Below are positions 1-55,522 of a DNA stretch of 55,522 nucleotides, in pieces. Numbering within the stretch: position 1 is the stretch's first letter; each line of letters starts with the position of its first letter. Under the pieces are notes generated by a model. It did not search any database. It saw only the letters and a program-made list of their open reading frames with translations, and was not told the origin of the DNA. The position numbers and the translations under genes are program-made. The stretch is from IMG/VR virus record IMGVR_UViG_3300031515_000001, positions 1-55,522 of that record; one strand, given 5' to 3'. The stretch is from a virus (lineage: Duplodnaviria; Caudoviricetes).

Positions 1-130
1 TTTGTAAGATAACCTTCTATTCCTATATAGTTTCCTTCGATTGTTTGATTGTATGCGATTGAAGACGTAAAATAACCTTCTACGTCTGTAGAATTACCTT
101 CGATTGTTTGATTATATGTAATTGAAGCTT
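1..130. repeat. ~60-bp coding tandem repeat (2 copies at left edge)
   Basis: aaccttcta...ccttcgattgtttgatt recurs about 60 nt apart; positions 38-61 are identical to the last 24 nt of the window. Confidence 0.85.
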
Positions 131-239
131 CATGTTGTGTTACAAAAATACAATCACTAATGATAGAATAAAGAGTATAAGATAGGTTTAATGTATTACC
201 AGATATTACTTCATAACATCTTATATTGAAATCTGACAC
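1..239 (-). CDS. 5' part of a putative tail/virion protein with 20-aa repeats (runs off left edge; probably continues as 54366..55522)
   Basis: Manual translation from GTG at 239: VSDFNIRCYEV...EASITYNQTIEGNSTDVEGYFTSSIAYNQTIEGNYIGIEGYLT; no stop before the edge; same repeat as at the right end. Confidence 0.75.
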   Translation of the reverse strand, partial: MSDFNIRCYEVISGNTLNLSYTLYSIISDCIFVTQHEASITYNQTIEGNSTDVEGYFTSSIAYNQTIEGNYIGIEGYLT

Positions 240-243
240 GATT

Positions 244-299
244 AACTAAATCGGTTTAATCTCCCAGAAATCAATCTGAGAAGTTAAACCGATTTAATT
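244..299 (-). promoter_or_regulatory. 25-bp stem hairpin between SD (AGGAGG, 301-306) and GTG start (239)
   Basis: mRNA-sense AATTAAATCGGTTTAACTTCTCAGA-TTGATT-TCTGGGAGATTAAACCGATTTAGTT, with 3 U.G pairs and 1 mismatch. Confidence 0.75.
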
Positions 300-304
300 C
301 CCTC

Positions 305-1066
305 CTATATATTTATGGTAAAGAAAGAGGATGTTATTGTTATAACACCGCCCTGATTTATTGTTGTTGACGTAAGAATCATATCGGTTCCAAATGTACC
401 GACTGTGCCTTGAATTCTAACAGTATTAGAATTAGTTTGAGTCCCATCATCGCCCGGTGTTAATATTCTAAAGAATGTAGCAGTTCCATTTTTTATACCC
501 GTTCCTCTCCATATTGTTCCGCTCGGAATAGTAAGCCTTCCAGTTGTTGAATCGTAAGTATATCTACAATAATTAGAATTTTGTGTGGCAGACTGAAAAT
601 CCTCTTTAGACATTGTGCTGGAGCCAGTTGCTGAAACTGTAACTGTAAATGGGGTGCCTATATACTTTGATTTTAGACATAAAATTCCATTATTAGACGA
701 AGTTGGAACACACATAGCGTTAACAACAGTGCTAAACCTAAGACGCTCTTCGAGTGCCGTTAATATTTTTAATGCATTATCACCGCTAACGCTCTGGTAT
801 GTGTAATTCACATTATTAATACTTACTGTAAATGAATCTCCTATACTAGCTAAAGCACATGTAACTTTGGTTATCTGGTCTGTATCAGTTCCGCTTATAG
901 GATTTCCGTCTGCAGTAATTGTTACAAGAAGTTGGCTATTGCTAACGCCTGTTTCTGCCTCTGCTGGAGCTGTTCCTTCATAAATATTAATAACAAACCT
1001 TTCAAGTAGCTCCCTTAAATCCTTTCCTTGCATTAATTGTTCTTTTGTAAATCCTGTAAGTTTCAT
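305..1066 (-). CDS. putative virion structural/tail protein
   Basis: SD AGGAGG; Thr/Gly-rich beta-type protein with GTATFFRI...RIQGTVG segments; located in the tail region. Confidence 0.6.
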   Translation of the reverse strand: MKLTGFTKEQLMQGKDLRELLERFVINIYEGTAPAEAETGVSNSQLLVTITADGNPISGTDTDQITKVTCALASIGDSFTVSINNVNYTYQSVSGDNALKILTALEERLRFSTVVNAMCVPTSSNNGILCLKSKYIGTPFTVTVSATGSSTMSKEDFQSATQNSNYCRYTYDSTTGRLTIPSGTIWRGTGIKNGTATFFRILTPGDDGTQTNSNTVRIQGTVGTFGTDMILTSTTINQGGVITITSSFFTINI

Positions 1067-1089
1067 ATTACTTACCTCCTATAATGATT

Positions 1090-3072
1090 TTATACGCTTT
1101 CTATGTACTGCTGTACACAGCTGTCAGATTTTGCTCTTGAGAATGTTTCTGACAATGAATTATGGTAAGAACCAGTAATTTGTGCAGCTACATGAATAGC
1201 ACTCAATGAAGCAGAACAAATCTGGGCAAGAGACGATACTATTCCTCTCATTTTATCAGTAAGCACAGATGCCTGTGTAGTGTACAATCTAACCAGTGAT
1301 TCATATGCTCTCATATTGGTATCATCAGAGGATATAGTCAATCTGCCAGCTACTTCCTGAGCTGAGATTTTAAGTTGTCCTTCTGTTGCTGCCTTTTGTA
1401 TTAAGGATCTATATATATCTCCAAGGGGTGAAGCAGCCGAACCAAGAGCAGAAATAGTATTAGCATAAGCTCTGAGCTTCGAGGTGTATGCTTCCAAAAA
1501 TGATGCGTATGTTGCTAATTTACTCTTTTCAAAATCGGCTCTACCTAATAGACTTTTTATCTGAGCCTCAAGTACAGCAACTGAAGTATCTATCTTTGTT
1601 CTATACGATTCGAGTAACGCTCTATACATATTTATTTTTTCTATCTCTCCTCTCATCATAGCTTCATATAAAGCCACTTTAGTCTGCTGAGCTTGCAGTA
1701 TTAAGGATTTAGCCCTTATGTCTGCTTCATAAAGTTCTATCTTTATTTTCTCATTATTATTTATCTCTGTAAGAATTTGAGTGTGTAATCTGGTGCCCTC
1801 AAGTAATGTTCTGTATGCTTCAAGCTTTGATGCTTCTGCTGCAATTTCCGTTTTATAGGTATCCACAAGCGCCTGATTCATCGACAACTTGAGTTTTATA
1901 TAGTCGTATTTCAAATTATAGTACCTCATTATAGTTTCGCTATATGCTTCCACTCTTTGCAATAGAACCAGCAATATTTCCACAATATTTCTCTTTGTCT
2001 CAGCTATTGTAGATAAACCTTTAACTATAAAATTATCAACTTCCATAAGAGTATAGACATATTTCATCTCATAATCCTTTACATATTGCAGAAGCTGACT
2101 CCATAACTGGAAGAACAACCTTCTATTTTCTGATTCTGTGGTCAGTCTGAGCTTGCTAAAATCAAGAATTATATCCATCCTTTTGTCTCTGGCTGTGCCA
2201 TACAAATCAGCTATCATTGCTGTAGTAAAAGCTGGAGGTAGTGTAAAACCTCGTTGTGATTTATTAATGAAATCAGTAACAGCTTTATCTATAGTATGCT
2301 GAGCATAAGACATCATATCTGCATCAATTCTGTCTATATATATCGGTTCTTTTAGTTCAGAGATTGTAGTTTCAATACTATTTAAATCCGGCTTTTCGGG
2401 GAGATTTGTTTTTAATTCGGAATATGCTATTTGTAAAAGTCCTTCTAATTGATTTACCGTTACTTTATAATCATTGATTCTACTGTTTATTTCTGTTATT
2501 AAATCTTCAAAATCATCAAAATTTATATGAGCTGGCTCTGGTATTTCTACATCAATTAGAGCTGGCTTATCTGGAAATTTAAATAAAGGAGATTCAGGGA
2601 TTGATGGATAATCATTCCTAAGAGTAATTTGTGGTATATTACCGAGTGATATATCTTGTATGGTAGGAGTCTGCGGGAATTGTATTGTTGGCTGATCAGG
2701 TTCATTTGGAATAGAAATTCCACTTACATCCCAATTTAAATCTGAAACCGAAGGAGCATCAGGCAGCTGAGTGGAAGAAATATACTGCATAATAGTATTT
2801 ATCTGGGATATTATATTATTTACAGTATCACTAAAGTTTGTTTCATCTTCAATATTTACTGATACATCAAGTGGAAAACTTCTTGTTGGAATATTGTATT
2901 GTATTGTTGGAAGAGTTGGGTCTTGACTAAGTAAATAATTCTTTAATGATTCAAATGTATTAGATGCATAATTGGACAATGTATTTAAATAATTATTTAC
3001 AATATTTGTTGCCTCCCGTCCTATAAGACCGTGCCATATAGCCCAAGAACCAGTTGTATTACAATAAGACAT
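1090..3072 (-). CDS. putative virion protein, Pro-rich linker plus long coiled coil
   Basis: 660 aa ORF with strong SD; heptad-like helical C-terminal half; structural gene context. Confidence 0.55.
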   Translation of the reverse strand: MSYCNTTGSWAIWHGLIGREATNIVNNYLNTLSNYASNTFESLKNYLLSQDPTLPTIQYNIPTRSFPLDVSVNIEDETNFSDTVNNIISQINTIMQYISSTQLPDAPSVSDLNWDVSGISIPNEPDQPTIQFPQTPTIQDISLGNIPQITLRNDYPSIPESPLFKFPDKPALIDVEIPEPAHINFDDFEDLITEINSRINDYKVTVNQLEGLLQIAYSELKTNLPEKPDLNSIETTISELKEPIYIDRIDADMMSYAQHTIDKAVTDFINKSQRGFTLPPAFTTAMIADLYGTARDKRMDIILDFSKLRLTTESENRRLFFQLWSQLLQYVKDYEMKYVYTLMEVDNFIVKGLSTIAETKRNIVEILLVLLQRVEAYSETIMRYYNLKYDYIKLKLSMNQALVDTYKTEIAAEASKLEAYRTLLEGTRLHTQILTEINNNEKIKIELYEADIRAKSLILQAQQTKVALYEAMMRGEIEKINMYRALLESYRTKIDTSVAVLEAQIKSLLGRADFEKSKLATYASFLEAYTSKLRAYANTISALGSAASPLGDIYRSLIQKAATEGQLKISAQEVAGRLTISSDDTNMRAYESLVRLYTTQASVLTDKMRGIVSSLAQICSASLSAIHVAAQITGSYHNSLSETFSRAKSDSCVQQYIESV

Positions 3073-3099
3073 TTATTACCTCCTGTACATAAATTATAA

Positions 3100-5262
3100 T
3101 TATCTTCTGAAATCTTGCTCGCCGTCCCAAAATGAAAGATATTCATATCCTCTCTCCCCAAGTATATGAACCCCTCTTAAAAAACTCATTATAGAAGAGT
3201 TTATTAGTGGGATTACTGGAGGTGGGAAACATACTTCATTCTGATTTTTTAAAAATATATAATCATTTATATCATTTGACAAACCGCAATAAATTCTAAA
3301 TATTCCATTATTAAAGCAGAAGTTAAACTTTCTCAGTTTCTTTGTACTTATCTCTGGATATAAAGTGCCTTTTTTTTCTGTCCGTCTCAATGGTTCTACT
3401 ACATTAACTGGAATTCTATTATTAAACGGTTTTACATACTTCTCAGAACTATCTACATATACACCTCGACGAAAAAGTAAAGGAACATAACCTACTTCCT
3501 TCATGTGCAACTTATTATCAATCAATTCACAAAGATATGTAGATGTTGTTATAATATCAGTATAAGGATGCACAATACCAGTACGACCAAAGTAAGGTCC
3601 ACTACATAATCCACCTTTCCAAAAAGGAAGACCAAAAGGTTTATTCAGTTCATCATATACTATAAGACTACCATTCGAATCATTCTTTATAAATCCAAAT
3701 ATAGAAGTTTGTGTTCTGTATGTTTGCATTGTCTCAATTGCACATCTTTCAATTATACTGTTGTACTGTGTAGGATATTGTCCGAGGGTATAGGAGGAAG
3801 CAATTTTAAATCCTAAGGCAAAATCTAATTGTATAAGATTTGGATATATATATAACCTTTTATGGCCGGTAAAATCTACGCTTTCATTAGCTGATTGTCC
3901 ACTATGTATAATAAAGTTGTAACATTCTGGACAATACCCGGGTACGGTACAATGTGCAGTTGGAGCAATGTGAATAAAAGCAGAATGGAAATTAGATACA
4001 GTAGTATAATTAACAATAGTAGAAGAAGGAACAGGAATAAGATAAGAATTATAATTGGGAATATATAGAAAGTGGAATCCATCATGTGTCACACTTAAAT
4101 TTTCCAATCCGAGAGCGTAATTCTTTAAAGTTTTAACAACATGTCTGGGATATTCCCACTTTAGAACAATATTGTGTGGAAATGATCTATGAGGATTTGA
4201 GGCGTAAAATGCTCGGGTGCGATATACAACACCGTCTACTAATTCGAATGATGGATTGTACTCATCACGCCCTTCACAATATATGACTCTTTCTTCTGGA
4301 TAATACTTACAAAGTTGTACATGTGGAGAATCTAAAAAAATAAAATTGTATGCTATTGCTGTCAGAGGAGAGAACATTGATGCCCCATCTCTAACTAAAG
4401 TTACAGGAATTCCAATATTATAATAATAATAGTAATGATAATCCACATCTCCTACTACTGTCCATTCTACTGCACATAATGAAAAAATATACATTAAGTT
4501 GAAAGGATTTTCTTGGTCAATAATTACATCTGAGGTTAAAGTCCACAAATAAGAAGTGTGTGGATGTTGTGGATGTAAAGACTTTACATAAAGTAAAGCT
4601 GCCCAACATAACCCATTAAAGGACTTAGAACTTACAGATAAATATTTACTATATTCATTATAAACAGGTAAATTAGTATTGAACCAAGTATAATCAGGAT
4701 AATCAATTGAAGAGAAAGCTCCAACCAACTTTAAAACTCCATTCTGTTCTATAAATAGAATATATATAGGTTGTTCTATAATTCGTATTCTACAATCCCT
4801 ATAAATTGGATTAAAAAGTCCATTAAACATTTGTCCTAATAATGGAGGAGAAAGCCCCCACTCTCTACGCCCTTCTGGTAAAGGGAAGATTCCATCACGT
4901 GTGTATGCCCAATATTCGGGCCATAAACTAGGGGCAGACAGATTAGGATATTTATTTGCATAACTAGCTGGATATTTGTATGGGTATCTATAGCAATCTA
5001 CCATAAGATTAGTAAATTCAAGCCATACATATCTAATCTGTCCTGATGGGGCGGAAATTTCTGGAATTTCTCCTTCTCCGTAAACAACATCAGCTATAAT
5101 ATTATCAGCATTTTTTACAACATGAATTGAACCATCTTCTTCATGCACCCACCCATGTGCAAAATCTAATCCACTTTGCTCGAGCCTATTTATTAATTGT
5201 TTTTTTAAAGGCTCTTTTAATAACCCTTTTTCAACAGCCCCCTTCCATCTCGTTGTTTTCAT
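3100..5262 (-). CDS. hypothetical aromatic-rich protein, probably tail-associated
   Basis: 720 aa ORF coupled by ATGA overlap to the upstream small ORF; no motif recognised. Confidence 0.5.
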   Translation of the reverse strand: MKTTRWKGAVEKGLLKEPLKKQLINRLEQSGLDFAHGWVHEEDGSIHVVKNADNIIADVVYGEGEIPEISAPSGQIRYVWLEFTNLMVDCYRYPYKYPASYANKYPNLSAPSLWPEYWAYTRDGIFPLPEGRREWGLSPPLLGQMFNGLFNPIYRDCRIRIIEQPIYILFIEQNGVLKLVGAFSSIDYPDYTWFNTNLPVYNEYSKYLSVSSKSFNGLCWAALLYVKSLHPQHPHTSYLWTLTSDVIIDQENPFNLMYIFSLCAVEWTVVGDVDYHYYYYYNIGIPVTLVRDGASMFSPLTAIAYNFIFLDSPHVQLCKYYPEERVIYCEGRDEYNPSFELVDGVVYRTRAFYASNPHRSFPHNIVLKWEYPRHVVKTLKNYALGLENLSVTHDGFHFLYIPNYNSYLIPVPSSTIVNYTTVSNFHSAFIHIAPTAHCTVPGYCPECYNFIIHSGQSANESVDFTGHKRLYIYPNLIQLDFALGFKIASSYTLGQYPTQYNSIIERCAIETMQTYRTQTSIFGFIKNDSNGSLIVYDELNKPFGLPFWKGGLCSGPYFGRTGIVHPYTDIITTSTYLCELIDNKLHMKEVGYVPLLFRRGVYVDSSEKYVKPFNNRIPVNVVEPLRRTEKKGTLYPEISTKKLRKFNFCFNNGIFRIYCGLSNDINDYIFLKNQNEVCFPPPVIPLINSSIMSFLRGVHILGERGYEYLSFWDGEQDFRR

Positions 5263-5396
5263 TTTTTAGTTTTTCTCCATTTGCCGTCTTTTGCTCTTTT
5301 ATACCCTGTGCTTGTAGAGCAAATAGCATAGGCGGAATTTTTAGAATATCCCTTCTTTTGTAATTTTTTCACGCATCTTTCCAAAGTACGAGGCAT
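5259..5396 (-). CDS. small basic protein (45 aa, not in ORF track)
   Basis: SD AGGAGG upstream; MPRTLERCVKKLQKKGYSKNSAYAICSTSTGYKRAKDGKWRKTKK; stop overlaps the next start. Confidence 0.7.
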   Translation of the reverse strand: MPRTLERCVKKLQKKGYSKNSAYAICSTSTGYKRAKDGKWRKTKK

Positions 5397-5586
5397 TTTC
5401 TTTACCTCCTTAATTCCATGTCAGACATTTTACTATATATTCTTCATCTTACATAAAAATCCCATTTTTATCTTTGTAAGAAAAACAACGCCAAATTTCA
5501 TTTCTGTTTTGTATTCCAGCTCTTCCTGTACAATCATGAAGTCCTGCTTCTGCTCCACCGTTACCTTTTATGCTAAATATATAATT

Positions 5587-5778
5587 CTAATAAATTCTAA
5601 ATCCTTCCATTAATTCTTGCTTTTCTTGATTACAATTTTCACATAAGTAACAAGTTTCGCCAGTTAACTCTATATCAATCATGACGACTCCTCTAAAAAT
5701 GTCTTGTAACATTGTAGTTGGCACCTGATATTTTGTCTCTGCATCATCAAACTCTTTCTGACAAAGTTGACATTTCCA
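5587..5778 (-). CDS. small zinc-finger protein
   Basis: CQLC...CENC pairs; SD AGGAGG precedes the MWKC start. Confidence 0.6.
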   Translation of the reverse strand, partial: WKCQLCQKEFDDAETKYQVPTTMLQDIFRGVVMIDIELTGETCYLCENCNQEKQELMEGFRIY

Positions 5779-5900
5779 CATTTTCAAACCTCCTACATAA
5801 AATCTTCAAAATCTTTAAAAGCTCCAAATTTTCTTTACAATGCTCCATAAATTGTCTCACAGACATTTGCTCACTTAATAGGCACTCAATAATTAATTTT

Positions 5901-7595
5901 TCAGAATAAATGCCAGTTTGCTCCATCGGATACCACCCTCCTATAATCATATTGTGTGGTAATACTTATACTTGCTTGACCATCTATCGTTTGCCCAGAT
6001 TGCGGAGCAATTGTTACTGCATTCGCAGAACTATCAATTTTTTTTATCACATATTGTCTTCCTGCACAAGTGGTTGCATTTGGTAAAGTAATCGTCCTTG
6101 CCTCATTTGAAGCATTGACTAGAACGACATGGTGATTTACTCCGAGCGTTATATTCGCTGAAACCACATCAACTTTTGTTGCAAATGAACCATTGATTTG
6201 ACATCTACTATGTATGTTTTCATGATTATTATTCGGTATGTTTACACCAAAATTATCATTTACCTGTAATTTACCCCCATCAACTAAACCGAAATACGAC
6301 GAAATCTTTGTTGTTACATTTGGACCAAAAACAAAGTTTGCACTATACTGAACATATGCTCCTTGTGTCAAAAAAATCCCTGTCTGACCTACATCAATAA
6401 GCATTTTGCCATATATAGCACTACCAATCAATATTCCAGACATAAATTGAACGCCATAAGTTGGATTAGAAGTTCCTTTATACAATCTTGTCCCGCTTGA
6501 TAAAAATATCCTTGAGAAGGAATAATTATTATAGACAGCAGTAGATGAAATATTAAGAACCAAACACCCTTGCAAATTAATAAAGCAGTAAGGAGCACCA
6601 GCAGTTGGCAACACTGCATGATTAGAAGTATTGTTTGCATTTATTACAGAATTATGAATCTCTAAATTGGTTTCCCCTGAAGTAATAGTGGGATATGAAC
6701 CATTTGCATAACCTTCAAACAAGCAATTATTAACATTAAAACTTGATGTTCTTCTAAAAACAGCACAATAAAAGTTTGAAGTCATACTTATTTTTAAGCC
6801 CTGAATATTTATAGTTCCAGAATTGTAATCAAGTTGAATATGATCACACATAGACCCCCAATCTAATATCTCATAGCTCCAAGTATTATCAAATGTTACG
6901 GGGAAAGTCTGATTACAATAAATTGATGTGGCATCGTTATAGCAGATTGTTCTGTAGTATGATGTTGTGCCCTTATAAACTCTTATGAGCTTATACTGAA
7001 ATTGATTTGTTGTCCAGTTCTTTGTGGTGTCAGTAACTTGTGCAACTGTGACCAAACTGCCATATATAGGGTCATTTACAGAGTTATTGAAACTGCCAAC
7101 TGTGCCACTATCAAGCCGATTAAATTCTCCTTGCAGTGTTAAACTACCAAATATTTCCATAACAAGACCGTTAAGAAAAATAGAACCATACGATATAGGT
7201 GATTTTTTCAAAACAATAGTGACATAACTTGCCAGCTTAATTGGCAATTCAGATAAAGCCTTTGTCAAAGTTCTATATGGGCTAGAAGATGAACCGTTGC
7301 CAGTTGTATCACTTCCATTAACATTGTCTACATAAAGAGTTAAATTATTTGCAGTTTTATTCCAGCCATCTATTATAAAAGGACCACGGCTTGAAGATAC
7401 TACCGCTGATGAGGCAGTTGGGATGCTTGTTGCATGAAATCCATCTACTGTGTCAGCATTTGTTGATATAAAAATTTTTCCTGAAGTTCCTTGTATAGCC
7501 AGCTCATTAGTATCAGTAGCAAAAGCAGGCTCACCAATCTGTAATGTAGCGTTTTGTATTTGTGATTTAGTTCCTCTTTTTAGTCTTATAATCAT
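5901..7595 (-). CDS. tail fibre/spike receptor-binding protein (Mtd_N-like N-terminus, beta-helix-like body)
   Basis: IRLKRGT...LQIGEPAFATDT N-terminus; LYVDNVNGSDTTGNGSSSSPYRTLTKAL motif typical of the start of a beta-helix; C-terminal TITLP...YVIKKID...TIDG domain. Confidence 0.75.
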   Translation of the reverse strand: MIIRLKRGTKSQIQNATLQIGEPAFATDTNELAIQGTSGKIFISTNADTVDGFHATSIPTASSAVVSSSRGPFIIDGWNKTANNLTLYVDNVNGSDTTGNGSSSSPYRTLTKALSELPIKLASYVTIVLKKSPISYGSIFLNGLVMEIFGSLTLQGEFNRLDSGTVGSFNNSVNDPIYGSLVTVAQVTDTTKNWTTNQFQYKLIRVYKGTTSYYRTICYNDATSIYCNQTFPVTFDNTWSYEILDWGSMCDHIQLDYNSGTINIQGLKISMTSNFYCAVFRRTSSFNVNNCLFEGYANGSYPTITSGETNLEIHNSVINANNTSNHAVLPTAGAPYCFINLQGCLVLNISSTAVYNNYSFSRIFLSSGTRLYKGTSNPTYGVQFMSGILIGSAIYGKMLIDVGQTGIFLTQGAYVQYSANFVFGPNVTTKISSYFGLVDGGKLQVNDNFGVNIPNNNHENIHSRCQINGSFATKVDVVSANITLGVNHHVVLVNASNEARTITLPNATTCAGRQYVIKKIDSSANAVTIAPQSGQTIDGQASISITTQYDYRRVVSDGANWHLF

Positions 7596-7854
7596 TTAAT
7601 TTCTCCTCTAATTCTGCCACCTTCAATCTTTCTTGATTTAGTATCTCTGATAGTTCATTATATTTCTTAGACAGTTCATTCAACTGTCTGATTAAGTCTT
7701 GCTCCCTAACTACAAGCTTTTTATATTCTTCTTCTATCTTTGGCACATTTTTGAGCTTCTTTTCTAATTCCATTTTTTCTACTGTCAATACTCCTATCTT
7801 CATTATCAAATCTTCTACTGAAAGAATTGCATCATCAGTTATTGTTGCCTGCAT
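7567..7854 (-). CDS. coiled-coil protein, possible fibre chaperone
   Basis: 95 aa heptad-rich ORF translationally coupled between two fibre genes. Confidence 0.5.
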   Translation of the reverse strand: MQATITDDAILSVEDLIMKIGVLTVEKMELEKKLKNVPKIEEEYKKLVVREQDLIRQLNELSKKYNELSEILNQERLKVAELEEKLNDYKTKKRN

Positions 7855-8882
7855 TATAATGTTCCTCCATCTACTATATTTATGAACTCAAGAGCATTGG
7901 CTGAAGAATTAACTGCAACAAGATAATTTGCATATCCAGTATAAGAAATTGGCGTATCTGTTAATCCTGTAAATGTTGTAGAGCCTACGGAAACTGATGA
8001 CCATTTTACTCCACTTGCCTGACTTGTATCAACTGTAAGAACTTGCCCGTCGGTGCCTAAAGGCAGAGCTGTCCAAGTTCCATTTCCTGTTGCAACAAGA
8101 ATTTGCCCTTTAGAAGAAAAAGCATGCTGAAGAAGATTATTATTGCTATCTACAAGATCTTTTACATCAAGTGGGTCAGTCCCACCTGATTGGTGAGTTG
8201 TAGCATGAGTTCCCATTCCTGTTGAAAGTTTCTTTCTTTTGTCATCAGAAGCATCAGCATCAAAATAGTAAAATATATTCTCGTCTGTAACAAATGCTGT
8301 ATCTCCGTCTGTAACTTCCTCAAACTCCCATGCTGTTCCATTCCAAGTAGCTATCTGGTAATCGTATCCTGACCATGCACCTGTAGCAGAAGGTGCTATC
8401 CAATACCTGTCATTAGGATTTGGAGAGCTGGGAGGTGATGTTAAATCTTTATCTAAAACTGCTTCATGAAATGTTAAACCCCTCGATACAAGAGTATCAA
8501 CATATGTTTTATTAACCGCATCAGTTGAATTAGTAGGAGTAGCTACATTTATTATTCTTTGATTATTAGCACTAATAGCTGTTGAATTCTGTCCATTGAT
8601 GATGTTCCAGATATCTGAGCCTGTAAGAGCTACAATATTATTTGTTAGTCTTCCTACAACTGTATTGATTCCTATCTGCAAGGCTGCGGGAGTCTCAGCA
8701 GTATTGGCTACCAGTATTGTATAATTTGCGTTATACTCCTTCCAAGTTGAAATTCTTACTGCTGGACTACCTACTCCTTTACCTATTGCCAGTTCGTTAG
8801 TGTCAGTTTTAAATCCAAACTCTCCAACATCCAGTTGGGTACCTATTGGATTCGTCCCTCTTCTAATTTGAATCTTTGGCAT
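7854..8882 (-). CDS. tail fibre protein (Mtd_N-like N-terminus, DUF2793-like middle)
   Basis: IQIRRGT...LDVGEFGFKTDT; INVATPTNSTDAVNKTYVD; LTSPPSSP...DRYWIA..ATGAWSG...IATW...AWEF; ends IVDGGTL. Confidence 0.75.
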   Translation of the reverse strand: MPKIQIRRGTNPIGTQLDVGEFGFKTDTNELAIGKGVGSPAVRISTWKEYNANYTILVANTAETPAALQIGINTVVGRLTNNIVALTGSDIWNIINGQNSTAISANNQRIINVATPTNSTDAVNKTYVDTLVSRGLTFHEAVLDKDLTSPPSSPNPNDRYWIAPSATGAWSGYDYQIATWNGTAWEFEEVTDGDTAFVTDENIFYYFDADASDDKRKKLSTGMGTHATTHQSGGTDPLDVKDLVDSNNNLLQHAFSSKGQILVATGNGTWTALPLGTDGQVLTVDTSQASGVKWSSVSVGSTTFTGLTDTPISYTGYANYLVAVNSSANALEFINIVDGGTL

Positions 8883-8894
8883 AATATACCTCCT

Positions 8895-9074
8895 TTATAA
8901 CACTCCCCCATCTATAATTGGGGGCAGTGGTGTTGTTGATACTGTTGGAAATATAGCAATCTTAATTTGAGTTGATGATACTACAACTGATACCTTCTCT
9001 TTAGGTTTTATTGTTATGTTGGGCTGATTATTTGTAGTAATTTTAACTTTTATTATATTTTCAGTTATATTCAC
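8895..9074 (-). CDS. small tail-associated protein (59 aa, not in ORF track)
   Basis: GTG start overlapping the upstream TAG; MNITENIIKVKITT...PLPPIIDGGVL; fills the gap exactly. Confidence 0.6.
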   Translation of the reverse strand: MNITENIIKVKITTNNQPNITIKPKEKVSVVVSSTQIKIAIFPTVSTTPLPPIIDGGVL

Positions 9075-9460
9075 TATTTTGTTACCTCTGGGTCAATATA
9101 TAAATTACCTTCAAGGATACGAGTAACTACACCGTCTCTACTTTCAATTTCTATATCATAAACATAAGTATTATCTGGAGCTTTTGGATTTTTATCATCG
9201 GCTGATGGTATAGATGCTGTTAAACTTGCTGGCATTGAAATAACTAATTTTCCATTTTCAGCATCAGTTATATAACAAATGAAATTATATGCTATTGAAG
9301 ACTGGTACGACTTTCTAACTTGCCCTCTTACAATATAGCCAGTTAGGTCTATTGGATTATCTGAATTATCGGTAAGGGAGAGAGTTAGTTCCCAAGTAGC
9401 TCCTTGTTTTCCTAACAAATCTACGGAGCCATCACTATTCTGTTTTACCACAATTAGCAT
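9074..9460 (-). CDS. virion protein, BppU-like/Ig-like fibre adaptor
   Basis: QGATW...PIDLTGY..RGQVR...YVYDIEI...RILEG...PEVT pattern common in phage tail adaptors. Confidence 0.65.
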   Translation of the reverse strand: MLIVVKQNSDGSVDLLGKQGATWELTLSLTDNSDNPIDLTGYIVRGQVRKSYQSSIAYNFICYITDAENGKLVISMPASLTASIPSADDKNPKAPDNTYVYDIEIESRDGVVTRILEGNLYIDPEVTK

Positions 9461-9623
9461 TCCATCCCCTCCCCTGTAAAAACTCGTCTATTTCAAGCTC
9501 TTTAGTTTGTAAAATTTCTAATAATTGGATGCTTTCTAATTCTCCTTTATTTAAAAATTTTAAAATATCCCATAATGCCTGTTTATAACCATATAAAAAT
9601 ACTATACATTTAGAACAGTTCAT
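9435..9623 (-). CDS. hypothetical protein
   Basis: 62 aa ORF overlapping both neighbours in the operon. Confidence 0.45.
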   Translation of the reverse strand: MNCSKCIVFLYGYKQALWDILKFLNKGELESIQLLEILQTKELEIDEFLQGRGWNANCGKTE

Positions 9624-9937
9624 TTAAGCATAAACTTAAACACAAAATTTAAAAGAGTAAAAAGAGAGCCAACAATAATACTATAAAGCACCATGTCTTT
9701 TTTAGATACATACTCCTGCTCAATACTTCTAATGCGATTAAAAATATTATCTTTATCTTTACCACAAATATTTTTAAATTCATTAAAAGAATCACCTATA
9801 AATTTTACAGATACCATCAATTCTATTATCTTTTCTTGCCCTTCCATAATTTTGGCTACGTCTTTTTTTAGTTCTTTCAAATCTTTATCAAGACTTTCCA
9901 ACGAATAACTAAGATATTCACACTTATTTTCAGGCAT
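9620..9937 (-). CDS. coiled-coil protein with C-terminal transmembrane helix
   Basis: Heptad N-terminal part; hydrophobic C-terminus MVLYSIIVGSLFTLLNFVF. Confidence 0.55.
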   Translation of the reverse strand: MPENKCEYLSYSLESLDKDLKELKKDVAKIMEGQEKIIELMVSVKFIGDSFNEFKNICGKDKDNIFNRIRSIEQEYVSKKDMVLYSIIVGSLFTLLNFVFKFMLK

Positions 9938-9939
9938 GA

Positions 9940-10800
9940 TTATCTCCGTAAATCGTACGCTGCAACCAATTGAGCGTACGGCAAATTTAAATATTGTAAT
10001 CTCTTATAATTAAGAATAGGTTCCTGTCTGTTAAGTGTCATATATTGTAGTCTCTCAGATACAAGTCCACTTTCAGTATAAAGCATAAACCCTTTATCAG
10101 TCATAAAAATAGTTTTTATACATCCATGTTTTATATAGTTTACTGATTTGCATTGGTCTGGAGACAAAAATGATAATTCAGCCTCTCTTATATCAGTTGT
10201 ATAAGATATTAAGTATATGCCAGAATCTGTTCCAATAAGTAATCCACTATTAGTTGGAGCAATCATTACAATTCTATCTGGCATCTGTATCAGATTATAA
10301 CGTTTATCTATAACTTCAAAATCCCACAAATCAGAAAAATAAAGTAGATTTCCCACAGCAGAAAATAATCTACCTCTATGATGTTCTACTGGAAATCCAG
10401 CTGGAAGATACATTTTAAAATCATCTATATTGCCTTGTGGTATTTGAACTACATCATTTGTTTTGTTTATTTTGAAAAAGTCAATTCCATTTGATGCATA
10501 AATAGTTTTATTTACTTCCGTGTAATAAAGAGGCAAATCGGAAGATAGAGTATGAAGTAGAGTAGTAGGATATAAATAGAAATTTAATCCAGAAGCATAA
10601 AAGAGCCTATCTTCCGAGACAAAAGCATCTCTTGGATTCTGTATATTAATAACTGACTGAGATGCAGGAAATCCTCTGATAACACCTACATTGGTAACAT
10701 AGGCATTCATCAGAGTCTTAAAAAAAGTTTGCCTTGTCTCAGTTATTCGTAATTGTTCTTCTTTGGATTGTCCTACAAAATTACTAAGACTTATTGCCAC
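9940..10800 (-). CDS. putative tail (nozzle/beta-propeller-like) protein
   Basis: Repeated beta-strand units (GRLFSAVGNLLYFSD, GLLIGTDSGIYLI); lies downstream of the adaptor. Confidence 0.5.
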   Translation of the reverse strand: MAISLSNFVGQSKEEQLRITETRQTFFKTLMNAYVTNVGVIRGFPASQSVINIQNPRDAFVSEDRLFYASGLNFYLYPTTLLHTLSSDLPLYYTEVNKTIYASNGIDFFKINKTNDVVQIPQGNIDDFKMYLPAGFPVEHHRGRLFSAVGNLLYFSDLWDFEVIDKRYNLIQMPDRIVMIAPTNSGLLIGTDSGIYLISYTTDIREAELSFLSPDQCKSVNYIKHGCIKTIFMTDKGFMLYTESGLVSERLQYMTLNRQEPILNYKRLQYLNLPYAQLVAAYDLRR

Positions 10801-11038
10801 AGCATTTCACTCCAGTGGCGGATTTCATATTAGGTGCTATATCAAGCACAATTCTTGTGAGGGCTTCAATATCTTGAGCCACAAGCATTTTATTTGTTTT
10901 AATAGGGATACCATCTTCACTCACTTCGGATATATATACATATAAAATAAAACCCCCATTATCCGCCACAGTAATGCTCAATGAATCAGCTATCGGAGCC
11001 ATAACTCCAGCTGGTACTCCTCTTTGCGGTTGTATCAT
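10784..11038 (-). CDS. hypothetical protein
   Basis: SD AGGAGG; 84 aa; overlaps the next gene. Confidence 0.55.
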   Translation of the reverse strand: MIQPQRGVPAGVMAPIADSLSITVADNGGFILYVYISEVSEDGIPIKTNKMLVAQDIEALTRIVLDIAPNMKSATGVKCCGNKS

Positions 11039-11054
11039 ACTACACCTCCTTTTG

Positions 11055-11072
11055 AATTAAATCGATTTAATT
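11055..11072. repeat. 18-bp palindrome AATTAAATCGATTTAATT
   Basis: Perfect copy between the adaptor stop codon and the next SD. Confidence 0.95.
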
Positions 11073-11707
11073 CACAAAAGTCCTTTGTGTATTGTACTTA
11101 CCTCACTAATACTTGTATCTCGTATAAACTTCCCTTTAAAATCATTCAATGCATCTATATACATACTACGATATATCTGAAATGCCTGAGAATTATATGT
11201 CTCTGTATCTGGCATAGCAAAAGCTCTGGACATCACTCCAAGAATACATAATTCCTGATTTGGAAAATCAAAGGTACTGCTCATCGTATAAATCGGTATA
11301 TTAGTTAATAAAGCCATTAAATAATAAGAATCATCAGGTATTGGGTATATAATAAAAGTTCCTGTTGACAAATCATTTGAGTAATATGTAGGTCTTCCAG
11401 TATTAGTTGTTCCTCTAAGTTTACTTCTTATGATATTTGGTGGGCTGTAAATTAAAGGTTCTTCTCTCATATTGGTATCTTTATCATAAATATTACATTT
11501 CATAACGACCCCGTTAGTAGTGTATTCTGTAACATTCTTAACTATTGGTATAATAGAATATGCTTCGGTATATAAATTGGCACGTCTGCTGATATCTTCT
11601 ACAGTTTCATTTATTAACTGTAATAAAACTTCATCGCTCCATAAATAAGGTTCTGTAGTATCTACCAATCTTGTCCTTAATATGTCAATAAATTCAATTA
11701 TAGTCAT
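11072..11707 (-). CDS. head-tail adaptor protein
   Basis: LRTRLVD..EPYLWSDEVLLQLINE N-terminus and G.PTYY...IYPIPD typical of podovirus adaptors; position after the capsid genes. Confidence 0.7.
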   Translation of the reverse strand: MTIIEFIDILRTRLVDTTEPYLWSDEVLLQLINETVEDISRRANLYTEAYSIIPIVKNVTEYTTNGVVMKCNIYDKDTNMREEPLIYSPPNIIRSKLRGTTNTGRPTYYSNDLSTGTFIIYPIPDDSYYLMALLTNIPIYTMSSTFDFPNQELCILGVMSRAFAMPDTETYNSQAFQIYRSMYIDALNDFKGKFIRDTSISEVSTIHKGLL

Positions 11708-12063
11708 AATAATAGACCTCCTATTACCACTCCAATTAAGACGCCTATGCCTAAATTCTGTATAGCCTCAAAAAACGATTGCTTCTTTTGTTTTGATAAA
11801 TCCTGCTTTAGTTGTTTTATTTCAATATCTTGTAATTCTTTTTGCTCTTCAACAAGTTTAATTTTTTTCTTTAACAATTCATTTTGTTTTTTAAGTAGGT
11901 CAACTTCAGCTGATAATTCTTCAACTTCTTTTTCCAAGATTTTTTTCTGCTCTAATTCAACAACTGCCATTTTAGCTTGCTCTACAGACATACAAGCAAG
12001 CTCTTCAGCATAAACAAAAGAGCTTAAAAGTAATATGCTACTTATAATATATAGAAATATCAT
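11704..12063 (-). CDS. spanin-like coiled-coil protein (signal peptide plus C-terminal TM)
   Basis: Hydrophobic N- and C-termini flanking a coiled coil; last gene of the lysis cassette. Confidence 0.5.
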   Translation of the reverse strand: MIFLYIISSILLLSSFVYAEELACMSVEQAKMAVVELEQKKILEKEVEELSAEVDLLKKQNELLKKKIKLVEEQKELQDIEIKQLKQDLSKQKKQSFFEAIQNLGIGVLIGVVIGGLLL

Positions 12064-12352
12064 ATCCCAACGCCTTAAATCTTTTTACAATTTCTTCATC
12101 AGATAAAGGCTTTTTTATCTCTTGTCGCTGTTTTCTAAGAGATGCAATTTTCATATCCCTGTCTTTGATTTCCTGTTCATAAAATTTCAATTGCTCCTCT
12201 AATTGCTTTATTTCCATATCTTTTTGTTTTATAATTCTATCAGCCTTCTTGACAGACATAGAACTCCCAAGCCTATATGAAATAGACGAAATTAGAATAA
12301 AACATAATATGATACCTAATAAAATAAGAATCCATTTCATTTTACTCATCAT
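12038..12352 (-). CDS. i-spanin-like protein
   Basis: N-terminal TM helix followed by a coiled coil, immediately after the endolysin. Confidence 0.55.
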   Translation of the reverse strand: MMSKMKWILILLGIILCFILISSISYRLGSSMSVKKADRIIKQKDMEIKQLEEQLKFYEQEIKDRDMKIASLRKQRQEIKKPLSDEEIVKRFKALGYDISIYYK

Positions 12353-12903
12353 TTTAAATTATATTCTTCTGCAAATTTAAATATTTTATATGGATATGAA
12401 ATGTTTACACTACAAAAATCTACATACCTATCTTTTCCTCGCCTGCATGCTTTTTCAACCTCCTTCCATTCACAGCTTCCAGCTCTTTTTATTTCCCTAT
12501 TTATATTGGCAATCCCTCCATTGTACGCCCTAAAGGCAAAATACCAACCTTCACAAATTGTAGCTTTATAACAGGCATAATCATATAATATTCCGGCTCT
12601 TATATTCCATTCAGGAGATAATGGATTGTATGGTATTTTTCTTAGATATGGATATTTTTGATGTAACTCTCTTGCAGTTTCAGGCATTATTTGTGTTAAT
12701 CCCACACCTCCATCATAGGCAATTAACCCTTCCCTGCAAGAACTTTCTGTTTTTATCTGAGCTAAAAAATAATGGTAAGGGGCATGTAGCCCCCCAATGT
12801 AGCGTGCTTCCCTCTTAACTATAGGAAGATATTTGATACATCTATCAAATGCATGCACATTAGTGAATAGTAGCAGAACTAATATTATAGCCCTAATGAA
12901 CAC
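12349..12903 (-). CDS. endolysin, lytic transglycosylase (SLT family) with N-terminal signal sequence
   Basis: IKTESS catalytic Glu motif, GLTQIMPETA, AYNGG; signal-like MFIRAIILVLLLFTNVHA. Confidence 0.9.
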   Translation of the reverse strand: MFIRAIILVLLLFTNVHAFDRCIKYLPIVKREARYIGGLHAPYHYFLAQIKTESSCREGLIAYDGGVGLTQIMPETARELHQKYPYLRKIPYNPLSPEWNIRAGILYDYACYKATICEGWYFAFRAYNGGIANINREIKRAGSCEWKEVEKACRRGKDRYVDFCSVNISYPYKIFKFAEEYNLK

Positions 12904-13187
12904 GCTATTATGATAGATGAATACAAAAATCCTCTAAATATCCCTATAGCAAGAGTATAATTCCCACTCTGCGAGATAAATTCTATATTCTCAAATTCTC
13001 CAAAGTAAGGTCGAAAGCCCATACTCCATATAGATTCTGCAAGAACGAATCCAACTATAGTCATACAAATCTTGTAAAGGGAGGTTCCAATAGCAGTTTT
13101 ATACAAATCCAACAGGTCAATCAGCACTACCATTATGAATATCCCACCAATAATAGGTGCAATTCTACGAAGTATCTTACTTAGCAT
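12885..13187 (-). CDS. putative holin (3 TM)
   Basis: 100 aa with three hydrophobic segments, directly upstream of the endolysin. Confidence 0.7.
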   Translation of the reverse strand: MLSKILRRIAPIIGGIFIMVVLIDLLDLYKTAIGTSLYKICMTIVGFVLAESIWSMGFRPYFGEFENIEFISQSGNYTLAIGIFRGFLYSSIIIACSLGL

Positions 13188-13611
13188 CCATCTTCACCAC
13201 TATAGCTCTTACAATTACCTTACCTTTTACTGTTGTAGCACCAGAATATGTAGCTGTTAAATTTATAGTAGCATTAGCTGTGTACCTGCGGGAATAGCCA
13301 TAAGCACCGGGTGTTGTTGTTACTGTACCAGCTGAACTCTTTAAATTTATTGATGCAATGAAACCATCATCATCAGAACCATCACCAAGGATAGCAGTAG
13401 CAGAAGTAGCTGCATTAGATGGAGTTACAATTTCTACTTCTGTACCTAATACTCTATAACCATCTAATACAGGCAAGCATTGAACTACATCGCCAGATGC
13501 AATATTTAGGGAGTCTAAATCAATTGTATTCTCCAAAATAAACACTCTATCAAGAGTTGCGAAAGGTTTACTACCTAACATATTTGATGGAATTCCATTT
13601 ATAGTTGCCAT
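13177..13611 (-). CDS. putative capsid decoration/cement protein
   Basis: Small beta-rich protein (GDVVQCLPV...LGDG.DDDGF) just after the major capsid gene. Confidence 0.6.
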   Translation of the reverse strand: MATINGIPSNMLGSKPFATLDRVFILENTIDLDSLNIASGDVVQCLPVLDGYRVLGTEVEIVTPSNAATSATAILGDGSDDDGFIASINLKSSAGTVTTTPGAYGYSRRYTANATINLTATYSGATTVKGKVIVRAIVVKMDAK

Positions 13612-13627
13612 GTTTTACCTCCTTTAA

Positions 13628-13789
13628 TTATTTTGTTGTTTTAATTTTTGATGACGCAGGGGTTACATCATCCCTGACTTCCTTTCTTTTCTCTTCAGGT
13701 TTTATTTCTACAAACTCATTGCCTAATCTGAAATCGTCACTTACCTCAAAGATTACACCGTCAGACAATCTCTTGACTAATTTAGCCAT
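13628..13789 (-). CDS. small protein (53 aa, not in ORF track)
   Basis: SD GGAGG at 13796-13800; MAKLVKRLSDGVIFEVSDDFRLGNEFVEIKPEEKKKEVRDDVTPASSKIKTTK. Confidence 0.7.
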   Translation of the reverse strand: MAKLVKRLSDGVIFEVSDDFRLGNEFVEIKPEEKRKEVRDDVTPASSKIKTTK

Positions 13790-13802
13790 ACTATGCCTCC
13801 CG

Positions 13803-13820
13803 AATTAAATCGATTTAATT
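13803..13820. repeat. 18-bp palindrome AATTAAATCGATTTAATT
   Basis: Perfect copy between the post-capsid hairpin and the next SD. Confidence 0.95.
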
Positions 13821-13821
13821 C

Positions 13822-13840
13822 AGAGGGGGGAGCCCCCTCT
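13822..13840 (-). terminator. GC-rich hairpin after the major capsid gene (terminator or mRNA stabiliser)
   Basis: AGAGGGGG-CTC-CCCCCTCT 8-bp stem; no U-tract follows. Confidence 0.5.
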
Positions 13841-13844
13841 ATAA

Positions 13845-14792
13845 TTATGTAGCCTTCTTAGCGTATAATACACCAAATCCAGCAGGCATAATGACATCAA
13901 AATCATAAACGATTAAACCCTTCATTGCGTCAGCAAATGTATTATGAGGTCTATACCTCTCTGTCTTATTAATCTGGCTAACAAATACTAATGAGCCTTT
14001 GTAACCAAATGGAATATAGTATGCTCCATCTGTAGTTGACCTATAGAGAAGATTGGATTCAAAAATGTTAAGCTTGCCTATTTGCTTTCCAGTAAATCCA
14101 CCTTTTAGCAGAAGGCTTTTACCATCACCAGCAAATGCTGCATTTTTCAAATCAGATTTATTAATCAGATTCATAATGAGAGGAGGAAGAACTATCCATC
14201 TATCTTCATCTGGAACATCTTGTTCATCAAGAACAGAATCACAATCAATAAGATAATCAAGGACGTTGGCGGGGGTTAATGATACGGGAGTGCCAGCTGT
14301 GCCTAAATTATATGCTCTGGAACGTACTCCGGCAGTTGTTCCCTGATTTGCTGGATGAGCTTTTGTATAGATAGTAGAGAATACTTCAGAATCAATAACA
14401 ATCTTCTGTTGCTGCGCAGCATTATCCGCTAATTTATCTATCCATGATAAATCTGCCTGCTTAATATCGATATCATCTAATGCGAAATTGAAATACTTAG
14501 CTCTTTTTACTGTGAATTCAATAGCTGGACTTTCTGGGTATTCAATCTCAAGAGCCTTACCTTTCTCATAATTCTTAATTGTTACATCTGGTAGAGTTCT
14601 AATTACAACAGTATCTCCAACATTTCTAAGTTCCCCAACATAATCAGTTGTTGCTATATTAGCGATAACACTCTTGCTATAAAAACGCTCAAGAAGTTTA
14701 CCGCTAAAAAGCATTGGGATATGAGCATTACCGGGGCTACCCGGTCTTCCATACTCATAACCCGGATAACCTGTTACTCTTGGAACTGCCAT
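13845..14792 (-). CDS. major capsid protein (HK97 fold)
   Basis: IPMLFSGKLL...DYVGEL..VGDTVVI, LDEQDVPDEDRWIVLPP, FADAMKGL.VY patterns; follows the scaffold. Confidence 0.9.
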   Translation of the reverse strand: MAVPRVTGYPGYEYGRPGSPGNAHIPMLFSGKLLERFYSKSVIANIATTDYVGELRNVGDTVVIRTLPDVTIKNYEKGKALEIEYPESPAIEFTVKRAKYFNFALDDIDIKQADLSWIDKLADNAAQQQKIVIDSEVFSTIYTKAHPANQGTTAGVRSRAYNLGTAGTPVSLTPANVLDYLIDCDSVLDEQDVPDEDRWIVLPPLIMNLINKSDLKNAAFAGDGKSLLLKGGFTGKQIGKLNIFESNLLYRSTTDGAYYIPFGYKGSLVFVSQINKTERYRPHNTFADAMKGLIVYDFDVIMPAGFGVLYAKKAT

Positions 14793-14804
14793 TTATATTA
14801 CCTC

Positions 14805-15719
14805 CTATTTTCCATAAAGTATTCTGTTTTCAAGCAAAGCTTGAATAATATCCCTTTCTTTTTTTTCCTTAATTTCTGGAGATATTTTACCTAAAGCCGC
14901 ATCTGTATAAAACTGTCTAATTTCACTTTCCTTGTATATTTTCTTCCCCACATTCTGGGTAGACTGAGCTGCTTTTCTATGAGGTGGAGCTGTAAATTTC
15001 TGCGCCATGGGAGCTTCAGACTCTTCATTGTTATTATTTTGAGTTAACTTCTCATAAGTATTAAATAAGTGAGCAACAGCCGTAGCATCGCCCTGCTGAA
15101 AGGCAATCATCATAAGTTTATGCTTCGTCATTGTTGGAACTTCCTGTGAAGGCGTATTCAACCAATCAAGAAAATCTGGGTCAGTATTGAGAGTTCTCCA
15201 ATTAGGAGCCATAGCATCCAATCTGGCGTAGAAATTACCGGTAGTTGCCTCTTGTTTTATTTCATTGAGTTTAGGTTCAATTTCTCCAATCTTTCTACTT
15301 AGCAATTTAGATACAGCATTATATATCTCAGGATACTCAGACCTCAATTTAACAATATCATCATCTTCTGCTTGTGGTTGAGATTGTTGCTGTTTAGTCT
15401 GATTCATATACATAACAGCCTGCTCAAGCATAGAGAGTCTGTTCATCAGTTCTTCCTTTTCACGCTTGAGCATTTTTATCTCTTTGGATAGTCTTGGAAC
15501 TTCTTTATCATACTTGCCTTTGAGGACTTTATACTTCTGCTCCCAATCTCCAGCTGAGGGTGGTTCTTCAGGTTCTTGCTTAGATGTCTGGTCCTGAAGA
15601 GCCTCTCCTGTCTGGATAAATTGAGAGTAGTCCTCTGGTAAAGTTTCTACTTGTTGTTGAGATGTGTCATCAGGAACTTGCTTTTGAAGTTCCTGAGCAT
15701 CATCATATTGTAATTGCAT
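14805..15719 (-). CDS. capsid scaffolding protein
   Basis: Acidic N-terminus, WEQKYKVLKGKYDKEVPRL coiled coil, PNWRTLNTDPDFLDWL; between portal and capsid. Confidence 0.8.
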   Translation of the reverse strand: MQLQYDDAQELQKQVPDDTSQQQVETLPEDYSQFIQTGEALQDQTSKQEPEEPPSAGDWEQKYKVLKGKYDKEVPRLSKEIKMLKREKEELMNRLSMLEQAVMYMNQTKQQQSQPQAEDDDIVKLRSEYPEIYNAVSKLLSRKIGEIEPKLNEIKQEATTGNFYARLDAMAPNWRTLNTDPDFLDWLNTPSQEVPTMTKHKLMMIAFQQGDATAVAHLFNTYEKLTQNNNNEESEAPMAQKFTAPPHRKAAQSTQNVGKKIYKESEIRQFYTDAALGKISPEIKEKKERDIIQALLENRILYGK

Positions 15720-15721
15720 AA

Positions 15722-15949
15722 TTAAACCTCCTCATTTTTTGATATTTTATTGGCTACAGCCAAAATTATACTAAGAAAATTACCAATCCCTTGTAAAAAT
15801 CTAATATTTTCATACTCAGAAGTTGTATATAATCCACTGGTTATCTTATTGTACTCATCAGTAAGAATAGAGATAAATTCTTCAAAATCTTCTTTATCAA
15901 ATTTCTTCCATCCTCTAAACACTTTTTCCAACCTAATTGTATCTATCAT
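15722..15949 (-). CDS. small head-region protein
   Basis: 75 aa helical ORF coupled to the portal; IRFLQG motif. Confidence 0.55.
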   Translation of the reverse strand: MIDTIRLEKVFRGWKKFDKEDFEEFISILTDEYNKITSGLYTTSEYENIRFLQGIGNFLSIILAVANKISKNEEV

Positions 15950-17856
15950 CCTAATTGCTCCTTCTGCATTTGTACCGCCTGTTCTTGAACAGGCGTTTGT
16001 TCTGGTATTTCTTTAGGAGGTACCACTCCCTTCTGCATGCCCATAAGCTGAGATAAATCCACTTGATTATTCATAGGAACCTTTAATCCAAAATTAGTAA
16101 AGATATTTTCAAGCAAATACCTTCTTCCTTCTGCACCTACTATCTGTGTATCAATAGGATTTGATACGAGTTGTAGTACCTGTAGCAACTTCTGTATCTG
16201 AGCCATCTTATTTGCAAGTGTAATAGAACCAACAGCTTTTATATTTAAATCTGGTATATTCAAATCATTTTCATAAAAGTTTATAAGGTTGTACATGTAT
16301 TGCCGTGTGACCACCGGCTCAATAATGCCAGAATCTATATTTTTAACTACTTCTTTTATCCCCCTTGCAGATGACTCCATAAGCATACTCAAACCAGATG
16401 CAGTTCTGCCTGATGTTCCAGTTGTTACCATACTGTGGGCATACGGAGGAATTCCACTTAATTCATCAGCTAATTTCATATAATACATTACTACCTGTAC
16501 TAAAGCATTGGAAGTAAGTTGAGGTTGGTAGAACTTATAAGCTGGTGTAGTAGCCATACCATAATCATGACTGTCAAATATCCTCCATGGAGCTATCTCT
16601 TTAGGCTCATTTGGAGGGATTCTATCAATATTCCTTTCTATCATTGGTCCAGATGACAAAGCTGAATTATTTATAATGGCTCTTGATAATGCATTAACAC
16701 CATCTTGCAAATCCTTAAGCACTTCAACAAGAGACATGCCCCAAAAGGAACTTGGTATGTCAACAAAGGAAGTTTTACAATAAGGCTTTTTTCCAAGTGG
16801 GTCAGGATTCAAAGTGGCTTTTAGGACTACATTATCACATACCCAGACAGTAACTTCATAATATTCATTATCATCTATATTAGAAATAAAATCAGAAATA
16901 TAACTGCCTTTTACACTGCCCCAAAATTCGAGAACATCTATTAATCCTTCTGATACTCCAGACTTACCTTCCAGCTCTTTCCTTTCTGTATTATAGGTCT
17001 GAGAGACTGAGTAACCTGTATCTCCATATAAACCTAAAATAAAATCAATAGCATCTTCATCAAACCCTTCAATATCTTTCAAAGAAGCCAAATCCTGCGG
17101 AGTAAGATGTAGAACTTCTATAACCCAATCAGAAAAATCAGAGGCATTTGGAGAAGGATAAATATCAAAAGGATTAACTCTATTAAATGTAGGAATTACC
17201 TTCCAAGTTGGTTGCCTATTCTTATCAAATACCTTAACCTTACGAGGGATACTACCTTTCATGATAGCTGCAGGATAAACAGCCAAATCAAAAAAGATAT
17301 CCTTTAAGGCAGGAAAAAAGGCACCTTCAACAAATTGGTCATATATCCTCTGTTTTTCTTTCTTTGCTAATTTCTTAGCCCTCTCCAGTAATTCATCCTC
17401 AAATTGCTCTTTGTTTCTTTCAATAGCTTTCTTTACATATGGAAGAATTCTATCAAGACTGACTTGCCCTGCTGTAAGTTCTTCTAAAGCAGAGGCTTGC
17501 TGTATAATATTACTTACAGTATCTGCCAAATCTCTATAAAATTCTTCCATCTGATCTTGTGGTAATTCTGGTTTTGGCGTAGGTTCAATATCAAATGGGG
17601 GCTCTCCTGTATCTGGAAAGAAAATATCAGTAAGCCATGCTATCAAGGCTCTACATTTTATATTACATAATGGCACATATATCTCTGAACCACCAATTTC
17701 TCGTATACTCTTCAATTTGTCAGGTGTATATTTCTTCTTGAAATAATACAGGTTCTCAATCATTATGGATTCTACTGGACTTTTCGCCAGAGAAGCCCGC
17801 TCAAATAGATTTTTAATATGAGAGATTAAGGGATGTAATTCCTCTTGCTCCGTCAT
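15946..17856 (-). CDS. portal protein
   Basis: 636 aa after TerL; VNPFDIYP, SFWGMSL, ADELSGIP, TASGLSML motifs of podovirus portals. Confidence 0.9.
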   Translation of the reverse strand: MTEQEELHPLISHIKNLFERASLAKSPVESIMIENLYYFKKKYTPDKLKSIREIGGSEIYVPLCNIKCRALIAWLTDIFFPDTGEPPFDIEPTPKPELPQDQMEEFYRDLADTVSNIIQQASALEELTAGQVSLDRILPYVKKAIERNKEQFEDELLERAKKLAKKEKQRIYDQFVEGAFFPALKDIFFDLAVYPAAIMKGSIPRKVKVFDKNRQPTWKVIPTFNRVNPFDIYPSPNASDFSDWVIEVLHLTPQDLASLKDIEGFDEDAIDFILGLYGDTGYSVSQTYNTERKELEGKSGVSEGLIDVLEFWGSVKGSYISDFISNIDDNEYYEVTVWVCDNVVLKATLNPDPLGKKPYCKTSFVDIPSSFWGMSLVEVLKDLQDGVNALSRAIINNSALSSGPMIERNIDRIPPNEPKEIAPWRIFDSHDYGMATTPAYKFYQPQLTSNALVQVVMYYMKLADELSGIPPYAHSMVTTGTSGRTASGLSMLMESSARGIKEVVKNIDSGIIEPVVTRQYMYNLINFYENDLNIPDLNIKAVGSITLANKMAQIQKLLQVLQLVSNPIDTQIVGAEGRRYLLENIFTNFGLKVPMNNQVDLSQLMGMQKGVVPPKEIPEQTPVQEQAVQMQKEQLG

Positions 17857-18053
17857 TATTTCTTTTTCCTAAGTTTAGATAATGTTATTGCTAATCTGGC
17901 TCTACGTCCTACAGTTCCGCCCTGTTTAGCCTTCTGCTGCAGCCATGACTTCGATATAGTTCCCCGAGATGTTATAGCTCCAGCTGCTTTTGCCTGTTTT
18001 CTTAATGCGCCAGGATTTTTTATTGCCTTTTGAATCCATTTCTTATCTGCCAT
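17856..18053 (-). CDS. small basic protein
   Basis: SD AGGAGG; KWIQKAIKNPGALR...RARLAITL, Lys/Arg-rich. Confidence 0.7.
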   Translation of the reverse strand: MADKKWIQKAIKNPGALRKQAKAAGAITSRGTISKSWLQQKAKQGGTVGRRARLAITLSKLRKKK

Positions 18054-18074
18054 GTTTTACCTCCTATTTAAAAA

Positions 18075-19508
18075 TTATATAAATCCAGCATAATTGCTGG
18101 TAGACTTTGTTCTAAAAGGATTAAATTTCTCTGTATCCTTATTATAAGACATGGCAGGTGAATAGCCTAAGCATGCATACTGTAAGGCATCCATAACATG
18201 TGAATAACTATTCTTTTCAGGAAGCTCAGCATATCGTTCAGTAGCTACTCTAATTCTTCTAAAATGATACTTTCCATTAAAACCTTCTCTTAAAGTTTGG
18301 CACTTGCTTGAAAGAATAAACGCGGGCTTTCCCTGAACATACTTGGTTAAGTAATAATTTACAGCTTTTATTCTATCATGTAGACTGTTTGTATATGCAG
18401 GATATGCTTTTGAAAATCCATAGTATTTCAATAAAGTATAACAGGAACGAAAATCAATTTGTGAGCGGGCTGTTCCTGCTGGGTCTCCAACAATATGGAT
18501 ATCATACATAAAGTATTTTGCATTTATATGAGGTCTCAATACATCTTTTATGAAGGTTTCTACATCAATAGGCTCAACTGTAACTAATTCATCATATACA
18601 AAAAGCTTACCATCTGGAGTGCTTTGCACAAAGACACAAGCTGGATATAGACCAAAATCCATTCCTACTATCAATGGAAGTTCTTTTATTGGCTTTAGTT
18701 CTTCTGAAGTGCAATGAATTGCATCTGAATATGCAGTAAAAACAGGCTTTCCTTCTTTTGTATAGCCAAATTCTCCATGAATATATACTCTAATAAAATC
18801 TTCATCTTGCCCTATAGCAAGATCTTGATAATAATTTACTGGCAAATTTTCTATATTTTCAGCTTCTGGGGATAAACCTGAGGGCTGTTTAAAAAATCCT
18901 ATCAACTTTTCATTATTTTTCGCATTCTTAATAAAAAAATCATGGAGCCAATGCTCCGTAGATGGAGGGTTACTATCCATTATTATATAAGAATATGTAA
19001 CCCCTCCTTGTTTTTTTGATGGATATCTGCCTATACGACCTCTCAAAACCTTAAAAAACTCAAAATCTATTTCCCTTGCTTCGTTTATCCACGCTCCTGA
19101 AATTTCTAATGACAGCAAATCTCTTACTTGTTCAGGCTCATCTAAAGCTCTCAATAACCATTCACTTTCAACAACAGTGCCGTCTTCAAGTCCAAACTTG
19201 AATATATACATAGCTTTAGCTTCTTTCCATACATAAAGTGGCTTAGGTAACCAATTATCTATTGTCCTTTTTGTAGTATCCTGAAGCATTCTTGCGGTGT
19301 TTCTAATAATGGCGTATCTTGTTCTTCTTACATTTTCAAAAGGTTCTTGAGTTATCATAGAATTAAACAAATGGATTACACAACCTGATGACTTACCACT
19401 TCCTACAGGTCCCATAATGAACTTAAGAGGTTTCCTACTTTCTAAAAAGTTTTTAACAGTAGGGACAGATTTTAGATTGTAATCTATTTCATAAATCACA
19501 ATTACCAA
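18075..19508 (-). CDS. terL: terminase large subunit
   Basis: Walker A GPVGSGKS, Walker B-like WINEARE, DSNPP coupling motif, nuclease GMDFG and SHVMDALQY. Confidence 0.95.
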   Translation of the reverse strand: MVIVIYEIDYNLKSVPTVKNFLESRKPLKFIMGPVGSGKSSGCVIHLFNSMITQEPFENVRRTRYAIIRNTARMLQDTTKRTIDNWLPKPLYVWKEAKAMYIFKFGLEDGTVVESEWLLRALDEPEQVRDLLSLEISGAWINEAREIDFEFFKVLRGRIGRYPSKKQGGVTYSYIIMDSNPPSTEHWLHDFFIKNAKNNEKLIGFFKQPSGLSPEAENIENLPVNYYQDLAIGQDEDFIRVYIHGEFGYTKEGKPVFTAYSDAIHCTSEELKPIKELPLIVGMDFGLYPACVFVQSTPDGKLFVYDELVTVEPIDVETFIKDVLRPHINAKYFMYDIHIVGDPAGTARSQIDFRSCYTLLKYYGFSKAYPAYTNSLHDRIKAVNYYLTKYVQGKPAFILSSKCQTLREGFNGKYHFRRIRVATERYAELPEKNSYSHVMDALQYACLGYSPAMSYNKDTEKFNPFRTKSTSNYAGFI

Positions 19509-20191
19509 ATCCCCTTATATGGTGGCATTCTATATGGAATGTTATATAATTCTGGATAATTGTTCTTTATAATATTGAAAAAGCTATTTAAATCCTTACC
19601 CATATATCTGAATGGATAATATCCATATCTTTTTGCTAATGAATCGGCTATACGAAGTGAATATAATTGGGCAAATAATTCAGCTGGGTCGTTAATCAAA
19701 GCTCCTCCTAAGTCAGTTAATCGTGCTAAATCAGATAAAGGTATTTTATCATAACTCCGAATTACAGACATTATATTTTTAGGCTCGGCAACATAAAAAA
19801 CGTGATGTCCTACTTCATGGGCAGTAGTTGAAGGTAAGGCTCTGCCTTTTACTAAGAAAATAGCACTTTGGGAAGGCACATAATATCCACTTATGTATTC
19901 AGCAATACTTTCCCCCATTTTAGCCACTTCTGCTGGAGATACAACATCCACATGCTTTATACCTTCTATATGTCTTTTAGGAATAGCCTGTATTGTATCA
20001 GAAGCAATATTTTTTATTACATTTGAAGTGAGAAAAGAGCCTGACTCATTCATTATTTCAGGCAAAGCTGCCAAGGTAGCTCTGGTTAATGCCTCACGGG
20101 CAATTAAAGGCGTAGGAGTGGGTAAATCAACATTTTGATATAAGAAGTCTAAAATTGTATTTGTCTTTGGTGGTTTTAGTATAACTGGCAT
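19502..20191 (-). CDS. zincin-like metallopeptidase
   Basis: AHEVGHH (HExxH) with downstream ELFA third-ligand motif. Confidence 0.6.
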   Translation of the reverse strand: MPVILKPPKTNTILDFLYQNVDLPTPTPLIAREALTRATLAALPEIMNESGSFLTSNVIKNIASDTIQAIPKRHIEGIKHVDVVSPAEVAKMGESIAEYISGYYVPSQSAIFLVKGRALPSTTAHEVGHHVFYVAEPKNIMSVIRSYDKIPLSDLARLTDLGGALINDPAELFAQLYSLRIADSLAKRYGYYPFRYMGKDLNSFFNIIKNNYPELYNIPYRMPPYKGIW

Positions 20192-20383
20192 CTTATTATA
20201 AATTATAATCTATATAAGATGCTTTTTAAAAATAAATCACATTAATATTCATCAGAATATTTATTAATTACCATAGCATATAGCAGCAGGCAGTACAAAA
20301 TACAATCCTGTACTCTTTCCTTAATTTCTTTTACATCATAACTATTATTTTCTATAGCAGGGGTTATACTTTCTGATATTCAA

Positions 20384-20683
20384 TCATTTTATCCTGCCAA
20401 GTAAATCTTCAAAATCTTTCATTCTTATAATTACATAATCATTTTTATAATGCTGCCCTACAAGATGCACAACTACAGCTGGAATTTTGCCTTGCTCGCA
20501 GTTTCTAATAGCTTGCATAAACCATTTTTCTCCTACAAACCTTGAAACACTCTTACATTCTATACTAAATATTGGGTGTGAAACATCCTCTTTACCCAAT
20601 ATTCCCACTCTTTTACCTCCTAATCTTTTAGCCACTATCTTTTCTGTTCTTTTGCCTCTTTGTCTGTTCTTATTCGGATTCAT
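20384..20683 (-). CDS. PD-(D/E)XK Holliday-junction-resolvase-like nuclease
   Basis: RGKRTEK..AK, ED...IECK, QA..N motifs. Confidence 0.7.
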   Translation of the reverse strand: MNPNKNRQRGKRTEKIVAKRLGGKRVGILGKEDVSHPIFSIECKSVSRFVGEKWFMQAIRNCEQGKIPAVVVHLVGQHYKNDYVIIRMKDFEDLLGRIK

Positions 20684-20703
20684 TCTTGCCTCCTTATCTG
20701 TTA

Positions 20704-20937
20704 CTACTCTTGATTACACTTTACATTACCACTTTTCTTTAAAGTGTATTTTATATATCCACAACAGAGTTCAGCCTTGAATTGATAATTTATTATCTGT
20801 ACATCCTTCTGCCTCAGTATCTGCTCATAGTTATTATATATTTCTAATTTATTTTTCACTGCGAAGTAATGCCAAGCATAGCCCAGCATTACTCCTATTA
20901 CTATGCCTGTTATTAACCAACTAAATAGCTTTTTCAT
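20704..20937 (-). CDS. membrane-anchored hypothetical protein
   Basis: N-terminal TM helix. Confidence 0.5.
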   Translation of the reverse strand: MKKLFSWLITGIVIGVMLGYAWHYFAVKNKLEIYNNYEQILRQKDVQIINYQFKAELCCGYIKYTLKKSGNVKCNQE

Positions 20938-20987
20938 CTCTTATTGTCTCTCTTAAAATTTTATCAGCTTATTGAGATATATCATCA

Positions 20988-21551
20988 TTAAAAAATTTCA
21001 TTCTTCTTCCTCCTAAAATCTTTACAAGCTTTAACTTTAATTAATGCCTTTGCAAATGCAATAGTTTCCCCTTTTATACTAACATTGGAAGTGATTTCTT
21101 TTCTTATAAGAGCCATATCAAATGCTTGCCCTTCCAAATGTTCTGCTTCACAATAAATATAATTACCATTATATTTAAAATTCACACAGCCACAACACAA
21201 ATGGATAGTGTCATCATGAACCTGTTTCAGTAACTGCTTGCTTATTTTATCTGCTAATGATATATATTCTAACTTAAACATACTACGGTTACCATGCTTA
21301 AATCTTTTATCAACTACTACTCCACCTTTTTTCAGCTTCCATAACCAACCATCAATTTTATATCCATCTCTTAGAGGAATTTTAACCAGATTATCCTTAA
21401 GATGCCTATGAACAGCCATTCTTACAGAATCATAGGAATATCCCTTTTCAGCTAACATGTTGTATACTTCATTACATCTTATACCTTCCGGGTAATCAGT
21501 TAAAATATTTAAAACCATGTTAGCTATTGTTATTCCAATTCCCGTCCCCAT
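20988..21551 (-). CDS. putative winged-helix DNA-binding protein with Cys cluster
   Basis: ILTDYPEGIRCNEVY...SVRMAVHRHL...GWLWKL wHTH-like; C-terminal Cys residues. Confidence 0.45.
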   Translation of the reverse strand: MGTGIGITIANMVLNILTDYPEGIRCNEVYNMLAEKGYSYDSVRMAVHRHLKDNLVKIPLRDGYKIDGWLWKLKKGGVVVDKRFKHGNRSMFKLEYISLADKISKQLLKQVHDDTIHLCCGCVNFKYNGNYIYCEAEHLEGQAFDMALIRKEITSNVSIKGETIAFAKALIKVKACKDFRRKKNEIF

Positions 21552-21729
21552 GAATCCTCCTTAACCAAAGAAAAATAATGTTTCATAAATTTCAAATTCT
21601 TTTCATATAATCCATCTTTAGACAAAAACATTACCTTTACAATATAGAAGCCCTCATCTTGACCAACATAAACTCCCTCATCTACCACTTCGCCCATCCT
21701 ATTAACTACATAAACACGTCTTTCCATAT
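21530..21729 (-). CDS. hypothetical protein (start uncertain)
   Basis: ORF in operon overlapping both neighbours. Confidence 0.45.
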
Positions 21730-21968
21730 TTAAATCCATCCGAAAAACCCCTATCATAAATAACCTTAGCAATAGAATAACTGATATTATGTTGTTTGGC
21801 TAATTCTTTGATTATAGACTCAATACTTATAATAGAAAGCTCTTCTGTATCATCTACATAAATAACTGAACCTATCTGCTCTCCCTTAATCAGCCCCTGC
21901 TTCCACCACCTCCAAGCAGTCATATAAGATATTCCTCTTCTTTTAGCAAAATCCTTCAATCTAATCAT
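21702..21968 (-). CDS. MerR/excisionase-type HTH protein (IS607 TnpA N-terminus-like)
   Basis: LKDFAKRRGISYMTAWRWWKQGLIKGEQIGSVIYV; strong SD; first gene after a consensus promoter. Confidence 0.75.
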   Translation of the reverse strand: MIRLKDFAKRRGISYMTAWRWWKQGLIKGEQIGSVIYVDDTEELSIISIESIIKELAKQHNISYSIAKVIYDRGFSDGFKYGKTCLCS

Positions 21969-21994
21969 AACACTTTCACCTCCTTTCTGTTAAA

Positions 21995-22024
21995 ATTATA
22001 TAACAAAACAGAACTTTTTGTCAA
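21995..22024 (-). promoter_or_regulatory. sigma70-type promoter
   Basis: TTGACA-18 bp-TATAAT upstream of 21968. Confidence 0.85.
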
Positions 22025-22054
22025 GTTTAATATACAAATTTTATATACAATCTG

Positions 22055-22072
22055 AATTAAATCGATTTAATT
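22055..22072. repeat. 18-bp palindrome AATTAAATCGATTTAATT
   Basis: Perfect copy 30 bp upstream of the -35 box. Confidence 0.95.
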
Positions 22073-22431
22073 TCTCTTATTGCAGATTTTTACTAAAAGC
22101 TGCATTATATTACTAATATATGTATAGGTGGGAACGTGGAGGGAGTTTATTAGCCAAAGTTTGCCTTTTCTTATTCAGCTTTTACAAACTGGAGGGAAAT
22201 TTATAAATGCCCAGCTCTTATAAATAGCTTTCCCTATTCAGCTTTTATAACCTGAGAGGAAATTCTATATATGAATTTATACCTTATATAAATAAATGGG
22301 CGAGATTTTCCTGAATGAGGGGCTTTATGGAGAGGGAGAAAGTTGTGAGTAAGAGGGCTTTGTATAATAAGAAGGTGCCCCAGCTTTTATTTATCAGCAG
22401 GTGGAAAAAGAGAGAACTACATAGAAGTAGA

Positions 22432-22449
22432 AATTAAATCGATTTAATT
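22432..22449. repeat. 18-bp palindrome AATTAAATCGATTTAATT
   Basis: Perfect copy; extends to 24 bp (AGA...TCT). Confidence 0.95.
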
Positions 22450-22577
22450 TCTCTGTAGATTCATAGAGACGTTAAAGCACCGCCTCCGCAGACCAATAGC
22501 CCCCACCCCTTTCCCACCTACCTATATCAGATGAAATATAAAACTGTCTAAACAAACCTCGCCCCTGCAGACTTAAT

Positions 22578-22780
22578 TAAATTTATAAAAGCACCTATCC
22601 CAGTTATAAAAGTACCTTCCATTTATGAAGATTCCTTCTATTTACAGAAAGCTTAATTCTATTTATAAAATCATGTTTCATTTATAAAACTACATTCCAT
22701 TTATGAAAAGCTCATTCCATTTATGAAATTACATTCCATTTATGAAAATGGAAAATTACATTCCATTTATGAAAAGCTCA
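22578..22780. repeat. iteron-like tandem array, ~10 units mostly of 19-21 bp
   Basis: CATTCCATTTATGAAA exact at 22693, 22713, 22732, 22759, with degenerate TTCYATTTATRAA units upstream. Confidence 0.85.
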
Positions 22781-22846
22781 TAGAAAAAGACAAATGCTGA
22801 TTAATAAAACACCCCCCTATTCCCATCTACGGGTAGGCATATAAGA

Positions 22847-22864
22847 AATTAAATCGATTTAATT
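22847..22864. repeat. 18-bp palindrome AATTAAATCGATTTAATT
   Basis: Perfect copy. Confidence 0.95.
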
Positions 22865-22919
22865 TATGAAGACGCAAATTTTGAAGAATAAGAATGGCAT
22901 AACACGGTTAAAAGAAAAC

Positions 22920-22945
22920 TAAAAAAGAGGGGCTTTCGCCCCCCC
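22920..22945 (-). terminator. rho-independent terminator
   Basis: GGGGGGC-GAAA-GCCCCTC followed by TTTTTT directly after the stop at 22946. Confidence 0.85.
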
Positions 22946-23236
22946 TTACAACTCAACTACATTTTCCTTTTTCTCTTTTTTGGCTGGTTTGGATTTTTCT
23001 ATACCTCCACGGAATAACATAACTTTTCCTTGTTTGCTGTAGCCTATACAAGAACTTGGGATTTTGATGTTGAATTCTTTTAGTATATCGATTACCCGCA
23101 TATTTCTTGTTTCCTCTCCAATTTTTACTTGAATAAACTCTGTCACAAAAAGACAATCCAGTCTTCTGTCTCTACTCTTTTTCACTACCTTCAATAACTT
23201 GTCAAAAAGCTCTTCATACTTGTACTGTTTACTCAT
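22946..23236 (-). CDS. basic hypothetical protein (start moved to MSKQY)
   Basis: SD AGGAGG at 23243-23248; own leader motif and terminator. Confidence 0.75.
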   Translation of the reverse strand: MSKQYKYEELFDKLLKVVKKSRDRRLDCLFVTEFIQVKIGEETRNMRVIDILKEFNIKIPSSCIGYSKQGKVMLFRGGIEKSKPAKKEKKENVVEL

Positions 23237-23259
23237 TTTAAACCTCCTACTTATTTTTA

Positions 23260-23299
23260 GACCGCCAATGGCAGTCAACCTTTATGTGAAGTCAAGAAA
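23260..23299 (-). promoter_or_regulatory. conserved leader motif, copy 1 (upstream element plus hairpin)
   Basis: TTTCTTGACTTCACATAAA then GACTGCC-ATT-GGCGGTC on the coding strand. Confidence 0.7.
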
Positions 23300-23582
23300 T
23301 TCAACCGCAGTAAACTTTTTTTGTAAATAACGTGTGTGGACAAAAGAAGGCTAATAAAAGTCTGTTTGTGCTTCGCACACGACATGACACGGTTAAAAGA
23401 TACACAAAAACATATCGTTTATATCGTTATGAGAAAACAAAAAATAAAAAGCCGAAACGATAGGCTATAACGATTATACGATAGAAATTAAATCGAGCTA
23501 TTAACAGGATGTAACGATAGGCATGATTGAATTTACGCGGTATGATATGAGTTAAATTCGGTAGGTATAACGATAGGTTGTG

Positions 23583-23600
23583 AATTAAATCGATTTAATT
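23583..23600. repeat. 18-bp palindrome AATTAAATCGATTTAATT
   Basis: Perfect copy. Confidence 0.95.
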
Positions 23601-23687
23601 CATGAAAGCGTCAAAGTATTGGCACTTTTGCAAAGTTTACCCCTATCATTTTTGAATTTTAAGTGCCAATATTTTGACATTTTTATG

Positions 23688-23705
23688 AATTAAATCGATT
23701 TAATT
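23688..23705. repeat. 18-bp palindrome AATTAAATCGATTTAATT
   Basis: Perfect copy; extends to a 32-bp perfect palindrome at 23681-23712. Confidence 0.95.
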
Positions 23706-23731
23706 CATAAAATCCACCGTTATACCTACCG

Positions 23732-23749
23732 AATTAAATCGATTTAATT
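23732..23749. repeat. 18-bp palindrome AATTAAATCGATTTAATT
   Basis: Perfect copy; extends to 24 bp (CCG...CGG); 4 nt after the stop at 23754. Confidence 0.95.
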
Positions 23750-23753
23750 CGGC

Positions 23754-24536
23754 TCAGTAATAAAGAGAGTTACGGTATTTGCAATGTTCACAATCCCAAA
23801 CGGTACATTCGTAACATCTATGACTATAACCCCATGTTCTGTGCCAGCGATTGCCTTTATGTTTAATCTTGCCTTTTATTTCTTTGTCAATTAGTGATAT
23901 CAGCTCAGGCACGACTGATATCGTGTATTTCATTTCTTTGAGATTGATATACTCGCCGAACGTATGTTCTCTGTGAAAGCCTATTCCAAGATTTACCGAT
24001 GCAACTTGAAAGTATTCGCCGAGTATTGATATATCCGAAAAAGTGCCTACGCCTATCGGAAAATACTTTTTTATACATCTAACAAATTTCCTTACTTTTT
24101 TATCACGGGAAAGTAACTCATCGTTATAAAAAACAGCATCGTTGCCCCTTCTATCCAACTCTATGAAATATGGAGTATCATTTAATAACTCACATTCACA
24201 CGCCTCAGTAGCACCGATGGCTCCCGTTTCTTCTTTATCGGTGAATAGCAAATTTACCGATAGATGCTGAAATTGCAAAAGAGAGTAAACTCCGCATCTA
24301 TCGTCTCCACCGATGCCTTCTGGAGACCAAATATATCGGTTATTCCACAAAATGTTTCGTGGTGGTTCCTTGTGGACTGTATCAATGTGAGCAACCATAG
24401 TAGGAAATTTTTTATCCTTAAAGTACAGGATATAGCTCTCTCCTACGATGGCGTTTTTATTGTTTTCTTTCAGATACTGAAACAATTCAGCATCTGATAA
24501 TTTAAGAATTTCTATAAAATCGTTAATATTTACCAT
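23754..24536 (-). CDS. M28/M20-like zinc-dependent peptidase/hydrolase
   Basis: AHIDTVH, GGDDRCG, FTDKEETG, ELDRRG, FSDI, EHT..E metal-ligand motifs; C-terminal CxxC pairs. Confidence 0.8.
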   Translation of the reverse strand: MVNINDFIEILKLSDAELFQYLKENNKNAIVGESYILYFKDKKFPTMVAHIDTVHKEPPRNILWNNRYIWSPEGIGGDDRCGVYSLLQFQHLSVNLLFTDKEETGAIGATEACECELLNDTPYFIELDRRGNDAVFYNDELLSRDKKVRKFVRCIKKYFPIGVGTFSDISILGEYFQVASVNLGIGFHREHTFGEYINLKEMKYTISVVPELISLIDKEIKGKIKHKGNRWHRTWGYSHRCYECTVWDCEHCKYRNSLYY

Positions 24537-24741
24537 CTTTGTTCCTCCTATATCGTATTTTTACAAGGTGCCCTGAAAGGGCGTCTTTTATTTGTTTTGC
24601 TACGGTGTAAGGCACATTTCTGTATAAAATTTGGTTTCTTTCATATCGGGGCTGTGCCTTTACTCCGTAGCTTGATAGAATCACCGATACATCTATATCG
24701 GTGATTAATATTACTAATTGGTTATTCTTCAATGTACTCAT
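24523..24741 (-). CDS. hypothetical protein
   Basis: 72 aa ORF overlapping both neighbours. Confidence 0.55.
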   Translation of the reverse strand: MSTLKNNQLVILITDIDVSVILSSYGVKAQPRYERNQILYRNVPYTVAKQIKDALSGHLVKIRYRRNKDGKY

Positions 24742-25951
24742 CAGGCTCCTCGTTTATATTGTTTTCGGTGTAATTCTCTGCACAACTGGGGCAATATGCT
24801 CTATCGTTTATATAATGGGCTTCCGTGTCTTCTACGAGACCACAACATTTTTCACACTCCACATAGTAATGATCTGCACAAGTGGAGCAAATGACATCAT
24901 CGTCCCATGTATAATATCCGTTGTCTCGGTAAGCAAGCACACCACATTCTGAACAATAGAAAAATATCTCATTGAAACAATTTTCACAATAAACATTCCC
25001 ACGTTCGAAGTAGGCTTCATCCTCATACAACCGTTCGCCACAATTATCGCAGTAGTGATATTCTGCTGTTCTAAACTCATCTGCTACGCCATTATCGTAG
25101 CAGACCTCACACAAAAGTACTGTGCGACCTTCATATTCGTGACCTCTATGCCTCCAGAAAAAGGAGTAGAGGTCAGCATCTAATGCTACAAAATTTCGTA
25201 ACTGTGTTTTTTTCCCACAGAACGGGCAGGTAAATGTGTAGCTATCCATATCTATTTTATTGGGGCATTCCTTATTAAAGGATATAACAAGCCCCCGACT
25301 ATTGTTTATATAGATATAAGTACTGTCCAAATCCACTATCTTGTAAGTACATTCGGCTTTATCGTATAAGCGCCTAACTGCCTCAGCAATAATTGTTTTA
25401 TGTTCTCTACGGGTCAAGTCCATACCGTATACATTGAAAATACATACGATATCTTTATCTAATTCCCAAAGCCAGAATCGGCTCTGGTTTATTGTTACTA
25501 ACTTTATCCCGTTTTTGCTAAAAAGGAAAGGGGTAAATGATCTTTCCCTTCCGCTCTTAAAGCAGGAGTGGCTATCACTACAAGTTACAACGTTTATGTC
25601 AAGAGCATCTTTTACTTGAACTACAAATGTATCGACAGGAAGATAAAACTTCCTGACGAAATTACAAAATGATTCGAAAATTCTCGACTCTCGGGATATA
25701 CCGCCTATTATCTGGAGCCTTCTTGTGATAGCTCCCCATAGCGCTTTAGTTATTTTTCTCCCATCTTTCATTACGAAAGATGAGAGGTCCATCGTTTGCA
25801 TAATGTTTTCAACTTCTGTCCTGATTGTCTCAGGACTGATTACTGGTAATCCCTGGACGAAAGACGCCACGAAATTTGACGTCTCCGTCCTGATTGTTTC
25901 TGGAGAACTTATTAGTTCTCCAAATGTGGAAAATACTACTTCGTTATTCAT
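24722..25951 (-). CDS. protein with multiple CxxC zinc-ribbon repeats (start moved to MNNEV)
   Basis: Eight CxxC pairs in the C-terminal part; SD GGAGG at 25958-25962. Confidence 0.75.
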   Translation of the reverse strand: MNNEVVFSTFGELISSPETIRTETSNFVASFVQGLPVISPETIRTEVENIMQTMDLSSFVMKDGRKITKALWGAITRRLQIIGGISRESRIFESFCNFVRKFYLPVDTFVVQVKDALDINVVTCSDSHSCFKSGRERSFTPFLFSKNGIKLVTINQSRFWLWELDKDIVCIFNVYGMDLTRREHKTIIAEAVRRLYDKAECTYKIVDLDSTYIYINNSRGLVISFNKECPNKIDMDSYTFTCPFCGKKTQLRNFVALDADLYSFFWRHRGHEYEGRTVLLCEVCYDNGVADEFRTAEYHYCDNCGERLYEDEAYFERGNVYCENCFNEIFFYCSECGVLAYRDNGYYTWDDDVICSTCADHYYVECEKCCGLVEDTEAHYINDRAYCPSCAENYTENNINEEPDEYIEE

Positions 25952-25975
25952 TTTAAACCTCCGCTTTTTGTTTAC

Positions 25976-26018
25976 GACTGCCAAAGGCAGTCTTTGCCCT
26001 TTTTGTGAAGTGGAGAAA
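25976..26018 (-). promoter_or_regulatory. conserved leader motif, copy 2
   Basis: TTTCTCCACTTCACAAAAA then GACTGCC-TTT-GGCAGTC. Confidence 0.7.
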
Positions 26019-26161
26019 CTAACGGATAACAATACGATTGAAACGAAAAAGACGAAATATAAGATAAAAGATAGCCGAGCAGACTAAATAAACTCAATCT
26101 ACTCGGCTGTTTTTGGAGGACTGGTTTATTAGAGCGTTTAGGAAGGCTTTAATTTATGTTT

Positions 26162-26686
26162 TTAAAAGTGGTAATCAATGGTCTTTACAACATAAAATTT
26201 TTCATATTTATAGCTGGGAATGTTCAGCACGAATTCATATAAATCTATTTCATTCAGAAACCCCCACTCAGGGAAATAAAAATAAAAGCCTTTTCTCAAG
26301 TAGGCTTCATAAGCAACATCTATTAGACTGGGGGCAGGTTTTTCTAATTCCTTTTTTATTCGTGCAATTCTTTTCTTTATCTCTTTCTCTATAGTTTTCT
26401 TTAGTTTATCAACTGGAACTACCCAGTAGAAATACCTCCCCCCATCTATTTCTATCTCTTCAGGCTTGATTAATGGAGCCTCTCCCATCCCATCTATTCC
26501 TATCCAGTCTGCAAGCCAATCTACATCTTCCTGCACGAATTTCTCTCCTTCTTCCAGTCTATCGCTCGCATAATCACACCCTCTGATAGTCTCAATAACG
26601 TCCTCTGTATCAATTGAAAGTGCGGTTTCAACTTCTTCTGTGTTTTTAATATTCAATACCATACAAAAAACTCTTGAATGTGACAT
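26162..26686 (-). CDS. hypothetical protein
   Basis: SD AGGAGG; 174 aa acidic protein. Confidence 0.75.
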   Translation of the reverse strand: MSHSRVFCMVLNIKNTEEVETALSIDTEDVIETIRGCDYASDRLEEGEKFVQEDVDWLADWIGIDGMGEAPLIKPEEIEIDGGRYFYWVVPVDKLKKTIEKEIKKRIARIKKELEKPAPSLIDVAYEAYLRKGFYFYFPEWGFLNEIDLYEFVLNIPSYKYEKFYVVKTIDYHF

Positions 26687-26701
26687 ATTAGTTCCCTCCT
26701 T

Positions 26702-27100
26702 TTACCAAGGTATATAAGATAATTTCTTGCCTAAAAGCTCTTCTACTTCTTTCACTTCGTCCATTGTAAGGAAGACGCTCACCATCTCAATTACTTTGTT
26801 TGGTAATACTTTATAACCCCAAGATATGCCGTCCTCTCCAGTAAACATCAAATCAACTTCTCCTGAAACAAGAATTTCTGATAATGAAGTAGCAAACAGT
26901 TCGTCATCACTGAATTCGGAGTAATATTCTTCAACTCCTATGCCTTTAAACATACCATCTTCATTTGTTTCAAGAACTACTCCATGAAACCCACTTGCGT
27001 TTTTCTCATCCTTAAAAAACTCTTCCACCTTCTTTACTTTTTCTACATCAACTTTTGTTCCACTTTTGATGTTAAACATAAAATACGAATAATAACTCAT
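26702..27100 (-). CDS. hypothetical acidic protein (start moved to MSYYS)
   Basis: SD AGGAGG at 27106-27111; GEDG..WG motif. Confidence 0.75.
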   Translation of the reverse strand: MSYYSYFMFNIKSGTKVDVEKVKKVEEFFKDEKNASGFHGVVLETNEDGMFKGIGVEEYYSEFSDDELFATSLSEILVSGEVDLMFTGEDGISWGYKVLPNKVIEMVSVFLTMDEVKEVEELLGKKLSYIPW

Positions 27101-27124
27101 AAAAACCTCCTTTTTATTTTTCCA

Positions 27125-27167
27125 AACTGCCAAAGGCAGTCTCTGTATTTTATGCAAAGCAGAGAAA
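27125..27167 (-). promoter_or_regulatory. conserved leader motif, copy 3
   Basis: TTTCTCTGCTTTGCATAAA then GACTGCC-TTT-GGCAGTT. Confidence 0.7.
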
Positions 27168-27193
27168 TTTTCAAGAAAGGGATGAGGCTATTG

Positions 27194-27231
27194 TTGGATA
27201 AAAGATAGCTAATTGGATAAAAGATGGCTAA
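27194..27231. repeat. 19-bp direct repeat x2
   Basis: TTGGATAAAAGATAGCTAA / TTGGATAAAAGATGGCTAA; GATAAAAGATAGC also near 26053. Confidence 0.75.
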
Positions 27232-27245
27232 TATGCCGATGAAGA

Positions 27246-27263
27246 AATTAAATCGATTTAATT
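27246..27263. repeat. 18-bp palindrome AATTAAATCGATTTAATT
   Basis: Perfect copy just downstream of terS. Confidence 0.95.
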
Positions 27264-27287
27264 TCTCTGCCTCATAAATATTCGATT

Positions 27288-27731
27288 TTATTCAATGTCT
27301 TTGTCAGATGACGATACTTCAATGGTTCCACTATCGGCAGACACCTGCCGTAGAACAACTAACTGCTTCTGTTCTGGAGCGGTATCCTTTATATGTCCTG
27401 TGACTCTGGCAAGAAGTCCAAGAGCTGATATTTTATCAGATGGTTTAGTCCTTGTATCTTCTATAATTTCTTTTAACTTGGTAACAAAATAATCTTGAGT
27501 TATTCTATTCCTTCTTGAAATAATTTCCTGCCCATACTCTATTGCCTGTTGAATGTGAGGCTTCTGGAGCCATTCAAATCCTCTTAAGTATCTCATACCA
27601 CAAAGCTGGCAAGTCTTCTTCAAATCAAAAACTGTTAAATATATTTCAACAAATTGTCTTTCTTTTTTCTTAAGTTGTCTTAAAAATAATTCTTTCTCTA
27701 CTAAATCAAGAATGTCTCTCTTTAAGAGCAA
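27288..27731 (-). CDS. terS: terminase small subunit
   Basis: L..KERQFVEIYL..FD...G...LQKPHIQQAI...ITQDYFV.KLKEI...DKISALGLLAR..G matches the Terminase_2 pattern. Confidence 0.8.
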   Translation of the reverse strand: MLLKRDILDLVEKELFLRQLKKKERQFVEIYLTVFDLKKTCQLCGMRYLRGFEWLQKPHIQQAIEYGQEIISRRNRITQDYFVTKLKEIIEDTRTKPSDKISALGLLARVTGHIKDTAPEQKQLVVLRQVSADSGTIEVSSSDKDIE

Positions 27732-28437
27732 AGCACTCCTCCCTTACTATACAAGTTTTTGCAAGTTGAGTATTAGTATTAGCACAAACTCTCTCTGGTA
27801 ATTCCCCATACTTTACAAAGCGTTTTAAATTTTTCAGAGTTTGTTCATAAATATTGCATACATACTCATCCCGCTCTGCTACAAAGAGTTTTATCGGCTC
27901 TTTGACTTCTTCTTTTGCCATGTATATTATTATGCCAATATTATAATCATAATCCAGTTTTAGTTTTTCAGAAATCCAGCAATAAAATGACAACTGATAT
28001 AGATGGTTAGGCACTGGACTTGTCAAGTTATTAAATGCTTCTCTATTTATACTTTTACACTCTACAATATACTTCTTTTCATTTAAGGTGATGATACCAT
28101 CAGGAGAGCCAATCAGGCGTATATCTCCTATCTTCAACCCCATAACAGGCGGCTTTATGCCCTCTATTAATTCCAAGATAATATCCTCAATTTTATTACC
28201 TAACATAAAAGTTACATATCTGCCATTGCTTATATACAAATCGTTGTTATCTTTGAGTAATCCTTTTTGATAAAGAATTAGCTTCTCTCTTAAGCAAATT
28301 TTTAATATATCGGTCGCATGGATATCAGTAACAGAAGGCTTTCTTCCTCTATTTTTCCTTAAATTCTTGTATATCCGTGTCATCAATTGCTCTGTCAAAT
28401 ACTTGCTCAATATCATCCTCCCCTCTATAATACTCAC
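27706..28437 (-). CDS. Cas4-like PD-(D/E)XK exonuclease (start uncertain)
   Basis: GSPDG, VECKS, YQLSFY motifs; one N-terminal and three C-terminal Cys compatible with a 4Fe-4S staple. Confidence 0.75.
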   Translation of the reverse strand: MSIIEGRMILSKYLTEQLMTRIYKNLRKNRGRKPSVTDIHATDILKICLREKLILYQKGLLKDNNDLYISNGRYVTFMLGNKIEDIILELIEGIKPPVMGLKIGDIRLIGSPDGIITLNEKKYIVECKSINREAFNNLTSPVPNHLYQLSFYCWISEKLKLDYDYNIGIIIYMAKEEVKEPIKLFVAERDEYVCNIYEQTLKNLKRFVKYGELPERVCANTNTQLAKTCIVREECFALKERHS

Positions 28438-28690
28438 ATAAAGTTATTATATTTATTAGACTGTCTAATGCGTCAATTAAATGTGGAATAAACATATGTC
28501 TGAATCCCTCGTCATAATCAACAATAGCTTCTATTCTATCAGTACAGTCCCTGATTAAGGTAAGAATAGCTCTTGCATGGAGCTTGGTCATTTTCTTTTT
28601 ACTGAGAGGCTTATTCCTATGTCTTAAATCATAAGAATAAGCCTCTATAACTCTTGAAATTATTTCTGGTAGTCTGTCTAATGTATCCAT
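28349..28690 (-). CDS. hypothetical helical protein
   Basis: 113 aa ORF in operon. Confidence 0.5.
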   Translation of the reverse strand: MDTLDRLPEIISRVIEAYSYDLRHRNKPLSKKKMTKLHARAILTLIRDCTDRIEAIVDYDEGFRHMFIPHLIDALDSLINIITLCEYYRGEDDIEQVFDRAIDDTDIQEFKEK

Positions 28691-29088
28691 TTTAACTGTT
28701 TAAGAACATCCCTATTTAACAAAATAATAGGATACTTCTGTGCCATTGTAGCAAATTTTGTATAAGAAGTCCACCTCCCTTTAACCTCCAAAAATACATT
28801 ATGGTCTGGAAGATAAAAATCAGGTACATACATTCTTTCTAAAATGAAAGGTTCATATAGTACATTACCAAACAGCTCTTTTAGTTTATAAAAAACCAGC
28901 TCCTCCCACTTACTACGAAATGGTTTTATACCTTTACTAAAGTACTCATATACATTATCTGTATTCGAAGTAAAAGTTTTTATATAGTCAACAAAACAAG
29001 ACTCACTACACACAGGTGGTATGTAAGATAGCCCTGTCATATCTCTTATCTGTATTTGTTTTCCACACCTTATACATCCGATAACCAC
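28678..29088 (-). CDS. PD-(D/E)XK endonuclease (T7 endonuclease I-like) with N-terminal Zn finger
   Basis: FRSKWEE, YEP, YVPDFYLP, EVKG; CIRC...CSESC. Confidence 0.8.
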   Translation of the reverse strand: MVIGCIRCGKQIQIRDMTGLSYIPPVCSESCFVDYIKTFTSNTDNVYEYFSKGIKPFRSKWEELVFYKLKELFGNVLYEPFILERMYVPDFYLPDHNVFLEVKGRWTSYTKFATMAQKYPIILLNRDVLKQLKWIH

Positions 29089-30032
29089 ACAGCCTCCTTT
29101 ATAATAGTATTAATAGCCTCCTGTTTCAAAGCCTTATTCCTGTAAAGTTCATTTAAAAAATCTTTTCTGTTTTTATAAGTCTTGTCTGCAAATTTTATAT
29201 TGTCTTTATCTATCTTCGCTATCTCAACCAATTTATTAAAAATTGCCAACTCATCCATGACATCTCCAGCTTTATAAAACCCCTGATTAACAAGAGCCAT
29301 TGTGTATTCCCCTACCACCTTTGGAATTCCACCTACTTTATTTTTTTCTATGACAAAAGCATAAGTAACCTTATTTGGAGTCTCTTGCCCTTTTGCATAT
29401 TCCTTTACATAAAACCTTATTTCCAGTGCAGCAAGAGCATCCTGTAGTTTACCTCCGGGCTTTGTATATCCAGAAAAATATCCACCTATATTTACTCTTA
29501 CCTGATTAATCAAAATCACAGTTACAGGATTTCCTTTCCTATTTTGTTTAGAGATATTAGGCACTATCTTTCTAAGCAGACTGCTCACTGCTTTTGCTGA
29601 AATCCCTACCAATGAAGAATCAGCTGGAGCTTCTGCTTCTTTCATGGGTATAACCATAGCAAGGCTATCTATTATGTAAAATCCATGTTCAGGCTTCTCT
29701 GTTAATTCCATTAATATCTCTATCCCTTCTTCTGCATAACTGGGCTGAACTACATAAAACCTATCTGTATCCCCTACAATAGTCTCACACCAAGCTCTAT
29801 CAAATGCCTGCTCAAAATCAACATATACAACATTTCTGTCTGGATTAAAATCAAGAAAGCTCTTAGCCAATCTTAAAGACAGAGTAGATTTACCAGTAGA
29901 TTTATCTCCAAAAAATAAAGTAAACCTGCCTTCTGGAATTCCACCTTTTGTAAGATAATCAAAACTATAAATATAACTTGGTATTCTATTCACATACTGG
30001 AGTTCCTTATATTTCATCAAGGTTAACTTCAT
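29070..30032 (-). CDS. recA: RecA-like recombinase
   Basis: GGIPEGR, Walker A GDKSTGKS, YVDFEQAFD, IIDSLA, INQVR, PGGK, KNKV. Confidence 0.9.
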   Translation of the reverse strand: MKLTLMKYKELQYVNRIPSYIYSFDYLTKGGIPEGRFTLFFGDKSTGKSTLSLRLAKSFLDFNPDRNVVYVDFEQAFDRAWCETIVGDTDRFYVVQPSYAEEGIEILMELTEKPEHGFYIIDSLAMVIPMKEAEAPADSSLVGISAKAVSSLLRKIVPNISKQNRKGNPVTVILINQVRVNIGGYFSGYTKPGGKLQDALAALEIRFYVKEYAKGQETPNKVTYAFVIEKNKVGGIPKVVGEYTMALVNQGFYKAGDVMDELAIFNKLVEIAKIDKDNIKFADKTYKNRKDFLNELYRNKALKQEAINTIIKEAVWLSDV

Positions 30033-30279
30033 GAATTTCCTCCATTACTGGTTGAGTATTATCGGCTCTAACTATTTCATTTATAACATCTATGTAGTGA
30101 TTAATACATTCCTTAAGTTGTTTATCCATCTCCTTCTGTAATGTCCTAACTGTAGTTTTAAAATTTTTATTCACAGGAAGTGACATTGACAACCCCACTC
30201 TAACAGACTGATAGTTACCAATATTCACAGTTGCTCCAACAGACAATGTTACATTAGGAATTATCATTGTTTTGTTCAT
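30007..30279 (-). CDS. hypothetical protein
   Basis: SD GGAGG; TVNIGNYQSVRV motif seen in phage replication regions. Confidence 0.6.
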   Translation of the reverse strand: MNKTMIIPNVTLSVGATVNIGNYQSVRVGLSMSLPVNKNFKTTVRTLQKEMDKQLKECINHYIDVINEIVRADNTQPVMEEIHEVNLDEI

Positions 30280-30439
30280 ATAACACCTCCATTTGTTTAA
30301 AAAATCTGTTTAACAGTTTTCGTCGCTGTACTGCAATTAACATACTATTACGATACTCTTCATCATTTAAATATTTAAGCTTCCTCTTGTAAAGAATTGT
30401 ATTCCTGTATTTTTTCCACTTCTCGTTTGATAAAAGCAT
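30254..30439 (-). CDS. small basic hypothetical protein
   Basis: SD GGAGG upstream; overlaps neighbours. Confidence 0.45.
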   Translation of the reverse strand: MLLSNEKWKKYRNTILYKRKLKYLNDEEYRNSMLIAVQRRKLLNRFFKQMEVLYEQNNDNS

Positions 30440-31703
30440 TTACATCCTCCCGCATCATAGTTATATAATGAATTTTGCACCCAAGTTTTTGATAAATACT
30501 CAATCTTGTCCTGAAAAATTTGTTCATAACTATAGAAGATTTATCCACAATATCTATTACAATAGGTACCTTTCTTTTAGGTCTAAGTATTCTACCTATT
30601 GCCTGTCTTACATCAGCTCTTGGCATAGCAAATATAAGGCAATCAAGGTCTGGAATATCTAATCCAGTAGAAGCAGAACCATAAGTTCCTATTATTATTT
30701 GTTTCGTTATATCTTTAAACCTATAAGTAAAGCGCCCTACCTTGCCTTTTATATATTTAAGAGCCATAGCACGCAAGATATTAACATGCCTTAATCTATC
30801 TGTAAGTATAAGAGTTCTTCTGTCTTTTCTATAACTCTGCAATGTCAACCCAAGAATTAAAGCATTTCTATATAAGAGACTTGTAATTTTGTTATAGTAT
30901 TTGGATATTAAGAAATCGCCATATGAATAACAACCTTTACAGGAAGAATCAACATCATAATAATCAATTACAATAACCTCAGGGGTTACTCTAACCTTGC
31001 TGTAATCAACTATAATATCCCCAATGTGGTACTTGAACAAAGACGTAAAACCATCTCGTCTCTCTACTGTACCTGATAATCCTATCCTATATTTATCCCA
31101 GAAATACTTGATAACCTTATGAAAATGCTCAGCCCCCATTCTATGAACTTCATCATAAATAACCGTCCCAAATTCTGTATATATAGCATCCCTATCAATA
31201 TACTTCCCAAAGGCAAGAGTATGAAGCATTGCAACAGTAATAGGCTTATCATATGTGCAAGTATGCTGATAGATAACAGAAGGACGAAACCCGCATAGTT
31301 CTTCTATCTTGCTAACCCATTGCCTAAATATTTGAGTAGTAGGCACCACTACTAAGGATTTAAGTCCCAATTTGATAATCAAATCAATTCCCATAATAGT
31401 TTTACCTACTCCAGTCCCAGCTTGTATAATCCCAGAAGTATTTGCCTTTAGAAAATTATCAACCAATATCTTTTGATATGGATATAGTTCATAATTTCTT
31501 GTTTTAATATCTATCTTCTTCCATACAGCATCATCAGGCTGGCGTTTAACCAAGGCTCTGGGTATCCAGAGCTTATCCCCTTCAGCAAACTCATAAGCAT
31601 ATACCTCTTTATTGGTATATGTATTTTTGATAGTGAGTTTCCTGAATATATCCTCAGGATACCCAGAAACTAAAGCCATATGCTTTACACAGTGTATTTT
31701 CAT
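30375..31703 (-). CDS. superfamily 2 helicase (UvsW/XPB-like)
   Basis: LYPYQ, GTGVGKT, DEVH, GLSGT, TGLDIP, QAIGRILR. Confidence 0.9.
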   Translation of the reverse strand: MKIHCVKHMALVSGYPEDIFRKLTIKNTYTNKEVYAYEFAEGDKLWIPRALVKRQPDDAVWKKIDIKTRNYELYPYQKILVDNFLKANTSGIIQAGTGVGKTIMGIDLIIKLGLKSLVVVPTTQIFRQWVSKIEELCGFRPSVIYQHTCTYDKPITVAMLHTLAFGKYIDRDAIYTEFGTVIYDEVHRMGAEHFHKVIKYFWDKYRIGLSGTVERRDGFTSLFKYHIGDIIVDYSKVRVTPEVIVIDYYDVDSSCKGCYSYGDFLISKYYNKITSLLYRNALILGLTLQSYRKDRRTLILTDRLRHVNILRAMALKYIKGKVGRFTYRFKDITKQIIIGTYGSASTGLDIPDLDCLIFAMPRADVRQAIGRILRPKRKVPIVIDIVDKSSIVMNKFFRTRLSIYQKLGCKIHYITMMREDVNAFIKREVEKIQEYNSLQEEA

Positions 31704-32575
31704 TTCTTTTTTGTTCTACCAGTCTGTTTAATTGGTTTAGGTTCTTCTTCAATTAAATCTTCAAGAATTTTATCAACATCAACTTCATCATCATCCTCTG
31801 AAGATAAATCTGATTCTTCTTCCTCAGAAGTTACATCGTCTTCCTCTTCTACGATAGAAGGTATTTCCTCTTCCTCTTCTTCAGAAGGTATTTCCTCTTC
31901 CTCTTCTTCTTCAGTTATATCTTCTTCAATAATATCCTCTTCTATCACAGTATCAGAGGTTACATCAGAAACACTTGGAATTATATGAAACCCCATATAC
32001 CTCAATTCCTCATCTGTAGGAGGTGCAAGAACTTTCTCATAATCATACGGAACAGCATATTCTTTTCCTAAACCCAATAGATTAAATCTCTTTCCCTCTA
32101 CTACATCCTTAACAATTCCACATGCGGCATCTTTATCAGTATAGCGTTTTAATATGAACTTTACTCCAACAAGGGAGCCAAACTTTTTCTTATAGTCATC
32201 AAGCTGTTTTGCAAGTGTTCTTTTTGCCATTAACAGGCTTTTAGTAAATTTCACTATAGTTCCATCTTTCTTAACAAAAGGACGTAAATCAATTATTGTG
32301 TAGCATATAACTCCATGCGGTCTATCTCCTACCTGCATACAGACAGGACATGGTTTCATGCCCGCCGAGCAGGTTACTGTTCTAAATCCATTTCCTGTTT
32401 TAACTATATGAACTTCACACCAAAAGCCCTCATCATCTACAAAAATAACAGGAGCTTCCATATCTGGTTTGAGATGGAACTTTATATAGTTCTTCTCTTT
32501 CATTTGCTGTTGCAACTTCTCCCTTTCCTCTAATGCTCTTTTTGCTTCTTCTCCTTTTTTAAACCAACTACCCAT
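31700..32575 (-). CDS. single-stranded DNA-binding protein (gp32-like)
   Basis: H...C.....CPVC Zn motif, OB-like core, long acidic C-terminal tail; replication context. Confidence 0.7.
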   Translation of the reverse strand: MGSWFKKGEEAKRALEEREKLQQQMKEKNYIKFHLKPDMEAPVIFVDDEGFWCEVHIVKTGNGFRTVTCSAGMKPCPVCMQVGDRPHGVICYTIIDLRPFVKKDGTIVKFTKSLLMAKRTLAKQLDDYKKKFGSLVGVKFILKRYTDKDAACGIVKDVVEGKRFNLLGLGKEYAVPYDYEKVLAPPTDEELRYMGFHIIPSVSDVTSDTVIEEDIIEEDITEEEEEEEIPSEEEEEEIPSIVEEEDDVTSEEEESDLSSEDDDEVDVDKILEDLIEEEPKPIKQTGRTKKK

Positions 32576-33450
32576 TATAAAACCTCCTTTTTAATTGATT
32601 TTAATGCTTTTTTAATTTTTCCTTTCTCTACTATCTCGGCTGGGTCTTTGCAACCACAATAATCAGACACATAATACAACGGTAGAAAATTTAATAATTG
32701 TTTTTTAGCTTTCTGCCTTATTCTTTTACCTGCTTCATCATTATCAAAGAATAACACCACCTTTCTATTTAATTTTCTAATAGCAGATAACTGAGCGGTT
32801 GTGGGCTCCCCAAAAGAAGCCCACACAGTCACGTATCTGCTGAGTAGTATTGCATCTCTCTCCCCCTCTACAAGAAAGATAGCATCAGTTTTTTTAAACT
32901 GCTCCCCATACCAAATGCCTGCCCTTTTGAAATTTGTATTAGAACCAAGAAAGTAGAAAACTTTAGGCAACCTTCTTACCTTTATTGCTATTATCTTATC
33001 ATTATGATATACAGGGAAGAACAAACACGAATTGCTCGCATCATATCTAATATTCCATTTAATTATATCCTGAGGAGTAAGATGTAGAATAGATGGAGCA
33101 TATGGATAAACCTCAATAACTTCAGCTGGAATTTCAGTTAATCTAATTTCAGGTGTAGTTTCTTTATAACCACCAATGTGCTCTTTTATAAACTTTTCCA
33201 TAGGTAATGGATTATTATGCCAATACCGAGCTATCTCTTTAGGTAAAGTAAGAATAGAACCATGTTTTCCGCAGGCAAAGCAGTTGTAACCTCCTGAAGT
33301 AGAGATACCGAACGAATACCTACTGTCATCTCCTCCAGTATGAGTCCAAGTCGCAAATGGGCAGGAACACATCACCCAGCCATCTCCTACTTCTTTTGAA
33401 GGTCTCTTTAAAAATAGACTTATTAGCTCTTTAATTTTACTCGTTTGCAT
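32575..33450 (-). CDS. dnaG: DNA primase (Zn finger plus Toprim)
   Basis: CPF...H...CFAC, VEGERDA, FDNDEAG, KDP. Confidence 0.9.
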   Translation of the reverse strand: MQTSKIKELISLFLKRPSKEVGDGWVMCSCPFATWTHTGGDDSRYSFGISTSGGYNCFACGKHGSILTLPKEIARYWHNNPLPMEKFIKEHIGGYKETTPEIRLTEIPAEVIEVYPYAPSILHLTPQDIIKWNIRYDASNSCLFFPVYHNDKIIAIKVRRLPKVFYFLGSNTNFKRAGIWYGEQFKKTDAIFLVEGERDAILLSRYVTVWASFGEPTTAQLSAIRKLNRKVVLFFDNDEAGKRIRQKAKKQLLNFLPLYYVSDYCGCKDPAEIVEKGKIKKALKSIKKEVL

Positions 33451-33659
33451 TGATTATCGTACTTTATACCTTTTGTTCTAAAATACTTTTCTACAATCTC
33501 ATCATTTGAATTCAGCATTTTAAAAACTGCCAACTCTATATCCATAGGAGAGAGCTTCATCAAATCTTCTTCCTCTACAACATAGGATAAAATTCTTACA
33601 CACTTGGAAAGTCTGTTCCTTGCCTCAGGATATTTATTATATCTTTCAAACTTAATCAT
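33423..33659 (-). CDS. hypothetical protein
   Basis: ORF coupled between helicase and primase; GGAGG before MIKFE. Confidence 0.5.
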   Translation of the reverse strand: MIKFERYNKYPEARNRLSKCVRILSYVVEEEDLMKLSPMDIELAVFKMLNSNDEIVEKYFRTKGIKYDNQCKRVKLKS

Positions 33660-34863
33660 AAGGTTCCTCCAACAAATCTTCAAATTCTTCCATTAATCCT
33701 TCTTTCTCTTCAGAGCCAGATGTCATCTCTATTTGGTCAAAATTCATATTTATCCAATCCCAATGAACAGGAATTCTAACGTCCGATATTCCTTCCCTAT
33801 TTGCAATCAAATGCATAACTCTTGATACACCAGTACTGTCTGGAGTAACTGCTACAACTACAGAAGCTATCTGCCCTATTGCATCTGATAAAGCAATATG
33901 CTGTAAATCAGGTTCTTTTGCAGAGGAAGCACTTCTGTTTAACTGGTAAGAGCAAACTATTGATGTGCTTGTTCTCATTGCTATTTGTTTTAACTCCTCA
34001 ACAATAGCCTTCGCCTTTTCCCATTCTGAATTAAACTTCTGCCCATATTTAAGCAAATAAGCGCCATCAACAAAAACAACAGCAGGCTCATAAACTTTGA
34101 TTAAAGAGTATAGTTCTAACAAGTTTTTAAGCCCTGCACCATTTACATAATATAGATTCAATTTCAATTTCTCCAGCTTCTTTTCTACAAAAGAGCTTAT
34201 GATTCTTTTCTGGTCAGTAAATACATTACTCTTAAATCGCAATCCCAGCAGTCTCATAAGTATCTGCCGCTCCCCCATTTCAAGAGATACAAACATACAT
34301 GGAACTGTATCTAATAACTTATTCATTGAATTGAGCATGTACATTGTCTTTCCCATCTTTGTTCTGGCAACATATACAAATATATCAGTAGGTAAATACC
34401 CACCCGTTAGATTGTCAATGATAGGATATCCTGTTGGATATCCCATTGTTCCGACGAGTTTCTTCTTTCTTACTTCTTGTATGATAGATTTAACTCTGCC
34501 TACTATTTCATCAGGCTTAATGATATGCTCTTTATTTCCTTCAGATAGTAATTTAGTCAATCGCTTATATAATTTAATCAAATCCTGAGATGGATTATCA
34601 AAGGGCATCTCCTTGAATTCAAGTATCACATTCTGTATAGTTCTTTCGTATATGACTTCAAGCCACCATTCTATAGGATAATCTTGATATCCCTCAGGAG
34701 CTGTTCTTGGAGGAGGCAAACTTTTATATTTCTTAAGGAACTTCCGTATCCTATTATATTCATAATACTCCTCCTCAGTAAGTTGGTCCTCAGGAATCCT
34801 ACTTAGGGCTTCAATATCCTTATCAATAAGTATTTTATGTAATAAACATAATCCAGCCAGCAT
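33652..34863 (-). CDS. dnaB: DnaB-like replicative helicase
   Basis: ARTKMGKT, SLEM, VFVDGAYL, QLNR, SDAIGQ. Confidence 0.9.
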   Translation of the reverse strand: MLAGLCLLHKILIDKDIEALSRIPEDQLTEEEYYEYNRIRKFLKKYKSLPPPRTAPEGYQDYPIEWWLEVIYERTIQNVILEFKEMPFDNPSQDLIKLYKRLTKLLSEGNKEHIIKPDEIVGRVKSIIQEVRKKKLVGTMGYPTGYPIIDNLTGGYLPTDIFVYVARTKMGKTMYMLNSMNKLLDTVPCMFVSLEMGERQILMRLLGLRFKSNVFTDQKRIISSFVEKKLEKLKLNLYYVNGAGLKNLLELYSLIKVYEPAVVFVDGAYLLKYGQKFNSEWEKAKAIVEELKQIAMRTSTSIVCSYQLNRSASSAKEPDLQHIALSDAIGQIASVVVAVTPDSTGVSRVMHLIANREGISDVRIPVHWDWINMNFDQIEMTSGSEEKEGLMEEFEDLLEEPYD

Positions 34864-35555
34864 TAGACTTTTATCCTTTTCTTACATACTTGAGGTATTT
34901 CTTTGCTTTTTTTCAGCACTTCTGAACGAAGAGCCTCAATTATGTCATTATCAGTTGCATGATTCATAATAAAATCTGAACATATATAAGTCAAAGCTAC
35001 ATTCAAATTATCTGAAAGAGCCAATTCCTGAGCAATATGCATAGCTTCTTTAACTATTTCTGCTTGCTCATCAAGTAATTTGAATTTCAGAGTAAGTACT
35101 TTCTCAATCTCTTCTCCCTTAGCATATTTTACTTTTTCCTTTCTTACAAAATCTTGCAGCTCTTCCCTACTTAACTGCTTAGCTTTACTAAGCGTAGTCT
35201 GTAGGGATTCAATAGGAAAGTTCTCAGTCAGCAAAAGAGAGGCTACTTCTTTAAATTTTGTCCAACCAATACCAATTAATTCCTCCTTAGAAATTGCATA
35301 AGTCTCAATCGCCTGCCCCATCTTTACTCTATACATGAACATTTCATAAGATAGTCCTGACGGAGCAAGTTCTGCTTTTACATAATCTTTACAGGATTCA
35401 TATCCTTTGACTTTCCATTCTTGAGATGAGTATATCTCGTATGCTATTGTGGCGATTTCATACCAAGTCTCAGACTCTCTTCTTAATAAAGCTCTTAGTT
35501 TTTCAGTATTGTCTGGTTGTGGCGCCTGTGTCTTAGTAATTTGTTTTTGTTTCAT
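34863..35555 (-). CDS. putative helical DNA-binding protein (DUF3102/partition-protein-like)
   Basis: WYEIA...EI...W...GYES..DYV..EL...IGWTK pattern; weak recognition. Confidence 0.4.
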   Translation of the reverse strand: MKQKQITKTQAPQPDNTEKLRALLRRESETWYEIATIAYEIYSSQEWKVKGYESCKDYVKAELAPSGLSYEMFMYRVKMGQAIETYAISKEELIGIGWTKFKEVASLLLTENFPIESLQTTLSKAKQLSREELQDFVRKEKVKYAKGEEIEKVLTLKFKLLDEQAEIVKEAMHIAQELALSDNLNVALTYICSDFIMNHATDNDIIEALRSEVLKKSKEIPQVCKKRIKV

Positions 35556-35728
35556 TTTTGCCTCCTATATACTTGATTGTCTCTTACTGTTTTTAATCTT
35601 CTGTTTGTTACTTCTGCCTTTAAAATTTTCGTCATCTTGTCTAAATCCTTAATACATTCCATATTTGTATAACCTTCTGCATCTAAGATAAGTTCCAAAG
35701 TTTTCTTATTTAATTTTAAAAATATCAT
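35552..35728 (-). CDS. DUF2997-like small protein (58 aa, not in ORF track)
   Basis: MIFLKLNKKTLELILDAEGYTNMECIKDLDKMTKILKAEVTNRRLK...; EGxxxxxC core; SD GAGGGG; follows the DUF1257-like gene. Confidence 0.6.
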   Translation of the reverse strand: MIFLKLNKKTLELILDAEGYTNMECIKDLDKMTKILKAEVTNRRLKTVRDNQVYRRQK

Positions 35729-35740
35729 GATGCCCCTCTG

Positions 35741-35758
35741 AATTAAATCGATTTAATT
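35741..35758. repeat. 18-bp palindrome AATTAAATCGATTTAATT
   Basis: Perfect copy forming the last codons (IKSI-stop) of 35743..36066. Confidence 0.95.
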
Positions 35759-36066
35759 GCATACATAACATAAGAATCATTTTCAATCATATGAACATTG
35801 AGTCCTTTCTTCCTCAATAGGTAGTAGTAGTATTTTTTCATAAGAAGCTCGGCGTTCTTGTGAGCTGTACTATCATATACAAGTTTGCCCTTTACTACTC
35901 CAATATCTGGAGAAGTTTTCGGTTTCAACACTACTTCTCCTATAAAGTTCTTTGTAGAAAAACCATAGATTGGAGCATTTTCTTCTACTTTCCAATTTAA
36001 CTCATGTGCCACCTCCTTTAATAAAGATATATCTATTGGAATTTTAATAGTTCTAAGCTCACTCAT
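35743..36066 (-). CDS. DUF1257 (Ycf35)-like protein
   Basis: MSELRTIK..ID..LL..V..EL...IYGF...VVL...DIGV...LVYD...L.KKY...KG pattern; near a Ycf46-like ATPase. Confidence 0.6.
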   Translation of the reverse strand: MSELRTIKIPIDISLLKEVAHELNWKVEENAPIYGFSTKNFIGEVVLKPKTSPDIGVVKGKLVYDSTAHKNAELLMKKYYYYLLRKKGLNVHMIENDSYVMYAIKSI

Positions 36067-36479
36067 CTTGTCCTCCTAATTATATCCCTAATCTTTGTAA
36101 CATTCTGAATAACTTCAACTGGAAGGTCTCCTTTCAATACTTCAGCATTCCCTTCAAAAAAACCTACCTCATGAATTCCAGTAATTCGTATTTTATTAGC
36201 TTTACTACTAAGTCTGATGTACATTTCCTTATATTCAGTAGGCTTACCAAATGTAGAAAATCTTGATATAATCTTCAACACCGTACCTTCCTTCATTTTC
36301 CCATCAAGAATGAAGAATCTCTGTCTTTTATCTTCTTTTTTGGAGGAAGCCCTATCATAGATAGGGCATTTAAACAGAGATTCCTCCATTCCATCATTTC
36401 TCACATGGAAGATGTAGAAAGAAGTCAGCCCAAAGCGCTCTATAGATTTTTCCCCCGCCATCATCTTAACGGCTATCAT
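36063..36479 (-). CDS. hypothetical protein
   Basis: 138 aa ORF coupled in operon. Confidence 0.6.
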   Translation of the reverse strand: MIAVKMMAGEKSIERFGLTSFYIFHVRNDGMEESLFKCPIYDRASSKKEDKRQRFFILDGKMKEGTVLKIISRFSTFGKPTEYKEMYIRLSSKANKIRITGIHEVGFFEGNAEVLKGDLPVEVIQNVTKIRDIIRRTR

Positions 36480-36861
36480 TCTTCTTCTCCTTTACGGAAA
36501 ACCTTTTTATCGTCTTAGTAGCTTTGGTTACTTCTTCAATATCCTTTGGAGCAACATATTCTCTGAGCTTCTCTATTGAAACAGACACAACCTCAAGGAA
36601 TTTCTGTGGTCCGAGCTTTTTAAGAAGAGACGCTTTATCCACCTCAGATATTAATGTATTCTGCGTTATATTAAGCGTGTATTTTGTTCCATCATACTGT
36701 CCTTCCCCTAAATTATCCAGCTTTTTTCTTATCTTCTCTTCCTCTGCTTCAAGCTTTTTAATCTCATCCCTAATAGAACCGAGAGCATCAATAAGAAAAG
36801 AAAAAGGAAGTTTAGTAGCTTGTTCCACTAGTTTTTCTCTCCTTAATACCTTTGTTTTCAT
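36466..36861 (-). CDS. hypothetical coiled-coil protein
   Basis: SD GGAGG; 131 aa. Confidence 0.65.
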   Translation of the reverse strand: MKTKVLRREKLVEQATKLPFSFLIDALGSIRDEIKKLEAEEEKIRKKLDNLGEGQYDGTKYTLNITQNTLISEVDKASLLKKLGPQKFLEVVSVSIEKLREYVAPKDIEEVTKATKTIKRFSVKEKKNDSR

Positions 36862-36872
36862 CTTATTCCTCC

Positions 36873-37154
36873 TTATTGTAATACTCCATCCTCAGCCTCT
36901 ATCTTCTCCATATAGGCTAAAAGGATGGGCGTAATAGCCATTGATGATATTATAGCTGTGCATTCATTAAATAGGCGGCACTTATCACAATCATAAGAAA
37001 TTCTGTCGGCGGTTGCCGACAAACAACCAAGTATTGGAATAATATTTAGTGCAATATCTTTTAGATTGTACTTAAGTTCAAGGTCTTGCTGTAGGAAGTC
37101 TATGGCAACTCTGTCATCCCTCTTAGGCATAATAAAATTTAATTTTGTTTTCAT
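36873..37154 (-). CDS. hypothetical Cys-containing protein
   Basis: SD AGGAGG; GC...CDKC....EC. Confidence 0.6.
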   Translation of the reverse strand: MKTKLNFIMPKRDDRVAIDFLQQDLELKYNLKDIALNIIPILGCLSATADRISYDCDKCRLFNECTAIISSMAITPILLAYMEKIEAEDGVLQ

Positions 37155-37174
37155 TTTACCCTCCTTATAATTTT

Positions 37175-37204
37175 ATTATAGCAAATTAGGGAAGTCTTTG
37201 TCAA
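37175..37204 (-). promoter_or_regulatory. sigma70-type promoter
   Basis: TTGACA-18 bp-TATAAT with extended TG, overlapping the AAA gene stop. Confidence 0.8.
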
Positions 37205-38772
37205 CTTCCCTTGATAATTGCCCTCTTTTGTTGAGGTATAACATCTTGCTTATTAGCCCTTCTAACTCTGAATTTATTAGCCCACTCCTCCAGAGCTTTG
37301 ATTTTAGGAGCTTCTAATTTAGACAATGGAGTAGTCTTATTTATTACCTTAATTAATTCAGAATTATCTAAATCCTTCTGGGAATAAAAGCAATTACAGA
37401 GAGCCTCTTGAATAACAGCTTCTATTTCTGAGCCTGTAAAACCTTCAGTGAGACTTACAAAATCATCAACTTTATATTTGTCTGGATTTCTTCCAGTCTT
37501 CCGTAAATGTATTTTCCATATAGAACTACGCTCGGCTGCATTAGGCAATCCTACATACCAGATTTCATCAAATCTTCCTTTTCTAAGCATTTCAGGAGGA
37601 AGTTTAGTAATGTCATTAGAAGTACAGACAAAGAAAGAAGGAGCCTTCTTTTCCTGCATAAAATACAAGAAAGAGCCTATAAGCCTTGCTGTAACTCCAC
37701 TGTCAGAAGAAGAAGAGGATTCTAATCCTGCAAAAGCCTTCTCTATTTCATCTATAAGAATAACTGCGGGGCTAACTGCTTCTATTAGCTTAAATAGCTC
37801 TCTTGTATTTTTCTCAGTTTCTCCAACAAGGGAAGAAAATAACCTACCTACATCAAGCCTAAATAATGGAACTTCAAATAGAGTAGCTATAGCCTTAGCC
37901 GATAGAGTTTTACCAGTACCGGGCACTCCTGTTATAAGACATCCCTTTGGTACCTTTAATCCAAATTTTATAGCCTTTGACAGATTCTTATAAACAAATG
38001 CTACTCTTGTAAACCATTCTTTCAGATGCTCAAGCCCTCCAACTTCATTAATTGTCTCAGTATCTCTTATCCATTCTAACAGCCCTGATTTACGCACCAT
38101 TTTAGCTTTTTCTTGTTTCAATATTTCTAAATCAATTCCACTTTCCTCATTGACTAATGCTATAGATAAGGAACCTTGAATTTCGGCAATGGTCATTCCA
38201 GAGCAAATAGAAGATATAGCATCAACTTCTTTCTTAGTGGCTTTAACATTATAGTTAGTGAGAAAAGTAATCACCTCTTCTTTTATTTCATTCTGAGTTG
38301 GAAGTTTATAATCAATAGTTACAAAGTAGTGCTGAATCTCTGGGGGGAGGTCACCTGTTCCGATGCCTATAATATGCTGATGATTTACTTTACCACTTTG
38401 ATAAATATCATAAAGCAAGTCATAGATTCTGTATTTAGCAAAATGATTCTCCCATATAAGATGTAAATTATTTATTACAAATATACCTACTATGTTATTA
38501 TCCAGAATATATTTGAGAGTCTCTTCCAGCTCCATGGTTCCAGAGATATAATTACCATTTATAGATAAACCATAACCAGAATTATAAATATAAATACTAA
38601 GCCCTCTTCCTAAAACACTGATTGTTGATATAGTGGGAGCTACACTTAAATTGAAGCTATCTACATAATTAAATAAATCAGATAGGACTCTATCATACTC
38701 ATTAGAATAAATGTAAATAAGAGGAAAGGCTCCTCTAATATAAGTATCTATTTGTTCTGAAAAGGTCTTCAT
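37201..38772 (-). CDS. Ycf46-like AAA+ ATPase
   Basis: Degenerate N-terminal AAA, EKAKMVRKSGLLE, VGGLEHLKEW, GVPGTGKT, IDEIEK, LPPEMLRKGRFDE, GFTGSEIE. Confidence 0.9.
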   Translation of the reverse strand: MKTFSEQIDTYIRGAFPLIYIYSNEYDRVLSDLFNYVDSFNLSVAPTISTISVLGRGLSIYIYNSGYGLSINGNYISGTMELEETLKYILDNNIVGIFVINNLHLIWENHFAKYRIYDLLYDIYQSGKVNHQHIIGIGTGDLPPEIQHYFVTIDYKLPTQNEIKEEVITFLTNYNVKATKKEVDAISSICSGMTIAEIQGSLSIALVNEESGIDLEILKQEKAKMVRKSGLLEWIRDTETINEVGGLEHLKEWFTRVAFVYKNLSKAIKFGLKVPKGCLITGVPGTGKTLSAKAIATLFEVPLFRLDVGRLFSSLVGETEKNTRELFKLIEAVSPAVILIDEIEKAFAGLESSSSSDSGVTARLIGSFLYFMQEKKAPSFFVCTSNDITKLPPEMLRKGRFDEIWYVGLPNAAERSSIWKIHLRKTGRNPDKYKVDDFVSLTEGFTGSEIEAVIQEALCNCFYSQKDLDNSELIKVINKTTPLSKLEAPKIKALEEWANKFRVRRANKQDVIPQQKRAIIKGS

Positions 38773-38788
38773 TTGTTCCCTCCATAGA

Positions 38789-38806
38789 AATTAAATCGAT
38801 TTAATT
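38789..38806. repeat. 18-bp palindrome AATTAAATCGATTTAATT
   Basis: Perfect copy between the stop at 38808 and the SD of the AAA gene. Confidence 0.95.
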
Positions 38807-38807
38807 A

Positions 38808-38999
38808 CTATCCACAAAAAACTACCCGACAATTAATACATTCAACATTTTTAAAAGGACACATTTCACAAATCATTTCCACTTCTAAAGTTCGCTTGTT
38901 TAATAACAGAGTTGAGCCATTTGTAAAATTTAGCATCTGGTTTCCTTCTTCCACACATCCGCTCTGCTGTTCTGCAGGTTCCGACAATAATTTTTTCAT
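38808..38999 (-). CDS. small Cys-rich protein
   Basis: SD GGAGG; CEMCPF....CINC; overlaps the upstream gene by 134 nt. Confidence 0.45.
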   Translation of the reverse strand: MKKLLSEPAEQQSGCVEEGNQMLNFTNGSTLLLNKRTLEVEMICEMCPFKNVECINCRVVFCG

Positions 39000-39411
39000 T
39001 ATATCCCTCCATTATTAATTTTTCTACTTCTATTTTATTTCTATATTTATAAATGCCAATACAGATATTAAGGATATTTTCATCTGATGGGAATTTATCC
39101 AGAACTTCCTCCAACTTATTCCTTATATTATTATATATATATTGCCTGACCTCCTTAACCAAAAACATGGAAGGATGAGGATACCCATCTATAGACGCCT
39201 TCAGGTATGGAAACTTAAGCCTGATTTCATCGAACATATCAACTCCAGCAAGCAAAACTTTCATCTTGTTTTTACCAATTTGTCTTTCTATCTTCTTGAA
39301 GAAGGGCTTAAGCTTGTACTCTACTTCATAGCCATTAGCTATTAATTTGCTTTCATATACCATCCAATTAGATGGATTTTTAATAGGTTTGGCTACTAAT
39401 TCTCTTACCAT
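38866..39411 (-). CDS. hypothetical protein, possibly leaderless
   Basis: 181 aa; ATG 5 nt downstream of TATAAT; no SD. Confidence 0.6.
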   Translation of the reverse strand: MVRELVAKPIKNPSNWMVYESKLIANGYEVEYKLKPFFKKIERQIGKNKMKVLLAGVDMFDEIRLKFPYLKASIDGYPHPSMFLVKEVRQYIYNNIRNKLEEVLDKFPSDENILNICIGIYKYRNKIEVEKLIMEGYNEKIIVGTCRTAERMCGRRKPDAKFYKWLNSVIKQANFRSGNDL

Positions 39412-39416
39412 AATAA

Positions 39417-39446
39417 ATTATATAATTTTCAAGAAGGTTTTGTCAA
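39417..39446 (-). promoter_or_regulatory. sigma70-type promoter (leftward of divergent pair)
   Basis: TTGACA-18 bp-TATAAT. Confidence 0.8.
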
Positions 39447-39484
39447 CTCCCATCTTACAAACTCATAATTATACCAATGAAGAA

Positions 39485-39514
39485 TTGACAAAAAAAGGGA
39501 AGATATGCTATTAT
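39485..39514 (+). promoter_or_regulatory. sigma70-type promoter (rightward of divergent pair)
   Basis: TTGACA-18 bp-TATTAT with extended TG; SD AGGAGG downstream. Confidence 0.75.
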
Positions 39515-39543
39515 AATTTAGTATCTAAAAAGGAGGAAAGAAG

Positions 39544-39870
39544 ATGATAGTACATCTAAGGTCTTACAGTTTTATACCCCATGAAGGGGTATTTGAGGTA
39601 AGAAAAGTGACTGAGGAAAGGCTGCGAGAGGCGGTTAAGAAGGGAACTCTAAAGGCTGGAATACGACATAAGGAAACATTTGCTTATGTAAAGAAGATAC
39701 TCGGGGTTGACTATATAAAAAACAATTTTGATAATATAAATCTGGCAAACAAGAATGAAATTCTGTTTGCTATAAGAAAGGAGGGAAAAAATGAATTTGT
39801 TATCTGGGAAATCAAAGGAATATCCATACGGGATAATAGGCACCATCCAATACAAGAACAAGAGGATTAA
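39544..39870 (+). CDS. hypothetical protein
   Basis: SD AGGAGG; first gene of the plus-strand block. Confidence 0.65.
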   Translation: MIVHLRSYSFIPHEGVFEVRKVTEERLREAVKKGTLKAGIRHKETFAYVKKILGVDYIKNNFDNINLANKNEILFAIRKEGKNEFVIWEIKGISIRDNRHHPIQEQED

Positions 39871-40054
39871 GATTATAACTAAAAGTAGAAAACATATAGT
39901 AGCTGGTAATTGGCTTGAAGCAGTTAGGAAGCACTGTACCAAAGATGAAATACCTGTTCTCCAAATTACAAACAGTATAACTGGAAAAAATTATATAGTA
40001 ATGGAAGCAGACCTATTCTGGAATGAAATTCTACCAAGAATTACGGAACCTTAG
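39791..40054 (+). CDS. hypothetical protein
   Basis: SD AGGAGG directly upstream; overlaps the sigma-like gene. Confidence 0.55.
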   Translation: MNLLSGKSKEYPYGIIGTIQYKNKRIKIITKSRKHIVAGNWLEAVRKHCTKDEIPVLQITNSITGKNYIVMEADLFWNEILPRITEP

Positions 40055-40634
40055 ACTCTCAAAATATGAACTAAGAAAATATGTAAACAAACTACTATTC
40101 CTAAAAAAGTATAATTTGGATTATGAAAATGTAAAAAAGAAATTAGTAGATAACTATTTAGCTTTAGGGCTAAAATTAGCCACCAAGTACCAGAGTGGGA
40201 GTAACATGAATACGATGGAACTATTCAATGAAGCCTATATAGCTATTAATAAAGCTGTGGATAAATACGACGGGCGGAGTTCTCTATCCACTTTTGTGCA
40301 CCACTATATAAAATGGCACCTCCAAACCTACATATCTGAAAATTCTATATCTATTAAACTTCCTTTTAAAGAAAGAAAAAAATATAAAGAATCCTTAGAC
40401 TATTTATTTATATCTGAAATACTAATTGATAAATACCATGATGGAGATGATTATGAGAAGATTAAGATAAAGGAGATGCTCCTTTTAAACTTGAATAAGG
40501 TGTTGGAACAGCTATGCTCTAATGATGAATTAGATAAACTATTTAATGATAGTAATCCTCCTAAAGAATTATTAGAAAAACTAAGAAAATGTGAGGAGGT
40601 AAAAAAGATTTATGACGAACTCAAATCCTTGTAG
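40023..40634 (+). CDS. sigma70-family region-2-like transcription factor
   Basis: KKLVDNYLALGLKLATKY...ELFNEAYIAINKAVDKYD....LSTFVHHYIK......I.LP parallels sigma region 2; no clear region 4. Confidence 0.75.
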   Translation: MKFYQELRNLRLSKYELRKYVNKLLFLKKYNLDYENVKKKLVDNYLALGLKLATKYQSGSNMNTMELFNEAYIAINKAVDKYDGRSSLSTFVHHYIKWHLQTYISENSISIKLPFKERKKYKESLDYLFISEILIDKYHDGDDYEKIKIKEMLLLNLNKVLEQLCSNDELDKLFNDSNPPKELLEKLRKCEEVKKIYDELKSL

Positions 40635-42981
40635 TAAATGTATTAATAGAAATATTAAAGTAGAGGGGCTTATTCGTAAAAGTGATATTCTAATTGTAGG
40701 AGAAAGCCCCGGTGAGGAAGAAGTAAAATATAAAATACCTTTTATTGGGAAAAGTGGTCAGTTACTTAATACAGTTCTCACTAATATTATGGAGATTAAT
40801 AGAAATGAAGTTGCTATAACAAATGCTGTCAAATGTATGATACAAAAAGAAGACAAGAAAGTATCCTCCTTTGTTAGAGAAACACTGCAATCCTGTAGAA
40901 CATTCTTAGTAGAAGACATACAGAAGGTTCAGCCAAGAATTATAGTATGCCTTGGTGAAATAGCCACCTTGCAGATATTCGGTAAAAAGTATCCCATATC
41001 AAGGGTCAGAGGTAGAATACTAAAATCAGAAGAATTTAATTGTGAAGTTTACTGTATGTTCCATCCTTCTTACATCCTAAGAACAGGCGGAATTTCTGAG
41101 AATAACTCAATATGGAAACTGTGGGCTAAGGATTGGTTGTATCTTAAAGAATATTTAAATAATGGAGCCATAGTTAAAGAGAAAAATTATGATGTTTTTA
41201 CAACCACGGATGGCATGAGAGCAGGCAAAATATTTTCTCTTGACTGTGAATGGGATGAGAATGAAAACCTAATAGCTATAGGAATAGGAGGTAAAAACTT
41301 TGCCAGAACAGCTATCATAAGCGAAATGACTCCAAGAGATAGAGAAAGTCTTGTTACCTTATTTAATAGAAGAGTCTTTGTCGTAGCTAATAGACCAGTT
41401 GATGAATACATACTATTGAAGAATGGTTTTCCTCCTCCAAAAAATGTAATAGACCTATTCAACATAGCAAATCTTGTAGATGATAATATGAAGATAAGCT
41501 TGGAAAATATAGCAAATATATATACTGAAGAAAGAAATATAAAGGATATAAACAGAGGTAAAAAAGTATGGGAGTTGAGTAGGGAGGATTTAATAAAATA
41601 CAACTGCCAAGACTGTGAAGTTACTATGAAGGCATTTAGTGTCCTCATGCGAAAGTTAAAAAGAGATGAAATATTATTCAGATATTGGAGATTTTTTACC
41701 CAGCCTATATCTGATATGCTTGCAGATATAGGCATAAGAGGTATAAAAATAAATACTGAGAAATTAATAGAAAATAAACAGTTTTTACAAAAAGAAAAAA
41801 TAAAACTTGAGCAGAGTCTTATATCCAGACTACCAATAGCTTTACAAATAAAATATAAGGATAATCTGAACCTTACAAGAAATAATATAATAATTGATTA
41901 TCTATTCAATAGTGAAGTTGGACTGAGACTTGAGCCAGAGGATTATACACCTACAGGACTACCTTCTCTGGCGGAGGAACATTTAAATCAGTATAACAAT
42001 GAATGGATTTCTGATTACATAAAATGGAAAAAGATTTCTAAACTTATATCTACATATTTGGAAGGAATTGAAAAATTCGTAAAAGATGGTAAAATACATC
42101 CAAATACAGTATTATACAGAACCTCTACTGGAAGAACAGCTATGATGAAACCTAATCTACAAAATATCCCGCAAAGAGGTATGCCTTATGTAGATAAATG
42201 TAAGGAGATATTTGAGGCTCCAGAAGGCTTTTTAATAGGAGCCAGAGATTTAGCTCAGTCGGAATTAAGAATTATAGCTTGGCTGGCTCAGGAAAAGAAC
42301 ATGCTTAAAGCTTTCAGAGAAGGACTTGACTTGCACAGAATGACTGCTTCTATAATAAATAATATCCCGCCGGAGGCTGTTACTAAAGAAATGAGACAAA
42401 CAGCTAAAGCAGTTAACTTCGGATTTATCTATGGATGTAGTCCATCTACATTCAGAGGTGTAGCTAAGAATGATTATGGTATAGAATTCTCTCTTGCAGA
42501 AGCCGAACAAATAAGAAGTAAGTTTTTTGATATATATCCTGCTCTTGTTAGATACCATGATAAATGTAAGAGAATAGTAAGACAGTTTAAACAGATAAGA
42601 AGCCCATTGGGAAGAGTTAGACGATTACCAAATATAGATAGTGATGACCCTTATCATAGAGCTGAAGCAGAAAGACAAGCTATAAACTTTCCAGTGCAAA
42701 GTTTTAGTTCAGATTTAGCTTTAATAGGGATGTATCTATTCTGGAAGGAGGTGAAAAATGTAAAATCTATTTATCCTTTTTTATTTATCCATGATAGTGT
42801 TATGTTCCTTGCGAGAGAAAATGTTATTGATAAGGCAATGAAACTACTAAAAGAGTGCATGGAGGAGCGAGCAGTAGAATATATCAAAAAACATTTTAAA
42901 ATTAAAATAGGCTATCCTGTAAAAAGCGAAGGCAAATATGGTCGGTCTTGGGCTGACCTAAAAGATTATGAGGAGGTTTAA
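40612..42981 (+). CDS. polA: family A DNA polymerase with N-terminal family-4 uracil-DNA glycosylase domain
   Basis: UDG: CSKC, VGESPGEEE, PFIGKSGQLL, TNAVKC, FHPSY. Exo: LDCE, YNCQD. Pol: TGR, PNLQNIP, DLAQSELR, RQTAKAVNFGFIYG, IHDS. Confidence 0.92.
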   Translation: MTNSNPCSKCINRNIKVEGLIRKSDILIVGESPGEEEVKYKIPFIGKSGQLLNTVLTNIMEINRNEVAITNAVKCMIQKEDKKVSSFVRETLQSCRTFLVEDIQKVQPRIIVCLGEIATLQIFGKKYPISRVRGRILKSEEFNCEVYCMFHPSYILRTGGISENNSIWKLWAKDWLYLKEYLNNGAIVKEKNYDVFTTTDGMRAGKIFSLDCEWDENENLIAIGIGGKNFARTAIISEMTPRDRESLVTLFNRRVFVVANRPVDEYILLKNGFPPPKNVIDLFNIANLVDDNMKISLENIANIYTEERNIKDINRGKKVWELSREDLIKYNCQDCEVTMKAFSVLMRKLKRDEILFRYWRFFTQPISDMLADIGIRGIKINTEKLIENKQFLQKEKIKLEQSLISRLPIALQIKYKDNLNLTRNNIIIDYLFNSEVGLRLEPEDYTPTGLPSLAEEHLNQYNNEWISDYIKWKKISKLISTYLEGIEKFVKDGKIHPNTVLYRTSTGRTAMMKPNLQNIPQRGMPYVDKCKEIFEAPEGFLIGARDLAQSELRIIAWLAQEKNMLKAFREGLDLHRMTASIINNIPPEAVTKEMRQTAKAVNFGFIYGCSPSTFRGVAKNDYGIEFSLAEAEQIRSKFFDIYPALVRYHDKCKRIVRQFKQIRSPLGRVRRLPNIDSDDPYHRAEAERQAINFPVQSFSSDLALIGMYLFWKEVKNVKSIYPFLFIHDSVMFLARENVIDKAMKLLKECMEERAVEYIKKHFKIKIGYPVKSEGKYGRSWADLKDYEEV

Positions 42982-43693
42982 TACTATGAAAAAATCAGAG
43001 TTTAGTGATACACCAATGTATCGCCCGAAAGACCCTACTAAGCAAAGATTATTTGCAGATGTTATGTCCAGAATTCCCCTTAAAATAAGAAATCAACTAA
43101 ATATGACTTGTATTCATATCCTAAATATTATGCTGGCAATGGGAACTTATAAGAATGAAGATAATAGATATTACATTGATACTATGTATTTTTCAGAAAC
43201 ATGGCTCGCAAAACAATGTGGAAGAAGTAGAGTTCATATCTCTAATATGATTAGAAGAATGGAAAAACTCGGACTAATAAAGGTAGTAAGAAGAAGATTA
43301 CCTAATGGAAGATTTAAGACTAATTTATACAGACTAACTGGGAGGCTCCTTCAATGTTTTGGTTTGTGGAAACGGTTTGTTAGAAGTATCGTCACAGAAA
43401 GAAAGAAAAGACTCGAAGAATCTATAAATCAAAAAATTAAAAAATACAAGAGATATATACGCACTTATCTTAAAGGCAAAAGTGTAAGTGAGTATTTATT
43501 TGATACAGCTTTAGAACAGGAACATGAGCGACAGCGATTATTAAGAGGCGAAATAACCAAACAGCAGTATTGGGAGAAAATAAAAGAATTAGGTAGAATA
43601 GCTTTCTTTATACCAGATAACCCAGAAGACTATAAATTGTTTATGCAACTTGCTAAAGAGGAGGTTGAAAGTATTGGAAATGCATCCATGTAA
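42968..43693 (+). CDS. winged-HTH protein, replication-initiator-like
   Basis: YFSETWLAKQCGRSRVHISNMIRRMEKLGLIKVVRR...TNLYRL (HTH_36-like); true start may be MKKSEF. Confidence 0.7.
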   Translation: MRRFNTMKKSEFSDTPMYRPKDPTKQRLFADVMSRIPLKIRNQLNMTCIHILNIMLAMGTYKNEDNRYYIDTMYFSETWLAKQCGRSRVHISNMIRRMEKLGLIKVVRRRLPNGRFKTNLYRLTGRLLQCFGLWKRFVRSIVTERKKRLEESINQKIKKYKRYIRTYLKGKSVSEYLFDTALEQEHERQRLLRGEITKQQYWEKIKELGRIAFFIPDNPEDYKLFMQLAKEEVESIGNASM

Positions 43694-43739
43694 AGTGGGC
43701 TTATTATATACTCTACTATGCAGAATGAAGAATACAAAA

Positions 43740-43925
43740 CATTTATTAATAAATTAATAAATGAGAGAGAGGAAACCTTCTAATCTCCATAGAGGAGCCC
43801 CTCTATAAAGATTAGAAGCCCTATTCTTCAGAAAGAGTTTACAGACCTCTTACTGAAGAATTGTTTTCTCTAACATAAAGAAGAAATATCCTTTATGCTA
43901 AAGAATATTTCTTCTTTATGTTAGA
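43740..43925. other. four consecutive hairpins in a convergent intergenic region
   Basis: Inverted repeats at 43740-43763, 43777-43818, 43823-43861 and 43869-43925. Confidence 0.8.
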
Positions 43926-43935
43926 AAAAAAAGGA

Positions 43936-43953
43936 AATTAAATCGATTTAATT
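43936..43953. repeat. 18-bp palindrome AATTAAATCGATTTAATT
   Basis: Perfect copy 4 nt after the stop of the 2668-aa gene. Confidence 0.95.
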
Positions 43954-43957
43954 TCTC

Positions 43958-46900
43958 TTATATCAGGTTGACCGCTTGTAGGGTTCTATCTATTCTTGGG
44001 GCTAGTGCTTGTTTTAGAGTATCACTTTCTATAAACGGAATAAAGCCCTTATATTTAATAACGGCTTTATTATAGTCTCTTATTGATTCTATTATATCTT
44101 TATAATCTTCTGGATTTTCTCCAGCGAGGCGGATTTTTCTATATATTTTATCTCTCCATTTCTCATACCAAGAACTTAATCTAATTGCGTAGAACTGTCT
44201 ATCTTGTATATCTGCTAATCTTTTTGGTCTAAATCCAAAGGCTCTTTCTACAGCTTCTGGTAATGTCAATTTAAATTGTTCTCCTGTCTCAGGTTCTATG
44301 ACAGGTTTCCCAGCTTTAGTGAGTAATCCTCTATTATACAAGCTTATAGCTTGGAATGGCATAGCCCAACCAATAGGTAGAGCATACGATAAAGTTCCGA
44401 GAATATCTCCATAACTAAATTGTTCTTTTGCTTTTAGTGTTCTTGTTATTTCCTGAGCGTGAACTCCTAATAAGAAATTACCTAAATCATCAAAAGATAA
44501 ACCTTTAGGTACAGGTAATTCCATCTTTAAAGCAGGAGACATATCAGCTAACCCCAATGCAGCTGGAATACCTTGTATTATAGCTGTCGCAACTGGTTCA
44601 TCAAATAAATCTCTAAATGTATTTCTAATTTTTGCTCTATATGGGAAACCAACTATTCTCTCAGCGATATCAAGTAGGTCATCTATAAATGGTATAGCAG
44701 ATACTCCACCAAAAACAGCAAAGGCAGCTAAAGATATAAATACCTTATCAAAATTCCTTTTTCCTATATTATGTAAAAGCCATGATATATAATTAAAGGT
44801 ATAAGATTTAAGTGTAGTAGGTATAGCAAGTAAAGCTCCTGCTGTTGTTCTTGGTTGCATCCAGTATGGTCTGTTAGCTCTGCTATAATCTCCAAATACA
44901 TCTTCAGTTACTTTGGCTGCAAATCTAATGCTTGTTTCATAATCCAGCCCCTTTGCCCTTGCTAATCTAAAAGCAAGCAGTCCACCAACTGTTCTTGTAT
45001 AATATTCTGAATACTTAAATGGTAACATAGTCCAATCAAATATCTTCTGGAATGTTCTGCCAAATACTTTCAGGTTTTCTTCTCTAATCATGTTAATGAA
45101 CTGGCTTTCTATAATTCCTTCAGTTATAAGATTCCTTAAAGCCATTATATCACTTTTATAAGGTATATCTTCTTTTCTAATATTTGCTATATCAAAATCT
45201 TCTTTGAAGTAACCATTTTTCCACCATTTAACTAAATCTTTAGAAGCCTTTGCTATATCAACTGTAGCCTTTATACTTTCTGGAATAGATTTTAGAATTT
45301 GCTCAGTTATTTTACCTTCACCCCTGAGTATAAATCCAGAAGGTTTATCCATAAGCATAGCTAATCGTTCAGCAGGCATAGTATAATAATTTTGCAGTTC
45401 TGGAACAAGCTGGGTTAACATCTGAGTTAGATTAATTACTACAGATGATATTCTTCCAGATAAATAGTAAAAGGCACCTATCATTCTAAGTTTATAAGCA
45501 TATCTTGCTATATCATTATAAGGAGCTGTTACGCCTTCAAGAGTTTTCTTAAGAAGGTTAAGCCTTTCTGGATTTGATTCTAATAACTCTTTATTCTTAT
45601 CTCTATAATCCATATATTCTGTTATGACTTTTTTGTGGGCTATGCTATTTGACATTTGTGTAAAGTACCTGCTTAACACCTCCTCTGGGTCTCTTTCATA
45701 ACCTCTAATAATCTTACCAAATTCTTCTGGCAGTCTATGTCTCTGGAACATTCTTCTTGCTGCTGCGTAATGTGTTTCAGCAAATACTTTATCCATAGCA
45801 TTACTTAACTGGCTTAATACTGCTTCTGATTCTGGGCTGTCTATGTGTTTGGCAAGTGCGAAAATTATTTCTTGTAAGTGTGTATAAGATAAGTTAGACA
45901 AAGCAGATTTTTCAATTGGCAGTTTTTCTCCTTTTACTACAATAAAATCAAGATTATTCTTAAATGCTTTTGCTTTTATTATTGGATTATTATGTATATC
46001 ACCTTCAGTTATCTCAAATTTAAAACCAACATTTTTAAGAACTTGCGTCATTTTATCAGTTATATTATTTAAATCAGCCCGCTCCTTTTCAGCGAACTTT
46101 GATGGATTTACTTCGTGATAGAATACTTCATATAATACAGGACTTTTCTGCCCTGATATTGGGTCTACGATTTCGCCCCTTTGGTACAATTTAATGTAGT
46201 AATTTCCACCCTTTCTTGTAAATGGCTTGTAGTAGATATTTGATAATTCATCTAATGAATGCGCACTCTTTTCTATGAAATTCAGCAGATGAGAAAATGG
46301 ATAAATATCCTTCTTGTATTCATTCATAATCTTGGATGACAGTTCTTTCTGTAGATTTAATATTGCTCTTTTATCTATGGCATCTTTTGTAATCTCTCCA
46401 AGTATCTTAGTTATATATGGATTAAATGTTGTATTAATAAATTCATTAAACTCGTCTGGTTTAAAATCACTTTTACCTCTCTCTATATTTCTCTTTATAG
46501 ATGAAATAGTTGATTTAACAAACATACCATACAGGGCATTTATCATTTCCCTAAATATCAAATCCGTTCCTTTCTTTGTTTCCGTATACACTCTATACAT
46601 TTTATCTATAGAGGTTGGGTCTGTAACTCCATATCTATATGCTACTTCTGAAAACCTGTCTTTAGGTAAAAAATCCATTATAATAGCACATTCGTTCTCT
46701 ATATCACTATATTTGTCATATAAACCCTCAGTCTTCAATTCTTTTAAAGCTACGAATACTTTGTTATAGGCTGCTTGTAATAATCTGTTTGCATATTGCC
46801 CTCCTCTATGAACTATATCATAAAATTCCATAAGCCATTCATTTCTTCTTGGCATATCTAATATCGTCTTGAGTTTATCTATAGTTGATATTCTTACTTC

Positions 46901-49900
46901 TTTTGATGCTCTCATAATATCCTTGGCAGAAGTTAATACTCCAATTAGCATGTCTGTGAACTTACCTGACTTGCTTTGTATTCTATTAAATTCAGTTTCA
47001 ACTCTATCTATCTTAGTATTAGCATCTCTAAACATAGCATAGGATTTATCTCCGAGCAGTGTTAAAGCATCATTCATATATCCAATTGGTACTCTTTCTA
47101 TATTACCTTGTCCCTCTTTTAAATAACTGCCTGCCTCTATCTTTGCAAACATATCATTTACAGAGGCAAATCCCAAACCACGTATAAAATTAGTTATCTT
47201 CTCTATAAAGTTATTAAATGATTCTATTATTCTCTTCATAAAGGAGGGGGGTTCTTGTCTTTCAGATAGATATCTGCCAAATGCCTCAGCTATACCTTCT
47301 TCAGTTTTATATTTAGCAAGAGCTAATTTGTAGTCAGACTCTTTTATTTTTCCAGCCTTAGCTAATATATGAATCACTTCATGTCCAACTGTTGTAATTA
47401 CATCTGGATGATTTTCTACTAATCCAATAAAACCTTCCTTATTGTTAGCCAGCCAGTAAGAAAAACCAGCCACAGTTTTATCATGATTTTTTGTAAGTTC
47501 TTTATATAGTTCATGTTTTGGAGATACAAAGGCATACTTAATATCTATATTAAATGGTGATAATATCTGAGTAAGCATTCTATGTATAACAAGATGGTTT
47601 ACAGCTGTGTTGTTCAGCAAGTGAGGCACTTCAGATAATGTTCTAAATTCAATATCTGGAATTTCATCCAGTTTTGGTATGATTTTTTGTAATTGCTCAG
47701 ATGTAATGACTGTATCATATATTTCCCTAATTTCATTAAGGGTTTTTGGAGAAACATTCCTGTTTTGGGCTTGTTCTAATAAATCTATATATCTGGAATA
47801 AATAATATCTTCTGGAGCGGTTATTTTTGCCCCTTTTGTTTCTCTTCTCCAATATAGATTCCATGCTTTCTGGATTGTTCTTAGCTCTTTTATTAATGGT
47901 GTAAGTTTTTCATTCTGCTCATTCTGAGATAGTTTGGTATTTCTAAGCACTGCATACAAGTTCCTAATCAATGCATCAGCTTTTTCATACAGCTTTATAT
48001 GTCCTTCTTTAACTTCTTTTGTTAGAGTTATTTCTGTATCTTTGTCATCTGTTAAAGCCTTCTGTAGTTCGGACACCATCATAGTCTCAGCAATTTCCAT
48101 TTTTCTGGGCATATCTTTGAGCAGGTTGTATGTAGATATAAGGTTTCTTAAGTTTGACTCAAGAGTAGGAACTGATTCAAATTGTCTATTGTATTCCATC
48201 ATTATATCTTCAAGTTTCACCTTATTATTTAACAGCTTTTCTATATCAGTTACTTTTATATATTTCTTTATTTCTGAATATAAACGATTATATTTATATT
48301 CAATAGAATCAACAGAGACATTTTTTATGGTATCTACTATTCTGTTATAAGTTATAGGGTCATTTATTATACCATCAGCAATTGTATAAGCAATATATTT
48401 TTCAGGATTCTTGATAAACTCTTTTATTTCATTAATAAACTCCCATTTATTAGAAATCTTATTAATAAGAATATCTCCTTTAAAGATTCTATTCAGCTGT
48501 ATATAAGTAGTACCTCTTATTTGTTTATTTAAATCTATACCAGAATTCTCATCTGTGTTTTTCATATATTCAACAATTACATCAAATAATTTCTGCTGTT
48601 GTCCCTTTCTACCAGCTACATCACTACTTATATATTTTCCAAGCTCTATAAAAGGGCTATCAGCAGACATTATTGACTTGTATGTAGTTGTATCCATTAT
48701 TAATGGAATACTACCAACCTTTCTATCCATAATTGTTGGAATAAATACAATAACTTTATTCGTCTCAGCTAAAGGAACAACATTTAAGTAAAGATTACTT
48801 ACTCTATCAGTTGGCAGAATATTTTCAAAAAATTTAGTTTCAAGTGCCACTCTATAATCAAATCCAAGCATTGAATTGATTATATCTGCTATTTCAGGAT
48901 GTCTTTGCATTATCTTTGTATTTAATTCAGATGTGTAATCTTCAATCGCTTCTTTGAAAGCACGAGCTTTCTCTATTCCAGATATCCGTCCAAGCCATGA
49001 AGAAATGGCTCCGATAGTATAGTAAAAAGGATTTCTATTATAAAGCTCAGCTATATCTGTTATACCAAAGTAATCTTTTAATACTGAGTGGGTAGCAATC
49101 TTTGATAGAATGCGTTTTATCTCTGGAGCAAATTCTCCCCACATATGGTAAGGCAAACTCATCCAGTTGCCTTTGTCTGTTTTCTGGTTAAATAATACCT
49201 GTCTTAATAGTTCAATTTCATCTTTTGTCAGTTTCTGTCTTACTGTTTTTGCAAAATCTTTTATTTCCTTATTGACTTTGCCAGCCTTCTTTTTTGAGTC
49301 AAGTAATACAATCTCTTTTGTTAAGTTATATAGATTAGGAGCCAATCGTGAAAGTTCAAAATTTAGATTGAATTCCCACGTTGAAGTGCTTTCTTTTGTT
49401 ATTCTTGGTTTATCTATTTCTTCTATTTTTTCTTGTGGCTGTAGTGATTTAAATTCTTTTTCTCTTGTTATGTTGCTTTCAATAGCTGTTCTAAATATAG
49501 AATCTATTGGCTCCAATACTCCATTATTTAATAAATGGATAGACAATCCCTCTGTAGTTCCTTTCAATCCAATAATATCCTGTAAGGTATTGGGTTCTGA
49601 TAGTTTTATCTCTTCCTCTGAGTGCTGTTGTCTAACCTTATTACCAATATCTTCTATAACTGATTTGCTCTCAGGCACTTGTACAGCTTTTTTGCTCAGA
49701 ACTTTATTCACAGTCTCATTTCTCCATTTTGTTACTTCAGTAATATTTATGTAAGGTTTATTGTCTTTGGTTACAATGAAAAGTCTCTTTTTCAAAGCTG
49801 GGTTTATAACTGGTACCTTACCTGTATAAGCTTTGACATCTGCCAATGCTTTACCAAGAGTAGTGATATCAGCATCACTTAAGTTTAAAATAAGTTGCTT

Positions 49901-51964
49901 TACTGATTTACTTTGTGGTTCAAGTAAGTCAGAATGTTCTGCTTGTAAACTTTCTCTTGTTATCTTATAAATTTCTTGTCTTTGCGGAATAGCTAACCGT
50001 TCTGTCATCTCTTGGAGTGTTTCTTTAAATGTATCTCCTTTTTCTTCTTTTTCTTCTTTCTTGCTTACAGGCGGTTCAATTACTTCTGGTTCAGTTTCAT
50101 GTTCTTCCTCAACTTGTTTTTTAGCTTTCTCTTTTTCCGATTCACGTCTGACTTTCTCTATTAAATCTTCTTCTACAACTCTGTATTCTTTTGGTGTAAC
50201 CAATTTGCCGTTATCATTTACTACAAGTTTCCCAAGTTTATCCAATATTTCAGTTTTTAATTTTGGGTCTTGATTGGCTTCTTTAGCTGTAATCTTTTTG
50301 TCAGGCATCAATTGTTTATATTTATTAATATCTTCTCGTGTTATATTATAAGAATCAATATTAGTAAATACTTCATTGCCTGTCTCATCGAGTATTTTAA
50401 CTCCAAGTTTATTTATATCACTAAGTAATTCTATCTTTTTTTGCTCATCAGCATTAATATCAGATAATATCTTATCTATTCTTTCTCTCTGGGCAATTGC
50501 TGTTGGCAGGATTATTCCTTGTTCCTCTGGTATTCTTTCCAATACCGAAGACTTTTCCTCTATAGTTTTTATTTCTAATGGCTTCTGTCTCGCAACATAT
50601 TCTTCTTCTGCTTTCTTTAGTATTGCTTCTCCTGCTGTGAACTTCTTTTCAAAATTTAATATAGAATTAGCTACCGCATCCGCTGTTATATATTCTCCTG
50701 AATCTATAAGTATCTTACTTTTAATTCCATTTTCATCTTTTACAGTATCATATATATCTACCTTGTATCCTATTTCATCACCAACCTTAGCTCTGGAAAT
50801 GTCATAAGTGAATCTTTCGCCTTCTATAGTGGTTGAGGTTGATTGGCGAATATAAGCTGCTAAATCATTTGTCTTCATATATGATAAATCAAGCCGTCTA
50901 TTTAGCTCAGAATCCCTTTCCTCAGGCTGTTGTCCTTCTACTTTCTTGACCTCTTCAGGTTTTATCTCTTCAACTTTCGATGTTACTTCCGCAGCTTCAA
51001 GTTTTGTTTCTTCTGGTTTTACTGTTTCCGGGATGATTTCAAATGGTGATTCAGGTTTCTCTACTTCTGGCGCTGGTTTATATTCTTTTGCTTTAAGTGA
51101 TTCTGCTTCTGTTCTCACTTTTTCAGGCTTTGCTGTTTCTGTAAGAGCTTCTGGTATAGCTGTTTCTTGTTTTGGTATAGGAATCCCTTTTCCTCTTGCG
51201 ACTAAACCTTTAGAAACCGCAGCGCCAAGACCAGCTAAACCTCCTCCTACCAAAGCTTCAGCAGCAGTTTCTTTCCAGCGTTCAAGTTTACCTGCTATTA
51301 TGTCTGCGGGGCTAATAGTTCCTGTCAATCCATACTGCTGACCTGCTTCCATAGCTCCAGTTACTAAAGGAAAAGATACAGCTCCCGTTGCCATAGTTGG
51401 TAATATTTTGGTAGGTCTAAATAATGTACCAGCCGGAATAGCTGTAGCACCTCCGGCTATAACCCCTCCAATAAGTGCTCGTGATAAATCTTTTTCACCT
51501 TCTGGTTGCTGCTCATATATTTGCCCGGCTGTGGAGGCACCAATAACTGTTGGAATAGCAGTCCTACCAATTGTACCAGCTGCTTTGGCACCAAATAAGG
51601 GCACGCTGGCTCCTTCAGTTATAAGTGCACCAGCAATAAAAGGCAGTATATTCCCTATTACTCTGCCTACTGCTCCCCTAAAAGTTTGTTCCTCTGGTGG
51701 AGCTAATTTTTGTTCCCATTCTTTTAGAAAATCAGGAGTTAGATTAGTACCAGTAATTGCTCCGGCTAAGCCAGTTAATCCAGTAGCAGTACCTACTACT
51801 CCTTGTGCGAGTCCACGTCCTAACCCTGTAAAAAATCCTTCAGGTGGTTTATATGTTTTTAGATATTCATACACACTTTCTGGGGGAACCCCCTGCATTA
51901 ATAAAGGGAGGATATTTACATTTTTTTCTTTGGCTAACTTAGCAAGTTCTTTATAATCTACCAA
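43958..51964 (-). CDS. large polyvalent-type internal virion/ejection protein
   Basis: 2668 aa; Gly/Ala-rich hydrophobic N-terminus, Glu/Lys/Pro linker, GHEVIH...EEGIAE zincin motif, helical C-terminus with hydrophobic segment; SD GGAGG before TTG. Confidence 0.75.
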   Translation of the reverse strand: MVDYKELAKLAKEKNVNILPLLMQGVPPESVYEYLKTYKPPEGFFTGLGRGLAQGVVGTATGLTGLAGAITGTNLTPDFLKEWEQKLAPPEEQTFRGAVGRVIGNILPFIAGALITEGASVPLFGAKAAGTIGRTAIPTVIGASTAGQIYEQQPEGEKDLSRALIGGVIAGGATAIPAGTLFRPTKILPTMATGAVSFPLVTGAMEAGQQYGLTGTISPADIIAGKLERWKETAAEALVGGGLAGLGAAVSKGLVARGKGIPIPKQETAIPEALTETAKPEKVRTEAESLKAKEYKPAPEVEKPESPFEIIPETVKPEETKLEAAEVTSKVEEIKPEEVKKVEGQQPEERDSELNRRLDLSYMKTNDLAAYIRQSTSTTIEGERFTYDISRAKVGDEIGYKVDIYDTVKDENGIKSKILIDSGEYITADAVANSILNFEKKFTAGEAILKKAEEEYVARQKPLEIKTIEEKSSVLERIPEEQGIILPTAIAQRERIDKILSDINADEQKKIELLSDINKLGVKILDETGNEVFTNIDSYNITREDINKYKQLMPDKKITAKEANQDPKLKTEILDKLGKLVVNDNGKLVTPKEYRVVEEDLIEKVRRESEKEKAKKQVEEEHETEPEVIEPPVSKKEEKEEKGDTFKETLQEMTERLAIPQRQEIYKITRESLQAEHSDLLEPQSKSVKQLILNLSDADITTLGKALADVKAYTGKVPVINPALKKRLFIVTKDNKPYINITEVTKWRNETVNKVLSKKAVQVPESKSVIEDIGNKVRQQHSEEEIKLSEPNTLQDIIGLKGTTEGLSIHLLNNGVLEPIDSIFRTAIESNITREKEFKSLQPQEKIEEIDKPRITKESTSTWEFNLNFELSRLAPNLYNLTKEIVLLDSKKKAGKVNKEIKDFAKTVRQKLTKDEIELLRQVLFNQKTDKGNWMSLPYHMWGEFAPEIKRILSKIATHSVLKDYFGITDIAELYNRNPFYYTIGAISSWLGRISGIEKARAFKEAIEDYTSELNTKIMQRHPEIADIINSMLGFDYRVALETKFFENILPTDRVSNLYLNVVPLAETNKVIVFIPTIMDRKVGSIPLIMDTTTYKSIMSADSPFIELGKYISSDVAGRKGQQQKLFDVIVEYMKNTDENSGIDLNKQIRGTTYIQLNRIFKGDILINKISNKWEFINEIKEFIKNPEKYIAYTIADGIINDPITYNRIVDTIKNVSVDSIEYKYNRLYSEIKKYIKVTDIEKLLNNKVKLEDIMMEYNRQFESVPTLESNLRNLISTYNLLKDMPRKMEIAETMMVSELQKALTDDKDTEITLTKEVKEGHIKLYEKADALIRNLYAVLRNTKLSQNEQNEKLTPLIKELRTIQKAWNLYWRRETKGAKITAPEDIIYSRYIDLLEQAQNRNVSPKTLNEIREIYDTVITSEQLQKIIPKLDEIPDIEFRTLSEVPHLLNNTAVNHLVIHRMLTQILSPFNIDIKYAFVSPKHELYKELTKNHDKTVAGFSYWLANNKEGFIGLVENHPDVITTVGHEVIHILAKAGKIKESDYKLALAKYKTEEGIAEAFGRYLSERQEPPSFMKRIIESFNNFIEKITNFIRGLGFASVNDMFAKIEAGSYLKEGQGNIERVPIGYMNDALTLLGDKSYAMFRDANTKIDRVETEFNRIQSKSGKFTDMLIGVLTSAKDIMRASKEVRISTIDKLKTILDMPRRNEWLMEFYDIVHRGGQYANRLLQAAYNKVFVALKELKTEGLYDKYSDIENECAIIMDFLPKDRFSEVAYRYGVTDPTSIDKMYRVYTETKKGTDLIFREMINALYGMFVKSTISSIKRNIERGKSDFKPDEFNEFINTTFNPYITKILGEITKDAIDKRAILNLQKELSSKIMNEYKKDIYPFSHLLNFIEKSAHSLDELSNIYYKPFTRKGGNYYIKLYQRGEIVDPISGQKSPVLYEVFYHEVNPSKFAEKERADLNNITDKMTQVLKNVGFKFEITEGDIHNNPIIKAKAFKNNLDFIVVKGEKLPIEKSALSNLSYTHLQEIIFALAKHIDSPESEAVLSQLSNAMDKVFAETHYAAARRMFQRHRLPEEFGKIIRGYERDPEEVLSRYFTQMSNSIAHKKVITEYMDYRDKNKELLESNPERLNLLKKTLEGVTAPYNDIARYAYKLRMIGAFYYLSGRISSVVINLTQMLTQLVPELQNYYTMPAERLAMLMDKPSGFILRGEGKITEQILKSIPESIKATVDIAKASKDLVKWWKNGYFKEDFDIANIRKEDIPYKSDIMALRNLITEGIIESQFINMIREENLKVFGRTFQKIFDWTMLPFKYSEYYTRTVGGLLAFRLARAKGLDYETSIRFAAKVTEDVFGDYSRANRPYWMQPRTTAGALLAIPTTLKSYTFNYISWLLHNIGKRNFDKVFISLAAFAVFGGVSAIPFIDDLLDIAERIVGFPYRAKIRNTFRDLFDEPVATAIIQGIPAALGLADMSPALKMELPVPKGLSFDDLGNFLLGVHAQEITRTLKAKEQFSYGDILGTLSYALPIGWAMPFQAISLYNRGLLTKAGKPVIEPETGEQFKLTLPEAVERAFGFRPKRLADIQDRQFYAIRLSSWYEKWRDKIYRKIRLAGENPEDYKDIIESIRDYNKAVIKYKGFIPFIESDTLKQALAPRIDRTLQAVNLI

Positions 51965-51975
51965 TAATACCTCCG

Positions 51976-51993
51976 AATTAAATCGATTTAATT
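51976..51993. repeat. 18-bp palindrome AATTAAATCGATTTAATT
   Basis: Perfect copy overlapping the upstream stop and adjacent to the SD of the 2668-aa gene. Confidence 0.95.
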
Positions 51994-52735
51994 ACTGATT
52001 TAATCGTTCTTTATATAATAAATAAATAGTCGGCATTAGTTGTTTTACTAAGTTATTAGCTGATGTTGGTTGGGTTCCCAAATTATTGGCTGGTGTTTGT
52101 TGGATGCTGACGTTCTCTGTAGGTATTGCAATTCTTTTAAACCGCTCTATCTCATTCTTAAGTTTTGCATAATCTACAGCAGCTTGGTATATTACTTCAG
52201 GTGGTGCCGCAGGATTAGCTATTATTTTTAATAGCTCATTTAAATTAGAATACATTGATGGAATTAATTGCATAGCTTTTATAACTATTGGATTTTCTGC
52301 TGAAGCTACCGCCTTGTATGTATTTACCTTTGCATTGTAATCATCTAACATAGACTTATAAAGATTAAAACCAGCACTTAATATATATTGTATTCCAGCT
52401 GGGGTAGCATATGGACTCGCAAGTAATTTCATAAAACCAGTCCAATCAAACTGAGGCATTTTTGGAAACTCTATAGTATTTTCTTGTTTTGTTATAGTGG
52501 GAGTTTGGATAGGTAATTGAACAGGTACCTGTGTGGTATTTGTTGGAATTGCTTCTGGTTGTTTATTTTTCCATCTAACAATATCAAGCGCCTCGGTAGC
52601 CTTCTTTCGTATTCTATCTGCCAATTCCGCACGTTCTTGCTCAGTAGGATTATGAAAAAATAATCCAGATATAGTATTCCATAAATCACTCATTTTATTT
52701 AGGTTAGGTTCAAAATCTGCAGGAAGGTCTTCCAT
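51992..52735 (-). CDS. putative internal virion (ejection) protein
   Basis: Helical, Gln/Pro/Thr-rich; immediately upstream of the giant ejection-type gene. Confidence 0.5.
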   Translation of the reverse strand: MEDLPADFEPNLNKMSDLWNTISGLFFHNPTEQERAELADRIRKKATEALDIVRWKNKQPEAIPTNTTQVPVQLPIQTPTITKQENTIEFPKMPQFDWTGFMKLLASPYATPAGIQYILSAGFNLYKSMLDDYNAKVNTYKAVASAENPIVIKAMQLIPSMYSNLNELLKIIANPAAPPEVIYQAAVDYAKLKNEIERFKRIAIPTENVSIQQTPANNLGTQPTSANNLVKQLMPTIYLLYKERLNQ

Positions 52736-53293
52736 TTATTTCTCCTCCTCTTTTTCCTTTTCTTGGTCTATTGTATTTAATGAATTATATGTATTTTTCA
52801 TTTTATCAGCCCAAGCTTTAAATTCTTCAAGTAGATTAGGATGTATAAAGGCGCTTTGAATAGCAGAGTACCCGCCAGCAAAATCTCTGAATATATCATA
52901 AGGAGTTTTTGCTTCAAGTAACCCCAAATGCCCTAAGTTTGTTGCAAATCCATATGTAGAAGGTATTGCCCCCAGCAGATGTCCTAACTGCATAGTTAAA
53001 TATTTTCTTGTTAATTTTTCATTCCAAGTTAAATTTGGGGCAGTATTTAGTCGGTCTAATAGATTCATTATATTTGATACTCCAGACATTATAGTAGTTG
53101 GGATGGCAGATGCCTGTTTCATTACAGGCTGTATGTATGAACTTATATTGGTATTTGGATTAAATTCTCTTGAAATATATGACGGATAAGTATATCCATA
53201 ATCTGTTAAAAATGTGCTTGGGGTTGGAACAGCCTTGGGTATATTTTCATTTGTAATTAATATATTTCTTGTATTATCTTGTTTTAGTGTCAT
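52736..53293 (-). CDS. putative internal virion (ejection) protein
   Basis: SD AGGAGG; first of three adjacent genes ending in the giant protein. Confidence 0.5.
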   Translation of the reverse strand: MTLKQDNTRNILITNENIPKAVPTPSTFLTDYGYTYPSYISREFNPNTNISSYIQPVMKQASAIPTTIMSGVSNIMNLLDRLNTAPNLTWNEKLTRKYLTMQLGHLLGAIPSTYGFATNLGHLGLLEAKTPYDIFRDFAGGYSAIQSAFIHPNLLEEFKAWADKMKNTYNSLNTIDQEKEKEEEK

Positions 53294-53328
53294 AAATTTC
53301 CTCCTTCAAAATTATATTACTTATGTTT

Positions 53329-54342
53329 CTAAGTAGTTAGCTTCTTAATACTATAAATTTTAAATATATGCCTGTTTGCTTCTCCGTAATACGATGCATC
53401 TATAGTGAGTGGACAATTAATACTGGGGCTTTCAAACGGATAAATATACTTTACTAACCACTCTCTACTTGAAGGATTAACCGAAATAACTTCCAAATAA
53501 GTACCTCTAGAATCATAACATTGTACAAAAAAATGCAACATATAATCATAATATGCATCTCCCTTAGTATATACTGCTCCTATAAAAGTCCTTCCCGTAT
53601 AGTTTGTATTTTTGGGTATATTAAGTATAAATTCCCTATTTGTATTATCATGTATGTAACGATATAAGTTATACTCGCTATCAAAAATATAGATATGTAT
53701 TGAATTTGGTTCAGGAAAATCACGCGTAAGTGAAGTTCCTACTACATCAAGCCCCGTGTAGTTTTCCTCAAAGGTCATAGCGGAAGTATAGTAGCCTTCT
53801 GCTGTAATTTTTCCATCACTACCTTTCCATAACAAGATGGGTTCTTCATATATACCTATACCAAATCCAATACAGCTTCTAAGTGTTGTCGTTTTCATTA
53901 TATGTGTATTATCTTTGCCAGTAATTACAGCATTTTCATAGTAGGTTAAGTATCCGCCATCAGTTACTAAAGTTTTATGTTTGCCATCAGAACCTATGCC
54001 TGTATTTTCGACGGCGCCTAACCACGATACCCAGCCTGTTAAATCTTCAGAAACTCCAACCATTTTTATTTCACTACCATCTATTAAAGAGATATAAACA
54101 ACGGTGCCCCAATGTACAACATCTATTACTTGAGCTTGTGAGAGGATGTTATCTATATTATTTGTTCTAATTACTTCATCAGTTGATATATTTACTAAGG
54201 AAATCACTACTCTATCAGTACATTCGGATACTTGAACTACTAAGTTATTTCTTATGTAACAACATTTATATGGAGCACCCCCCATACCACACATAGATAA
54301 ATCGTTAAAATCTTGGTTTAGTTCTACTCTTATCATATGCAC
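53329..54342 (-). CDS. hypothetical beta-rich protein, probably virion-associated
   Basis: SD AGGAGG; 337 aa. Confidence 0.5.
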   Translation of the reverse strand: MHMIRVELNQDFNDLSMCGMGGAPYKCCYIRNNLVVQVSECTDRVVISLVNISTDEVIRTNNIDNILSQAQVIDVVHWGTVVYISLIDGSEIKMVGVSEDLTGWVSWLGAVENTGIGSDGKHKTLVTDGGYLTYYENAVITGKDNTHIMKTTTLRSCIGFGIGIYEEPILLWKGSDGKITAEGYYTSAMTFEENYTGLDVVGTSLTRDFPEPNSIHIYIFDSEYNLYRYIHDNTNREFILNIPKNTNYTGRTFIGAVYTKGDAYYDYMLHFFVQCYDSRGTYLEVISVNPSSREWLVKYIYPFESPSINCPLTIDASYYGEANRHIFKIYSIKKLTT

Positions 54343-54365
54343 CTCCTTTAAATCTATAAGATTGA

Positions 54366-55522
54366 TTATTTGCGTCTAATATTTCTCATAACCTCTTCAG
54401 TCAAATAATTATCAAGGAGTATCGCTTGAAGTTCCTTAAATTTACCATTTATTTTAAAGGTAAGATTTCTATCAGTAATTCCTCTTGGTAACATAAATCT
54501 CATTTCTTTGCTTCTTCTTACTCCTTTTCTGTCACAAACATAAGAATTGACCGAAGTATTAGCTGAATCTACTACCCCAATAAAGTATAGATTATCCATT
54601 TTGCCTATCAAAGGTACATCTATATCATATATACTGAATTCAATAGTTGATTGTAAAACATCAGCAGGGGTACCTATTCCTGAATTATTAAATAAATACA
54701 AAGAATCTCCAATGCTTACTACTTCTGTGTAAGTGTCTATTTCAGATACAGCCGTAGTATTTATATTCATAAGGAGCATATTTTCCTTTGTATATTTGAA
54801 ATAATCACCATAATGATAGTTATAAAGTGAATATATTAGATAAATAGTTCCTAATATTTCTGGTAATGTTATTATCTGCGAAGATAATTTAATATTTCCA
54901 ATAACAGTTCCTACTATGGATACATTGCCTATATATTTAACTGAAGGTGTAAATGTTAATTTTAACTGACCGGATATTCTATGTTCTGAAAAGGCACCAA
55001 TAAGATTTATGTTCAATAATAGAGAAGCTCTCCCAGAAACAGTTCCACTATGCTCGGACTGATATAAAACATCATGGTAAAATTGCCCAGTATAAAAATT
55101 AGTTAAATGTGCTGAGCCTTCAAACTCAATAGTAAAAGAACCTTTTATCCTGCCCTCATTTGGCTGAATATATAGACCACGAATATTATCTATAAAATAA
55201 GAAAATATTAGATTAACGCTATTTTCTGTAATTTGTGGACTGGATAAATAACCGCTAAAATTGCGTATAAATTCAATATTTAATTCTGTGAAACCTTCTA
55301 TTTCTTCATAACCGCCTTCAATTATTTGATTGTATACAACTGAAATTGTAAAATAACCTTCTATTTCTTCATAACCGCCTTCAATTATTTGATTGTATGT
55401 AATTGAAGATGTAAGATAAGCTTCATAATTATTTCTGATTTTTAGATTATATGTAATTGAAGCTTCAAAATAAGCTTCTATATCTGCATAGTTACCTCCG
55501 ATTGTTTGATTGTATGCGATTG
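54366..55522 (-). CDS. 3' part of the 20-aa-repeat tail/virion protein (open to the right edge)
   Basis: The frame of track ORF 54366..55016 stays open to 55520 and encodes IAYNQTIGGNYADIEAYFEAS...SITYNQIIEGGYEEIEGYFTISVVYNQIIEGGYEEIEGF. Confidence 0.8.
   Translation of the reverse strand, partial: IAYNQTIGGNYADIEAYFEASITYNLKIRNNYEAYLTSSITYNQIIEGGYEEIEGYFTISVVYNQIIEGGYEEIEGFTELNIEFIRNFSGYLSSPQITENSVNLIFSYFIDNIRGLYIQPNEGRIKGSFTIEFEGSAHLTNFYTGQFYHDVLYQSEHSGTVSGRASLLLNINLIGAFSEHRISGQLKLTFTPSVKYIGNVSIVGTVIGNIKLSSQIITLPEILGTIYLIYSLYNYHYGDYFKYTKENMLLMNINTTAVSEIDTYTEVVSIGDSLYLFNNSGIGTPADVLQSTIEFSIYDIDVPLIGKMDNLYFIGVVDSANTSVNSYVCDRKGVRRSKEMRFMLPRGITDRNLTFKINGKFKELQAILLDNYLTEEVMRNIRRK
55290..55522. 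repeat. ~60-bp coding tandem repeat (~4 copies, one shortened)
   Basis: aaccttctatttcttcataaccgccttcaattatttgattgtat occurs twice about 60 nt apart. Confidence 0.85.

What the first reader, a model, noticed from the sequence alone, without database searches (positions are those of the whole stretch)
11055..51993. Genome-wide network of a perfect 18-bp palindrome (AATTAAATCGATTTAATT) at gene junctions
Seen: 13 exact copies starting at 11055, 13803, 22055, 22432, 22847, 23583, 23688, 23732, 27246, 35741, 38789, 43936 and 51976, plus a half site near 23486 and two variants at 244-299. A rough chance expectation at about two-thirds AT is far below one copy. Five copies sit between a stop codon and the next Shine-Dalgarno, three follow a stop codon closely, and six cluster in the control region. 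Flanks differ between copies but often extend the symmetry (G..C, AGA..TCT, CCG..CGG, TTTTATG..CATAAAA), so dyad symmetry itself appears selected. Inference: a binding site for a dimeric protein used across early, replication and late genes (parS/matS-like organiser, transcription roadblock, packaging or ejection mark), or an RNA processing site. Most copies do not overlap recognisable promoters, unlike a classical operator. Candidate binders: HTH proteins at 21702, 42968, 20988 and 34863.
Basis: partly seen in the sequence, partly recalled or inferred. Interest (0 to 1): 0.85.

Follow-up and report, generated by a model that had tools for sequence, protein, structure and literature searches.

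The report
Phage-wide palindromic operator network
A hot-spring phage carries 13 identical copies of an 18-base palindrome between its genes, most likely docking sites for one of its own paired DNA-binding proteins; such phage-wide palindromes are already known from other phages but remain unexplained.

Summary
There are 13 exact copies of AATTAAATCGATTTAATT, against 0 in 100 shuffles. Twelve are intergenic and one overlaps an ORF end.

Selection keeps the motif. At six orthologous junctions of an 83-86% identical relative, all 108 motif positions are identical, against 278 of 335 flank positions.

A distant relative, G006 (major capsid protein 48% identical), has 8 copies of AATGAAAACGTTTTCATT. 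This is the same 18-bp frame, changed symmetrically at positions 4/15 and 8/11, and it lies in the same stop-palindrome-ribosome site-start context.

No bacterial genome holds a multi-copy network.

My best reading (0.5) is a set of double-stranded DNA sites for a symmetric phage-encoded dimer that punctuates a nearly one-directional genome. The best candidate binder is gp230 (34863-35555). It is predicted to form a homodimer, and its fold is weakly ParB/KorB-like. The binder is not proven: comparable networks also occur in phages without gp230.

Rival readings are an RNA hairpin, replication sites, a promoter, and a recombination linker.

This is a new member of a known, unexplained kind (Cluster O dyad repeats). 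This scan has noted like arrays in other phages (e.g. e1-3274482, e1-222521).

The parts
11055..11072 (.). Exact palindrome copy. It overlaps the TGA stop of ORF 11072-11707 and lies 16 nt before the ATG of ORF 10784-11038.
   Evidence: Exact at the orthologous junction in G001.
13803..13820 (.). Exact copy after the major capsid gene (13845-14792) and its GC-rich hairpin, 13 nt before the ATG of ORF 13628-13789.
   Evidence: Orthologous copy exact in G001 and in fragments L012, L017, L099 and L100. Bridged by RNA-library contigs in 4 of 4 runs.
22055..22072 (.). Exact copy 30 nt upstream of the -35 hexamer of the consensus promoter at 22024-21995 (minus strand).
   Evidence: Orthologous copy exact in G001.
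22432..22449 (.). Exact copy on the promoter-side flank of the iteron-like array.
   Evidence: G001 has an exact copy in the corresponding region, although the flanks cannot be aligned.
22847..22864 (.). Exact copy 60 nt downstream of the strong terminator at 22947-22924, on the other flank of the iteron-like array.
   Evidence: G001 has the 1-mismatch variant here.
23583..23600 (.). Exact copy, inner left element of the nested foldback at 23555-23753.
   Evidence: G001 has the 1-mismatch variant.
23688..23705 (.). Exact copy, inner right element of the foldback. Its flanks extend the dyad by 7 bp.
23732..23749 (.). Exact copy 4 nt after the stop of ORF 23754-24536.
   Evidence: No counterpart at the aligned place in G001.
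27246..27263 (.). Exact copy 24 nt after the stop of the small-terminase-like ORF 27288-27731. It marks the border between an 86.7% and a 72.1% identical segment relative to G001.
35741..35758 (.). Exact copy that encodes the last residues and the stop of ORF 35743-36066, 12 nt before the ATG of ORF 35552-35728. That ORF is followed by gp230.
38789..38806 (.). Exact copy 16 nt before the ATG of the AAA ATPase gene 37201-38772.
43936..43953 (.). Exact copy between convergent genes, 4 nt after the stop of the 2668-aa gene. It is followed by a run of eight T on the minus strand.
   Evidence: The G001 contig ends here, so conservation could not be judged.
51976..51993 (.). Exact copy that supplies the AA of the TAA stop of ORF 51992-52735 and lies 11 nt before the TTG start of the 2668-aa gene.
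   Evidence: G006 has its own palindrome 15 nt before the start of its giant gene.
244..261 (.). Variant copy with 3 mismatches. It pairs with the variant at 282-299 to form a long hairpin just upstream of the GTG start at 239.
   Evidence: G001 keeps the pair as 1-mismatch variants.
282..299 (.). Variant copy with 2 mismatches.
23486..23495 (.). Isolated half site (AATTAAATCG).
34863..35555 (-). gp230, the best candidate for the protein that reads the palindrome. Its stop overlaps the start of the DnaB-like helicase gene.
   Evidence: 92% identical in G001 and 41% in G006. 661 family members. AlphaFold model with pLDDT 92.7. Middling structural likeness to ParB/KorB DNA-binding domains. Predicted symmetric homodimer.
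22578..22780 (.). Iteron-like direct repeats (units such as TTTTCATAAATGGAATGTAA) enclosed by the copies at 22432 and 22847. This is context for the cluster of six copies and may be an origin of replication.
Evidence: No function was tested.

Best explanation
The 18-bp palindrome is really a 20-24 bp dyad with weaker outer positions, G/AGA..C/TCT. I read it as a binding site on double-stranded DNA for a symmetric dimer encoded by the phage.

Nearly all genes run one way: minus strand 39411 to 305, continuing from 55520 to 43958. Only four consensus host-type promoters are present. The sites sit exactly at module borders: the early unit, the AAA ATPase unit, replication, accessory genes, the origin-like region, head, tail, and the giant virion protein.

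I infer that the bound dimers act as adjustable barriers or insulators to RNA polymerase reading through from module to module, in the manner of stoperators. The six clustered copies would organise the origin-like control region.

The best candidate reader is gp230 (34863-35555), a helical HTH-type protein of the replication module. Its own operon begins with the site at 35741, which would give negative feedback.

Shown: the copies, their selection, their placement, and a co-varying counterpart in a second lineage. Inferred: DNA binding rather than RNA binding, the identity of the binder, and the barrier mechanism.
For: 1. Exactness and selection.
- 13 copies against 0 expected.
- 108 of 108 motif positions are identical at six orthologous junctions of G001, against 278 of 335 flank positions.
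- Fragments L008, L012, L016, L017, L099 and L100 carry exact copies at all 8 covered junctions. These fragments may be the same lineage as G001.
- Control-region copies persist where the flanks can no longer be aligned.

2. Two-fold symmetry runs through the centre. The only variation seen, 6 sites in G001 and 2 in the window, is at the central positions 8/11.

3. A second lineage.
- G006 is 63,183 bp and complete, with major capsid protein 48%, large terminase 50% and PolA 40% identical.
- It has 4 exact and 4 one-mismatch copies of AATGAAAACGTTTTCATT, and 0 for the reversed control.
- This shares 14 of 18 positions with the window motif, and both half sites changed alike.
- 5 of its 8 copies lie directly before a ribosome site and start codon, including the start of the giant gene, as in the window.

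4. Sites where an RNA role is unlikely.
- 22055 lies upstream of its promoter.
- 22432 and 22847 lie between a strong terminator and that promoter.
- 43936 lies between convergent genes.

5. The RNA hairpin is weak.
- The core has dG 0.0 at 37 C. With 8-nt flanks the range is -1.4 to -11.6 kcal/mol at 37 C.
- 10 of 13 are unfolded at 70 C.
- All 11 runs that hold half or more of the stretch are labelled hot-spring or microbial-mat metagenomes.
- The flanks show no strand bias: 14 G.U against 11 A.C pairs.

6. The binder.
- Among the window's candidate DNA-binding proteins, only gp230 (41%), gp131 (35%) and the small-terminase-like gp147 (36%) have a G006 homologue.
- gp88, gp96, gp241, gp108, sigma-like gp203, gp93, gp87 and gp58 have none, even at E<=1.
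- gp230 is the most conserved candidate against G001, at 92%.
- Complex prediction on two copies gave score 0.78, with the best of 3 controls at 0.00. That mark was reached by 20 of 30 proteins solved as pairs of one chain and by 1 of 23 solved as single chains. The runs agree in at least 90% of contacts, and the partner's pLDDT is at least 78. The model supports dimerisation but does not show it.
- VIA-align places residues 26-151 on ParB-parS 6s6h_B (Z 6.4, rmsd 3.9, 102 aligned), Spo0J 1vz0_A (Z 5.2, 89 aligned), KorB 8qa8_A (Z 4.9, 99 aligned) and KorB-operator 1r71_A (Z 4.6, 96 aligned).

7. Three of four cultured phages tested that encode a gp230-like domain carry their own genome-wide palindromes: RHph_I4 45 copies, DLP_3 25, RcZahn 8.
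Against: - No binding was tested, and the host is unknown.
- The structural likeness of gp230 to ParB/KorB is in the range the tool calls a possibly common helical arrangement (Z under 8). Foldseek found nothing at E<=0.001, and a family profile found no ParB or KorB chain by sequence.
- gp230 has no Pfam domain, so no ParB N-terminal CTPase domain was detected.
- The co-occurrence test is inconclusive. Of four portal-relatives without a gp230 homologue (profile 0 of 4; positive control 5 of 5), RHph_TM3_14A has 15 copies and Aeromonas phage 1233 has 22 copies of other palindromes. Slicky01 has 4 and CRP-212 has none. The gp230-bearing Vibrio phage KarBoss has only 3 copies.
- gp230 could instead be an origin-binding protein or helicase loader.
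- The flanks extend the dyad (P=0.005), and at 11055 and 13803 the extension pairs with the ribosome-binding site. Five of 13 sites in the window and 5 of 8 in G006 abut a ribosome site. G006 sites carry A-run and T-run flanks that look terminator-like. All of this fits an RNA-level role as well.
- A barrier that stopped most transcription at 13803 and 11055 is not supported, because RNA-library contigs bridge both sites. This is contigs only, so it is weak evidence.
Confidence: 0.5

Rival explanations
1. An RNA-level element. On the mRNA, the palindrome with its flanks forms a hairpin next to the ribosome-binding site. The hairpin would act as a weak terminator or attenuator, a translation gate by sequestering the ribosome site, or the target of an RNA-binding protein or nuclease.
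For: - 5 of 13 window sites and 5 of 8 G006 sites lie directly before a ribosome-binding site.
- The extended hairpins at 11055 (-7.7 kcal/mol) and 13803 (-11.1 kcal/mol) pair with the ribosome site.
- The flanks extend the dyad (P=0.005).
- The changes between lineages at positions 4/15 and 8/11 keep base pairing.
- G006 sites have A-run and T-run flanks, and 43936 is followed by T8.
- The variants at 244 and 282 together form a long hairpin (note e1-6299026).
Against: - The core hairpin has dG 0.0 at 37 C, and 10 of 13 flanked versions are unfolded at 70 C, in a phage found in hot-spring samples.
- At least 4 sites lie where little or no mRNA is expected: 22055, 22432, 22847 and 43936.
- All 18 positions are fixed, including the loop's own self-complementarity, which a hairpin does not need.
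- There is no G.U against A.C strand bias in the flanks (14 against 11).
- The flank excess is confined to 3 positions.
- No Rfam family matches.
- RNA-library contigs run across 13803 in 4 of 4 runs and across 11055 in 1 run (weak evidence).
Confidence: 0.15
2. The same kind of DNA site, but serving replication or genome organisation rather than transcription. gp230 would be an origin-binding protein or helicase loader. The easily melted AT-only palindromes would mark the main origin (six copies around the iterons) plus secondary loading or organising sites.
For: - Six of 13 copies lie within 1.7 kb around an iteron-like array.
- The gp230 stop overlaps the start of the DnaB-like helicase gene.
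- In cultured phages the gp230-like domain sits among RecA, RuvC, Cas4-exonuclease and AAA ATPase genes.
- The motif is 16 of 18 A/T.
Against: - Seven copies sit singly and exactly at stop-to-ribosome-site junctions spread over the genome. Secondary origins would not need that placement.
- In G006 the gp230 homologue is not next to the helicase gene.
- A RepO-like winged-helix protein (42968-43693) is a more usual candidate for reading the iterons.
Confidence: 0.15
3. A binding site for a host protein, such as a global regulator or nucleoid protein, that the phage recruits or soaks up.
For: - The host is unknown, so its regulators cannot be checked.
- The central CG with AT-rich arms resembles the general layout of several bacterial operator classes (recalled, not tested).
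- Earlier notes of this scan report such cases in other phages (e1-1957743, e1-5922309).
Against: - The exact 18-mer occurs in 61 scattered stretches of diverse genomes, essentially one copy each, among 185,579 species representatives. None of those stretches is related to the phage.
- The motif changed symmetrically between two phage lineages of equal G+C content.
Confidence: 0.08
4. Recombination linkers or a selfish repeat. Identical short sequences at module borders would promote exchange of modules between co-infecting relatives, or would spread by themselves.
For: - Palindromes border segments of different divergence from G001: 27264-35740 is 86.7% identical, 23750-27245 is 72.1%, and 22073-22846 cannot be aligned.
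- BLAST segments end at the copies at 22055, 22847 and 23583.
Against: - 18 bp is very short for homologous exchange.
- The identity step at 27246 is gradual over about 200 bp.
- There are no target-site duplications and no transposase.
- Perfect conservation across about 15% sequence divergence argues for a function under selection.
- Module borders are also where regulatory sites are expected.
Confidence: 0.07
5. A promoter element for phage-specific transcription, read either by the sigma-like gp203 or as a hairpin promoter for a virion polymerase.
For: - The all-or-none identity of copies recalls the promoters of phage RNA polymerases (recalled).
- Modules begin right after the copies.
- The phage encodes a protein with a Sigma70 region 2 domain.
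Against: - A perfect palindrome gives no direction.
- G006 keeps a related network but has no gp203 homologue, even at E<=1.
- The giant protein has no polymerase hit in PHROGs, Pfam or PDB sequences. Its nearest named Atlas clusters carry the LPD39, LPD38 and LPD1 domains, with scores of 0.92-0.97.
- Several copies have no gene downstream.
Confidence: 0.05

Closest known systems
17-bp dyad repeats of Cluster O mycobacteriophages (TGTTCGG-N3-CCGAACA; PMC4351075, passages read)
   Same: - Invariant inverted arms, with many copies spread through the whole genome.
- Mostly at or near gene borders, and not tied to promoters.
- The phage is not obviously temperate.
- The authors predict a dimeric DNA-binding protein, and the function is unknown.
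   Different: - 13 copies here against more than 30 there.
- No spacer here: an 18-bp continuous palindrome with a central CG.
- Here only 1 of 13 copies touches coding sequence, against about one third there.
- Unrelated phages and an unrelated sequence, so this is a resemblance of kind, not homology.
Stoperators of Cluster A mycobacteriophages (L5 gp71-type repressors; PMC9283540, abstract and passages read)
   Same: More than twenty identical short sites in short intergenic spaces across the genome, which stop elongating RNA polymerase when bound. This is the mechanism I infer here.
   Different: - Stoperators are 13-bp asymmetric sites bound by a monomer, and they work only in one orientation.
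- They belong to the immunity system of temperate phages.
- Here the site is a perfect palindrome, and no integrase or repressor was found in the 54 of 69 ORFs scanned.
KorB-OB of plasmid RK2 and ParB-parS (structures 1r71, 8qa8, 6s6h and 1vz0 listed; the biology is recalled, not read here)
   Same: - Short palindromes dispersed over a replicon and clustered near its origin.
- Read by a dimeric HTH protein that acts as a global regulator.
- The gp230 model aligns over about 100 residues with these DNA-binding domains.
   Different: - Z scores of only 4.6-6.4.
- No sequence-level relation.
- No ParB N-terminal domain and no ParA/IncC/KorA partner detected.
SPBRE repeats bound by MrpR in Bacillus prophage SPbeta (PMC10516654, passages read)
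   Same: A repeated element found by sequence analysis in intergenic regions. Twenty-four years later it was shown by ChAP-seq to be the site of one master regulator.
   Different: - SPBRE lies in promoter regions of about 10 genes of a temperate phage.
- Its reader is a recombinase-fold repressor.
Start-associated sequences of Cluster K mycobacteriophages (mentioned in PMC4351075; details recalled)
   Same: A conserved short motif immediately upstream of start codons of many genes.
   Different: Only 5 of 13 copies here are start-associated, and the start-associated sequences are asymmetric.

Membership tests
Dispersed dyad-symmetric repeats of phage genomes (Cluster O type; a kind, not a homologous family) | Invariant inverted arms in many copies throughout the genome | tested here: met
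   13 exact copies over 41 kb of a 55.5-kb genome. G001 has 13 copies and G006 has 8.
Dispersed dyad-symmetric repeats of phage genomes (Cluster O type; a kind, not a homologous family) | Most copies not associated with promoters | tested here: met
   None of the four consensus promoters overlaps a copy. The nearest copy is 30 nt upstream of a -35 hexamer.
Dispersed dyad-symmetric repeats of phage genomes (Cluster O type; a kind, not a homologous family) | Conserved among related phages | tested here: met
   108 of 108 motif positions identical at six orthologous junctions. A related motif occurs in G006.
Stoperator/operator system of Cluster A mycobacteriophages | Asymmetric site whose orientation follows the direction of transcription | tested here: not met
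   The site is a perfect palindrome, and its flanks show no strand bias.
Stoperator/operator system of Cluster A mycobacteriophages | Sites in short intergenic spaces across the genome | tested here: met
Stoperator/operator system of Cluster A mycobacteriophages | Immunity repressor of a temperate phage | tested here: inconclusive
   No integrase or repressor family was found in the 54 of 69 ORFs scanned. Fifteen small ORFs were not scanned.
ParB-parS / KorB-OB | Reader protein with the ParB-type HTH DNA-binding domain | tested here: inconclusive
   VIA-align gives Z 4.6-6.4 over about 90-100 residues to four ParB/KorB entries. Foldseek and the sequence profile give nothing significant.
   gp230 has no Pfam family at E<=0.01. 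None of the 64 family members scanned matches a ParB family.
ParB-parS / KorB-OB | Dimeric reader | tested here: inconclusive
   Prediction only: score 0.78 against best control 0.00. That mark was reached by 20 of 30 solved homomers and 1 of 23 solved single chains.
Intrinsic terminators / RNase III-type processing hairpins | Stable stem (G+C-rich with a U tract, or about 20 bp of duplex) | tested here: not met
   The core hairpin has dG 0.0 at 37 C. Only 1 of 13 copies is followed by a T run. The terminator scan lists none of the copies. The variant pair at 244/282 could form a long stem.
Host repeat or host operator | Many copies in a bacterial genome | tested here: not met
   61 scattered stretches in diverse taxa, with single copies per locus. 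None is related to the phage. Degenerate host sites would escape an exact search.

The most novel reading that the evidence does not exclude
A previously unnamed family of dimeric HTH proteins (gp230-like) reads lineage-specific palindromes that punctuate whole phage genomes.

- The family has 661 members among cluster representatives at 50% identity.
- It has no Pfam domain.
- Its DNA-binding core is ParB/KorB-like, without the CTPase domain.

The protein and its code co-evolve: AATTAAAT-CG in the window, AATGAAAA-CG in G006, and TGCAAY-N2 in the cultured phages DLP_3, RcZahn and RHph_I4. The complexes would partition one-directional lytic genomes into separately throttled transcription or replication modules. 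That would be a general regulatory layer of lytic phages which the classical models lack.
Probability: 0.25. Interest if true: 0.7.

Novelty: new member of a known kind. Interest (0 to 1): 0.5.

Why it matters
Phage-wide dyad repeats have been described for a decade (Cluster O) without a reader protein or a function. This scan keeps meeting them.

In my own small sample, 7 of 10 genomes checked carried such an array of 8 or more copies. G001 is a close relative of the window, and the rest of the sample is small and hand-picked.

This case adds three things that make the question testable:
- Proof of purifying selection on every base of the site.
- A second lineage in which both half sites changed together while the anatomy stayed the same.
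- A short list of three candidate readers (gp230, gp131, gp147), one of which has relatives in cultured phages (DLP_3, RcZahn, RHph_I4) that carry their own arrays.

If the sites are barriers to read-through, they would explain how a phage with four promoters and about 50 kb of co-directional genes schedules its modules.

Tried and rejected
- Host repeat: rejected.
- Chance: rejected.
- Seven unrelated viral contigs hold single copies of the motif. They show no similarity to the window by tblastx, so I treat them as chance.
None of the 79 new loci encodes a gp230 homologue.
- Distant major-capsid relatives L024-L037 (38-42% identical, G+C 44-66%) show no repeated palindrome of 12 bp or more in the parts held. 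Only fragments were available.
- The metagenome scan with the major capsid protein gave no relatives of intermediate distance.
- megablast of the control region against cultured phages gave no match.
- Rfam and the tRNA scan found nothing.
- PDB sequence searches with the giant protein, gp241, gp230, gp88 and gp187 gave nothing meaningful.
- gp88 and gp96 have only 3 and 2 database relatives.
- The sigma-promoter idea was dropped because G006 lacks the sigma-like gene.
- The virion-polymerase hairpin-promoter idea was dropped.
- The co-occurrence of gp230 with palindrome arrays did not separate cases from controls, so I do not use it as support beyond noting it.
- My ORF-mask test of whether the cultured phages' palindromes are intergenic was uninformative in the G+C-rich genomes.
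- RNA-library contigs cannot show ends or strands. Parts of the window without contig cover mean nothing.
- Literature searches for a description of this motif or of arrays in DLP_3 found none. Supplements are closed and were not seen.
- I did not check whether L012, L017, L099 and L100 are independent of G001.
Full report
**The genome**

The window is a complete IMG/VR virus record of 55,522 bp with a CheckV estimate of 91%. It encodes a large terminase, portal and major capsid protein and tail genes.

It has its own replication set: family A DNA polymerase, DnaB-like helicase, primase, a second helicase, a UvsX/RecA-like recombinase and a Cas4-like exonuclease. It also encodes an AAA ATPase and a protein with a Sigma70 region 2 domain.

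A 2668-aa protein has nearest named Atlas clusters carrying the LPD39, LPD38 and LPD1 domains. No integrase or repressor family appeared in the 54 of 69 ORFs scanned.

Almost all genes are on the minus strand. Only 39544-43693 runs the other way. The portal protein is 22-30% identical to those of Rhizobium, Roseobacter, Pelagibacter and Aeromonas podovirus-like phages.

All 11 public runs that hold half or more of a 9.5-kb stretch are labelled hot-spring or microbial-mat metagenomes.

**The observation**

None occurred in 100 shuffles. Only two further sites appear within three mismatches, and there is one isolated half site.

Intergenic DNA is 6.4% of the window, yet 12 copies lie in it. The thirteenth (35741) forms the last codons and the stop of an ORF.

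Read in the direction of the genes:
- Five copies lie 11-16 nt before a start codon and abut its ribosome-binding site.
- Three follow a stop codon within 4-24 nt.
- Six lie in a 1.8-kb, largely non-coding region.

That region contains, in gene order:
- a nested foldback with three copies;
- a small isolated gene (23236-22946) ending in a strong terminator;
- one copy;
- an array of about ten iteron-like direct repeats;
- two more copies;
- a 12-of-12 consensus promoter in front of the operon that leads to the packaging and head genes.

**Selection**

The relative G001 is 44.5 kb, collinear, and 83-86% identical. It has 7 exact and 6 one-mismatch copies. Every variant is changed at central position 8 or 11.

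At the six junctions that align cleanly, the motif is identical in 108 of 108 positions. The 30 nt on either side agree in 278 of 335 aligned positions. At 83% identity, 108 unchanged positions would occur with probability about 2e-9.

In the control region the flanks can hardly be aligned, yet the copies remain. Six shorter fragments from other samples carry exact copies at all 8 junctions they cover.

The motif is not borrowed from a host. Among one genome per 185,579 prokaryote species, the exact 18-mer occurs in 61 scattered stretches with one copy per stretch. None is related to the phage.

**A second lineage**

A search with close gp230 relatives brought in G006, a complete 63,183-bp phage with terminal repeats. 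Its identities to the window are:

| Protein | Identity to window |
|---|---|
| Major capsid protein | 48% |
| Large terminase | 50% |
| Portal | 43% |
| PolA | 40% |

G006 has the same G+C content, 0.34. It carries 4 exact and 4 one-mismatch copies of AATGAAAACGTTTTCATT, with 0 for the reversed control.

This is the same 18-bp frame with a central CG. It differs from the window's motif at positions 4 and 8 and at their mirror positions 15 and 11.

- Five of the eight copies lie directly before a ribosome site and start codon. One of these precedes the giant gene, the same junction as the window's copy at 51976.
- One copy lies in a repeat-rich intergenic region.
- The two inside ORFs are one-mismatch versions.

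The network is therefore a trait of a wider group, and the code drifts symmetrically. A symmetric dimer co-evolving with its site would give that pattern. So would a hairpin keeping its pairs.

**DNA or RNA**

Several points favour double-stranded DNA:
- The symmetry runs through the centre, which a hairpin loop does not need.
- Four sites lie where little transcription is expected. One is upstream of its promoter, two lie between a strong terminator and that promoter, and one lies between convergent genes.
- The bare hairpin has no predicted stability at 37 C. With flanks, 10 of 13 are unfolded at 70 C.
- Flank pairs show no bias towards G.U on the mRNA strand (14 against 11).
It is more simply read as the outer part of a 20-24 bp site.

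Other points keep the RNA reading alive:
- The adjacency to ribosome sites in both lineages.
- The pairing of flanks with the ribosome site at 11055 and 13803.
- The A-run and T-run flanks in G006.

Contigs from four RNA libraries run across the copy at 13803, and one runs across 11055. This argues weakly against efficient termination or cleavage there. Contigs cannot show transcripts, and DNA may be present in such libraries.

**The reader protein**

The window offers many small putative DNA-binding proteins:
- gp88, with an HTH-like N-terminus judged by eye;
- gp187;
- gp241, whose winged helix matches RepO-like PHROG families;
- gp108, with a weak STIV B116-like match;
- gp96, which sits inside the control region;
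- gp230.

The second lineage acts as a filter. Only gp230 (41%), gp131 (35%) and the small-terminase-like gp147 (36%) have homologues in G006. The others give nothing, even at E<=1.

gp230 is also the most conserved candidate against G001, at 92%. gp96 is only 55% identical.

gp230 belongs to a family with 661 representatives and no Pfam domain. Its model is confident, with pLDDT 92.7.

Foldseek finds nothing significant. VIA-align puts residues 26-151 on four ParB/KorB DNA-binding domains at Z 4.6-6.4. These are the only long multi-helix matches in the list, but they fall within the range the tool warns may be a common helical arrangement. A profile search of PDB sequences finds no such chain.

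Two copies are predicted to form a symmetric dimer. The score is 0.78 with the best control at 0.00. That mark was reached by 20 of 30 solved homomers and by 1 of 23 solved single chains. The runs agree in at least 90% of contacts, and pLDDT is at least 78. This supports dimerisation but does not show it.

**A prediction test that did not discriminate**

gp230-like domains occur in cultured phages. I scanned four that have the domain and four portal-relatives that lack it. The family profile found 0 of 4 controls and 5 of 5 positive controls.

| Phage | gp230-like domain | Best repeated palindrome | Copies |
|---|---|---|---|
| RHph_I4 | yes | TGCAAC-N2-GTTGCA | 45 |
| DLP_3 | yes | TGCAAT-N2-ATTGCA | 25 |
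| RcZahn | yes | TGCAAT-N2-ATTGCA | 8 |
| KarBoss | yes | ATTGCA-N6-TGCAAT | 3 |
| RHph_TM3_14A | no | GTTACC-N6-GGTAAC | 15 |
| Aeromonas phage 1233 | no | CGGACA-N2-TGTCCG | 22 |
| Slicky01 | no | CTTACA-N3-TGTAAG | 4 |
| CRP-212 | no | none | 0 |

Palindrome arrays are therefore common with and without gp230. The family cannot be their only reader, and co-occurrence proves nothing here.

The putative recognition helix differs between the AT-palindrome group (SYEMFMYRVKMG) and the TGCAAY group (YRKAxYLxxIY). That is compatible with the idea but involves too few independent lineages to count.

**Mechanism proposed**

Only four consensus host-type promoters are present: 39446, 39485, 37204 and 22024. 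About 50 kb of genes run in one direction. The sites fall at the borders of functional modules.

Segments between sites differ in their divergence from G001, at 86.7%, 72.1% and unalignable.

I infer that dimers bound at the sites limit read-through from one module to the next. The site at 35741, which heads the operon containing gp230, would give feedback. This is the logic shown for stoperators, but with a symmetric site and in a phage with no sign of lysogeny.

A replication role for the same complexes is the closest rival, for two reasons: the sites cluster around the iterons, and gp230 is coupled to the helicase gene.

**Comparison and novelty**

The closest described thing is the 17-bp dyad repeat of Cluster O mycobacteriophages. 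It has invariant arms, more than 30 copies and a predicted dimeric reader. It is not tied to promoters, and its function is unknown.

SPBRE/MrpR shows that such repeats can turn out to be the sites of one master regulator.

This scan has already reported like arrays in other phages. Some of those reports propose ParB/KorB-like readers.

The present case is a new member of that kind, not a new kind. Its added value is the demonstration of selection, the co-varying second lineage and a short candidate list.

Noticed in passing
whole window and G001: Strong avoidance of short palindromic restriction-type sites. Observed against Markov-expected counts are GATC 9 against 146, GGCC 2 against 68, and CTAG 8 against 127. 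CpG observed/expected is 0.45. In G001, TCGA is 16 against 46, and six palindrome copies have lost their central TCGA.
   Followed up: partly
window 22578-22780: About ten iteron-like direct repeats (units such as TTTTCATAAATGGAATGTAA) lie between two palindrome copies. This stretch cannot be aligned with G001. It may be an origin of replication.
   Followed up: partly
window 27126-27167, 25977-26018, about 23262-23300 (minus strand): Three copies of a roughly 40-nt element, TTTCTC..C..CA.AAA....AGACTGCC-TTTGG-CAGT, lie upstream of three accessory transcription units (family D15). It may be a phage-specific promoter plus a leader hairpin.
   Followed up: no
window 39446-39417 (-), 39485-39514 (+), 37204-37175 (-), 22024-21995 (-): Four near-perfect TTGACA-18-TATAAT promoters, all with an 18-nt spacer. 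The overall count of promoter-like sites is not above that of shuffles.
   Followed up: no
window 3-239 and 54366-55520: The ORFs that run off both ends share 117-nt repeats at 74-78% identity (families D2, D5). The record is probably a permuted, nearly complete circle cut inside one repeat-containing gene.
   Followed up: no
cultured phages MN988552 (RHph_I4), MT110073 (DLP_3), MW677529 (RcZahn), MN988472 (RHph_TM3_14A), OR359403 (Aeromonas phage 1233): Each carries its own genome-wide palindrome, spaced every few kb. The counts are 45x TGCAAC-N2-GTTGCA, 25x and 8x TGCAAT-N2-ATTGCA, 15x GTTACC-N6-GGTAAC, and 22x CGGACA-N2-TGTCCG. Shuffles gave 3 or fewer. My searches found no paper that describes them.
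   Followed up: partly
window 23045-23260 (gene 22946-23236): The small isolated gene inside the control region is covered by RNA-library contigs in two runs. Their contig depths are similar to those over the capsid gene. Contig depth cannot rank genes.
   Followed up: no
window 43958-51964: The nearest named Atlas clusters of the 2668-aa protein carry the LPD39, LPD38 and LPD1 domains, with scores of 0.92-0.97. G006 has a 2276-aa counterpart that is 24% identical over 758 residues.
   Followed up: partly
genome loci L048, L055, L057, L072, L084, L098: Single copies of the 18-mer lie at what looks like one conserved locus of Ferruginibacter/Chitinophagaceae genomes, with shared flanks. They are unrelated to the phage.
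   Followed up: no
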